Assembly (NCBI GenBank): GCA_002633005.1
Contig: NMRA01000507.1
Coordinates: 186,001 to 250,000, forward strand
Length of the DNA: 64,000 nucleotides
From: Phoronis australis
Lineage: Eukaryota > Animalia > Phoronida
Reading direction: 5' to 3'
Every line of letters begins with the position of its first letter. The stretch's first letter is position 1. The notes beneath the pieces were generated by a model. That model did no database searches and had not been told where the DNA came from. It saw nothing but the letters and a program-made list of their open reading frames with translations. Both the position numbers and the translations under genes were made by a program. This document shows, piece after piece, positions 1 to 64,000 of the stretch.

Positions 1-684
1 CATGTATATTTGACTTCAACAATCATGTCTGACAAAACCCTGCCATCAGGCGAAGCACCAAGCAATCCAGTCAGTCACCTGTAATTTAGAAGTACAGTAG
101 GCCTATTGCTTTAAGCCGATCACTTGTCTCTGGTTTCTGGCTCCTGTTTGCTGAGTGGTTAAAACAAACATTTCATGTAAATTTTCATGTGGACAAGATA
201 GCAGTGTTTTTTGTTTTTTTTGGGAAACTTTCAGTCAGAAAATTGTAACATTAATCTGTTGACCATGCTAGCAAAAAATTACATATTTAGCCAAAGGTTT
301 GTTAAAAAAAATCTTAATTTCCAATTGTTCATTTACTTTATTAAATTACATCCTGAAGGAAATACGGTAATTGTTGACTAATGTTTTAATGCTATTCTTT
401 GTAAACGATGTACACTGTATTGTTTTATATGACATGTAATTATCATGCTAGAGCAAAATAAAAGTATGAAAAAAGTTCTACAGATTACATTTGATACATA
501 CCACTCACATCCATGACCTGAAGACCAAGTGTGAAACAAGATATCTGTGAGTTTACAGGCGCCGGTGGACAAAACAGAAAAATATAATAGATGTTAATTG
601 CAATGCCTAAGACTTTATCGATAACAACAAAACGCAACTTGATAACACTTAAAACTACATAACATATTACGCATCAAGCCGAGC
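1..684 (+). repeat. Near-identical copy of 1846-1963 joined to 4032-4591 (probable alternative haplotype with a ~2.07-kb deletion), ending at N685
   Basis: Direct sequence comparison. The identity stops exactly at the N. Confidence 0.8.
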
Positions 685-3600
685 NATGCCATATCTGTTT
701 AAAGAGTACAACATTATTTTGAAAGTATGTGCGTTTCTTGTAAACCTACAGACGTCAATTCTCAAGGAAATTATTCCAAAGTAATCCTTGATTGCCTGTT
801 CAATTCCAGATGTACAGTACCATAATGGCAATACTTTTTACTTCATGTCATCTATGTTTTCGTATGAGGTAGTGGTTTGAGACTGATTATTTAATAGCAA
901 GTGGTCTAAATAAGAAGTTGATAGTGAACAGAAGGCGAAGGTCTGTTGCTTGTTTAAGGTGTAAGCTCATCAGTTGCATTTTGGCAGGAGTGAGCAATGT
1001 TACAGTTCATATTTGGACTAATTATTAATACTGCTTTTCACCATAATATTCTAATCCGCCATATTATGGGAAAAAATTCAAATAGCGTTGCAAAGAGTCC
1101 ACCGAATTCAATCGCAAATCTTTGTTGAAATCTAAGCTCACCCTAGCCAAATTCAATTATATGCAGTACAGTTGTTTTGTGACTTGCGTTGTGGAATATT
1201 AGAAGCAAGCAAACGTAAACCAGATTTGTTTTAAGATGGTTCGACTACTTTATAGTACTTGCTAACTTTGTAACATTTAACTCGAGTTTGGATTTTGTAA
1301 ATGATAAACCATAACAAGAGCAACGCAGAGCGTTGCAATGCGCCCACGAATGCACCGAAAATGTTATGCTTCTAAGGTTGTTTATTTTAATCTTAAAAAA
1401 TGGCAACAAGATGGCACAAAATAGGTTGAATCCATCCGAAAACGGGAACATGCCATCATTTCTTTAATGAAAAGCTATTTACCAAATTTCATAAAAATCT
1501 GTCAAGGAACTTCAGAGGAAAGAGGTCTCTCACTGCAGGGAGTATAGCCATAACAATTAAGTCCATATTACCAGGTCACACCAATGGGTTCCACTCAAAT
1601 ACAAATTCCCCTGGACCTGGGTAGAGTTTGTTAACGCTATAATCTCGCTAAAAAGCAAGACTTAGCGAGATTACGTGAGATATTGTAGTGTATTCTAAAT
1701 AAGAGCACGTGATTTTGACTGGAATTGAGTGAGGTCCTATCATAGGTCCTAGCCGGTTACTGAACCCTGCTGTGATACCAATATTTATGACTTCTCTTGT
1801 ATGAGACTGCCAGCCACATCAACAAGTAAATCATTTCCGGTGAACCATGTATATTTGACTTCAACAATCATGTCTGACAAAACCCTGCCATCAGGCGAAG
1901 CATCAAACAATCCAGTCAGTCACCTGTAATTTAAAAGAACAGTACTGCTTTAAGCCGATCACTACAATCTGTAAATTTGTGAATATGTTTTGCTGGCTAG
2001 TAACAATGTAGTGAAGAGCACTCTTTTACTTATACTTAAAAGTACAAGCCCCCATATAGGCAAAATGAAGTAGCATATGTAATGGCAGTGCCGACCACAG
2101 AGGTTGTGGGGCTTGATTGTGTAATTTATCATGGGTACCTACACCCTAGCAGGACCTGACAAATGACAAAACAAACTGTTCATGTATAAATGAAAAATAA
2201 TTTCTGTTTATACACTGGCTTTTGAAAATTGTGATTCAAGCACCAGGCCCTCTGAAACACCGGGTGCAAATTGAAAGAATCGGTAAAATTGTATGTGTGT
2301 TGCGTCGACCGTTTCACCCTTGTGTTTTGGCAGATGCCCCACTTTTTCGCATTTCATCTTGAAGTGCCGCTTTTCAATCCAATTATCAGGTTTTTTTGTT
2401 CTAAAATTTTGACAACCATGTCAAAGGTGCTCAAAATAACATCGTCACTTTGTTACGAATATTATCATTTTCCAGAGTTCAATTTCTTAGTAACATAACA
2501 ACTGTAAAAATGTTTCCAATGTCTCTTGTTCGCGGTAACATACACTGCATTTATCAGGATCATTAACGCTTAATTTTTGAAGAAGTTAGTGAGTTTATTT
2601 ATATACTACTCTAGATTATGTCGTACACTGCAACCTGAGTAATGATGTGTTCACAGTACATTTCAAAGCTCCACAAAAGACGTTATTGCTCATTTTTATC
2701 TATCAAAAAGTCTTTATCTGCTCATTTCGGATAGGCACTTGGAGTAATTATTTAATCACATTTTCTGTAAATGTCACTGCATCCTTAATTTTGGATGGAT
2801 ATCTGACTAAATTCCTCACAGCAATTGTGAGGTATCCATATTCGAGAATCTTTGTGTTCATATGGTGGAAATCATATGAATCATTAAAATCATTTCTCTG
2901 CTGGTTTAATTACATAACCTCAATCTCTGGTTCATTTCCTATTTATATTACTATTACACCCTGTTATTTTTCGCATTTTGGTAACACTCTTGGTTTTAAG
3001 AATTAAAAAATATATTTTCAAACCTGTCAGGTATGCGAAATGATAGTTATTTATGAACTGAGTTATTTATCTTTTACTTCTGTTATTATCATATACCATC
3101 AAGAACTGACAGAGGGCTTTCTAATGATATGACTCTTATGCAATTTGGTTGAAAAACGGCAGGGGAGTGAAAAGATTTAGTGACAGTAAACTACACAACA
3201 AGAACCAACACTGGAAGAAATGAATGCAAACAAAAGCCACGCATGCGTGGCGCAAGTCGGCAGTCCAGAGCTAAAGTTATGTGCACACAGCACGAAACAT
3301 ATCAATCCTAACAAAATTTTAAGTAACAATACACATCATTCAGCCAACCTTAACACATTCTGACACATTGTAGTCTCCCTTGAAGGTTTTGACAATTGAC
3401 AAAACCATTCCAAAATAACTTCAGTCTTTTCTACAATAGGCAAACCTAAAATGCACCGTTTGCAAAAGTGTCCCATTAATAAACAAAGAACAACTTTTAA
3501 AATTTTTGTCAGGTGCAGTTGCAGTTTTATGAAACAAAGCCAAAACATTTCTTTTATTTAGCAAGCAAAAGGCTGACTGCACAGCATGAAAGAAAAGGCA

Positions 3601-3829
3601 AAAAGACCTTAAATAGACGATTAACTTGGGAACCGAAAAAACTCCCATCCTCACTGAGACTGAATACCAGATCTCTGGATCATATAAGATTTAAGATCGA
3701 ATTTCAGTCAGCATGTTTCTGTTTTCATAATTTCATCCCACCACATTTGAATAGCTTTGAATTGAAGCACACTAACCTGACATATTTGTGAGCCAAAACA
3801 AGTTCTACAACAATTTTAGTGACTCTGAT

Positions 3830-4300
3830 ACATGGTGGAGAAAAGTAAATAAAATCCCCTTCAATTGTACAAAAGAGACAAAATTGCGTTCTTTGGTTTC
3901 AATACCGCTTAATTCACAGAAGATTACCAACTAATAATTATTTACATAAAAGTAAAATAAAAACAAGTGATCTATGCTCTTTGTGTGAAGAACACCATGA
4001 AACTTTTCTCCATCTCTTTTGGGAATGTCGTCTTGTCTCTGGTTTCTGGCTCCTGTTTGCTGAGTGGTTAAAACAAACATTTCATGTAAATTTTCATGTA
4101 GACAGGATAGCAGTGTTTTTTGGTTTTTTGGGAAACTTTCAGTCAGAAAATTGTAACATTAATCTGTTAACCATGCTAGCAAAAATTTCATATTTAGCCA
4201 AAGGTTTGTTAAAAAAAATCTTAATTTCCAATTGTTCATTTACTTTATTAAATTACATCCTGAAGGAAATACGGTAATTGTTGACTAATGTTTTAATGCT
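3830..4300 (+). mobile_element. L1/Tx1-clade LINE ORF2 3' fragment (zf-RVT region), decayed
   Basis: IPFNCTKETKLR..WFQYRLIHRRLPTNNYLHKSKIKTSDLCSLCEEHHETFLHLFWEC, a CxxC..HLFWEC motif, with frameshifts. Confidence 0.8.
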
Positions 4301-5470
4301 ATTCTTTGTAAACGATGTACTCTGTATTGTTTTATATGACACGTAATTATCATGCTAGAGCAAAATAAAAGTATGAAAAAAGTTCTACAGATTACATTTG
4401 ATACATACCACTCACATCCATGACCTGAAGACCAAGTGTGAAACAAGATATCTGTGAGTTTACAGGCGCCGGTGGACAAAACAGAAAAATATAATAGATG
4501 TTAATTGCAATGCCTAAGACTTTATCGATAACAACAAAACGCAACTTGATAACACTTAAAACTACATAACATATTACGCATCAAGCCGAGCTATAAATCT
4601 GACAATAAGCAATTCTTTACTCAAAGCCGTCGCTCCAACCAATGAGCTATACATAAAGAGTTTAAGTCACGTGGTTTTCGTTGAGCGGAGTGGTCCGCCA
4701 TCTTGCTGATGAACCATAATAGTCGAGATGCGTGTGTACTGTGTAGCATCTAAGAACCAATATTGGTAACAACGCGTGATACAAGTAAAAACTAATAGTT
4801 TTGATGTTAAGATCAACAAGTGCAAATTAAGATTTTTAGAAAATCATCCAAGAAAATCATTGCTTACTTGAGGACATAATTTAAAGTTCTTTAGACTTAT
4901 CTTTAGTTATAGCAGAAAACATCAGAAATAAAGTTTGTTTTCCAGTAAAAAGCAAAGCTAGCAAACATAAACTAGCCTCTAGAGGGTGCATAGCAAGTCA
5001 GCAATGCCAAGACCATAGCGGTAGGAAGGTACGTCCATGTCATTTGTTGTCATATTCATAGGAATGCACCGATGATAAGAATTTTCCGAGCACACTTATT
5101 TGACTGATATTTGACTGTGCTGTGAAATCAAACACCTCAACCACTGCGTACTACTTTCTTATTAGGTAACAAACAAGCTGTTGGTCAAGTGTGCATAGTG
5201 ATATCCTCAAACTGTGCTGTCTTGGTTTTTCACTAACAGTTGCTCCTAGTAACCCGCTGCCCATTAAAGAAAACAGCATTTTCTAAATGACTGAGAGTAA
5301 ATAGTCTCACATATGCAAACACAGTGTTAGTTATGATAAAGTCACATGTTCAGGACTATTTGCTAAAATGTGTATATATACTCATACGCCGATTACTAAG
5401 GGCAGAATACAATTGGTAAACAACATAGAATAAAAATCGCATTCAATTTCAAAATATCAAACACCCATTA

Positions 5471-6150
5471 TGATAATTCTTCAGCTATTTTGTGCAAATA
5501 TAACTGCCAAAATTGGCATTTTTCAAATGTTCAAAAGACCAATTGCCTCGTTGCAAATACTTGAAACATAACCAACAAATGTTCTATGACATCTACACAC
5601 TACAAACAACCTAAACACTGACTTTCGTTTTCTGAATCTTTATTTTTGGTGAGAAATTTGACAAAATGAAATTAATTTTAATTTCCCTCCACACCGTATG
5701 CTAAATAGGTGAAAAACTACAACATTGAAAGAAAAATATACTGTAACACAAACCCATTAAAAACTGCCGTTGGCACTTAAGAATATCAACAAGTCAGAAC
5801 AGATACTGGACAAGCTATTATGTCATCAAGGACGTCATCACTGTCCAGCGTAACGCTCTTCTACAAATTACAATTATAATGGTAATTCTTCAGCTATTTT
5901 GCGCAAAAATAATTGCCAAAAAATTCATTTTACCAAACTTTTTAATGCCGATTGCCTTGCTGCAAATACTTGGAACGTAGCAACAGGTGTTTTATGACAT
6001 CTACACACTACAAGCAAGATAAACACTGACTTACGTTTTCTTAACCTTTATTGGACAAAATTAAATTTCACTTGTCCCCCATACAGTATTGAAAAAAAAA
6101 CATACAAAACTGATGTCATTGGCAGTTAAAAATATCTACCAATCAGAAAA
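5471..6150. repeat. Diverged tandem duplication, period ~410 bp
   Basis: taattcttcagctattttg...tatgacatctacacactacaa...aaacactgactt occurs at ~5474 and again at ~5883. Confidence 0.7.
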
Positions 6151-6299
6151 CGTGCAGCTTAAGAAGCAGAAGGGGCTAATTTTTATGAAGAATGGATCCT
6201 GTTCTCGTTTCATGTTCAAGGCCGATCACAGTGGTTTGAGCGTGTTTAATATGGCTTCTGTGTCTCACCCTTGAAACTTAGCTTCCATGCCCTGTTGCA

Positions 6300-7040
6300 A
6301 GCTCTCATAGGCTCTGTCTCAAGTAGCGCTTTGTGCTCTTTTAAATAGTCACTTGTGTGGTTACAGGGTCGGATCCAGGATTTTTAGATGGGGGGCAGGG
6401 CACAGGAATAATAGGAAAAGGCAGAATTTCGCGACATGCGCACGCCCAGCCTGAAATGTAGGCATATAGGGTGTCGAATTTTTGTGTTTGTGGACGTTAT
6501 TACTAAAAAAAACTCCCAAATAGTGTCTGGGAGAATTTTAAGGGGAGCCATGGCCCCTTTAGCCCCCCTAAATCCGCCACTGGGTTACAGGTGAATTGAA
6601 CTTCGGGGGGGAAATTTCAATCACTTTAGGGGAATTTTTAGCCCTCGCGGGCGGAATTTCGCGTGATTTTTCAATCATTTTTGAGAGGAGAAATTGGGCC
6701 GATATTCGGCCCGAAAATCAAGAGACTGCGAGCCCTGTCTTTTTTCAAACCCTTAGTCATGATTACACTGATTGGCTGGCCGAAGACTCACCGGTCGTTG
6801 CTATGATATTCGGCAACTGAGATGCGACAAAACATGATCAAACTTTTGTAAAACATTTAAAAGTTTTACACGGAAATATTTTCATTCTTCGCGGCGCATG
6901 GCAACGACCCAAAGCTTTCGAATCTCAACGTCCTTAGGGATTGTAATTAAGACAACGCGGAACGCAACTATGCCGATAAGCCATTAACGGAGCTATCGTA
7001 GTGAGCCTCGTTTTGGAACACGCTTCCTGTTTGCGTGAAT
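6300..7040 (+). repeat. Dispersed repeat, copy at ~44800-45290
   Basis: Shared gctctca..ggctctgt, ggggggaaattt..aatcactttag, tcaccggtc.ttgctatgat, gcaacgacccaa and gagcctcgttttgga. Confidence 0.75.
6364..6582. mobile_element. MITE with CAG..CTG termini and 5-bp TSD (hAT5-like)
   Basis: CAGGGTCGGATCC...AATCCGCCACTG flanked by GGTTA/GGTTA. The paralogous block at ~44850 shows the empty site. Confidence 0.8.
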
Positions 7041-7639
7041 TATGTCTATGGTCAGCGTTTCATGCAATGTTTGAAAAGAGGAGCGAACAAATATTGGTAC
7101 AGCTTTTAATTTTTCAAATTGGCCCAGGATTAGAGATTGTGCAGCACAGCAACCCTCACTATTGTTTCAGTTCGGCGCGCACGAATACAAAAATATAGGA
7201 CAAGTTAGGATAGTATAAATGTAGACCTACTCAATGTGTTATTTAGATTTTGGAAGATATGTGTTGTAATACTCAACATACGTTTGTTATAGCTATTACG
7301 ACGTTGTTTAATTTCATTGCGCTCGTTTATTATCATCCTTCAAAGTGTGACCAAGAAGTGTACGAATGGTACTGCACTCCTTGATGTGACTCTCTGTGCG
7401 TGCGCGTAAGTATACAAAATCCAGGATCCGCGGGAAATATTGTCGATCGATTCCTGACGTATAGCAAACATTAAGAAACTTAGTATTTTGCAGGAACACG
7501 ATAAAACGAATTAGGATTTTGACGATAATCTTCATACAGTTAGCTGGCTCACTAAGTACCACTGTGTGTCTCCGTTAGATCCAGAAATTTCACACAGCCT
7601 GGGTAGTTCTGCTAATCACCTCGTCGTGAAGCATTATCA

Positions 7640-10180
7640 GCATGTAAAGTCTAGGACTATAATGTTTTGTTACTCCCTAGTAGAGCTAACAACCGTCGGC
7701 CTGTGCATGCAAAATCTGGGAGTTCAGTAACCGACGCTCACCTTGCCCGTTGTAGCCGTTTAAGTGAAAAACTATCTAATAAACGTCATTTTCTTACATA
7801 ATTCCCCGCCTATTGTAACAAAGAAAAGTCCGTCTTCGTTTTGAAAAGAGTTCGCTCGTGACATGCACAGACGCCATTTCTTACATTTTTGAAAAATCTC
7901 TCGGGAGACTTTGACATCTCCGTAGCAGCAAATCTTGTTCTAAAATTCAGTTTGCTGGTATTAAAATACTCAAAACTGTTAACGAAATGAAACCAGTTCC
8001 GATAATTTGCTGTGACATGTACTCAACCTCGTGGAAGAAGAACAGTTGGTTGAGGAATTGGTGAAAAAAGGAACTGGCCAATAGGTGACGCAATATTTCA
8101 TGGCGCCGAAAGCCGTGCAAAAGTTCGCAACAAAATTTTAGCAGCAGAATATCGATAGAATGCCAATATCTCCAACACTGCGGAAAATAATTTAGTTTAC
8201 TCGAGGAAGAGTGCATTTTTTGTGACACTTATTTTGTGTCACATTTTTGGTTAGTTTTTTACCCACATCGGCTAGGTGATGCTGCGAAATAGGCCTATTT
8301 TTGTTGCTCGTACGGATTGTTGTCAATTTTTGCTTGTTTCCATAACTATGATGGCGAAAATGAAAACAATGCAATTTTAATTTAATGTTTGCATAATTCA
8401 GGAAACCAGAGGTCGGTAAACCAAGTTTTTTAAAAAAGCTTTAGGCGAAAGACTAGCAGAAGGTGCCAACTCTCTCAAAATTGCCCTGGAGGTATTTACT
8501 ATTCCATGCAGCATTAGTTAACTGATTTTGGCTAATTAGGATTTTAATTATGGCTTGGTCATCCATTCAGTCAAAATAAGTTGCATAGGTGGCTTATCAG
8601 CCACGCATGCTGACTCACAATAGAAGCCATGAATCTGCAAATCACCAGCACTTAACAGTTAGGTTGTTGCCACAGAACATTTTCTAGTTCATGTCATCAC
8701 TTGAATTATTGTGCAAATCAACTTCTGACCACCAGCTATAAATTAAAGTGAGTGGATTCCACTGACAATGTGGCTTGATGGGGTTGCAACTCACCTTTGT
8801 ATATGTTAATTCATTAATTTACTTTGTTTAACTCATCTGAGTTCAAGTTAGTGCATCTGAATGCCACTCGTATACAAAGCAGTTTGCTATTAAATGTCTC
8901 TGTGAATTTGGTTATGAGCCCAAAACAACCTTTTCCAAAGAGGTTGTCCAAATGCTCCCAATTCTTTTTTCTGGTCTCTTCCCTTATGTGTTTGCATTTG
9001 AAATAAGATGAGGAACAGGAAAATAACGAATTTGAATGAAGTTTGAAGAACATAGGTTTTTTAAGATAGCACTGAACTGTTAGGCCGTAGCCACCGGGCA
9101 CAACCAGATCATCTGCTCGTACTTTTGACGAGTTCAAGATATATTTGACATTGGTGGCTCATCACATTTTGCTGTCACGTGCAAGTCACATGTGGTTTAA
9201 TTTGTTGATCAATAATATTAATATCAAGCATAGCCTAGGTCCTGGTAGTTAAGTAGGGACTACCGGGACTAACAGTTGATTTGTCATTGATTTACAAGAG
9301 TGATTGATGTTATTAAATTATTACATTTATAATATAAGAACCAGACTTGTAATGGGTGCATGCAAAATCTGGTAGTCAACTGACACTGACCTTGTTCGTT
9401 GCAGCTGTTTAAAGTCACGTGATCCGTTTTAAAACGTTTTTAAAACACCATGAATCTGCATAAAAACTATTGAAACTGTCTGATTCTTAATTAAAGCTTT
9501 TCGTAAGTACATATTTTTTGTTTTTTACCTTCTCAAAATCTGCCTGATCAAAACAAACTAATGTTACCCATAAAGTATGACCTTTTGGCAATTCGTGACA
9601 AATAGTCAGCTGTAAAAAACGCCTAAAACGGCGTTAAAAGTTTTTTTCTATAACTCGGACCATATGCCTTTAAGCGTAAAACAATCAAATAAACGTCATT
9701 TTGTAGCATAATTCGCCCCCAGTGTGTCATCCGTTTTCAAAAAACACCACGCGCCACTTCCTTAAGTTTTGCAACCTCTTTTGGGAAAATTAGTACAGCT
9801 TTGCAGCAGCAAGGTTTGTTTTAAAATTCGGTTAAATTGCTGGTATTATTATACTAAAACTTTTAACGAGTGAAACAAGTTCCGATAATTTGTCATGACA
9901 GGTACGCAACCTTATGGCGGCAGCGAAGAACAGTTGATAAAAGAATTATGGGAAGAAACTGGTCAAAGTCAGGTGACGTTAATCGCCAAAAACCACTCAG
10001 AAGAACGCAATTTTAGCAACAGCCGATTAACGACAGAAAGCTAACTTTTCCAACACGGGTAAATAAGTTAGTTTACTTAAGGAAGAGAGTTGTTTTAACG
10101 ACACTAATTTGGAGTCAGATTTTGTTTGTCCATTTTTTACCCATATCAGCGCAAATCTGTAAAATTAGTGAACAGCTTTG
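7640..10180 (+). repeat. Local duplication (~7700-8290 vs ~9355-10170). Also ~9105-9330 matches ~44225-44440.
   Basis: Shared gtgcatgcaaaatctgg, aaacgtcatttt, gttccgataatttg and agtttact..aggaagag. Also tcatctgctcgta.ttttgac.ag and ctaggtcctggt at both ~9110-9250 and ~44230-44365. Confidence 0.7.
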
Positions 10181-11509
10181 GACCAAGGATATGGCCAACC
10201 TGATGGTATCTGGTGACCATCCCTTTAGAAGATACCCTTTTCGAAGAACTCGAACAACCAGGAAACGTACGAAAATGCATGGCGAACCACTTACAGCACT
10301 GTGACAAACAATGAAAAATAAGAACGGCTGATATAATGATAAAATACGATGTAAACTCTTCACAATAAATCAAAGCAATATGTGATAAGCAGTTGAGGAC
10401 CCACCATCACGTCACTGACACATCAGCCAATCAGCGATCACTGTCAGGATTTCAGTCTTTTGACAATGCATGAGCTCTTGTTTAGCGTTTATGTTAGAAC
10501 CGGTTAACTGGTGCATTATTTTTACTACAGTCTCCTTTTAATAACCTTTTAATTATAATGCAAAGGCATTGGCACAAAAAAATTTCATCATGTGAGTAAA
10601 ACGGGTAACTCCTTCACGTGCACATGGTACTAGAATCACCAGTTGGTGTCTCCACAAATCCGTGAAGCTTATTAACACAATATTTTTGTAAGGTATAGTC
10701 AACTATTCAAGCTTTTCCAGAAAGATTTATTAACATTTTGCCACAATGAAACATCAAAAGACAGTTGAACTAATTTGTTATCACCAATTTTTCAATTGTA
10801 TACAAAGTGCTGATATTGGCAACATGGCATTCATAACATTTTAATGTTACACAGTATTGTAATATATGTATCAAATATTCTTATAAGGGCCCGTATGGGC
10901 ATCATCGAGCGGATAACGGGGCTCACCTAAACAGTAAATAGGTGAAAAATACGTGAAAATTCAATGAAACACGGTAGTTGGTCATTTTATATAAATTGAT
11001 ATACAAATTGTTAAAAATTGTTACCTTTAAAACTTTTTATTTAGCACAAATTCCAATAGAGGCCCGTATGGGAATCCCTGGTCGGTGATAGAGACCGCCT
11101 AAACTGTCGAAAAAACAAAAGGCTTCGTCCGAATTGTGATCAAGCTATTTCACAATGTTTATTATAAATTGAAGTTTGGTTGATACAAATATTTTGGTGT
11201 TGCGAGCTTTGCATTCGTGTGTTTTAAGCCAAAGGTGTGATCGCCGCCCGATTAATACATACTTGACTGTCGAGCGTGTGTCTTGTATTGGATTCGCCGA
11301 TAATAGGCCGAGTAATTTGGTGGAAAATACGTGGAAACGAACCGGAATATTTTAACCTGATCTTTTCGTATAAAGCAATATTCAAATTCATCAAAACTGT
11401 TCTATTAGCAACTAAATTTTCAAACTAATTCGCCCACTAATCCTCCAACTCGAAGTCGTCGCCCTTTTGAATACAGACTCGGTAAACCTTGCACAGAGTC
11501 ATTCGTGAC

Positions 11510-12110
11510 GTGCATGAAACGTACCATGCTCAGTCTTATTGTCTCGAGAACATATGGATTTTCTTGAATTGGGTGTAAGGTGGCGCTCTGACGGTCGATT
11601 TCCAAAACATTACAGTGCCATAAGTCTGACCGTCATCAGGCGTATCGCAATGTAACTTTGTAGACCGAGCTCTTCAACCGCTACACGAAAAGTGTTTTTC
11701 ATCACGACTGGCCGGTCTTCAGTTATGTGAGATTTTCCGACGGCCGTTCTCATATTGACTGATCATTCCTGGTTTTCTTGTAGGTCGACCCCCATTGTAC
11801 AGGAATTAGTTTCTTCGTTGATTTCGTTATCAGTGTTTAATGAACAAAAAGAAGAAGATGATGATCATGGTGATAGAGGTAGTGATGGTGATGATGATGA
11901 ATGTGGTGGTGATGACGATGAAAAATGGAAACATACACATTTTGAAAACAAATGACAACGTTCTTATAATAATCTCTGGCGTTATAATTAGCTAACCTAT
12001 GTACCCTGTGCGTAGATGATGTGAATATGTGCCAGTCCGTATTAACCGTAAAATTAACAGTATTGGGAGCTTTTAAATATTACGTCATCACTCACGGGGG
12101 GAGGGATGGT
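11510..12110 (+). repeat. Upstream (promoter-side) block duplicated at ~56740-57275
   Basis: Collinear match, including accatgct.agtcttattgtctcgagaaca, a GAT/GGT microsatellite, aaatggaaacatacacattttgaaaac and tattgggagc..tattacgtcatcactc. Confidence 0.85.
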
Positions 12111-12420
12111 GGAAAGATGAGAGTGCAGAAACTGTCCAATGATAGAACATCATTATGATACCTATAAGGAAGTAATCTGTACGCAACAATGTTGTGACAG
12201 TTATGATGGCAATAGAACACTTTAACGTGTTCGATAGCAGCCTATCAGTGAAATTGTTCACATGAAGGGACCAATGAGCACATATTTTGACGTGTCCATC
12301 AAAATCAGCCGGGGACCGCAGATTATATATTGTGTATTCTAACACCGAACAGTTCAGTTTCTAACTCAATGTGCAGTTTCAGCAGGTTCTAACAACCGAC
12401 GCACAACTCTATCTGCACCA

Positions 12421-12807
12421 ATGCTTGGTCTTGGAAGCATCGCTTTAACTTTTCTGGGGACGATAATTTTCCGAGTAGCCTCTGAACCACAACCACTATA
12501 CGGTAATATAGTGAACTTTTGTGCGGCAACGAAGCTCTTTGAGGCGCACGTCACATCGGTTTCTAGCGCATTCGTGTCGAGCTTTTATAGTTCGAAATCG
12601 GCTAGAAGTGACATTGAATGCACCGTTATTTGTAAACGAGACTCAGAAAACTGCGTGTCTGCTTTGTGGGATAATACAGGCGGCACATGTTATCTGTCTC
12701 GCTTTAATCTGAACTCCCAACAACCCGGTGAAAATCTCCAGGTTCGTTCGTCAGCGGAAGCCTCGAACACTGAAGGTAGAAAAGTGATATCGCTGAAGCA
12801 CAAGCTG
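12421..12807 (+). CDS. Exon 1 of 11: signal peptide + PAN/Apple domain of a secreted PAN-3xCTHRC1-C protein
   Basis: ATG ORF starts MLGLGSIALTFLGTIIFRVAS (hydrophobic leader). It contains SDIECTVICKRDSENCVSALWDNTGGTCYLS, the PAN/Apple Cys pattern (CxxxC..C..CYL). It ends at a consensus donor ctg|gtaagt, phase 0. Confidence 0.85.
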
Positions 12808-14100
12808 GTAAGTTGATTTTGTTTATCAGAATCGAGCTAACAATCGCATGTACAGTCATTTTGCGAATTTTAATTGCCACCAGGTCAACAAGTTTGGATC
12901 TGGGAAAAACCCTTCAACCAGTGTACATTTATTTGGTGCATTTCCTCGTCATTTGTTCCCCTACCCATTGCGGTTTTCAGTGGCAGGCAAATCACTCAGT
13001 TATGCCTCGGACCAGCTAGTTCGAGGTTATGTCGAAGATGTGTCAATAACAAGGCCAAGGACGTTGAAACCTGTACGACTGGGGATGGTTTGTACCAAAA
13101 TAAATGTTTCAAAATGATATTATTTAAAAGAACGCTAAAATATAACCACAATGCATCTTTTTATTACTCTTTCTTCGCGGAAACGTTCATATTCTATAGT
13201 TGGCCATTCAAATCTCTCAATACCTTACCACTCCAAAGATCTTGTGCATATGTAGTTTGGTGTACTCTGTCATTTAGGATTATGTAGGACCTTATCGTCA
13301 TGTTTGTGCGTTTAGTCAAATATCTAAAAGGCTGCAAAAATTAACCCGGTAAAAGTATATATTTTCCAAAAGAAGAAAGCATTTAAATTTTCATTTTTGA
13401 CTTCTTAACAATTTGTCATTAAATGTGTCACGTAACTATGTTTTTGGTAAAATTCAGAAAAAAGAAAAGAACATTCATACCAAAATAACAGTATCAATAA
13501 CACGGCTAAGTAAGTTCCTATGTTCAGATGAAATCACCAAAAACTCTGTCACAGTTTTCTGTATCAATTCTCTTTCTTGTCATGCAATTTTCCTGTTGTG
13601 TTTTATAAAGGTTATAAAATTCTTAGCAAAGAGAAGACATTAAAAATCATAAAAGTATTTTTTATAAAAGTGCATAAAGCACTGTATAAGAAAGGTTCAT
13701 CTTAATCCAAGCTGTTGCGTGATGTTTCGAAGTTCTTCTAGGGCAGTGGTTGTAGCAAAGTAGGCTGTCTAGTTAAAAATACTACAAAGATTCACCATCC
13801 AGTAGTTATACCGTTTACACTACAAAAGTTGACTCGGATCAGCTGACACGGAACGAGACGTTCCAGCGCAAGTATGTGTGTAAATAGGACTCACACGTAG
13901 CAAATTGACACCGTGGTGACTACTTTTGCTACCCGTTTGTGAGGTATATCAATTTGAGCTCAATCATCTTGCTCCGTGTCAATAAGCGTGAGACTGGGGC
14001 AACTCGGAAAGGATCTTCTTTACTGCTCTTGTGCAATAACCTACACACGGGTTCCTGTCTCTGCAACTCCCGCTATTTGAAAACCTGCGCTTGTGCGTTC

Positions 14101-14800
14101 CACAGGCGTCCTCAGCTTCTGATCATCCCCAGTACACTACATATAATACTACAAGGTATGACACTCCCGACTAGAAATTCCACGGGTGCTTTACTTCAGC
14201 CCTCTATAGCTAACATAAAACTCAATAAATTTACACAAAACAAGGTTTCAACAAACCACTGGTAATTGTTCTTTCTTCCAATACCATTCACGGTGTCCTG
14301 TTCCGGCGACTTCGTAAGAAATTCGCAATCAAAGAACAAAAATGTTCACAAAAAGCCCAAACACACTTCCATCTTGGACGGCTCGAGGTCAAGGACGGTA
14401 CGGAAATTGCCAGTTTGTCGCGTAAAATCACGATGTCGATATCGCCGTAAAGTCACGATGTTGATATCGCCGTCCATCCGTAATTCATCGGTAATTTCCG
14501 TACCGTCCTTGACCTCGAGCCGTCCAAGATGGAATTGTGTTTGGGCTTTTTGTGAACATTTTTGATCTTTGGCTGCGAATTTCTTACGAAGTCGCCGAAA
14601 GAGGACACCGTGAATGGTATTGGAAGAAAGAACAATTACCAATGGTTTGTTGAAACCTTGTTTTGTGTAAATTTACTGAGTTTTATGTTAGCTATAGGGG
14701 GCTGAAGTGAAGCACGCGTGGAATTTCTTGTCGGGAGTGTCATACCTTGTAGTATTATATGTAGTGTACTGGGGACGATAAGAAGCTGAGGACGCCTGTG
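14101..14800. mobile_element. 700-bp foldback MITE (~310-bp arms), 8-bp TSD (hAT- or P-type)
   Basis: CACAGGCGTCCTCAGC...GCTGAGGACGCCTGTG, flanked by GTGCGTTC/GTGCATTC. The mirror ORFs in the track come from this symmetry. Confidence 0.88.
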
Positions 14801-15348
14801 GTGCATTCCACTCTCCAACCTGCAACTTGCCTCAGTTAGTGAGATGTGTGTGTACATGTAAATGGCTGCTTGACACCGATCAATTTGCTTCGTGTCAGTT
14901 GCGCCGGGCCAAAAGTTGATGTGTAAACAGAACACTACATGGTTCGGCGGTCACTTTCAAACTGATGTACGTTAAGTACTTGGACGTGTGACGTCAGGAT
15001 AGAAGTAGGCGGAGCTAGAATTTTGATTCCTCCAAAGAATGGCGTTTTATTGTCCCACGCTCGTGCTCGTATTACCCATCCGTTTTGATACAAATAGATT
15101 CTCATACCTTCAAAGTAAAACTAAATGTCGTTGTCCATGATAAATTCATTTTCACCATCGACTGTTTTGTAAGGCATGGGACGTAACTGCTGAGTCCTTC
15201 AAGGAGATTTTAGACACCATCGGTTGACCACTTTTGAAGGGTTTGTCACTTTCTTGCTCTACTTCCTTGCCGTGGTCAGCAGTGGTAAATTTCCCTAGTG
15301 TGTTACCCATGAATGCACTTCTTTGATCGAAATGTATTTGTTTGTTAG

Positions 15349-15448
15349 GTGACAGGTGATAACAGTGAAGAATGCCTTGCCAAGAACTGTTCAGCGGGAC
15401 CCGCTTATTGTCGTAAAGAGTGTGATAACAACACTGCTACGTGTCTCG
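15349..15448 (+). CDS. Exon 2: Cys-rich (EGF-like?) linker
   Basis: tttgtttgttag|GTG...CTCG|gtatgt. 100 nt, phase 0 to 1. Translates VTGDNSEECLAKNCSAGPAYCRKECDNNTATCL with no stop and bridges the phases of exons 1 and 3. Confidence 0.75.
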
Positions 15449-15709
15449 GTATGTTCACTCAGATGCCATGCCAACTTGCGTTTAGGCACGAGCCAACCAG
15501 GCATTTCTGATGAAGTAACACTTCTGCCACACCGAAATCGGAGCAGCCATGCATTATGAAGGCAAAGGCACTATTGCATCTGTGATCGTTATTCGTTAAA
15601 AGGATACTGAACCATGCTGGCATCAATCTTCCATGTTCAACGTAGAAATCGATTAAAAACTCACACTTCCTATGTCATAGATTGGACATCATGGTCCTTG
15701 GTGGGTGGT

Positions 15710-15866
15710 CAGGGGAGGGTCCAGGATTTTGTGTTGGGGGGGGGGCAGGGCAGAGTATTAGCCAGGATTTGCCCTTCAGGCAGTCTCACCCCCGAAGTGC
15801 CAAATGGAATTTGAAAGACTTTTAGGGGGCCATGGTCCCCTTGGCCCCCCTCTAAATCCGCCACTG
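15710..15866. mobile_element. MITE with CAG..CTG termini and 5-bp TSD (same family as 6364 and 33906)
   Basis: CAGGGGAGGGTCCAGGATTTT...TAAATCCGCCACTG, flanked by GTGGT/CTGGT. Confidence 0.75.
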
Positions 15867-17414
15867 CTGGTCTATTCTCATAGTTGCACTGTAATTCGCT
15901 AAAACGGTAGGTCACGCTTGCTTCTTCAGCAGACTTTAAAAGGGTTTTTGAAATTTCCTACAATTTTTTAGGGTTGTTGAGGGTTACAGAGCATAATTTT
16001 GTTCCAGAGATCTGGGTGGGTATGTCGTTTTTAGTTTCTGTTGATAGGCCCAAACCTGGTTTGGTATCCTTTTAGGGATTTTAAAAGACTTACCATTTTC
16101 TTGTTTCCTGCATGTGAGTTCATTGTTAAGATCCCAAAAGTCCTATACATTGATTTGCTTGATAACAGTTCCTAAGTTTTAAACGTAATGTACATAGACC
16201 TTGAGGTGACTTAGCAACGAGCGTAAGAAAACCAGGCGGTTCTACAACAACGTACACATCCTGAACCTTTTCTAAAGAAAAGTCACGTGGGCACAATCAG
16301 AAATGTGATTTGCCCAACATTTAAGTTTCAAATGTAGAATGATTAAAGACTTTGCTTGGCGTGGCAATCTGTTACTGTACTTCCTTATTAAGAAGGAGGG
16401 TTAAATATCCTAGATTGAAAATAATTAGAAACATCCTCATGTTAACTGGATCAAACGTTTAAATCTAAAAGAAAACGGTAGTTAAAAATTATATCCCAAA
16501 TATATAATTGCGAAGTTGAGCGGCGATCTGATTTCATTTTCAAATTTTCGCTTAAGGAATTTGAAAATACAAATAAAAAATCCTTTCTGTTTGGAACTGT
16601 TTGAAGTGGGACTTTTATTTTGTGAAGATTTTCTAGATAGTGAAAATAAAATTCTAAGTTATCAATTTATTAAAAGTAAATACAGTCTTAAGAATGTGTG
16701 CGTATTGTCATACAAAGCGGTTACCAATGAATTGACGAAGCATATGACGATCTATAATTGAGATCCATTTGCTGTAACAGCTTATATTTAATAGATTATG
16801 ACAGTCGTAGTGAGGATTGAGTCAAAAAACTCCATTTTACATACATTTGCACAAAACCCGATAATTTTGTACCGTCAAGTTATTATAATAATGAAAAAAA
16901 TTAAAGAACTTTACTATCATTATACAACGTTCACCCTTCCCATCAATCTAGAATTAAAGAGTTTTAAACGACTCTTTACACATGAGCTAATATTTATAAG
17001 TATGACTTTATACAAGATTGGAGTATTCCTACTTGTGAGAAGATACAGACATTTCAGTCTTCATCTCTGGGGTGTCATAGGTTTTTTCAGAACTCCAAGA
17101 CAGATCACAAATTAGTTCTTAACACCATTTATACACTCGCACTTTTCTTCATCTGCCGAAATACAAAGGTGGAAAAAGTTCCCATTTTTAATAATTTCAA
17201 ACTGAAGTTACACGCGTTTATAAGCACTACTCTAACGGATACCTCGGACAAAAACCTGAATAAGAGGAGAGGTCTGCGCTCACGTCTTTAGTTATTATCC
17301 TGGAAAGGCACAGGAATCTTCCGTTATATTGACATTTGAACAGTTAGTACCTGCTGTTGTTACACAACGTTATGCATTAGATCAGAATTTTCGTATCGAT
17401 TTATTTATCATATA

Positions 17415-17590
17415 TGTTCGAGTATGTATAAATTATTACATGGCGAAGTCGTTATCCCCAGTATTCTACAGCGTGAGTGGATTTTGGCGTTAGCCCCGAG
17501 GGCAATAATTCTCCTAAATCCACGAGGGCTCTAGATAAGGGGGGGGAGCGACTGAGAAGATGTAATAATCTGTTTATACCAAACTGAACG
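17415..17590. repeat. Small imperfect palindrome (Crypton-like non-autonomous element?)
   Basis: gtataaattattacat..agtcg..cccc..gtggattt pairs with aaatccac..gggg..cgact..atgtaataat..ttatac around a ccccgagggc centre. Confidence 0.5.
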
Positions 17591-18070
17591 AGAAACATTG
17601 CAATGAATCGATCTACATTTGTCGACTCACCCCGACTTTGTAACTACTTTCCATGTCTGAGGCCCGGGGTCGGAGGTCGTGACCTTTTAAGAAAAGCCGA
17701 GCTATTTTTTCAAATAATGCTTTTACTCAAAATGAAAATTTAAACAAAATAGAAATAAGGTGAATCTATGAATTAAGGTTTAGCAACTATTATAGCTTAC
17801 TACATATTTTATCACTCTAGGCTTCGACCAGGAAAATATCGTCTGCTAAAGCAGATTACTATTGGTAAATGAGTATAATGCTCAAGTCAAAGGATCCCGA
17901 CGACACGATACCCGAATTCAAATTGGAGATCGGTGATTTATAAGTGAGAGAACATGAAAGAAGAATTTCAATGAGTCTTAGCGTATAAATGTAGGTACAA
18001 TGCCCTTTGCTGAACATGCGATTGTCGTGCGTGCTCATTTAAGTATTCTATTTTTCCGTTCGATGACGTC

Positions 18071-18215
18071 AGCTGCTGAATGGTGTAGTGGTAAAGTTGA
18101 CGACTCGAAACACTTGCGGACCGGATTCGAAACCGGCCTCGGTTCCCGCCAGGATTCGAACCCGGGCCTTAAAAGTTCCGAGTCACCGACTTTACCACAA
18201 CACCACTCCGCGGCT
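18071..18215. pseudogene. Two convergent tRNA-derived (SINE-head-like) sequences
   Basis: The + copy has A-box TGGTGTAGTGG (18081) and B-box GGATTCGAAACC (18123). The - copy has A-box TGGTGTTGTGG and B-box GGTTCGAATCC (18152-18162). Cloverleaf stems are degraded. Confidence 0.7.
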
Positions 18216-18451
18216 GACGACACCAAACGAGAAAATAGAATACTTAATGAGCACACGCAACAATCACATGTTCAACAAAGGCCATTGTACCTACATTTAT
18301 ACCCTATGAAAAATAAGGCGTATAATTTCCATAAAAACGATATTTTAATTCAGTGAAATTTTTCTCCCGTGTTCTCTCACTTGTAAATCACCGATCTCCA
18401 ATTTGAATGCGGGTATTCTGTCGTCGGGATCCTTTGACTTGAGCGTTATAG

Positions 18452-21143
18452 CAAGGAGTGTAGTAGTATAGGAGAGTTCACGTGTGAGTTCGCTGTTACC
18501 GCTACTACTAGCGCCGCCAAGTGGTGACTAAGCAAATGTCAACCAGGAAGCTCTAAAACAATGGGGAAGGACGCATTTTGCAGTGCGATAAATTGCATGA
18601 ATTCATCCACGAAAACCTCAGACGTGTTATTTTTTAGGTTTCCTAAGGATCCAGAAAGGTAAGGATTATCAATAATATAATACATTGTCTTTCATTTTGT
18701 GTGTTCTGTTCACGGTTGTTAGACAAGTTGATCGCAATCCCGTTGCCATTGTTGTCTGCAGTGTAGGCTGGGCTGGACTGTACAGCCGGGCTGCCGGCGG
18801 AAGGACTATGACGAACGTACGGTGTGATCGTCAGCTTTTTGGATACTTGCAGTCCATGAATTCCAAATCAAAATTTAACCCGTACGATCGCAGGGATAAT
18901 TTTAGGAAAACGTACCCATGCCCATGGCCACGGGTTATATGACTCGGTCATGACACGGCCATGGCACAATCACAGCCACAGGGCCACAAGTCTATCATGA
19001 GTCAGTTTAGAGAATCTGTGGGTCTCGGTGAAAAGGTGAAAAAATCAACATAATTTTAATGTGCCAGTTGGACCAATTAAGTTAAGCAGTGCATCTTTGA
19101 AAACTTAATTCTATTTGTCAATGATGCGGGGAGCGCGGCCCTGTTAAAATATCCGTGGATCAACATTTTAGTCCGAGCTTTTTTCAGTTGACACCAAAAC
19201 ACTTTTGTCTCTATCACAATCACAGTACGACAGGAATTCTGTAGCGTAGTGTACTTTAGTGTAGGCTACCAGTCTTCTGCGAACCCAGTGAGTATGAGGT
19301 TTTTTCCTGAGTCTCTCAGTCATTGATTTCTGTACAAGTGCAAGCGCTGGGAGCTAACCTTATGAATAGAGATGCAGCCTATTTGTCCAAGAACTGCAAG
19401 TTATGCTCTCATCACTTCGAGGAGTCCATGTTCATGAATGAAGAACAAGCTGGTATTGACTGCAGTGCCCGAACAATATTTGATTTCCCGAATTCACCAA
19501 AAATGAAGATGTCAGGGTCAAAAAGTTCTCCGGAAATTATATTACAGCTCTGGAATAGGCTTTTTGCATTTCTGATTATCGTCTCACAAAGCAAGTACCG
19601 GAAAATCACGTGTAGAAAGGACGATTAGCCAAAATCTGGTTTTTGTATTTTACTAAGGTTGATCAGATTGAAACATTTTATGAATGGTTAGCCTGTGATT
19701 TGGAGAGAGCCAAAGTGAAACTGATGGATAATTCAGACGGTCTGAGTGTTGGGCTGAATTTTTGTTAAACCCAAGCAATCCGTATCATTTTGCTTCTGAT
19801 GACAAACACCTCTGTGAGTAAATTAGTTTTCAGCTTTATTTATAACGCATTTCTTTGGCGAAAAGTGCTGTTGTTTACTAGTGAATTAATAGAGAGTGAC
19901 AAGATTGGTCAGATTTTCTTGCTGTATTGGTTGGTGTATGTGTTGCATATTGTGTACGTTTTTGGAGATTGTGATTAATTTAAGCCCCAGTAGTGGCTAG
20001 GTATCAGATATGATCTTGTGGTCTGGCTTTAACTTACCTGATATATTTACTGTTATTGATAATAGGAACAGTGGGTACATAAAATAAAATTTTGGTTTTA
20101 TCATGCACGTCTTTTTAATTCAATTTTGTATGAAGCTATGTGGGTAGTGAATATTTTGATTGCTGTTCAGTACCTCTTAATTTTTTGTCATGTCATTTTG
20201 AACTTTGACTAGTTATGAGTGATGATATACTCAATGTTACTTCGTTTTGTAAGTTGTGAGCTATTCTACAGATTAGCAACTGACTGTGGGTGATTATAGT
20301 GAGAGAGTGGGATCGAGTTTACCCAAAACTGGTATGTCTAAAAAATAATGGAATGTTAAAAAATTGTGTTATGATTTTGTAGTAGTGATGAATTGCCTTG
20401 CTTTCTTCTTCTCACTTGTGTAACACCCACTGCACAAAACAATTGTCTGCATTGCTAGTAGCCTGGTGCATTGAATGGGGAACACATGCGAAATTGTTGG
20501 TTGGAGATGAAACCAGCAGTGAGCTGGGAGCAACATGTTTGTCAATGGTCAAATGTGTGACGATGGGAGGGGCTCAACACCCATGTGGCATACATACCCA
20601 TTGGTTTTTACTTGTTTAGCACTCCTCCATGTAACCCCCCTGGGAGGGAGTCAGCACCCATTTGGCGCCCACCTGGTTTTTGCCTGGTACCCCATTATCT
20701 GGCACCTGGGGGAATTCCCCTCTGAACCCCCAGGAGCAATGATTTAAATTTTGTAGTCCATGGAGGTATGAACTGTTGTAAGGAACGATAATTGTCTTGT
20801 TAAGAACTCAAGCATGAAACAAAACCATGATGGATTTTGAAGGGAGCTTCAAGAGAATAAAAACAAATACACTTTAATATTGATTAAAATACACATTTTC
20901 GTTCTCATTCAATTATAAGTAGGTGTTAGTTTATGTATTTTAACCATTTTCAATCACACAGTAATTTTATTGCACGATGAATGTCATTAAATTTGGGAAT
21001 TTATCAGTGTTTACATTGTTCGGACTGCGCTCCTAAGTAAGTGTTGATTATTCACCGCTTGGGGCGCCAGTGTTTCGACCGGTAACCATTGCGGCGAATG
21101 GTAAAATGGCGGAGTGAACTCTCCTGTACCAGTACACTCCTTG
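18452..21143 (+). mobile_element. Non-autonomous P-superfamily (Galileo-like) DNA transposon with THAP-domain remnant
   Basis: 30-bp TIRs (CAAGGAGTGTAGTAGTATAGGAGAGTTCAC, 3 mismatches) and a 7-bp TSD GTTATAG/ATTATAG. THAP exon 18561-18658 reads MGKDAFCSAINCMNSSTKTSDVLFFRFPKDPER|gtaag. A decayed second exon at ~19340-19500 contains KLCSHHFEESMF..TIFDFP. Confidence 0.88.
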
Positions 21144-21760
21144 ATTATAGTCAGTTACTAGTGGTAACCTACTTTAGCAGACGATATTTTCCCGGCCGAA
21201 GCTTAGCGTGATAAAATGTGTAGTAAGCTATAATAGTTGCTAAACCTTAATTTATAGATTCACTTTATTCCTATTTTGTTTAAATTTTCCATTGGTTTTG
21301 AGTAAAAGCATTATTTGCCAAGAAGCTCGACTTTTCTAAAAAGGTCACGACCTCCGACCCCGGGCCTCTGACATTGGGGCATAAGACATTCTCTTTCTAT
21401 GCAGCAGGTGACCCATTCTCCACAATTTTCTTTGGCACTTTCGTTTAGTATTATTTTTTCATTAATAAACATGCAGTATATTTTACTTCTAGCTCGTGGA
21501 AAGATACTTGAGTACAAAACCTTACACATATCCTATATTGAATCAGGCAGCGTCTGCGGTCAACCGTCAAAGTGACAATTTGGTTTCATTTGAAAAGTCG
21601 TTTCTATGCGCTGTTTTACAACAAACATTTGTCTTGGTAACAAAGGGTTATAAAATGCTTAATTATTATATCTCTTTTGAGTCAGACGGACATAAAATGC
21701 ATGGACAGCTGTGATAATTAGTAAAATTTATCTATATTAAACCGTTTATATTTGTTGCAG

Positions 21761-21855
21761 CTATATTACAGGACTGTGCTGAAATTCCAGTCTCGAACAT
21801 TCGGCATTTTTACTGGCCAAATTTTGAAAGTCACGAACATTCGGGGACAGTGTTG
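21761..21855 (+). CDS. Exon 3: CTHRC1-C repeat 1, N-terminal part
   Basis: tttgttgcag|CT...TTG|gtatgt. 95 nt, phase 1 to 0. (A)ILQDCAEIPVSNIRHFYWPNFESHEHSGTVL aligns with exons 6 and 9 and with the CTHRC1 NYKQCSW...GKIA segment. Confidence 0.8.
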
Positions 21856-23821
21856 GTATGTTCGCTGCACGTTAGTCCTTGTACTCTGTTGTAAAGAATT
21901 GTCTGTGAACGTTGTGAACATCATGTCTGTTTTCATTAAAAGCAACAGTTTATATCATAACAAAAGTACAATTTTCCGATTCCAAGAAATTTTGTGGGCG
22001 CCGACCGGAATGTAGTCGGAAGCTTTGGCAGGGAGTCGCTGTCAAAAATCATCAATTTAGATGCATAATCCGGCAAAGCTAGAAAACCCTTCTCTGCTCG
22101 GTTGATTACTCAATCACAGGACTTCGGCATACCATGGGGCTACGTTGTTTGATATCCGAAGGCGATCACTCAATGGCCTACACACTTCCGGCCGATTTCA
22201 AATAGTCGATTGACATCAACGGCCGTCGCTCGAAGTGTGGTTGATGCCTGGCAGATTTATACACCATAGTCTGCTGAATCATGTTGCAGCAGGCTAGCCC
22301 GGCATCAGTTTTAATTTTGTAGCCACTGCAATCTCTCCGATAGAAATTCCAGGAGATAGTACGTGGCCTTTCGGATATAGTTCGCACCATCGACTGGATC
22401 CACCAAACATCACACGATATGTGATTAATGACTTTGGCAAATATTGGAAGATGTTTGCCAACACGCCGACTTTGTATATCCCGAGGACGTATTGTGATTG
22501 AACGATCTGATCGGGTCAGCACAAACTGCGATGGCAGAGAGGTTCCGAGGTGGAATCGACGAGTTTGTGGAGAAAATGGTTAGTACTGCCGGTAGCTGAG
22601 CGATGATTACATAGAAGACTGTGAATGGTGTCGGCCTGGCCTCTATGTTTAAGTCAGCAATCGTTGCATTATCGGAAATTCCGACTTTTCAATCATAGTA
22701 GGACGACAGATCTTATTGATTTTGTCTAATATCGACTAGCGATCGCTCACAGATTACTCAGTAGATTTGATTAGTCGACTGACGTTAACAGCAAACTGCC
22801 GACTTCAAGCAAAGTCCCATGAATATCTCCCTGATTTGTTGGTCTACATGATACTCTGTTGCTTGTAGTCTTGGTGTGTGGAGTAGCATCAATTTCACAT
22901 TGTTCATATGTGATCTCTGCTCTCGATCCGACCGAAAAGCTACTCAACAGGTGCGCGACAGGTACGCAACATGTTTGTACCAAGCAGGAAATTTTGCGAC
23001 GCTCGCCGTGCGACATTTTGATACTTAACGGCGCTAAATATTCAATATTGGTAAAACTCCATATGCAATTTGATACGGCAGGTCTGTAACAAAAAATCGC
23101 CGAGTAATATTGTACGATAGTTACACGACGAAAGAAAGCCTGACGTAGAACAATTGAGGGTCTAAAACTGTTTAACATGTCGTGCGATAGTCTTACAACC
23201 GTCTTACGTTACACGCACGATAGTCGTTAGAACATTTCACCATCACACGCCCATCATGTGACTATTGTGCACTCACGTTAGGACTACAAATCCAAGGCAA
23301 ATGCAAACACGACAATACCTTTGACGATCGTGTGACTGTCCGAACTTGCATCGTTTCTTCATTACCATCGCACGCCCAAAGTAACAAGGCCTTAAGGCAA
23401 TAGCCAACTAAAAGTAGTTGTTGACTTCCGTATACATATTGGCTACCACATTAGGATTGCGCACGCCCGCAGTTAATGACCGCTGGTTTTGAGTCGCGAA
23501 GGAGAATACTAACACTTCGATAGTGCAGAATTGTGTAGAATGGCTCGCGGTTGACAGATTTTTCTTAGCTTTGCTCTGAGTTACCAAACTAATTTACAAT
23601 TAACTACTCTGGTGCAAAAAACGTTTTCGCTACAAATTACTGGGCATTTAATCTAACCTTACCCTTGTTGCCCACGTTCAGGCATACCTGCATTGTAATG
23701 GCTGACACTAACAAATCTGGAGCGTTGCAGCGCGTTACACTTCGTCTTTAAATTCCTTGAACATGACACAGTGCACGTTTGACAGGATGTCTAGCTTTAA
23801 AATGTTCATATTTTGTTTTAG

Positions 23822-24020
23822 AGTGTACTCTACAGGAAAAAGTACAACTTTACTGGCCTGAGGGTTCAATTCCGCGGAGTTTTAGGAACTGGCAAACATG
23901 CGGATTCCAGTTGCAGCCGATGGCACTTCAGGTTTGACAACAAAGAGTGTCAAAATCCAGGAACTATAGAAGTGGTGTGGCTCAATGGCATGCCCTCGGA
24001 TTATTACAGACCTTCACGGG
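23822..24020 (+). CDS. Exon 4: CTHRC1-C repeat 1, middle part
   Basis: ttttgttttag|AGT...CGGG|gtaaga. 199 nt, phase 0 to 1. SVLYRKKYNFTGLRVQFRGVLGTGKHADSSCSRWHFRFDNKECQNPGTIEVVWLNGMPSDYYRPSR resembles CTHRC1 [27 protein letters not shown]. Not in the ORF track. Confidence 0.88.
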
Positions 24021-24313
24021 GTAAGACATTCACTCGTTTGAAACTTTAGGTTTGTTACCTCCGCTAATAAAGTTGAGAGACGTAATAAAATAGAATAAAA
24101 TAAAATAAGAAAATTTTTGTGGAACTTCGTGAAGTCGATTTGACTTTGTGGTTGTTTGTCCAGTGACGTCACTTTTTTCTCATTCGTTCTCAACATATCA
24201 TTGTCTTGCATTGCAAGAACCCCAACTGTTGATGCGGGGGCAAAAAAGGAGGCCAGCATTTTGAAACTTGAGATGTTTTCTCCAGATGGAAGTGTTTCTT
24301 CCTTTGATAGAAT

Positions 24314-24314
<1 letters not shown>

Positions 24315-24361
<47 letters not shown>
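24315..24361. repeat. (GT)n microsatellite in intron 4
   Basis: Uninterrupted GT run. Confidence 0.95.
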
Positions 24362-24363
<2 letters not shown>

Positions 24364-24535
24364 CGCGCGTATCATTTCAATATTCCTGGCTATGGTAAAC
24401 ACTAGTAAGAGCGTTGTTGGGAAAATGAACCTAAACTATCGTTCAATGGAAAATTACGAATTGTTTCTTTTACAGAAGAACATTAAGTAGTTCAAGCAAC
24501 CAAAACACAGTTGTTTTTACCTGTATATATTATAG

Positions 24536-24691
24536 TTGATGGCATTTGTGAAGGCCTGCTCGCCGGGGACATTAACATCTCGTTTGAAGTTGGAAATTGT
24601 AGAGGATATCCTGTATCGACTAGCTCAACTGGAATGACTGGAGTGGGAGTCTCGCTTACAGTAGAGGAAAACGACTTGAGTACTAGTTTGG
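24536..24691 (+). CDS. Exon 5: CTHRC1-C repeat 1, C-terminal part
   Basis: tatag|TT...TTGG|gtaaag. 156 nt, phase 1 to 1. (V)DGICEGLLAGDINISFEVGNCRGYPVSTSSTGMTGVGVSLTVEE resembles CTHRC1 [44 protein letters not shown]. Confidence 0.88.
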
Positions 24692-25689
24692 GTAAAGATT
24701 TAAGTTTAAGTTAACAACTTGATGATTTCAAACCAACTCAGGGGAAATGTAGATTTTTAAAGGAAATTTCTAAGCGAACGGAAAAAATTTAAACAAATTA
24801 AAAAATAAAAGTCATTAATTTTGTGGCCCCGATTATTGTTGTGTAAGAAAAGAGATTAGTGGTAGGTTCATTGCAATCACTTTTCCAACAGATGGTTTGA
24901 CTTACAAAAGATGTAAAGAAAATTTTCACCTTTTCATCTTCTATACCGTCCGTTCAGCTTCATTACTTGGTAAAAAATTTGTTTGCATTACATTTCGTTT
25001 CACTCAGTGTTCATTCATTAAGGCTGGAGAAGTATCTCAGTAAGTATTTTTTAATGTGCAGAAACTAATTTATGAAACAACAGTGACAGTTTATTCATGC
25101 AAAATGAACGAAAAAGATTTTAATATCGACATTCAAAAGTTGATAAACGTAGTCAAAACATAAATTGTCATAGATTGACAAATTTAAGCAGTTTTTGAAT
25201 TGGTCCACTAGCAGAGCACGCTCTGCAGACCAAGTTTCTAGCAAACTCAAGCAAAACTACACGAGTGAAAGGCGAGTATTTCGCCAGTTGACCTTAAACT
25301 ACTCCAAAATGGCGGCCACTGAAATGATTGTTCAGTGAAGTTGGAATGTTTAGTCATGAAATTAAACGCACGAATTATGGCATCTAATTCCTTGTTCAAT
25401 TCCATGCAAGCGAAGGTTTTCGCCGCAAGTACATGACTTATGTCTTGGGATAAAGGAACGACAGCCACGCTACTTCAAAAGCCATTGAGTACTCCACGAC
25501 CACTTGGTCATGACAATAAAAGCGTCGTGCGATAGTCTTCTAACTCCGAGCACACACGTATGGAAATCTTAGCAGCTTTTGTGCAGGATTATTGGCTAGG
25601 AGCGTGTCTCGTATCGCAATTACGAGGTACAGATCGCCTCATTATGCGTTATCTCCCTGCTTAAAACTTCTTACGTTGGAGTGCAAGAA

Positions 25690-27650
25690 GACCAGTGCTA
25701 ACACCCGTCGGACGTCAGACGAACAGACTGGCGCACAAAGCTGAGGAGAGAAAGCAAGACTGTGAATCTGGTGCTTAGGGGAGCAGACTACTCAGTAAGA
25801 CTGAGGCTGATGCGAGAAAGGCTGAGATACAGAGGAAGGGTGAAAGAAAGGAACATCAGAGGGCCCAAACAGCACTGAAATGTGAACAGTTTTCAGAAAA
25901 CATTAACCCTAAAAGGGCTTCTGGTGGTTTCAAACTGAAGCTACACAAGTTCGATAAAAAGCATAATGGCACGGGCAACTTCCTGCAAAGGTTCGAAAAA
26001 TTCGAGTCAGTCATGGAGCCAGTCTTAGAGTAAGTGGTTATTAGTCTGAGTTCTCTGTTAACGTATATTACGAAGATGGTCAGCCTGACAGCGAGATACA
26101 TTATGGCCTTCAGACTGGACATAAAAGCACCCAATCCTCCATGAAGTGGCCCCAAGAATGTAGAAGGAAGCCAGACAATAAGAGAGCGGACCTGAAGAAT
26201 ACTGGCTTAGCAAAGGCCAGAGACTGTCAGAAGTAGACTCTTGGGGTACAACACCAGAAGTAAACGACAATAGTTAACCACCGAGGTTCCAAGGCGAGGA
26301 CAGAGATTCATTGAAGTGTGCTAACCATAAACACGCGTTCAAAGCAAAGCTGCGTCTAAAAGGATGGATACGTCAGCACACAAAAGGTGCCAGTGGCGAG
26401 AGATACAGGCTGCACCACCATTGTGGTTTGATTCAGACTTGCCGAACCGGTAGATATGACCTATTGGAAGCGATTATGTGAGTTGAGAGACTCAACCTTT
26501 CGCCAAAAGCAACACAAGGACACTGTACTATACGGTTCAAGTGGTTGCCATGTGTATGTATCGTCCAGTGACTGATTTGCTTGTCAGGAACGTACCTGGG
26601 GCTTTATAACCAAGGGATGTCGTACGAGAGCAGACAGTGACTACCACCAACAAGGACAGCCCACGGGGCAGGCGATAGCCTGATGGAAGGTTCTGAAGAT
26701 GGCAGTCCCCAAGAAAGGGCTCTGTGACTTCAACTCTAAAGGGGTTGAGGACAGTTGACCGATGAGAACTCATCTCCGAAGCAGTAGCTGTGTCTGCTAG
26801 AGTTCAAGCAGACCGACAAAAGGATTGGGAATAAGCCGTTTGGTATATCTACAGCCCTTGTAGTGTTCAAGGAAGCCCATCGAGACGATTCAACCCGAAA
26901 AGCTGTGGAATTTATCCCCAAAAAGATCGAATCACAGACCAAAGGCAAGGGCTTGTGCATGATAGAAATATTCAATTGGCTGGTGATGACGTGAAATAGG
27001 TTGATCACGCCGTGCAAGTAATTGAAGCCTGTGATGGGGATTTCCCACTAGACTATAGTTAGAAAAGTGACCGTATAGCCAAGAGCTTTTACTGACCAGG
27101 GGAGCATGAGAAGTTTTCCGATTCTGTAAATAATATGACAGAAGACGATTATAAAGGACGAGTGATAGAGGAGCCTTTCAAGAGGGTAACAATTGATCTG
27201 GTGGGTCATTAATTTCTATTGTTGGATAAGGGGAACAGGTATATCCTCGGGGTTGTAGATTTCGCTACCAGGTACCCTCAGACAGTGGTATTACCGGAGA
27301 TAGAGGCAGGGCTCTTGGCCGAATAAATGTTAGAAGTGGGGTTCCGAAGCAAGAACCTGAATGATCATAGAGGAACTGATACAGGACGTCAATATGCTTG
27401 GGAGTTGGAAGAAGCTGGATACGATCCTTTACTATCCACGCTGTAATGGGTCTTTTTCGCTAACCGAAAAGTTCTGTACTCAAGTTCAGGACTTTCAGCC
27501 TTTGAGTTGCTCTACGGCAGGGCAGTTAGAGATCTTATGCAGAATCTGAAAAATCTCTGGACTGTGTAACACAATAAAACGGTTTAAAATACCTATTAGT
27601 ATGTGTTCGAGCTAAGGAATTGTCAAGACGAAACATGTGACTTTAAATGA
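25690..27650 (+). mobile_element. Decayed Gypsy LTR-retrotransposon internal region (probably Gmr1-like)
   Basis: Gag-like KLHKFD..FLQRFEK. Integrase core EEPFKRVTIDLVG..GNRYILGVVDFATRYP, then YYPRCNG and SGLSAFELLYGRAVR. Many stops. No LTRs found. Confidence 0.75.
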
Positions 27651-28065
27651 TGGCATCAGCAAATTTAAATTAATTTATTTTCGAGCCTCAGACGTGGTCC
27701 AACTTGTGCTAATACAGATAACCCCCGTTTTTTCCAAATTCAGGTTGGGCACCTATAGTATCATAGACGGTCCCATTTTTGAAGCTCGAAAATTTCTTCC
27801 TGTTAAGAAGGATAAGTCAAAATTCTTATTAAAATAACATCAGTAAAAATTAACATTCGATCGTCACAATTGTTAACCTCCTTGTAATAAAAGTGGTCCC
27901 ACCTTTTGCCACGTTAAGGTGGGACCCTCTATAGCAATATACAGGCCCCGACGTTTGGAAAGTTTCAGCCGGGTCACTGATATTAATTAAAGGCGCACCA
28001 AATTGGATCCACCTTCAGGCGGGGGTCTGTATATTAATGTAGGGGAAACGCTTTTGAAGCTCGAA

Positions 28066-29580
28066 AAAGATGATCAAAATGATTGCCAACGAAATTACCA
28101 TGACTTTAACCAATCTGTTTAATAAACTTCTTCAGCTAGGTGTATATCCGTGTTCTTGGAAACACGTAATTATGGTCCCTATAAACAAACAAGACTCCAA
28201 AACTGATATTTCAAATTACCGCCCAATAACTTTACTTAACACCCTATCCAAAATCATCACATTTCTCAAACAAAACAACTTGATCTATCATCGTCAATTT
28301 GTTTTGTTTTTTTTTGTGTGGGAACAGCACCGTGGCACAACTTGTTGAAATAGTACATGACATTCATTTACATTTTGAGAAGGGCGAGAGTGTCAGATCC
28401 ATTTTTCTAGATATAGCTTCTGCTTTCGATTGTGTCCCTCAAGGCCCTCTTCTCTTCTTGGTTTATATTAATGACCTTCCTGATAACCTGTCATGTAGCA
28501 CATACCTTTATGCAGATGACACGGCGTTGTTTTAAAAAAGCATTGACCTCACCTTTTCCAAATCTCTTAATGCTCTCTTCCTTATTGACCCGTCTTATGA
28601 CCTTAAATTTAATGATGAAATCATTCCTAGAAAACAGTCGCACAGACATCTTGGTATGCTGTTAGATGAAAAACCCATGATGAAAAACTCATTCACACCT
28701 CACGTTCGGGAGCTCATACAAAAAACTCAGGAACTAATTAACCTACTTCAACTTGTATCTCGTCATCTGAATTCTACATGTACACATCGATTATTGTGAT
28801 ATTATATATCAGTCTGCCAATACTGTTGCACTCCAGCATTTGGAGAAATTACAGTATCAAGCTTCCGGAGCTTACAGGGGATCCAATAGTGTTAACGTTT
28901 CGAATAGTCTCAAGCGGCACAAACTGTCTACTCGACGCTATCTTCACATGACCACCTTTTTTTCAAAGTAATAAAAAATGTCAACAACGCCTTTGTCAAA
29001 AAATATTTGATCTATACACTAGACAAGGGCACCGTAGTGATTTGAGATCCTCCACTTCATACTGAATTCCTCCGTCGTTCAGTCAGGCATTCAGAAGGTC
29101 TACAGTTATGATATGTATCAACAACTGGAATTCTTTTCCAGTCTCTTTTAAGGAAAGCAAATCTTTTACGAGTATAAAAAAATAATTGTATAACTGTTTT
29201 TCATAATTTTGATAGCTCAACCCCCTTGACTCAATTCTCCCTTCCCCGCGATAACGAAATTGTATTATACAGATCAAGATGCGGTCATTTCCTCAACTCC
29301 GACAAGTTCAGGCATAATTTAAGTAATGTCTCTCCAAACTGTAAATGTGGTGACCACCAATCTTATCCTCATGTTTTCTTCAAATGTCCCCTCATCGAAT
29401 ACCTGAGAGCCTCACTCTTTCGTGCTCTCAATGAAAACCAATCAATTGTTAAAGCTCTCCCTACTAAAGTTACATTATTATTGAATGGTAGTCCTAACAC
29501 TGACCCTGTTCACAATGAATTGCCCCTAAGCAACGTTAGCAAATTTTTATGTACCGTTTATGAATATTGTTGCTTCTGAT
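28066..29580 (+). mobile_element. Decayed CR1/L2-group LINE (RT and C-terminal region)
   Basis: NLFNKLLQLGVYPCSWK..SNYRPITLLNTLSK, IFLDIASAFD, PLLFLVYINDL..LYADDT, and a C-terminal CKCG..HVFFKCP. Internal deletions and stops. Confidence 0.85.
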
Positions 29581-30289
29581 TTCCATACATGAATCTGTAC
29601 ATGTTTTTATTTTTATATATTCGTAATAGAATATCTAAATATTGGGATACTTACATTAGATACTACTTAAATGTATATACCTCTATGTATATTAGTTTCA
29701 TTTATGAATTGTCTACAACCCAGATATAATGCTTCGCGATTTCTGGGTTTTTCATTATTTCTTTGTATGTTCTGTGTATTCTTCAATAAACATATATCAC
29801 TTTAAAAAGAAAAAAAGCTCGAAAAAGGATTTTTTGCCTTTGTTGTATTTTATAAATAATAAGATATTTGAAATAATAAGCTATTATATGTGTTTGACAG
29901 AAAAAATGTTTAATGCTCAACACTGAAAGAAACATCACTACGACAACAAGGACAGGGACACGCAATTTCGAGCAGGACAGTGAATAATGGTTTTAATCGC
30001 TGCAGATCAAAACAACTTATTTATAAAGTGAAAGAGACCGTACATAGTAATGGGGTAGTCAATTAACTTGAACGGCAAGATCAAGATCTTCCATGGAAAT
30101 GTGTTGAAATCACATCGCGAACGCAAAGTTGACTACACTGTAGACAAGGAACAAACTGTCGGTGTGGTGTTGACATAGGAATATCATCCTGATGAAGCGA
30201 CCGTCCTCGACAAAGGCCACTTTGAGCTTTAACCTGATGGTGATATTTTGAAACATAAAACACTGGAAAAGTGTCTCTACCACACCAAT

Positions 30290-30450
30290 TTACCCGTTTC
30301 CAATTTTCATAATTACGAAGCAAGAAAAAATGTACGAATTTCAAGATCAATTGTTTCAAAGTATCACAAAGTAGCAACGGAACTTGCTCAGGGCGACCTC
30401 CAATCTGGAATCGGCCACTGTAAAGTGACAAACAGGATAGATACCTGAGG
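30290..30450 (+). mobile_element. Possible Tc1-like transposase N-terminal fragment
   Basis: ARKNVRISRSIVS..KY...DLQSG..QDRYLR resembles the Tc1 HTH/GRPR..QDRYI region. Frameshifted. Confidence 0.3.
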
Positions 30451-31086
30451 ACCTCCGAAGGCAAATAAAACAGTCATGAATTTACCACTTTTCTAATAAT
30501 GGTGTAGACGGAGTCATTGGAATACATAACATTATAACATATCCAAGGATCTGACTGTCTGCTGGTGGAGGCTGCCCCTGTAGTGTTGAACAACGTTTTC
30601 CTCTCTAACAAAAATCAAATTAAGAGAAACATGAGAAAATAACCATAACTATATTATATTTATAATTCAACACAAATTCCAGTTACTACACCACTGTCAC
30701 TCAACAAAAATATTTTTTATCTACGAAAGTAGGCTTTGTAATTCTCACTATATGTGGGAAGTTAGTGTAATGAAGAGACGATATCTTGTACTAATTTATG
30801 GCTCACGTCTGCACGATTCATTTCCAGAAACTGTGAGTGAATACAAAGTAACGTTGATCTTCAAAAAAATGGAACACCCCAAGTAAGGCATGATTATGAC
30901 ATCGCACGATTTAATACTAGTTAATGCAATGGTGAGTGAATCAAATACAGCCGCCACGAAAGGATCAATGATGTATTACAGTATTTAGAAACGCCAAACG
31001 GCGTGGAAGCTGTGAAAACACAAGAAATGTTTCATATTTCGTATTTGCTACACTTTGCCTTGCACCGCTGAATTCTACTTCTGTAG

Positions 31087-31169
31087 GCACGTGTCCCGGT
31101 TTGTCGAGATTTAACATAGCACAGGTCTCGTGGACGAATGAAAGTGATGTCACCGACGGATTCGTAAAA
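31087..31169 (+). CDS. Exon 6: CTHRC1-C repeat 2, N-terminal part
   Basis: cttctgtag|GC...AAA|gtaagt. 83 nt, phase 1 to 0. (G)TCPGLSRFNIAQVSWTNESDVTDGFVK. Confidence 0.82.
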
Positions 31170-32749
31170 GTAAGTTGTTCATGACGAAATACTTATTGTT
31201 TTGATATTGGTTACAAAATGTGGTCACATTAGGGTGCTTATTGTGGTACATGTGAATATAAATTTATGAAGATTCTTTCAACCGGAACAACTAAGCTCAA
31301 CTCAAACTGTCGCAGCCTTGTTAACAAAGACCCTTGTTGGCATAACCAATTACAATTGTTGACTCAAAAATCGTCCACTGGCTGCAATTCGAACTAGCAA
31401 ACTGATTAGTTGTCTGACACTACAAAAAGAGATAGTTATTGGCAGTGTTTTGAGAAGATAAATCTCGGGAAGATGGAATTTAATGTGCAAAGTGATGGAG
31501 GTTGAACTTAAACGTGTACATTGAGTTAAATGGACTGTGAGTTTGTCATTTGTTGCGTTTCCCTTATTGACAATAATGTATTGAAAACTTGCAGTGTCGT
31601 TCACTGTTTAAGGTTGCACTCAAAAAAGTCATCAAAAGGTCCACTGTTTTAGAAATTCAAACCACTCCTTGCGTAATTCAGGCTACGGGCCTGAACGATC
31701 AAAACTCAGTTGAGCAGACAGCGAACACGAACAGTGTAAACTCTCGCTGCTTGTCTTGGAGTAGCAAGCTCTAAAAATACATAGGTCATTTGCAGGAGTT
31801 AGCATTCCAGGACTAGAGTTTGATGGTTAAACCCATCCCTGAGTCTATTTGTAAGGTCATAAAAGCACAAAGCTGGAGTGCATTCTAATAACTTGCTGCG
31901 ACAATGGTGAAAGCCACTGAGAAGTGAATTTGGCGTACGCGATTTCTACTGCAAATTGAATTTGTCTTGAGCACCCTCTCCTCATTGATTTCCTTTTGCC
32001 AATGTTAAGACGAATATTTGATTGGCTAGTCTGCGTAAGACACAAATAAGTATTCATTGGTCTACATTGGCGTTATACTACACTCATATGGCGACAAGAA
32101 ATTAGGCTCGATTTCGGACGTAACTAATGCGTCATTTGACCTGACTTTACCAAGAATAGTGTGTGAAGTAAAATTGTTTGTGAGTCAATGACGCGGGAAG
32201 CGGAGGCTTAAGATTTAAGAGTAACAACTGTTTTTAGGACCATTCTACCTAGAAGATACATGTCCCCATGCTTAGGAATGATGTCATGCCAAGAATTGAA
32301 CGATGGCGCTTGGCTTACGTCAAAATCCAACTGCTGCCTGGTGGTTTGGTAATTTGTCCCAATTTGGCACAATCGGCATAATTTATGAGGAGGAGGATAC
32401 TGATAAAATTGTTTATATAAGTTTTAGGTTTTAAAAGTCACATGGAATGAAATGGTACAAGAACACTACGCAGTGAGATTACCAATCAGCTGCGCCCCCA
32501 CCCGAATAACCATCATTCCCCTATAAAATGGTATGCGACAATCGATCGTGTAGACAGCGAGCCGATTGTTGTTATGTATGATAGTCGTATTTGGCAATCG
32601 GGCAGTTTCAACCACAGATGTGATATCAGCCATAAATAGCTAACGTGTTGCTACGAACGAGAGAAAGACACATATCTTCGTAATTAGATTACTTCTCAAT
32701 AACATGTTCAAGAAATGACCTTTTAATAATACCTGTGTTATATTTGTAG

Positions 32750-32942
32750 AAGTTCGTCTACTACAAACGCGACCCGAATACGACCATTCACGTGATTTTC
32801 GTTTCCAACATGCTAACTGCCGGCAATGTTATCGAATATCACATCAAATTCAACGACAACCTTTGTACCTCACCCGGGACAGTCGGTGTGCGCTTAGGAT
32901 TGTATGCAGCTAATTTCAGGTCCAGAATTGGCACAAACGCAG
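32750..32942 (+). CDS. Exon 7: CTHRC1-C repeat 2, middle part
   Basis: tatttgtag|AAG...GCAG|gtaaag. 193 nt, phase 0 to 1. KFVYYKRDPNTTIHVIFVSNMLTAGNVIEYHIKFNDNLCTSPGTVGVRLGLYAANFRSRIGTNA shares YxK..IxV and FN..C..PGT with exons 4 and 10. Confidence 0.82.
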
Positions 32943-33905
32943 GTAAAGTATGTATTGCCTAAGACTCCTGGGGGAAATGAACCAACCACCGAGTACTCAA
33001 GCGTTATTCTTGGTAAAAATTGCCGGCAGCGCAACCTCAGCGGTATGAAATTGAAGTTGACATTCCATGAATAGACTTCTTTGGTTTCAGAATGATAAAT
33101 AATTGACGCAGCGAATAGAACTGATTGATACTCATCATTCTGGTTACCTATAATAACATGGCCATGACAAGTGAAATTTAAACCTCTAAACTCAACATCA
33201 GTTAAACTTGTGGTTTAATAACCTAGGTTAACATATATAGGAATTGGTCTCATTGGAGTCCAGTTTGTGTGCTTAAAGTAAACACATTGAATAGCATGGC
33301 TGTTACATGAAAAATTAAGTTTTGAATCTGGGCCATTGTTTGATGTCGAGACTGAATCTCCTGCCCTCTTCTTATACAATACGAACTCTCTAATATAAAT
33401 TGATAGTGCTTCAGTGGGAACTTTAGAAAGATTTTCATTAACTCCGCAGTAATGCCTCCAAATAACTCTGACTTCGATGACATACCTCAGTCTCCCTGGA
33501 TCCAACATAGCGAGTTCTACTGTAATTCAATGAGATATCAACTAACACGACACAGAATCTCACCCCATAAGCTCCAGTATGCAATAGCTTTAGATGTGTA
33601 TGACATGGTATAAAAACACAAAAAGTATGCGCATGTGTATGAAGTGGGTGATCTGAAGGGCATTTTTGTAACACTCACTCAAAAATTCCCAAGAAAATGT
33701 TCGAATTCTGTGCAAGTGATTATTCTGTCGTACAATTTGGATGATATTGTTGACGGAAAGCCTGACGAGTGACGACCCAAACAGGTACCTTTTCAACCTC
33801 ACTTAAGAAAGTCTTCATGTACCGACAGCATCAGTTTAGTGCAAATAAAATATACCTACAAAGCTATGCCATAGTCATTGTATTAAAGAAACATTGAATT
33901 ATTTC

Positions 33906-34014
33906 CAGGGGTGGATCCAAAATTTTGAGTTAGGGGGGCCAGGGCACAGTATTAGCCAGGATTTTGCCTATCAGACATTCGCACCCCCGAAATGTCAAAT
34001 GGAATCTGCCACTG
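33906..34014. mobile_element. Short MITE with CAG..CTG termini and 5-bp TSD
   Basis: CAGGGGTGGATCC...ATCTGCCACTG, flanked by ATTTC/GTTTC. Internal sequence matches the 15710 copy. Confidence 0.72.
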
Positions 34015-34146
34015 GTTTCAATATAAGAACATAGTATACCACCGGGTTTATCTGTACAAACGGGACAGCCAAATGCCACCAGTACTGGTACTATAAACAC
34101 TCTGGCATTGCTATCTGTACCACTATCAAAAATTTAATCTAAAACA

Positions 34147-35306
34147 TTAGTTAAGACTGTCAAATTTGTGACGGAAAGAAATTCCACTGCTGTCCATTGA
34201 CAAAGCAGCCAGTCTGAATTTATCTGGATAACGCATCATCAGTGCTACGGCATTCTCTTTGGACACATCTGGAGCTCCATCAGTCGGCATTTTTGGAGGG
34301 GCATCAATTAAGAAGCGAATTTCAAGATCACCAGCTTCTCTTCTGTTCTGCACTAAGTGCAAGGTTTTCTCCTTTACTTCATTTACAAACTCTGAAAAGC
34401 ACAAGAGCAGCAATTCAAAAGTAAAAAAAAAACTTTTTGATTCCAGAGTAGTCCATGATTAAAGTAAAACACCACGATATCTAATTGCTAGTTTTCGTCT
34501 AATTTTATAAACTTCAAGCTAAAGCCAAAACTAGATTTTAATCCTATTTTTAAGCAGATTACTTTGATAATCAAAACGTGTTTTGCTTTATTCATAGTCT
34601 GCATTCTTTTCAAAATACATGCATCTTTTGAGATCAGCTTTCTTTGCTGTGGTTTTTAGTTTTACCCATTTATAACCAAATCTTTCACGAAAAACAACAG
34701 ATTTTTAAATACTTTAGAACTATGGTGGTTGTGAAAAAAGATCGTTATTGTTCAGGCTCTGCGAAAGCGTCATGAATTCTTAGACAGAAAAATTATCGAG
34801 GTAACTCACCTTTTTACAAGACCAACTTCAACATTCGTGGTGTGTTTGTCGTCGAAGCAGCAGTCCTCAAAATGGTCGGAACATATTTCGGCTCCGACAG
34901 ATGGCTGACTTGACATTCATTTTCCAAAGACGAGCAGTGCACATGAAAACGTGCCATTACGCTGCCAGATGCTTGTCTTTTGAGAATTTAAATGGGCCCA
35001 CGCCTTCCACCTGGGTGGTGTTAGAACAGTTAGCACACACACACCCCTGCACCATTGCTCAAACACGCCAAGATTGAAGGTCTTTGTTCGTCGTGTACTG
35101 TGATATAATGGCGGTGAACTGCATTGTGGGATATGATCTAGTAGTTTGTGTTCCCGAACACCATGTAACTGAGTCAAAGGTCAACTTTTCGCGGATTTTT
35201 TATTTTCGCATTTTTAAAATAACCAAAGATACAATTGTACGATAATTTGAATAACATACATCCAAAGAGCAATACCTTGGAGATATTATTACAAATTACA
35301 CTTTAA
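34147..35306 (-). mobile_element. Decayed THAP-containing DNA transposon (Kolobok-like)
   Basis: Minus strand from ATG 35055: MVQGCVCANCSNTT..FKFSKDKHLAA*W..(frameshift)..ICSDHFEDCCF, with a GTGAG donor near 34809. The 34147-34413 ORF resembles a transposase C-terminus. ACTTTAA at 35300-35306 may be the end. Confidence 0.55.
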
Positions 35307-38037
35307 CCTGATGGCCACCTCCATTTAAATACTCTCGCCATTTTTAATCTGGGGGACCTTGTTTTTTAAAATAGTGTTGGAAGGCACATGGATACAATTC
35401 ACACTCCAAAAGAATTGAAGACAATTGACAAGTTCTTTTATACAAGTGCAACAACAAAATAAGTATTTATTTTCACAATTTTACTATATGGCATAACGTT
35501 TATTTGGACATCTACTTTGTGACGCCTGTCTTGCAAATAAAGGTTTTGTTAATAAAAGTTCTTCCTTCACTGTGACAAGTTTGGTAGCGTACAAGGAATT
35601 GCAGTTCATAGACGCCTTTTGCACATGAGGTTTTAATCCACCTCGAACCGGGTCCAACTGACGACAAAAAAAAAACCAAAAAAACACAAGAACGAAGTGT
35701 GTAAACAATATATTTAGCGTACCCTTTTGACTATAAAATCTCGGAAGGCGGCAGAAAAGTCCGATTTGAACACGACTTTATCCGAAGCTTAAGCCTTACA
35801 TTGCAACCAATCATGGTAATTGTCATCCTGCCAGATCCGCATGCAAAACTTGTAGGACCTTTCCAACATTAGCGTTGTAGACGGAGGTTCGTGGTACTGT
35901 GACAGTCCGCTATACTCCCAAGAGGAACATGTATATATGGTGTTGAATCGCTAGTCACCCGCCATCAGTCGTCAATGAACACACATGATATCCGACAACA
36001 GCCAAAGTTAAACTTGCTTGTTTCTTATTTTCTGTAGCTTGACGGAAGGTTTCAAATAGACCGTGTCCAACCCCTATTACAGTGTGTAAAAACGCGTGTC
36101 CGTGTGGTTGAAATATCCGACATAACGCTTGTGTTTTACACAATCGTTGTCCGGCGTGAAACGCACGTAACCTGACAGACAGTGCCAACGTTAGACAACT
36201 TTATCCGGAGCTTATGTACTAACTAAACGTTTCGAAAGCAGAATGTCTGGTTGCTGTTTATTTAGTACGCGACCTTATTTCGTCGCATGTTTCCGTCATC
36301 TCTGTCCATCATATCTGCCTGGCGTCCCTCCGTCTGGCGTCTGTCAGTCCCGTATTATGAAAATTAACATATATGTTCTAACATGTACTGAGAAGAGAAC
36401 GACTGACGATAAGTTATGGACGGGTTAGAGTACTTTAACCCCGGCCCCCACAATGTCAATTTTATTTTTGCCTGTGGCTCAGTACCTTCCGAGCTCCTTG
36501 GTGGATTTTTATCAAATTTGTCATTTTGCTATTGGGGAGAGTACAATGGCTTTAGCTGATTTTAGCATAAACTCGACTACTGCTGAGTCTCCCAGTGACA
36601 ATGTTTGCTTCTGTCTCGATATTAAGTCATTTCTTGGTAAAAGCTTATGAATTTGGCGGATAAATTTCTTTCCTGAAGAAAGCGGTCTTTGCATCGTTTT
36701 TATTTCTGTTCTTTATCGACCGCTTCCTTGCCGGCTATAAACAACCCGAGGATCGTGGTGAAAGTTGTGAGTGATGACGTGCTTTTGTGCTCACTAGGGA
36801 CTATGCTAAGTTACGTATTGCACCTTTAGTGGTAATAGACCGGCAGCCTAGAGCACTTAGCATAGATGAAAAATGTACCAACACCTGACCACGGGAGCAT
36901 TTAGATTCTACCTCTGTATGTACAGAAATGGACTTCTGCCGTTGTCTGCACTCTAGGTGTGACCCCTGGAGGCCTTACAAAGGGGCCAAAATTGAGCTAG
37001 ACTAGATGTTCGAGGTACCGGCCGAAACTGATTTAAAAAAACAACAGTACCCCACTGAACACCGAATGACCCATGACAGACAAATTGCACTCTGGAATAG
37101 GTCCGGCAGGACCCATAAAAATCCCCAAAATGACCTAGCACATACATACATTCGAGGTACCACAAAAACAATTCCATGTGATTCAATACATGTCAGGGGT
37201 CACTAAATGCCCTATCACAGACAAAATGCTCTGGATTATGCCCTGCAGAAACCCTAAAAATCACAACCACGGTATGCCATCGAAATTTAGAGCTACATTA
37301 GATACCCGAGGTACCGGCCAAAACTGACTCAAAATCAATAATCGTGCCGCACCAGATGACCCATGACAGACAATTTGTGCTCTGGAAAGCGCGCGCCAGA
37401 AACTAAAAACGACATCCTAAAAGGAGCTAGGTCATCATTCGAGGTACCACAATAAACAATGCAATGAGATTCAAATAGATGTTACTGAACCCACTCTAGG
37501 TTGTGCTCGCCAGACCAAGAAATATCAACCACGTAATTGTGAAAATGACATATTAGATAATGAAGATACCGGTTAAAGCTTAGTAGAGTTTCTCAGAATA
37601 AAGGATTTCAATAAGAAAGGTGTTGTGATCACGTGTTTCGGTGCATGGCAAATTAGTGTATTCCGTAAAACTTTTGCGTCTACTGAGCTGTCTCTGGCGG
37701 AAAGTAAGCATGTTGGAAAGTACCTGATAACAGTAAAATGTTTAAGACGCAGCTAGTGTAGTAGAATGAGCTACCAAAACTGCCAGCAGGAATGATGCTT
37801 CAATGGCAACAAATGTCCCCTAAATTTGCGCTAGATCGAGGAACCACGAAAATGATTTCCAAAGAGTCCTTTCATTCCATTGACTACAATACGTTGAAAG
37901 AAATGCAACAGACGTGTTTTCAAAATTCTTCTTTAATCAAAATGAACTAGAAATAACAAGACTTTCAAACAGCAACCCATAAACTTATAACAACATAATA
38001 ACAGACAATTAAAGTCATTGCATCGGCGAGAACATCA

Positions 38038-38169
38038 CATGGGCGGCTCACCATAGGGGGCTGGGGCCATAGCCCCCACTTTTTTCAGTGCTGCACCACC
38101 CATGGTCTATGGGCGGTGCACCACAGGGGGCTGGGGAGGGGGCACTTTTTCAGTGCTCCGCCGCCCATG
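38038..38169. mobile_element. MITE with CAT..ATG termini and 5-bp TSD, nested in the Academ-like element
   Basis: CATGGGCGG...CCGCCCATG, flanked by CATCA/CTTCA. Has an internal tandem duplication. Confidence 0.7.
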
Positions 38170-38935
38170 CTTCACTCTAATATATGTTTAATGTCAATAG
38201 TAGTTTCCAGCTTGACTCGGGCTCGTTTTTTTCGGCATAGTCCTTTCCCTCTACCTCTTGATCGGCTTGGTTTTCTTGTAAAAGACCAGCAACTTCAAAA
38301 ACGACATCAGGAACAGCAGATCTACAAAAGCATTCGGGAGTATAGTATCCATCTTGTATCTTCCAATTGTAGTTCAGAGGATCCAAACCGTTTCCCGGAT
38401 CGGCCGAATCCGCTTGATTCCAGAGCATGGCAACATAATGGGCTCGTTCCAACTTGTTCAATAGTGTCTTTCGGCAAGGAGGAAGCAATGCGCGGTCGAT
38501 CTTCTTGATGTTGGACATTGAATTTTCCTGAAATAAATAGTGAGAAAATTTAATTTACGAGGGACCAATGGTCTAACAGCTGACGAACAAAAACATAGAG
38601 CCTGAACGCCACTTATTGTCTTTTAAGTATCAACTGAGACGGCCTTTTAGTTTAATCAACTATGTTTTATCAATTACAGTCATTACCTTGTTTATTTCTC
38701 CGGTCATCTCGATTAATTTCAGATATCTCGCTTCATTGACGACTTTCACTCCTCCCTTCACTCCATATAGGATGCATATGAACTCTTCTAACTTTCTTTC
38801 ATCTGGGACATCTACGCTTATTAACTATGAGAAGAAGCTGATAAGTGCCTCAGATGAGTCTTTCATCAGAATTTCCAGAGGCCTCTCTTTCCCTTTGCTA
38901 TACAGTGCTACTGTGACGTCACACCCCATCATTGT

Positions 38936-40077
38936 CATTATATGCTTGGGTTTATCTGTTCCTCGATCGCAAATGACGTCACTCAATAATATATATAAGA
39001 AAACATAAAGGTTGGACACTTAAACTTTGCCAAGCCGAGGGTCCCAACTTCAACCGTCCAAAATCCAAATAAAATCTTCGCGCACCTCCCTCAGTCTGGT
39101 GTTGCATAAACCTTCGAAGCCTTATCTTTCCTAGATCCCATTAACTGTCTTCGTGAGTGGTGAATTGGCGATGGAATTTCCAAAACAATCTCAAAACTCT
39201 GAATTCAAGGACCTGAAATAGTAAACATGGCGGATTTCAGTTGTGCTTCAACTTGTACGCCTGTCGTAGGTGAAACTTCGAGTTTGAGCAAGCAACCTAT
39301 ATTTCAAATTCAATAATTCTAATCCAAAACTCAACTAATTGATGTTAAAGTTAGTATTTTAATGATTATTTGTAACTTTATTCCACTGACGGCTCATTTT
39401 AGCCCTTAACTTAAAAATTTATTACATAAACTGGCGTATCTTGTTTCTCAATTTGACATCACGCACTTTTTTGATTGAAGCACAACACACTCTCGGCCAG
39501 GAAACGCAGTCCGTACAAATATTACAATGCGCGTGGCCGACGAATTAACTCAATGCTTTTGGCCAAAAGTAAAACCTTCATAAGAAATCACAGTACACAC
39601 AATTCTTCGCATATCAATACAGTATCAGGATAATTTTTATTTGACACAAATATGTGAGTAATTACATTTATTTGGCAATAAAGTGCTCTCTGCTTCTCAT
39701 GATCAAGTAGTCGAGGGATTGACGATAAAAGCCGCGCGACATTAGACTTTCGGATTTAGCTCGGGAGCGTCCGTCAAAAACCCGGATGTGCGAAGACCGT
39801 CTGCCATGACATCACGGAATCACTTCCTTGAATTTGTGATTTTGGCATTCTTTTGGCATTTTTGTCGCCAAATCACCACTCGAAGGCAATTTGAAGAGAT
39901 CAAATGAAAGAAAGTATTCTAAGAGTTGTCCGATGCTAGTTTCGTGGAGTTCCATACACATTTGAGTAGAAAATTCTGAGCAAACATATTTCGAGTGTCC
40001 AACCTTTATGTTTTCTTACATGTATTATTGAGTGACGTCATTTGCGATCGAGGAACAGATAAACCCAAGCGCCTGTG
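38936..40077. mobile_element. 1.14-kb TIR element nested in the Academ-like transposase
   Basis: ~77-bp TIR GCTTGGGTTTATCTGTTCCTCGATCGCAAATGACGTCACTCAATAAT.. at 38944, inverted and ending at 40070. Removing the element restores GLHTMMGCD. Confidence 0.8.
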
Positions 40078-41932
40078 ATGCAGACCAGGCAATGCTGCAG
40101 CGAGACCATGTTGTATACATGTAGACTCCAAAGTCGGAACAATTATAGCGGTGACGTATATACGTCTACGGCTATTACCAGATCCACAGTCCATTATTAC
40201 ACGCTGGAAAGACATTTCTCTGCCGCTCTTCACTTGCTATCATTCCGATGACAATTACATGCCAGAAACCTTGATTAATACATTGCCATTTGAGTTGGCT
40301 AAGTAGAGGGCAAGAAGGAAATGATAACGAGTAAACAATGAAAATGTCCCGAAGGCTCTCAGCTGTTGTCATGTCCTTGGCAAGAAGCTGCTTCTTGTTT
40401 ATACTTTCTTTTGCAAAGTTGTGTACTTTTCGTTTTCTAATGGGCTTCAAAACCAGTTCTTAGCAGTTGAACACTGTTCTCGCAGTTTGCGTCCAACAGC
40501 AAGGCACCCGAATAAGTACTCTTTGGTTCCTTGTGCGGCTGCTTTGCTAGTTGCAATATTCAGCAAATAGTCGGATGCTGTTGCTGGATCATATTTTTCT
40601 GGGGGGGCGGGGGTCATTTTGTGTCTGTCATGGGTCATTCGGTGTTCAGTGCGGTACTATTTTTCGTTTTAAATCAGTTTTAGCTGGTACCTCGGAAATC
40701 TAGTCTAGCTCAAAACTTTGATGGGAAACAGTGGTTGAGATTTTTAGGGGTTTCTGCCTGGCACAACCCTGAGTGTATTTTGTCTTTCATAGGGCATTAA
40801 GTGACCAGTAACATGTATTGAATCACATAGAATTGTTTTTTGTTGTACTTCGAATGTAAATGCTAGCTCATTTTTGGGGGTCCTTTTTGGTTTCTGCCAG
40901 ACCTATTCCAGAATGCAATTTGTCTGTCACGGGTCATTCGGTGTTCAGTGCGGTACTGTTGTTCTTTTTAAATCAATTTCGGCCGGTACCTCGAATATCT
41001 AGTCTAGCTCATTTTTTGGTCCTTTGTAAGGACCCCAGGGGCCACACCCAGAGTGCAGACAACGGCAGACGTCCATTTCTGTACATATTGAGGTAGACTC
41101 TTAATCCTACGTGGTCAGATGTTAGTACCTTGTTCATCTATGATAAGTTCTCTGGGCTACCGGTGTATAATGTTTTGGACATTCCCTTCACCGCGTGGTG
41201 TACATCTTGTATCTTGTTGACACGGCGGGTGCATGTCACTGCTCTGCGTTCCTCTTGTATAGGGGCTCTGCTTCAGAATGCTTTCCGTGTGGCTATGTGG
41301 TGTATCCGTGCTGTCTCCGACATTTCATGATGTAACTACAGAGTCAAATGCAATGTTAGATTTTCACTGTCTTACTGCTGTGCTTGACGAGGTTTTACAC
41401 TGCGTTATCAAGGATCCCCCAGTGCCAACATGAAGTCTAAAATTATTTGACATTGTCATTGCGAGTGTTCACGGTCCGTTACAAACCGACAAGGCCGCCA
41501 CGAAAAATCAACCGCGTTAAACTACCCGGTGTCCGCGGAATTGTGGCGGATGTGTGTCGGGTTGACTACGAAGCTGTTCCTCAGAGGAGTATGGCGTATT
41601 AACGAAAGGCGGTGAAGTGCCGTTTGAACCGCCAAGGCGAGAAATGAGCAATAGGACATGCCTCTTAAAACAAGCACTGGAGAAAATCGAGAGCTGAAAT
41701 GCCACGCAAGGAAAAACACTTTAGGCCATGTCAGACAGTTTATGCTACACTTGGTCTTGCTTTTCTTGGCATATATTTTGCCGGACATTTAAAGCATTGG
41801 TAGTTTTTATCCTTAGGTCACCATCTGTACATGACTACAATAAACCTACAGAGCTGTCTGACATCTAAAATTTTTAATTTTGCGCACTTCATTCATTCTT
41901 CACCACCGTGACAGAATTGTGTCTGCTTTCAG

Positions 41933-42082
41933 TAACTGGCATGTGTGAGAACATAGAAGCCGGTAACGTGGTTATCGGAGTCCACGTACAAAATCTTACT
42001 GAGCCAGCGGCCTATACAGGTTGGAATTCCCGAAGTCGTTTGATTATTGAGGAACTGCGACTCCGCATGGACGTCAGCGCTG
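41933..42082 (+). CDS. Exon 8: CTHRC1-C repeat 2, C-terminal part
   Basis: gctttcag|TA...GCTG|gtacgt. 150 nt, phase 1 to 1. (V)TGMCENIEAGNVVIGVHVQNLTEPAAYTGWNSRSRLIIEELRLRMDVSA has a near-canonical TGWNSxSRxIIEEL motif. Confidence 0.9.
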
Positions 42083-43429
42083 GTACGTGTCATTATATGA
42101 CTTGGTATCGATAAGATTTTCAAACTAAATAGAGACGTTTCCTCAACCAATAAGGGTGCATGTATCTATAACTAGTTACACTTATGAGAACATGTACACG
42201 CGACCGTTGCACTCCCACTCATTTGCTGTGGGAGTTTGCGAAATTAATGATGACTCGGAATGAAAATTTCGAAACATGAGGCGATCGTCTGGGTTGGGGG
42301 TGGGGCAAAAGTGGCGGCAGGTTGTATTTCCAATCTTTTCGTCTGATGATCATGTCAGGGTGGTTACAAATTTTCACAAGGAGTTTGATAATAGGAAGAT
42401 CACGCACATGCACGTGTTTGGCAAGAAAAATATTTTTTATTTCCTCTTGTTTGACCAAGAGGTGGTGTTATTTGCTGACTTTTAGCCAATCACATGCTCG
42501 GACATTGGGAAGATACAGAACTATTTCAAGATGGCTGTCGCGGATGAATGTGGTAAACATTATCATATAGATTATTCCTTGCAAATATCTTGGGACGAAA
42601 TCAATGACTGTGTGAAGAGGGGCTTTCTTCAGAACACAAAGAGAGCGCTGAGCATGACGTGTAGCACCAGTGTTGATGTAGTAAATACACGGACTAAACT
42701 GGTCAAAAACCCGGATGTCCCAAGACATCCTACAAAATTAGGGTGCGCAAATCAACATAACGTTCTGCCGATACTCACTATGTCATATTCATTAACATGC
42801 TGAATGGCAAAAATGAAACTCATAATTCATACCAGGTAAATGCTCAGCCACTGTTCTTCCCATTGATTTCCTGTGAATATTCTTAAAAGTTATTACGCTT
42901 TTGAGACATGGATGCACCATCATCATCACCAATCATCCTTTCTACGGCACATACAATTTAGTCAACTTGTTGAGAAGCACTTTCAAAAAAGTGCATTTCG
43001 AAGATCCACTTTGACCGGTTTAGGGTATACATGTCACGTGTTGTAATTTGCCAGTCTTGCAAAATTTAGACCCTCGCGAGACTTCCGGCATATTTCTTTA
43101 CGACTGAATAAGAGGCAGCAGAATCCACTTTATCGCATGTAAAGTGCATTTGTGCAAAGTGTGAGCTCTAAAAAGATCGAGATAAGCTGCCCGTACGTGG
43201 TTACAAACGGATTAGCGGCGCCACGCAAGAGAAAAGTTGAGTATTTTCACTGTTGCTTCGTTTGCTGTAAGCAGTTTAATGCTCAAAGTGGCAGTTATCT
43301 CGCCCCCGTGGGATTTTTAGGAATTATAACCTTAGGGACTAGTACCGTTCCGATAGTATTTCTTCCAAATCCCACCAGGATGGGGAATGACAGCCCCACT
43401 ACGTAATAAACTGTATTATTTAATTTCAG

Positions 43430-43536
43430 TTATATCTCCCGATGGCGTCGTCCACCGACTTCCAGAACAAAACATTCACCACTGGTGGTGGTCCTCGGCA
43501 AGTGAGGGAACCAATGCCGGCCATATTAAATTTATT
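43430..43536 (+). CDS. Exon 9: CTHRC1-C repeat 3, N-terminal part
   Basis: taatttcag|TT...ATT|gtaagc. 107 nt, phase 1 to 0. (V)ISPDGVVHRLPEQNIHHWWWSSASEGTNAGHIKFI. Confidence 0.82.
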
Positions 43537-46046
43537 GTAAGCTCACATCCTGATAGCTGCATTATTGATTGCTTAATTACCCAAACCGTCCATCATCCCT
43601 TAACCGTTTTAAGTGTAGTGAAAGCGATGCGTTCGCATGCATGATCTCACCCTTGGTGTAGATTTATTGGATACGAGTCACCCAATCCAGAATCCATAAA
43701 GTGTCTGGATCGTCTTTCCGGTAAGTTGGCAGTTGATTTTTGGTCTATGTCACCTGCTTGCTCTTTTCGATGAAAAACTTCTTCTGGCTGCTTGAAATAC
43801 TACCAAAATGAAACGATTTCTACAGATCGTTTACGTGTACTAGCGCTGCCGCTATCCCATAATCTTCTTTGGTACTTCTAATTCAAGCGCCGGACATTAA
43901 AATTAAAAGCAAGGCTCACTGCGATAAACAAAGCGGAATTTGACATTGCGTGGGTTAAATGTCTGGTCTTTCGAGTTCAACCTGGATATTGAATATTAAG
44001 AATGTGTCAACAATTAACCACAAAGACGCAGAATATTAGAGAACAAGTCAATGCACAAAAGAATTGTCTGACGAAAAGGTATACGTTTTTTCGGAAAAAT
44101 GTGTTCGAAACACAAAAAGTAAATGTGACCAAGTTGCAACGATCGTGTTACGGTTTAGGTATATGCTGAATGCAGTGTTACTTTTCTTCTTGTAAATTGC
44201 TGAATGAATGCTTTTTTCACGAATCAGGTCATCTGCTCGTATTTTTGACAAGTGGAATATATATTCGGTAGTGATGGCTCATCGCATTTTGATGTCATGT
44301 GCAAGCCACATCTGTTTTAAATTGTTGATCAAGAATATTAACATCTAGCATAGTCTAGGTCCTGGTGGTGATGTAGGGACAACCGGGACTAAAAATTGAC
44401 TTGTCATTGATCTGCAAGAATGATTGATGTTATTAAATATATTTTTATTGAAATATTAAACAGACTGAAAATTGAAACTAAAAATATTTAACCATCAATT
44501 TCGCTTTCTTGGTTTTAATATTTCATGTGATAGGTTTCAAATATCAATCTGGACTAAGTTGAATTTTAAAATTAAAACACCTAGTTCGTTCGTCCAAAGC
44601 ATAACCAGAAGAAATAACCCATATCGTTTTAGGGCTCAATTTCAGTCAACTAGACAGAGCAGGCATAGTTATATTTCTTCAGTGGCCTCGTTCATCCTAA
44701 GGGAAAGGTGCCTGTGCCTTCCGAGAGGGTTATTTTTTCGCCAAGTGAGGGGGAATTCTGCCTCCCGATCAACATCAATAACACCCCCGCTTTTCTGAAA
44801 GCTCTCAGGCTCTGTTTCACATAACATTTTGGGCTCTTTCAAGTTGTCAACTGTGTAGTTTCAGGTGACTTGAACTTTGGGGGAAATTTTTAATCACTTT
44901 AGGCAATTGTTTAGGTCTCGTGGGGAAATTTTTCGTGATATTTCAATATTTTTGAGAGGGGAATAGGGCCGATATCGCGGGATTGAAAGAAAAATGCATC
45001 ATGTTTCAACCCTTGAAAACAGCTTGGCTGTCCAATGATTCACCGGTCATTGCTATGATGCTCGGCAACCGAGATGGGATGAAATGTGATCAAGTTTCGA
45101 AAAATTTTATCAATTTTACCAGGAAATATTTTCTTTCGTCGCGGCGTCTTGCAACGACCCAACGCTACCGAATATCAACGTTGTTACGGATTGTAAAAAA
45201 GACAGTTGAATGTCCGTAACGCGGAACACAACTACGCCAATTAGCAATTTAACGGAGCAATCGTATTGAGCCTCGTTTTGGAGCCCACAGCTTATCTGCT
45301 TGAATTAGGCGTATGTAACGTGTGACTCTATCCGAAAAAGGGCAATGATTTTGCATTTGGCTTTGGGAAGCCGGCGGACAGTGAACATACTACACAGCCA
45401 GCACAAACCACCACCCACCCACATCCCCACGCCGTCCAATAACTGGCAGCATCAACAGGAAATGAGGACTTGATGACATTAGTTGGCGAGAACCAGCGGT
45501 GAAGTACTCAGGTTGAGAAAAATTTGACAGGAGACGATAAAAAAAATGATGATTGCGTTGGCAGAGGGAGAGTTGAACATATCTAAGCCCCACACTACGG
45601 CCTGAATCACAAACACCAAACCACTTGCGTCCGTATTCATTGTTTAGTAAATGGTGCATTAGAGATACAGAATGAAATGAAAAGAAATTCAGAATGAAAG
45701 TAATGTGTTATGCATTATTTTAGTCTTCATAGGGCTTCATGTGTGATCAAAACGAGTCCTACAAAGAAACTTTCGTAGAACAAACTCGCAAACTGCATTT
45801 TGAAATCACTTTCTAATACCCAAAACATTGCCACACACTGTGCCAAAAGTTGTCCACGTAACGGCACGTTGAAGGTACCTCTATTACCAAAACGTGGAAG
45901 ATTAGACTTTTTCCGTTTCTGCAGTAGATTTTAAGAAAAAATATAGTATCGAATGTGGGTTTGAATGCATTCATGTACAGGAAAGTTGCCAATGAGATAA
46001 TGCTCATTGTATCAAACCTTAATATCAAAACATCTTACTATAAAAG

Positions 46047-46194
46047 CAGGGCTCGACATAACGAGCTGCAGGTCGCATTTGCGACCTGAAATTTGGAAAT
46101 GCGAGCTGAGATTTTTGTCAGCTCGTATAAAGTCGCAAAATGCGACCTGNGGTCGCAAAATGCGACCTGGCGATTTTATTAGCGTCGAGCCCTG
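46047..46194. mobile_element. MITE with CAG..CTG termini and a perfect 5-bp TSD; contains N46150
   Basis: CAGGGCTCGAC...GTCGAGCCCTG flanked by AAAAG/AAAAG. Internal (g)gtcgca...tgcgacc palindromic units. Confidence 0.85.
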
Positions 46195-49100
46195 AAAAGC
46201 TTACATTTTCACAAGCTAAATAGATTATCTGCATTTTATTTTCCTTGCTATTGTTTAACTAATGCATAGCCTACATATTATGTCAGTTTAACAGAATATA
46301 TATGTCGACAAATTCTAGGAATTTGAAAGATGCCTTTTAAAGAATTGTCACAAGGAAGGTTTGAAAATGCAATTACAGCAAGAAATTGGAACTACCTGAG
46401 CTAACAGTTCCAACATGTTAATTGTATCCATAGAAACATACAGTGTATTTACATTCCAACAGTTTTCTGTTCTGTTGTGCTTCACAACGTGTGTAATATT
46501 CAAGTATAAAACACAAACATCACTGTTTAATTATTTTCCATAATATTTAAACTTAAGTGTGGGTTTGAGTTAAACCGAGTCCGTCCGTATTTGATTAGCT
46601 CAAAGCTGCTTTTGAGTTCTCGCCAAAAATACTAAAATTTAAGTATCAGTGAAAGCCATTGTTTCCATCAAAACACACTCAGTGATGAATTTGTTGCTAC
46701 AATTCATGGTATTCCCACAAACTTGCAACCAATGAGATAAATTAAGGAGATTTGAAGTCGCATGGTTTAAGACTAGACGAGTGGTCCATCATGTCGGTAT
46801 GGATGAAAGTGAGTCGACCTGCCTTTGTACTGCGCAGCATTTAACTACAAAAATAGTTGGACAAAAGAACCAAAGCGACAAAACATCACGTTTTAGATGT
46901 AATTATTTCACGGAGCTTGTCATCGTTAGTGTTTGAATTCTACCACTGTGCTTGAATGTTGGCAAAATGATTTATGTCGCTGATGATCCCGAATTGTGCG
47001 GTGTCTATTTGTGCAGTGAGAGGCGTGGTAATGCATTTCAGCCGGTGCAGGGGTAAACTTGTAGCTCCCAGCTCTCCTTTGAATTTAATTCACATTTCAC
47101 AGGTCAGCGAGTCCCCCTAAGTTTTCAATGTCATGGCCAGTGTTTTGGACCCCCTCCCTGCTCAACCATTTTACATTGTTGTAATGAAGCAACATCCCCC
47201 TTTTCTAGTTTTAGACAATGGTACCGTCTATACTTAGTAGTAGAGACAGTGTTGTACTTCCATAGGGCCTTCACACGCCCGAAGCTTTTCGATGAATTAT
47301 GCATCATACGGATTAAATCATCAAAGTCACATTACTATATTTTGCACATACATGTTTAGAGGGATACCTTAGGAGGCTGTGGTGTCTTTATTTCTTCCAA
47401 ATGGTCGAAATACTTCTATAATCAAATTTTGTTTCGAACATTCCTTCGATCAGTTGCCCAAGTCGGCAACTGGTCATTTTTACACTGCACGCGCCAGGAC
47501 ATTTGATGGCCACAGTCTCTACTGTTAGTTGAGACTGTGGCAGTAACAGTCGCACCAGCCCCTGCCCTCATTTGGTGAAATGGACAAACAGGTCTGCCTC
47601 AGAGAAACAAAAAGTCCAAGAAAAGGAGACAAAAGTCCGTTAAAAAGGCAAAAGTGCAGGAATTCGGCGGGAATGTACCCTGTTTTTTCCTTAGTCCCCG
47701 TTTTTTTAGTAAAAGGTCCACATTCTCAAAAATTAGAGCCCCCTATATTTTAGGCTGGGTGCGTGCATGGTAACCATCTTCAAAAGGGATACTACTCTTG
47801 TGATACTACGGAAACATTATTTTATAACTAATCATCGGAAATAGTCCTTTTGTGTAATTCACAAATAGTGGTCTTCAAGTTCTTCAAAATTCCACCCTTT
47901 CGATGGTGGTCAATTCTTTTGTATTTTGTTCATTTTTTGGTTGCTTGGGTCAAATGTCTTGATACTGCTGTGCTGGGCACGAGTGTTTTGTATTTCTATG
48001 AATTTGGAATTCCCTCGGGAATACTTGGCAGTGTCGGATTTACATGTATAGAGGGACAAAAGGACATTTCCTCCGAACTGCTTCACCGACAGAGAGTCCC
48101 GTCTGAAATGGGACACCTTAAGATGAATGACTAAACATAATTAAGCTTGGAAAACGAGTGACAGTTCATTCCGCTGCCGTGTTGTCACAAAATGATGCAG
48201 GAAGTGTTCTTCAACATGAAAGCCGGTTGTGCCATTTCGAAAAAGCAGCAAAATGGAGATAATCTATTACAGCATTAGGCCCACAAAAAGTTGGCCACTT
48301 GAATATCATCATTGCCCTCTTTCAAGGGCAGGGCCCCTAAATATGAAAACATCTATATATTTTTCGAAAATCAGGTAATGCGCAGCAATTGATGTTACCT
48401 GTCAGATTATCAATTTTTCTCAAGCAATGTACAGTTTCGACAAAAAATAAAGAGAATGTTGTCTCGGATATCCCTTGCCAGATATTTGACTCAGGAAAAA
48501 AATAGTTTTGCATTCGCAAAACTGACTTATTGAGTTTAAAAATCCAATGAATTAGTACGCTCATCAAAGCTTCGCTTTACAAATTTTCTCGATTTTTTAA
48601 CTATATGTACGAGTATGAATGATTACGTGCACATTATAAAATGCGTTCAGACGACCCGTACTGCAAAAGTGGAGACCCTAACAATGTACTGGCCGGGGTC
48701 GTCAAAAATTAAACCACGCGCTGTTGTCCACCCACTGTTGTTAAATGTTGTCTTAGAATTTTCTCTCTTGTCCGTATTTCGCAGTCTTTTTTTCTCTATT
48801 GTCCCCTGCTCCACGCCTATGTCGGCTGCCACGGTTTAACCCTGACGCCTGAAAATTTTTTGGGGACCTGTGTCCCCCCCACGGCCCCCGCTTCCTACGG
48901 CACTGCATTTCTGGTAACACTCACAGCACGACGACACCTTTATATATTTTGAAAGATTTTGTCAAATCGACGAAAGACGATTAAGTTGACAAAACTGATT
49001 AGCCGACATTGCATCAACGGAAGACTATTGAATTGACAGAGCGGAATGGACTGAACTAGTTTGAATTTGCGAATTGACATACATGAAATAGAATTGACTT

Positions 49101-49445
49101 AAAAAACACAATTGAACTAACAAAGTAACATTGTGTCTGTGACAAAGGACACAATAGGTAAAATGAAGTCCATACGGGCATAAAAAAGACGAAATGAAGC
49201 GTCGCATTCACGAAATAGCATTGGATGTGCAACATCATAAGATTGAGGTTATTTTCTTGAATTGAGTGTCCGATAGTAGCAATTTTTCCCTTTTGCCCCC
49301 CTCACCCCATCAATAACCATTCTTGGCGTTCATGTGATGCATCAGATCCTCATAGGAGGTATCTTTGGTTCATTTTTTATGTTAACATTTTATATCTAAA
49401 TACACTAAGATATACAACAGTGAGATTTATGCAAATGAAACACAG

Positions 49446-49446
<1 letters not shown>

Positions 49447-49487
<41 letters not shown>

Positions 49488-49510
49488 ACGCACACACGCA
49501 CACACGCACA
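49447..49510. repeat. (CA)n microsatellite in intron 9
   Basis: CA run degenerating into CACACG units. Confidence 0.95.
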
Positions 49511-49927
49511 TATCTACATAATAGAGCTTCACGGTTGATCTAATCCAAATAAGTATTGAGGATTTCCCAAAAGGCAGTTTTGAGGGGTTGAATATTTCTT
49601 ACTTTACAATAATAACACAAGAAACATTGAAATTGTGAATATCTAGGAATAATCTGGTCTCTAGAACATTTATGGAATACTGGCAAATAGTTAATATGGT
49701 ATTGATATCTTCAAAATTACATCCAAAATAAGTTTTCAAAATAACATTTGTATCTAAAATTACATCGTGTTGTGCAGTTACGTGAATTAAAAGTTTCTGA
49801 ATTTCACATCACAAAGTTTTCAACTGAACTACATTCCACAAACATTTGATTAAAAGTCTCCACAGTTCCTTGGTTGATGAGCGCGTTTCGTGATTACCCG
49901 CTGACAACTTCTGTTTGTATATTTAAG

Positions 49928-50144
49928 GACGTGAACTACGTAAAACAGTCTTCGCTCAGTTACATACGCGTTTATTACCAAGGTGACATAAGACTACGTC
50001 CATCTTGGAAGAAAAACGAAGCCTGTGGCAGATGGTTCTTCACGTTCAATGGCACAGAATGCTCCAAGCCCGGTACAATAGCTGGTATTATTTCCATGCG
50101 TTCAGATGATGCTTTCGTGTACAACCACCATCATCCCTCCGTTG
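49928..50144 (+). CDS. Exon 10: CTHRC1-C repeat 3, middle part
   Basis: atatttaag|GAC...GTTG|gtgagt. 217 nt, phase 0 to 1. DVNYVKQSSLSYIRVYYQGDIRLRPSWKKNEACGRWFFTFNGTECSKPGTIAGIISMRSDDAFVYNHHHPSV has a clear CxRWFFTFNGxECS motif. Confidence 0.92.
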
Positions 50145-50714
50145 GTGAGTATTAACCCTTTAAATCATTCCTGTGGTTCATTTCTCTGCCTCTGATATGG
50201 TGTCCATACACAGGTTGATACAATAATATTCTAATTCAAAATCTCATTACTCTATGTAAATTGCTATCACATTTTCCCCAAAGCCCGTCCCAATAGCATC
50301 TAAGTTTTGTTTGATATAGTTTGTTCAGAGATAGTGACGTCATGGCTTACTGATAACAAAGAAACGACATGCTCACTCACAATTCCCACATGTCCACATG
50401 ACGAGAAGAATTCATTTCTATTCTGCGACAACGCAATTTTTACGGCAACCCGTGCATGGCTTTTTATGTAATTTTTGGTACTTTCCAATCGTATGAAGAG
50501 TGACTCAACAACGATTGAAAAGCGCCTTTCACTCAATTGGAAACTGACTCTCCACCCAGATGAAAAGCCAGTTTTCATCCATGTGGAAAATGCTTTTTAT
50601 CTGGGTTCAAAGTACCAAAAAGTTAAGAACATAGTCATGCACATGCCACTCTATTTTTGAGATTTTAGCTGTTTTAAAAAATATGACATATTGTTTATAC
50701 CCGTTTACTTTTAG

Positions 50715-50854
50715 TTGAAGGGCTTTGCAAGTTAGATGCCGGGACATACAACATACGTCTCTATATTGAATCCTGCAGTGACACCTGCGACGCCTCCACG
50801 TGTTCTAACGCTGTCTGCCGTCTGGTGGTCGAAGAACTGTTTCTTACAGAATAG
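50715..50854 (+). CDS. Exon 11 (terminal): CTHRC1-C repeat 3, C-terminal part and stop
   Basis: ttacttttag|TT..., phase 1. (V)EGLCKLDAGTYNIRLYIESCSDTCDASTCSNAVCRLVVEELFLTE-TAG. The stop falls just after EEL, where CTHRC1 also ends. Confidence 0.88.
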
Positions 50855-51061
50855 CTCGTACTACACATTTTGGTATCTTGTGATGCAGTATCATGTGTTG
50901 CTGAAAAAAGATTTATAAGAATGGCACAGAATTATGTTTCGGTCTATTAACATGCTACGATTACACTTGCATTTTTGAAGCAAAATGGTCTTTACCCTTG
51001 ACAACTCTCAGAAGGAAGCTTTCTGAAGCATCCTGCTCCCTTCTTGAGAAATGGTGGAATG

Positions 51062-51067
51062 AATAAA
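51062..51067 (+). promoter_or_regulatory. Candidate polyadenylation signal for the PAN-CTHRC1 gene
   Basis: AATAAA about 210 nt downstream of the stop codon, the first I noticed after the stop. Confidence 0.4.
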
Positions 51068-51491
51068 AAAGGCAAGACATGTGGAGTTTCAGGCTATGCT
51101 CTCGCGAGATTTGACCAAAACTAGTGTTCTAAGCAGTAGACAGGACTAACCGGTTACCTCATTGTCTGTTGAGTGACGGATTCAATTCCGTTAACATGGC
51201 CTCTTTCGAACCAGTTCATGTCACTACAACACTGTCTTTGCCGAACCCGTAACCATTGGAATGCAGGTGTTTATGCATCGCAGACAAAACACTTTCACCA
51301 GCTTTGTTTTTTTTTTGGGGGGGGGGGCTTGTTGAACTTTACTATATACTCTTACATTGGAAGACTTTCAGAAAGCAAATGTGGACTGATCACGTGACTC
51401 CTATCAAACCACAGAGGTACTTTTCTTTACACAGGGTGGCATGGGGGAACTCTTGACTTTCACAAACAGTTAAAAAGATAAGTCACATTAA

Positions 51492-52444
51492 ACAGTACAC
51501 ACCATGGAATTTTGCACATTTTGATTTACCGGTGGCCACAGACTAAATGTATGACGTAAAATTTAGCTAAACCTATGTTTATTTTGAGTAATTAGCTCGA
51601 CATTTTGATTTTTCTTTCAATTTTGCCAATTATCCCATTTCCCGCCATGTGACGTCATGGGTTGAACACAAGAGATCAGTGACTAGCATTAAACAATGGC
51701 GGAGAGCAGGGAATTTGAAAGCGACGACGATTATGAGCAAGAATTGAACGAATACTATGAAAAAAAAAACATACGGGAATGGTGGCCAGGATGAGGAAAT
51801 GGGGTTGCACGAAAGCGAGAACAAGTTTAATGTGCTTCCGGCTGCCTACTTTTTTACTTTGAGCCTTACGACCTGGATCCTCCCGCGAGAAAAGCGGCCT
51901 CGGGCTCGGCGAGTCAACCCAGTCATCCAACAGACGATCCTGAATTAAGAGCTGATGTTTCTGAATGATAAATATTGTCCTTTATTGAGCCAGGCCTTCA
52001 TCGTAACGTCTCCTGTGAAACACGAGTCCTCAAAGTGGGCAGAACACCGAGTGGCCCCGGACCGAATCGCTTGGTCCACGATGGCGTCCCACACTCTCGT
52101 TCGGCGCACGAAGCCATGCCACTGCGCAACTATGGTGTCCTTCGGAACATCGAGACGTTCTCCGCCTGACTGCTATTGCTGCAGCCTCCGGAAACACATC
52201 TTTTGATGCCTCTACGAACCTTCTCGACGTTAAATGTACTTTGCTTTCTCTTCACTCTATACACTTTGTCTCTGATCCGAACAGTATGGCAAACGACTTG
52301 GGTTCAACCCATGACGTTGTATATAATTATTATTTTTTCAATTTTTGCGTGTTTCTTTATGAGTTGTGCACTAAAGGCACTAAAATCAAGTAAAATACAA
52401 TAATAAAATTTATTTTGAGGTACTAGAGTCATGTTGTGTACACT
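51492..52444 (+). mobile_element. Kolobok-like element with a decayed KolX/P2X7-ballast-like ORF
   Basis: TTAA|ACAGTACACACCATG...CATGTTGTGTACACT|TTAA. Internal MAESREFESDDDYEQE..(Y)FEPY and Cys-rich PCHCATM..DCYCC. Confidence 0.6.
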
Positions 52445-53349
52445 TTAAGGTGAAGGATAAGAGAATTCGCGCCATCATCTATGTATTAGATATATCCTTG
52501 CTTAAGATTTAAGTGCAAGCCTAAGGCTACCCAGTGGCGGATCTAGGATATCACAAAGTTGGGACAACATTTTTTCTGTAAGTATTTTCGCAAATCACGA
52601 TTGTAGATGCGCACAGCACCGAATGGGGGGAGGTCGGGAGGGGGGTTGCCACTACACCACCACGATTTAACTCCTAATCTGATATTAAGAGACCTATTTG
52701 TTTATGGTCCACAGCGTTTGCGCGAAACCTACTTCTTTTTGTAATGCTTATTACACGTTTTGTACTTTGCGCACTCGATTCGTAACAAATTTGTTTTATT
52801 CAAAATTGTGTTCAAATGCCCAAAAGACCAAATCCGTTTTTCGTGTTGGCAATAATGACGGGATTGCTTTGGAAATCGTCTTGAGTTAAGGTTTGACAAA
52901 GAGAGAATTATGAGTTTCTGAATGATTCACTGAAGTTTCGATTAAAATTCATATCTTACCAACAGCTTCTGTTTTTTCATCGTCACTCAGGTTCCATTTT
53001 CTTTAAAAAATGAAGTAAATTTTCTTCATTGCACAGTGGAGCAGACGACGGAAACGGAGTTGTAGTGCGCAGCGCCACTGCCGGTTGCCTGGGATATCGC
53101 GGGAGAGCCTATACTTAGCTATAGTTCTGTTATGATTGCGCCGTGTTCCGAATTTGACACTTGAAATTGGATCTGAGCCCCACCCCCCAAACACTAAAAC
53201 TGCACACATTTAAATCTTGTTTCATCCGTATGATTTCAATTACCTGGGTTAAATGATAAACTCAACATTTCCCTACGCTCTTGCTGTTTTATTTTTTTGC
53301 GGCAGCCAAGGGGGGGGGGGGTCCCTGCATGTATGTAGATTTCCAGTTC

Positions 53350-55110
53350 ATGAGGAAGGAGAGTTTGCGTGCTTATCTAATAAAGTGTGAAGTGTAGTTG
53401 ATTATGTACTATTGTCCACTGGTTTGTTTGATTTTGTATCAGATTTTAAATTTGATTTGTCTGACCATCTTCCTCTTCTTTGTGTTTTTCACGGCTTCAC
53501 TCAGTCACAGGATCACACTAATCATAGCACAAATCACGACGTCCGTGAATATGACCGACTTAGATGGAAAGCTGAAAGATGTAGTCAGTTCATGGACAAT
53601 TTTTTTAGTCGGTACCAAGTGTTCTCTAGTGATATTGCGAATCTTACTGAGAGCAGTCGGGTGGAAGACGCAGTTCATTTGTTAAATGAAATTTGTAAAT
53701 CAGCTGCGTGCGACATGATTGTACACTCCAGTTTCGAGGTTAAATCTGTAAAGACCAACCACTATGGTAGGATGAGGAGTTAGAGGCATTGAAAAGAGAG
53801 AGAAATTGTGCGTTGTCTGGTTTCCGAAACTATAATAATTAGTCAAATTTTGTTAAGTAGAAAAAGTTGCGACAAAACTTCAAAAGGGACTATCAAGTCA
53901 AAAAAAAATATTTAACGACGCCCTGAGAAAAAATAGCGTTTTGGCAGCTAGAAGAATCATGCTCTTGAAAAAAGACGTCAGACACTTCTACTTTCAGTCA
54001 CTCCTAAGCCAAGACAATTCTAATAATCCACATATGCTTGGACAAGTAGAAAGACATTAGGCAAACCATGACGAGTATTGTAATGACTGTTTGGTAGATG
54101 ACCCAAATCAACTGAAACATGATTTTAGGGAAAGTGAGATTTTTGTCGCTCATCGAGACCTACCAAACGGTAAAGCTTCCGGTGGTGAAAGACTCATTTA
54201 TGAATTTTAAGTGCACCAAAGATTATAGAAAACCTGTTTTGACAAACATTTTTAATAGTGCTCTACGGTCAGGTGAATTTCTTCAATCCTGGTGTTATGC
54301 TATAGTATGTCCATGGCATAAGCAAGGGGACGTCAATGACGTAAATGATTATCGTGATATTTCACTTCGGCCTGTTCTCGAGAATTTTTTTACAAAACTT
54401 GTAACTACTCGTCTAACAACTTAGGCCAATGATAATAACTTATTTGATGGAACTCAGGCTGGTTTTAGAAAAGGGTAAATTGCAATAGACCAAATTTTTT
54501 CCTTACAAGGAATTGGTCATAAGTCTTGAGTAAGCGCAGGGGCAGATTTTATGTCATATACGTGGATTTTTCTCGGGCCTTTGACAACATTACACATGAA
54601 TTTTTGTGGAATATGCTACAAAAAGTAGGAATTCATAGTAGTAGAAATTTGTAGGAGTTTAAAATTGATGAAAAGTATGTATTAAAGCTAAGAACGTGTG
54701 TAAAAACTGAGTGTTGGTTAACTGACTTTTTCAGTATTGGTACTTGCCAAGGGTGTACGCGTAGCCCCTTTTTATTCAGTATGTATTTGGACGCGTTTGT
54801 TGATTAATTCAAAGAATCTTTAAATAGCGGTATTTACGTAAATGACAACGTACCTCAAACTTGTATGTTGCCAAATGCTGATGATATGATTGGTTGTTGA
54901 CAGGATTTAAACTACACCAACAAAGTAACGTTCAACATGAATACTGTCATAACTGGGGTATGAAAACCATCCTTAAAAAGCAAAAATAATATTATGTAGA
55001 AAAGGTGGAACATTGACAAAATACGAAAATGGCATTTTGGAAATAACAAAATTGATGTCGTCTTATCATATAAGTTCCTGGGTATTTGCCTTAATCCTAA
55101 GTTAATTGAT
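53350..55110 (+). mobile_element. Decayed LINE ORF2 (APE end and RT), related to 62190-64000
   Basis: VDYVLLS..SDHLPL, NIFNSALRSGEFLQSW..NDYRDISL, QAGFRKG, YVDFSRAFD, QGCTRSPFLF, ADD and YKFLG. Many stops. Confidence 0.85.
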
Positions 55111-56032
55111 CTTCAATGCGAGTCTGGATACTGCATATGGTCGCTTATAAAGCATATGACGGAATTGTTTCTGAATAAAGATTTTTTGGGGGTGTGGAGC
55201 TTGGTTGGACAAAAAAAAATCTTTTCAAAGTAGTCGCAAACTGAAGTGTGAAAAAACACGTTTTGATTTAGGCCACTATGAAATGGCTCTTATTTTGTTC
55301 CTTAGTCAGATGGAGGTGGTGGTGATGATGAAAATGGTGATAACAATGGGGTGACAAATGGAAATGTCGGAAATTAGAAAGAAATATAGTCTTGTTCGTT
55401 AGAGCCTAAAGCAACAAAATTTCATCAAAATACAATCAAGAAAGGAACAGCGTCACCAGAAAACCCCGAATAATTCGAAAAAGAACGTACTAGCGAAAAT
55501 GGAAAACATCTTCTGAAAGCCTGTCCAAAATTTTACCTAACAAAGTAGTTTAACAAAAGTAAAAACATTTTTTGAACACAAAATCAAATTTTTAATTTTT
55601 TTGAAATTGAATATCAAATAACTCAAAAACGGTAACTCTCAGGCAGAAATTGTTAGAGTTCATTTGAACATGAAAAGTTTCAAAGCACTTGGTTATGCAA
55701 TGCGCCCTGTACAGGACAAAACGTTTTTGTCCTGAAATCGAGGTGCCCAAACGCAATGGCCGATATTTCCGCTATCTTTCATTAAAAGTTCATATCTTAC
55801 GCAAATCTGTACACGTCTGGCATAATAATCGTACGGATTTCCAGTCGTGTACGTCAAAAATCATGGCCTCTGGGCATTTGAGTGTGAATTCGAAAACAAA
55901 ATGGCCGCCACGTCCACCATCGTCCACCATCCGATCAAGACAAAAAACAATAGGCTTCGAGGTATTCCGGATCAAGAGGTTGTGTGTGAATTTCGCTCGA
56001 CCTGAAGAGTTCAAACAAACGTAAAAACTTAA

Positions 56033-56402
56033 AGGCGGAGGCAACCTTTTTTCATGTCATTTTTAGCAAAACTAAGGTTCGTTGACTATCCCAGACATTT
56101 CACTTATTTACTGCTTTTCGTAATTTAATTAATTACTCGTCGTCTACTCCGGAAGTGACGTTTTGAGAGGCAAGAATTTCGCGCCAATTTCTTTTCATAT
56201 AGTCTGACTGTGAGAGCAGTCGAGTCAGTCATTGTTCTACCTCGGTTGTGATAAGTTCGGTCATCGTTTGCTTTTGCTTACGAGTAGAGGACGAGAAATT
56301 AATCAAATTACGAAAAGCTGTAATTAAGTGAAAAATGTGTCTGGGATAATCAACGAACCTTATTTTTGCTAAAAGTGACATGAAAAATGGTTGCCTTCGC
56401 CT
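56033..56402. mobile_element. Kolobok-type MITE (~120-bp TIRs, TTAA TSD)
   Basis: TTAA|AGGCGGAGGCAACC..CATGTCA..AAGGTTCGTTGA.TATCCCAGACA, with the inverted copy ending GGTTGCCTTCGCCT|TTAA. Confidence 0.85.
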
Positions 56403-57226
56403 TTAATGTCACAGCAACATACTTGGCGAAAACATTTCTTCAGGTAAAAACAAAGAAACTTGATGACAAAACAACATACTGGGCGAAATTTATTTCGCGA
56501 AGTATGTTACAGAATCATTGCGGAGTTAGAGTTGATGTTTTTCAGTTAAAGGTCCGCATACCGAAAAATTCGATCCCCCTATATTTCAGGCTGGGTGCGC
56601 ACATGAATTATTGTTCATTAAAACGTAATGCAAACGGCAAATGCCGCGGGAAAGACCCAAGTGGACACCTATCAAACGGAGAATCAAGGATAGCAGCGTG
56701 CCCCTCCTGTCATATAATATAACAGAAAGTCATCCGTAACATGCATGGCACTTACCATGCTTAGTCTTATTGTCTCGAGAACAGGTGCATTTACATGAAT
56801 TGGTTGTAAGTTGGCGATGTGACGGCTGATTTCCGAAACATGTTATTTACAGTGTCATTAGTCAGACGTCATTAGATGCATCTTCATGCAACTTTGTAGA
56901 CCAAGCGCACCGCGAAAAATATTTTTCATCATGACTGGCTAGTCTTCAGTTGTCTGAGATTTTCAGACCACCGTTCTCTTGTAGATCGATCCCAAATGTA
57001 AAGGAATTGGTTTCTTTAATGATTTCGTTATCAGTGTTTGATGAAGATGATGATGATGATGGTGGTGGTGGTGATGATGGTGATAAATGGAAACATACAC
57101 ATTTTGAAAACGAATGACAACGTTTTTATAATAATCTCTGGCATTATAATTAAATAACATATGTAGCCTGTGTGTAAATGGTGTGAATATGTGTAAGTCC
57201 GTATTAACCGTAAAATTATCAGTATT

Positions 57227-58994
57227 GGGAGCGTTCACATATTACGTCATCACTCGCGGGGGTAGAGTTTTGGAAAAGTGACGATTTATGACAGGGGGTT
57301 AGACTCATGGTGACGTCATCATGGGGTTTATTAGAATATCTCCATCACAGTACATATGGTTGGGAAACTGATTCACCGCGAACGGTATGCTTCAAGGGGT
57401 GTTTTAGTGTCATGTAAATCACTATTACATGGCGCAGAATAGGTCAAGCCCGTCAGAACTAGGACTCCAAAGATACAAGTGAACACTGCGGGAGTCAGAG
57501 CCGTCCCGTCGTGCAGTCGGTATCACATTTAACAGACCTAAAGCCGTGGTGGAAAAATACAAAATCACCACAAGGGACCGCCAGAGTTGTCAGACACGTC
57601 CGGATATCAGTGTCACCCACGCTCTTTTTTCGTGAACACAACTGTTAAATTTAATCACGATCTTTTGAGCAGTGTGACGGATAAAGTGGCGGACGCCAAA
57701 AACGTACCTGAAGAAATAAAAACAGCCAGTTGTTTAGGTAAAATATGTCGAATACACCCACAAATGAAAAGGCCCTGTTGTCTCTTTAATAGAAACATGT
57801 GTGCCAAATTTCATAACTGAAAATCCACCCGTAACTCAAACAGAGGCAAACGTAAAAATATAAAAATGTCATTAACTAGAGGGCACAGCTCTAGTCGGAT
57901 TGGTCTCTTGCCATCTCCATAAGGAGACAGCTCCCAAACTTCGAAAAGATCCTTCAAAGATTTAGCCTAAGGAGATACAGCTATGAACGCAAAAACAATT
58001 GCCACTAGGGGGCAACAAATATTCATTATTTTTGGTTTGTGTCAGAATATTGTCTGACAGTATTATTAGTTGTATTGTTTTGTTTGGTTATTCAGTTTGA
58101 TTGGCATGACCCTTGAGTTAAGTACAATGATGATGTAATTTGTTTACTACAGTATAGTGAGGAACTTTCTAGAAGACTCTACCATGACAATGATTAATGC
58201 AGTCTGGAATATTCTAGAGACTAGTATATGTTTGTAGAACGATTGGGTAGATTCAGGAAAGTTCTAGGATGTGCTTGAATTGATGTTAAGTTCCAGAACA
58301 ATACGTTTGGCTATAAATACACAAGCACGGGTTTGTGTTAGTCAGAGAGATCAAGTCAGTTCAAGAGAAGATCAAGTCAGTTCAAGAAAGTTTATCAGGA
58401 GAATTGCAGTTGAGTTGCAGTGAATAGAATCAACAGTTACGGCGATAGTCAATAGAGAGCCAGCTATAGAGACAACAGGTTATTGAATCGACAATTGTAA
58501 CAGTTGCTGAACGTGTCTCAGAAGTTCATCACAAGTTAAGGCTTCGCAGCACGGGCTGGAGCATAAACAGACATTACGTCGGACGTTTTGTTTGAGTAGA
58601 CTTGTGAACATACGGTCGGGATTAATAAAGGATTAACTCGAACCAGTCTTCAGTCTATCGTCGCACCGAAAGCTATTAGCACTGGTCTGTAACAACCTGC
58701 GCCCACCCTGGCACACACGGGTAAAAACGTGACAGTTTGATAGTTGAAATGATGTACTTTATTTCATTGATGAATACAGCACTGGCAAATGCAACTTACG
58801 ATTATAAAGCGACATTGATTTGTCATTAGGATTATAAAGACGGAATCTCCAAAGAACTGTCGGTTCTTCTAAAAATAGGGGGTTGGTGCGATGACGTAGT
58901 TAAAGGCTGGACGGGTGTTATATCGTGATGAAAGAGGGGAAGGGGGGGGGATAAAAAGGCAAATTTTGGATTACGTAATATGTTGAACGCTCCC
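57227..58994. mobile_element. Sola2-like non-autonomous element (GGG termini, 4-bp TSD)
   Basis: TATT|GGGAGCGTTCACATATTACGT...ACGTAATATGTTGAACGCTCCC|TATT. Confidence 0.7.
58040..58734 (+). mobile_element. Solo LTR (695 bp)
   Basis: TGTCA...TGACA termini and a perfect 5-bp TSD GTTTG/GTTTG. Internal TATAAATA (~58312) and AATAAA (~58624). Confidence 0.9.
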
Positions 58995-59379
58995 TATTGT
59001 AGTTGTTACTGTGATTTTCAGTGTTAACATGTTTGCATTTTCAATAAACTGTAAAAATAAAACATGTATCTATGAGTTGACCTACATTACTTAACATGAG
59101 TTGCAATAGGTGGCGCTATTTTTGTGAACGCATATCTACGTCGCTCATACTAAAACAGAAATTACTACGGTAATACGCAAAAGTGTGGACTTCAGTCAGC
59201 AGAAAGTGATACTCAACATTTACAGGACGCTTGAAGGTTGGTCAAACTTCATTAGACTAAGTGAAAACCTACTTTGAGACAGTTCCATAACCTGCTTTTG
59301 GGTTACCTACACTCAGTGAGGTATCAGATCTCTGTTTCAGTCTACAGTGTATATACAGGTTACGTAACAATAGTAAATC

Positions 59380-59662
59380 ATGCCAGGAGGTAAAGGCACA
59401 CCTAATGCAGGACCTGCGACCGGATTGCGCAACCGGACCTTACCGTCATACTGTATATGACTCAACCTGAAAGTAACCCACCTGATATATCGAATAGAGA
59501 ACTACTAGAGCAAATGAATACAAAATTTGAGAAAATGAGAGAAGATTTGTCTGGTAAAATAGAATCCTTAACTCGTCAATGCAAGGAAATGAAGCAGGAA
59601 AATGTTGGTTTGAGACAACAGGTGGTGCACTTGGAAAGCAAGGTGGATGATTTAGAGAACAG
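59380..59662 (+). mobile_element. LINE (L1/Tx1-like) ORF1 N-terminal coiled-coil fragment
   Basis: ISNRELLEQMNTKFEKMREDLSGKIESL..ENVGLRQQVVHLESKVDDLENR is cut just where the typical LENRSRRNN motif would continue. Confidence 0.65.
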
Positions 59663-60170
59663 GGGCCCGCTCCAAGAAACTGACTTAAGTTCATTTTTGA
59701 CTTAAGTTTAAGACTTTTCTTAAGTTTTTGACTTAAGACAAATCCTAAGATTATTTTGCGTTCCAAGAAACAATCTTAGCTAAGACTGACTTAAGTTTTT
59801 GTATTAACTTTAAGTCAACTCTCACCTTGTCTTAACTCGATCTTACGTTTGTCAAAATGGCCGTATTCCACATTCGTCAGCGAAGAAATGAAAACCTAGG
59901 CAGAGTTTATCGAGAGCATCTTCAATACGACTCGTATGTTGACCGGTACCGGATGAACAAGGATGCAGTTGACTTATCATGCTCTTTTTTAAAAGACGAC
60001 CTCGAGCCAGAAACTCGCAGAGGATATTCACTTACAACTAAGCAGCCAGTCTCAGTTGCGTTGCGGTTCTACGCCACTGGAAGCTTTCAAACGGTCGTAG
60101 GTGATAGCCAAGGGGTGACTAAGTCGACCTTTTCAAGAACGATCATCAGGGTTCATTTGCCAGAGTAAAC
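59663..60170 (+). mobile_element. Harbinger/PIF transposon 5' end with transposase N-terminus
   Basis: CAG|GGGCCCG terminus and GACTTAAG subterminal repeats. ORF 59857-60168 reads RYRMNK..DDLEPETRRGYSLT..VALRFYATGSFQTVVGDSQGVTKSTFSR (HARBI1-like). Confidence 0.85.
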
Positions 60171-60210
60171 GCAATGTAACGATCGATGTGTGCAGTGTAA
60201 CTAAAAATAT

Positions 60211-61245
60211 TAGTAGTAGTAGTAATACACTTTATTCACTTTAAGTCAAAAACCAAAAAATACAGTTGATACAAATTTACGCATATGGAGACTCCGTGAA
60301 GGACCAGAAAGGTCCGCTGACCACGGAGCCACCAGAGAATAAGAAAGAAAAAATACAGCGTTACAGATAAGCAGAACTATAAAAATTAGGTGATGATGTA
60401 CTTTAAAACTACTTGTGTAAAGACTGGGAGAGATTATCGAAAATAGTTACATACAAAGCAGTTGGGAATAGTGCACTCAAGTTCATAATTTTCAAAACAA
60501 ACATTCTTAAAATAATTTATAACAGAGGATAACGAATGGGTAAAAAGTTTTTGGTAGACACTTTCAGGAAGGTTATTAATGATATGAGGTAGGGCATTTC
60601 GAACTGAATCTTCAACAAATGATTTAGTACAACGGGGAGTATGTAAAAGATGTCGTTGCCTAGTGTAATGTTCATGAACAGACCCACGAGTAATTAAATT
60701 GAACGTGTTAAAAAATAAAGGTAAGTAATTATGAACATATTTGTAGAAAAATTTAATAATAGCAACAACATACAAGTCCTTTATTTTGAGTAACTGTGTA
60801 GTCTTAAATAAAGGATCTGTATGGGCATTAAAATGACTAGAGGTAATATTGCGAATAACCTTTTTCTGTAATTTAAATATTCTGTGATGTTCACACCCCC
60901 ATAGCAGAATGCCATAATTAAAATGAGGAAGGACAAGGTCATGATATATAGTTTTCAAAGTTTTAAAGGGCAAGAAATGTTTTATGTTATTAAGAACACC
61001 ACAGAATCTGCTTATCTTTCTCAACAAATTGTTTATGTGTGGACTCCATGGTAACAAGTTTTCGTTGATGGTAACACCAAGTAAATTGAGAGAACGAACT
61101 CTTTCAATTTCCAAATTATTAAACTTTAAATAAAAATCATCAATACGTTTTGGGGGTTTATGAAAAACCATGAATTTTGTTTTAGTTGCATTTAAAACCA
61201 GTCCATTTACGTTTAACCAAGACTGAATTTTCTCCAGCTCCGCAC
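60211..61245 (-). mobile_element. 5'-truncated CR1/L2-group LINE with an intact ORF2 C-terminus and (TAC)n tail
   Basis: 287-aa ORF with WLNVNGLVLNATKTKFMVF, LLGVTINENL.W..HI, PHFNYGILLWG..LQKKVIR and a terminal CTIPNCFVC. AATAAA and (TAC)n on the minus strand at 60211-60236. Confidence 0.9.
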
Positions 61246-62189
61246 AAATGCAAGCAGTAAAGCAATACTTGTCTTTTTTAGCATTTGTTGATCTCATCTG
61301 CTAAAAACTTTCGAGAATTGTCTGGGTAAGGCCGATATTAAATGTCATTGAGTCGCCGGGTGACTGGATGCGTGACAGTCTAACAGTTATTTTCGGGGAG
61401 ACTCAGGGGGTGTACAAGTGTGGAAGGGTCCACTAGCAGTGCGTCATTTTGACTTTAATAACACCAATTACGATTAAGTTAATAAATGCTCCTAAAAATA
61501 ACGCGAACGTTTTTACGGTATGAGAAACTCGGAAATAAGTGCCAATATTCATTTCCTGCCGATGTTATGCTACCCGCTTCGTGAATAGATAGTTACTTGT
61601 ATGTAGCGCGCGCTCTTGGGTTGCTGCTTTAGAAGCTGGCCAAGTGTTTATTAGTCTTCGGTTCGCGGTTTTCACGTGCACACAGAAATTTGGACTCCTG
61701 TTGAGGGAGTAGATCTGTACGTGAAAGATGCAATGCAATCCCTTTGACGAGTATGCTGTGCCTGTTCTGAAAGGCTACCACCGGCATAATCCGGAACACG
61801 TTCCTCGCAAGACCAGCCCAACTTATGGGTTCTTCATGAAGCACAGCAGAAGTTTGAAGTGTATAGTCACGGCTAAATACCAACATAGTTGCGAGGCTCG
61901 TGGTCTATGAATTCCGCGCACAATGATTTTTTTTAGGACTGTCGGATCTTATTGATGAATTGAAGACGTGACTGTAGAGTTTTAGAACTGTAGGTTAGGC
62001 ATTTTTCACATGAACACGCATGGGCTGGGTGCTTATTTTGGCGAAGTGTGGAAACGCGTGAAGGGGGGGCTCTCATAGGGCGAATTTGGTATACAAAAAT
62101 TGAAGACAGGAAAAATATCCATAATTTCTCCACTGATTTATTTTTTCATTTGTCTTTGAATTAAAATCAAGCCATGGCATATATGAANG

Positions 62190-64000
62190 GGGGAAATTTA
62201 ACCAGTCAGGGGTTATTTTGACAGGTGACTTTAATTGAAGGGCAGATACACTCAGAGACTACATCCCAGATGACGATATCATGCATATCAGTGTCCTTGT
62301 CAAGAGCGACTGTTGTTATGTTCAAAATAATTTTGAAAAACCAAGAAACAACCAATATGCGAAATCTAGTTACTTCTGCAAAGAACTTGCCAAATTTTGC
62401 GCAGTATATGGTACGCACATAGTTAACGGTAGATACCCCTCAGACAGAGAAGGAAACTATTCGTTCGTCTCCACGCGAGGATGCACCACTATTGATTATG
62501 TTATTGCCGAGGAATCTATGTTCGAATATATTAATGATTTTGAAGTATTAAACTACGACCATTTCCCTATCATGTGTACTCTACGTTATCTAGAACATAC
62601 GGAAGCTGATACAGACGGATCGAACACTAGTGTCAGAACGACCCCATTGCACCGACTCAAGTGGCAGCCACACAAATCTTCAAGTTTTAAGGATAGACTG
62701 GGCAGCGTTGACACCACCTAGAAATTATCCCAAATATCTTTAGCCATCGATATGGATATTAACAAAGCAGTTCAATTAATAAATGAATTATTCCATGCTT
62801 GCGGCGCTGACATGAAAATAAGCAATAAACCAGCAGTGAACAGGCAGCAGCCATGGTGGTTCGACAACGTTTGCGAGCAAAAGAAAATAGAAAAACATAA
62901 TTTATTGAAACTTTTCAGATCCACAAAGTGTGTGGATACACTACGTAATTATATTGATACGAAAAGTCAATTTAAGGAAACCTGTCGTGAAAAAATGAAG
63001 AATAAAAACGAACAAATGGAAAAGAACTTATGTGATTCAGTGAGAGATCCAAGAATATTCTGGGCAAACGTGAAGTCAATCATAAATCCGAACAATATTC
63101 AACAAGCGGATATTTCGTCGAACGAATGGTATAACTATTTTGAAAAACTCTTGAACACTGAGCCTGTACGGGAAAACAGGGAATTCCTTAATAATTTGTT
63201 GGACGAAATGCGAGAGCACGACGAAAGCTGCAATGACTGTGCCAACACACCTGGTGATGAAATCCTGGTACAACTTAATAAAGAAATTGACATGTCCGAA
63301 ATCAATCAGGAAATAAATAAACTTAAAAACAACAAATCCCCTGGAGAAGATGGTATTCCAAACGAACTCCTCAAAGCACTGACTGGTGACATCCTTGAAG
63401 TATTATGCAAACTATTCAACAAGGTACTGGCGACAAGAAAATTCCCGGAGAACTGGAGAAAGAGTATAATCGTTCCAATCTACAAGAAAGGAGACAAAAA
63501 TAACCCAAATAATTACAAGGGAATTTCTTTACTTGATAGCATAAGCAAGCTGTTTACATCAATATTAAACAGAAGGCTGATTGAGTGGCCGTATGCAATG
63601 CAACGTATCTCTGAGGAACAAGCCGGACTTAGGGCAGGTTATTCGACCGTGGATAAAAATTTTGTTCTACAAGGTTTGGCCCACAGGAATTTATCAAAAA
63701 GAGGTGGAAAAATGTACTGTGCATTTGTGGACTTTAGCAAGGCGTTTGACAGTCTGGAAACTACACGTCTATTTTATTGTTTGTTAAAAAATAATCTCCA
63801 CGGGAAAATGTTCAATCTCCTGAGGAATATTTATGCTGAAGTGAAATCTTGCGTGAGAATACAGAGTCAAATCACACTCTATTTTGATTGTACGAGAGGT
63901 GTGAAACAAGGGTGTATACTGAGTCCTTGGTTATTCTCTGTTTTTGTAAGCGGACTGGTGCCAGAGGTCAAAGAAAATGGAGGACGAGGTATCAAGTGTG
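62190..64000 (+). mobile_element. LINE ORF2 (APE C-terminus and RT), lightly decayed, running off the window
   Basis: HIVNGRYPSDREGNYSF..TIDYVI..DHFPI, KNNKSPGEDGIPNE, NYKGISLL, AFVDFSKAFD and GVKQGCILSP. Stop at 62719 and frameshifts near 63590-63640. Starts after N62188. Confidence 0.9.

What the first reader, a model, noticed from the sequence alone, without database searches (positions are those of the whole stretch)
12421..50854. Hidden 11-exon gene: secreted PAN/Apple + 3x CTHRC1 C-terminal domains with no collagen helix
Seen in sequence: 11 exons with GT-AG introns whose phases join into one uninterrupted 608-aa ORF over 38 kb. Established: canonical CTHRC1 is signal peptide + short Gly-X-Y collagen repeat + ONE C-terminal globular domain, and acts as a secreted trimer linked to Wnt/PCP and TGF-beta signalling. 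Here the collagen segment is absent, a PAN/Apple binding module and Cys-rich linker precede the domain, and the domain is triplicated. I do not know a described protein with this architecture. Inference: it may be a lineage-specific extracellular recognition, matrix or signalling protein.
Basis: partly seen in the sequence, partly recalled or inferred. Interest (0 to 1): 0.85.

Follow-up and report, generated by a model that had tools for sequence, protein, structure and literature searches.

The report
Collagen-free single-chain CTHRC1 trimer head
This animal gene encodes a likely secreted protein in which three diverged copies of the CTHRC1 end-domain are predicted to fold into one complement-C1q-like three-part head without any collagen, behind a PAN module; the same unnamed design occurs in several brachiopod genes and likely serves to grip matrix or surface ligands.

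Summary
The gene is real. Eleven GT-AG exons (12421-50854, + strand) join into 608 aa with no internal stop. All 11 rank in the top 12 of 2,923 window ORFs against a profile built only from homologs; null maximum 5 bits. RNA reads confirm one of ten junctions (E10-E11, 11 reads); 5' exons are barely covered.

The architecture is not unique. Three uncharacterised Lingula anatina proteins and one unnamed 611-aa protein carry PAN_1 plus three CTHRC1_C domains, colinear at 27-32% identity.

AlphaFold models of two homologs (stand-ins; the spliced window protein was not folded) place the three repeats as one body on engineered single-chain C1q/adiponectin trimers (Z about 25, rmsd about 3.5 A, about 340 residues). 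The repeats are therefore predicted to form a covalent pseudo-heterotrimer, which would make collagen unnecessary.

A PAN + CTHRC1-like protein is listed, on one peptide, in the Lingula shell matrix. The ligand is untested. No paper describing the family was found. The scan earlier noted a similar triplication in a bacterial fibre (e1-1519963). Verdict: new variant of a known kind.

The parts
12421..12807 (+). Exon 1 (aa 1-129): hydrophobic start that looks like a signal peptide (about aa 1-21), then a PAN/Apple domain
   Evidence: Highest hydropathy window starts at aa 1 (no SignalP available). PAN_1 18.5-19.4 bits; Atlas 0.95. Five Cys align with Cys in 5 of 5 homologs that cover them.
15349..15448 (+). 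Exon 2 (aa 130-162): five-cysteine module
   Evidence: All five Cys are shared with P0003, P0002 and P0005; P0152 and P0155 lack the module. Junction 2 aligns without a gap.
21761..21855 (+). Exon 3: start of CTHRC1_C domain 1 (phase 1 to 0), with invariant Cys168
   Evidence: Phase scan; 14.0 bits at profile positions 149-181.
23822..24020 (+). Exon 4: middle of domain 1 (phase 0 to 1)
   Evidence: CTHRC1_C 35.3 bits.
24536..24691 (+). Exon 5: end of domain 1 and first linker (phase 1 to 1)
   Evidence: CTHRC1_C 28.6 bits.
31087..31169 (+). Exon 6: start of domain 2, with invariant Cys315
   Evidence: Phase scan; 10.8 bits at profile positions 294-322; junction 5 aligns without a gap at the joint.
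32750..32942 (+). Exon 7: middle of domain 2, the most diverged repeat
   Evidence: phmmer from E4, E 0.044; 20.6 bits on the homolog profile; no Pfam CTHRC1_C hit alone.
41933..42082 (+). Exon 8: end of domain 2 and start of second linker
   Evidence: CTHRC1_C 33.8 bits.
43430..43536 (+). Exon 9: rest of second linker and start of domain 3
   Evidence: Phase scan; 15.3 bits at profile positions 447-484.
49928..50144 (+). Exon 10: middle of domain 3
   Evidence: CTHRC1_C 56.3 bits; RNA depth about 10-14x in X2 and X3.
50715..50854 (+). Exon 11 coding part: end of domain 3 and TAG stop
   Evidence: CTHRC1_C 17.5 bits; 570-nt GT-AG skip from E10 in 11 reads.
50855..51067 (+). Likely 3' UTR ending near an AATAAA at 51062
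   Evidence: Signal position; a 156-nt contig of run X1 matches 50904-51057 with no difference (X1 is only guessed to be RNA).

Best explanation
The gene encodes a likely secreted two-headed binding protein whose three tandem CTHRC1_C domains are predicted to fold back on each other into one C1q/TNF-like trimeric head, so that the polypeptide linkers would do the job that the collagen helix does in ordinary CTHRC1. Shown in the sequence: the domain order, the lack of collagen, and that each domain is a three-exon cassette bounded by phase-1 introns with its two inner introns at identical positions, which points to tandem triplication of one cassette. Predicted on two homologs: the single-chain trimer. 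Inferred: because the three repeats are only 25-35% alike, the head is a fixed heterotrimer with three different inter-subunit grooves; invariant Cys168 and Cys315 may staple domain 1 to domain 2; the PAN domain and cysteine module give a second binding site at the base. Inferred function: an extracellular adaptor that binds glycans or matrix proteins at both ends in secreted matrix or on epithelial surfaces.
For: Colinear full-length homologs: P0003 29.5% over 569 columns (E about 5e-66), P0002 27.5%, P0176 28.0%. Inter-domain spacing of 14 and 21 residues is identical in the window, P0003, P0002 and P0152 (16/17 in P0155). Inner introns fall in alignment columns 36 (phase 0) and 110 (phase 1) in all three domains. 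Stand-in folds: P0003 pLDDT 67.7, pTM 0.72 (10 sequences) and P0002 pLDDT 64.6, pTM 0.67 (7 sequences). Both align as one body to single-chain trimers: 5hkj Z 24.9, rmsd 3.4, 337 residues; 4dou Z 25.3, rmsd 3.5, 337 residues and 5hkj Z 25.3; the next unrelated rows are Z 7-8. PMC7058181 had modelled the CTHRC1 C-domain as C1q-like and able to trimerise. Single-domain neighbours include TNF-like lectins PLTL and BC2L-C (Z 6.5-7.0), and the P0002 N-terminus matches the lectin SML-2 (2yil; Z 7.8, 62 residues). Lingula gene 19546 (best hit CTHR1_HUMAN, PAN_1, signal peptide, 446 aa) is in the acid-insoluble shell matrix list. Oyster multi-C1q proteins mostly carry three domains (PMC6835236).
Against: The window's own spliced protein was not folded; both models are of homologs at about 28-30% identity, share most of their alignment rows, and have low confidence (pLDDT under about 50) for the N-terminal 150 residues, so where PAN sits is unknown. 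The window's domain 2 has lost a cysteine pair, and domain 3 has lost the conserved Gly-Trp near its end and gained three Cys; it matches 58 of 75 columns invariant in homologs. Z 7-8 matches to lectins show a common fold only. The shell hit rests on 1 peptide, is not marked mantle-specific, and I could not tie gene 19546 to one accession (P0005 is similar: 449 aa, pI 5.4 against 6.0). None of 9 family accessions appears in the supplement of a 2026 Lingula shell proteome, where two control accessions were found. RNA depth on E1-E4 is 0-4x against 10-14x on E10. The host phylum is not known, so a shell role cannot be assumed.
Confidence: 0.55

Rival explanations
1. Same single-chain head, but it works as a signalling modulator like vertebrate CTHRC1 (Wnt/PCP, TGF-beta or receptor binding), with PAN tethering it to the cell surface.
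For: PMC7058181 proposes a conserved signalling role for the family. Fixed heterotrimers are a known way to tune TNF-family receptor choice (established knowledge; single-chain APRIL-BAFF-BAFF is a structural match at Z 20.8-22.6).
Against: Lingula keeps ordinary collagen-bearing CTHRC1 genes beside this family (P0039, P0178). The repeats diverge fast (26-32% identity to homologs). No receptor evidence was found.
Confidence: 0.18
2. It is a soluble pattern-recognition protein of innate immunity, the CTHRC1-based counterpart of bivalve three-domain C1q proteins.
For: Bivalve C1qDC proteins act as opsonin-like receptors and 21 oyster genes carry multiple domains, mostly three (PMC6835236 passages). 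Lingula has at least 7 models of this family.
Against: The Lingula models are old and divergent (29-67% identity), unlike the recent near-identical oyster C1qDC copies. No paralog lies in the 64-kb window.
Confidence: 0.15
3. The gene model is right as an ancestral form, but the main transcript here is a shorter 3' isoform, or the 5' exons form a separate or decaying unit.
For: Depth falls about tenfold between E10 and E4, and E3 has no read in any of 4 runs. Only junction 10 is seen in RNA.
Against: All 11 exons are open and in phase over 38 kb, with 11 of 11 N-terminal Cys kept. An unnamed 2,632-nt contig carries the whole architecture as one 611-aa frame. The few reads in the E1, E2 and E4 bins lie on the expected strand. 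E4 begins about 1,470 nt from the 3' end, so 3' bias could explain the drop. Only 18-19% of each run was read.
Confidence: 0.07
4. The three domains do not close on each other; each pairs with the same domain of two other chains, giving stacked trimer heads or a network.
For: Ordinary CTHRC1 is a homotrimer (PMC7058181). An Oscarella protein has collagen plus four domains (P0008), which cannot all fit one single-chain trimer. The structure tool folded one chain only, so it could not show this form.
Against: No collagen or other trimer stalk is present. All 6 complete lophophorate-type models and 2 bacterial proteins examined have exactly three domains. Both models close into a trimer-like body.
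Confidence: 0.05

Closest known systems
CTHRC1 family (Leclere et al. 2020, PMC7058181; Pfam PF25815 CTHRC1_C)
   Same: Signal-peptide-like start and CTHRC1_C domain; domain modelled as C1q-like jelly roll.
   Different: No collagen helix; three domains instead of one; PAN and cysteine module in front; trimer predicted within one chain.
Uncharacterised Lingula anatina proteins XP_013395411.1 (LOC106162620), XP_013412409.1 (LOC106175114), XP_013399537.1 (LOC106165752), and unnamed P0003
   Same: PAN_1 plus three CTHRC1_C domains; same cysteines; spacing of 14 and 21 residues where measured (P0003, P0002, P0152); colinear alignment.
   Different: Only 27-32% identical; no one-to-one ortholog shown; the window's D2 and D3 have changed cysteine sets.
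Bivalve smultiC1q proteins (PMC6835236; three-domain examples in PMC10672478)
   Same: Secreted, collagen-free, usually three tandem C1q-fold domains.
   Different: Built from PF00386-type C1q domains (family number recalled), not CTHRC1_C; no PAN is mentioned in the passages read; I saw no structure for them.
Engineered single-chain trimers: C1q head (PDB 5HKJ, 5HZF), adiponectin (4DOU), Cbln1 (5KCA), APRIL-BAFF-BAFF (4ZCH)
   Same: Three jelly-roll domains on one chain in the same geometry as the stand-in models (Z 21-25).
   Different: Laboratory constructs, 6-9% identical; the protein here would be a natural one with longer linkers.
Bacterial fibre proteins ending in three CTHRC1_C repeats (P0036, P0054; scan note e1-1519963)
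   Same: Three tandem CTHRC1_C domains at the C-terminus.
   Different: Their six repeats form a clade of their own (100/96), are closely alike, have 3-14 residue spacers, and sit on a fibre with no PAN: an independent triplication.

Membership tests
CTHRC1 (canonical) | CTHRC1_C domain | tested here: met
   Pfam PF25815 above cut-off on E4, E5, E8, E10; three domains of 76-97 bits on a family profile.
CTHRC1 (canonical) | Gly-X-Y collagen repeat before the domain | tested here: not met
   No run in the protein; no collagen exon in six frames of the window.
CTHRC1 (canonical) | One C-terminal domain per chain | tested here: not met
   Three domains, aa 173-305, 320-445, 467-603.
CTHRC1 (canonical) | N-terminal signal peptide | tested here: inconclusive
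   Hydropathy peak at aa 1-19 and no later membrane segment; no signal-peptide predictor available.
CTHRC1 (canonical) | Modulates Wnt/PCP or TGF-beta signalling | not testable with these tools
   Needs cell assays.
Lingula-type PAN + 3x CTHRC1_C family (unnamed) | Domain order, shared cysteines, linker spacing and full-length colinearity | tested here: met
Lingula-type PAN + 3x CTHRC1_C family (unnamed) | Repeats group by position (D1 with D1, and so on) | tested here: inconclusive
   Labels cluster more than shuffled (4 changes against 9.5; 0 of 200), and four Lingula D1 rows group at 99/97, but no window domain has a supported place. Position profiles pick W1 for D1, tie W1 and W3 for D3, and do not pick W2 for D2.
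C1qDC / smultiC1q | Pfam C1q domain sequence | tested here: not met
   No C1q family hit on any of the 11 exon frames or on the homologs scanned.
C1qDC / smultiC1q | Trimeric jelly-roll head | tested here: met
   Predicted, on homolog stand-ins only.
C1qDC / smultiC1q | Calcium site on the three-fold axis and binding of microbial patterns | not tested
PAN/Apple domain proteins | PAN_1 profile above cut-off with four core cysteines | tested here: inconclusive
   18.5-19.4 bits against 21.4; the cysteines are conserved; homologs pass at 21.7-25.8 bits; Atlas 0.95.

The most novel reading that the evidence does not exclude
Lophophorate-type animals evolved an unnamed family of natural single-chain C1q/TNF-like heterotrimers from CTHRC1: triplicating a three-exon cassette replaced the collagen helix, freed the three subunits to diverge into an asymmetric three-groove head stapled by a new disulfide, and coupled it to a PAN module as a matrix cross-linker used in shell, tube or cuticle. 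Bacteria (CTHRC1_C x3) and bivalves (C1q x3) reached the same design independently.
Probability: 0.35. Interest if true: 0.7.

Novelty: new variant of a known kind. Interest (0 to 1): 0.5.

Why it matters
No solved structure matched exon 10 of this gene by sequence, and PMC7058181 reported no experimental structure for the CTHRC1 domain, though human CTHRC1 is much studied in fibrosis and cancer. A natural one-chain version would be a simple monomeric handle on that fold, and would test directly whether the domain trimerises without collagen. It also gives a clean case of exon-cassette triplication turning a homotrimer into a fixed heterotrimer, a route apparently taken separately by bacteria and bivalves, and it names a family now scattered in databases as 'uncharacterised' or cut gene models.

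Tried and rejected
No whole genome is held for this window, so paralogs outside it and the host taxon could not be checked. Word-based homolog searches were weak: E10 against longer proteins gave none; the family alignment returned 2 proteins among 5,680 candidates. The Atlas gave no usable hit for P0002. A PDB sequence search with E10 found nothing at E up to 10. The run search listed no holder on record as RNA; the three raw-read runs came by species label. Alignment A3 (33 rows) put second domains under the third and was dropped before folding. The quick tree's 21-row clade of lophophorate-type repeats (96) did not survive the careful search and is not used; that tree's bootstrap had not settled, and it used 58 domain rows chosen from the 150 listed hits and their cluster members (P0176 and P0177 were found later and are not in it). 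P0004, P0026 and P0102 among the long hits have no CTHRC1_C domain and were dropped; P0010 and P0015 are collagen-bearing two-unit proteins of another design. The first accession search in PMC13425148 was badly formed and was repeated with controls. Rejected: a hidden collagen exon or a fourth domain in the window. Literature searches that found no description of the architecture; the library lacks most subscription papers.
Full report
Observation. The window is animal-type DNA of about 39% G+C with scattered repeats; no genome is held. Motif scans, exon-against-window searches and a splice-phase scan recovered eleven plus-strand exons. Joined, they give 1,827 nt, 608 aa and one terminal stop, with ten GT-AG introns of 515-8,990 nt. 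Pfam finds CTHRC1_C above cut-off on 4 of the 11 exon frames and below it on E11; PAN_1 on E1 is just under cut-off. A profile made only from seven homologs ranks all eleven exon-bearing ORFs in the top 12 of 2,923, with E1, E2, E3, E6 and E9 at the expected profile positions; six null windows reach at most 5.0 bits. No collagen exon and no fourth domain exist in the window.

RNA. Four public runs were laid on two stretches. On 49600-51800, a 570-nt GT-AG skip equal to junction 10 is shown by 8 reads (7 starts) in X2 and 3 reads (3 starts) in X3, none in X1 or X4; three more X2 reads show the same joint with two letters between. All have the first mate on the minus strand, as expected for plus-strand RNA in most stranded libraries. 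On 11950-24290 most reads fell on intronic repeats; none of junctions 1-3 is among the 15 joints listed (56 not shown), and E3 has no read. Approximate depths in X2/X3: E1 0.3/0, E2 at most 4.1/1.1, E3 0/0, E4 1.6/0.6, E10 13.6/9.7, E11 6.6/6.2. So the 3' end is transcribed and spliced, and the join from PAN to the repeats is not shown by RNA. The drop may be 3' bias or a short isoform; I could not tell.

Gene anatomy. Each CTHRC1_C domain is three exons bounded by phase-1 introns, and the two inner introns fall in the same alignment columns and phases in all three domains. This points to tandem triplication of one cassette (inference). The repeats are now only 25-35% alike.

Relatives. A profile of E4, E7 and E10 against 1.84 billion representatives gave 199 hits at E up to 0.001, of which 150 were listed. 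Twenty long hits and seven cluster members were scanned with Pfam. PAN_1 plus three CTHRC1_C domains occurs in P0001, P0002 and P0176 (Lingula anatina XP_013399537.1, XP_013395411.1, XP_013412409.1, all 'uncharacterized') and in P0003 (611 aa, unnamed, on a 2,632-nt contig, so likely a spliced transcript). Four more Lingula models are partial members: P0005 (PAN + 2), P0006, P0177 (3, no PAN) and P0025/P0155. Bugula neritina has a two-domain model without collagen (P0007). The window protein aligns colinearly with these at 26-32%. All eleven cysteines up to Cys168 are shared with P0003, P0002 and P0005, and domain spacing of 14 and 21 residues is identical in four of five complete proteins measured. 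Seven of ten junctions (2, 3, 4, 5, 7, 8, 10) align with no gap at the joint in the homologs that cover them. P0005 ends one residue after the column of junction 8, so Lingula likely shares that intron and P0005 is likely a cut model. This is the main support for one gene. The best named relatives are all lophophorate, which suggests but does not show the host group.

Structure. The spliced protein was not folded, so two homologs stood in. P0003 gave pLDDT 67.7, pTM 0.72; P0002 gave 64.6 and 0.67 from an alignment without bacterial rows. In both, the first 150 residues are uncertain and the three repeats are beta sandwiches. Foldseek's top rows for both are engineered single-chain trimers. VIA-align lays the whole three-domain region as one body on them: 5hkj Z 24.9, rmsd 3.4, 337 residues for P0003; 4dou and 5hkj Z 25.3, rmsd 3.5, 337-339 residues for P0002, at 6-9% identity; unrelated rows start at Z 7-8. 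The three repeats are therefore predicted to form one C1q/TNF-like head. Cys168 and Cys315 precede D1 and D2, are invariant in six homologs and have no obvious partner within a domain; a staple between them is my inference. The two models are not independent: they share method and most alignment rows.

Mechanism. Ordinary CTHRC1 trimerises through its collagen repeat, and its C-domain was modelled as C1q-like (PMC7058181). Here covalent linkers would hold three subunits together, making collagen dispensable and letting each subunit diverge. C1q/TNF-type heads commonly bind ligands at the apex or between subunits (established knowledge), so an asymmetric head offers three different sites, and PAN a further one. 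I put the single-chain head at about 0.8 and the matrix or surface adaptor role at about 0.55 overall. The one functional lead is Lingula gene 19546 (best hit CTHR1_HUMAN, PAN_1, signal peptide, acid-insoluble fraction, 1 peptide, 446 aa, not starred as mantle-specific) in the shell matrix table of PMC4595640. Against it, none of 9 family accessions is in the supplement of a 2026 Lingula shell proteome. Signalling and immune roles remain open.

What is known. PMC7058181 defines the family as signal peptide, collagen and one domain; its Table S3 footnote says Lingula and Phoronis have further proteins with the domain and no collagen. I saw no mention of PAN or triplication in the text read. Oyster multi-C1q proteins mostly have three domains, a functional parallel from a different domain family. 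Two bacterial proteins end in three repeats that form their own clade, agreeing with scan note e1-1519963; I did not fold them. Searches found no paper on this architecture.

Papers seen. PMC7058181: parts 1-6 of 8 of the text, supplement parts 1, 98, 99 of 99 and searched passages; intron marks in its Fig. S3 are colours and could not be read. PMC4595640: passages, supplement part 9 of 24 and a term search. PMC13425148: passages and four supplement searches. PMC6835236, PMC10672478, PMC6626399, PMC12716839: passages. All others: search listings only.

Verdict. A real, expressed gene; not a canonical CTHRC1 and not unique, but a member of an unnamed family whose likely design is a natural single-chain trimer. 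New variant of a known kind; interest 0.5.

Noticed in passing
window 62722-63999 (+), with 62239-62718 upstream: Open frame running off the window end with an RVT_1 hit (59.3 bits): a non-LTR retrotransposon-type element.
   Followed up: partly
window 123-687 and 4032-4594: 565-bp direct duplication at 98% identity, overlapping a zf-RVT frame at 3849-4274.
   Followed up: partly
window 13600-21400 (introns 1 and 2): Several interspersed repeats draw deep RNA reads at 88-95% identity; a THAP-like fragment lies at 18528-18659 (21.2 bits, below cut-off).
   Followed up: no
window 36835-37372 and 40622-41168 (intron 7): About 550-bp inverted repeat pair at 83% identity.
   Followed up: no
window 50715-50854 (exon 11): Domain 3 ends with three extra cysteines and lacks the Gly-Trp conserved in homologs; the odd count could leave a free thiol for dimers. 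Unexplained.
   Followed up: partly
window 32750-32942 and 41933-42082 (domain 2): Both cysteines of one likely disulfide are lost together; several homologs lose the same pair in domain 1, which suggests they pair.
   Followed up: partly
proteins P0009, P0008, P0118: CTHRC1_C also appears fused to folate-receptor domains (Branchiostoma), as four copies with collagen and fn2 (Oscarella), and behind RING/TRAF zinc fingers; some may be fused gene models.
   Followed up: no
window 12343-12420: The frame is open for 26 codons upstream of the ATG and an acceptor-like AG lies near 12382, so a 5' exon may exist upstream.
   Followed up: no
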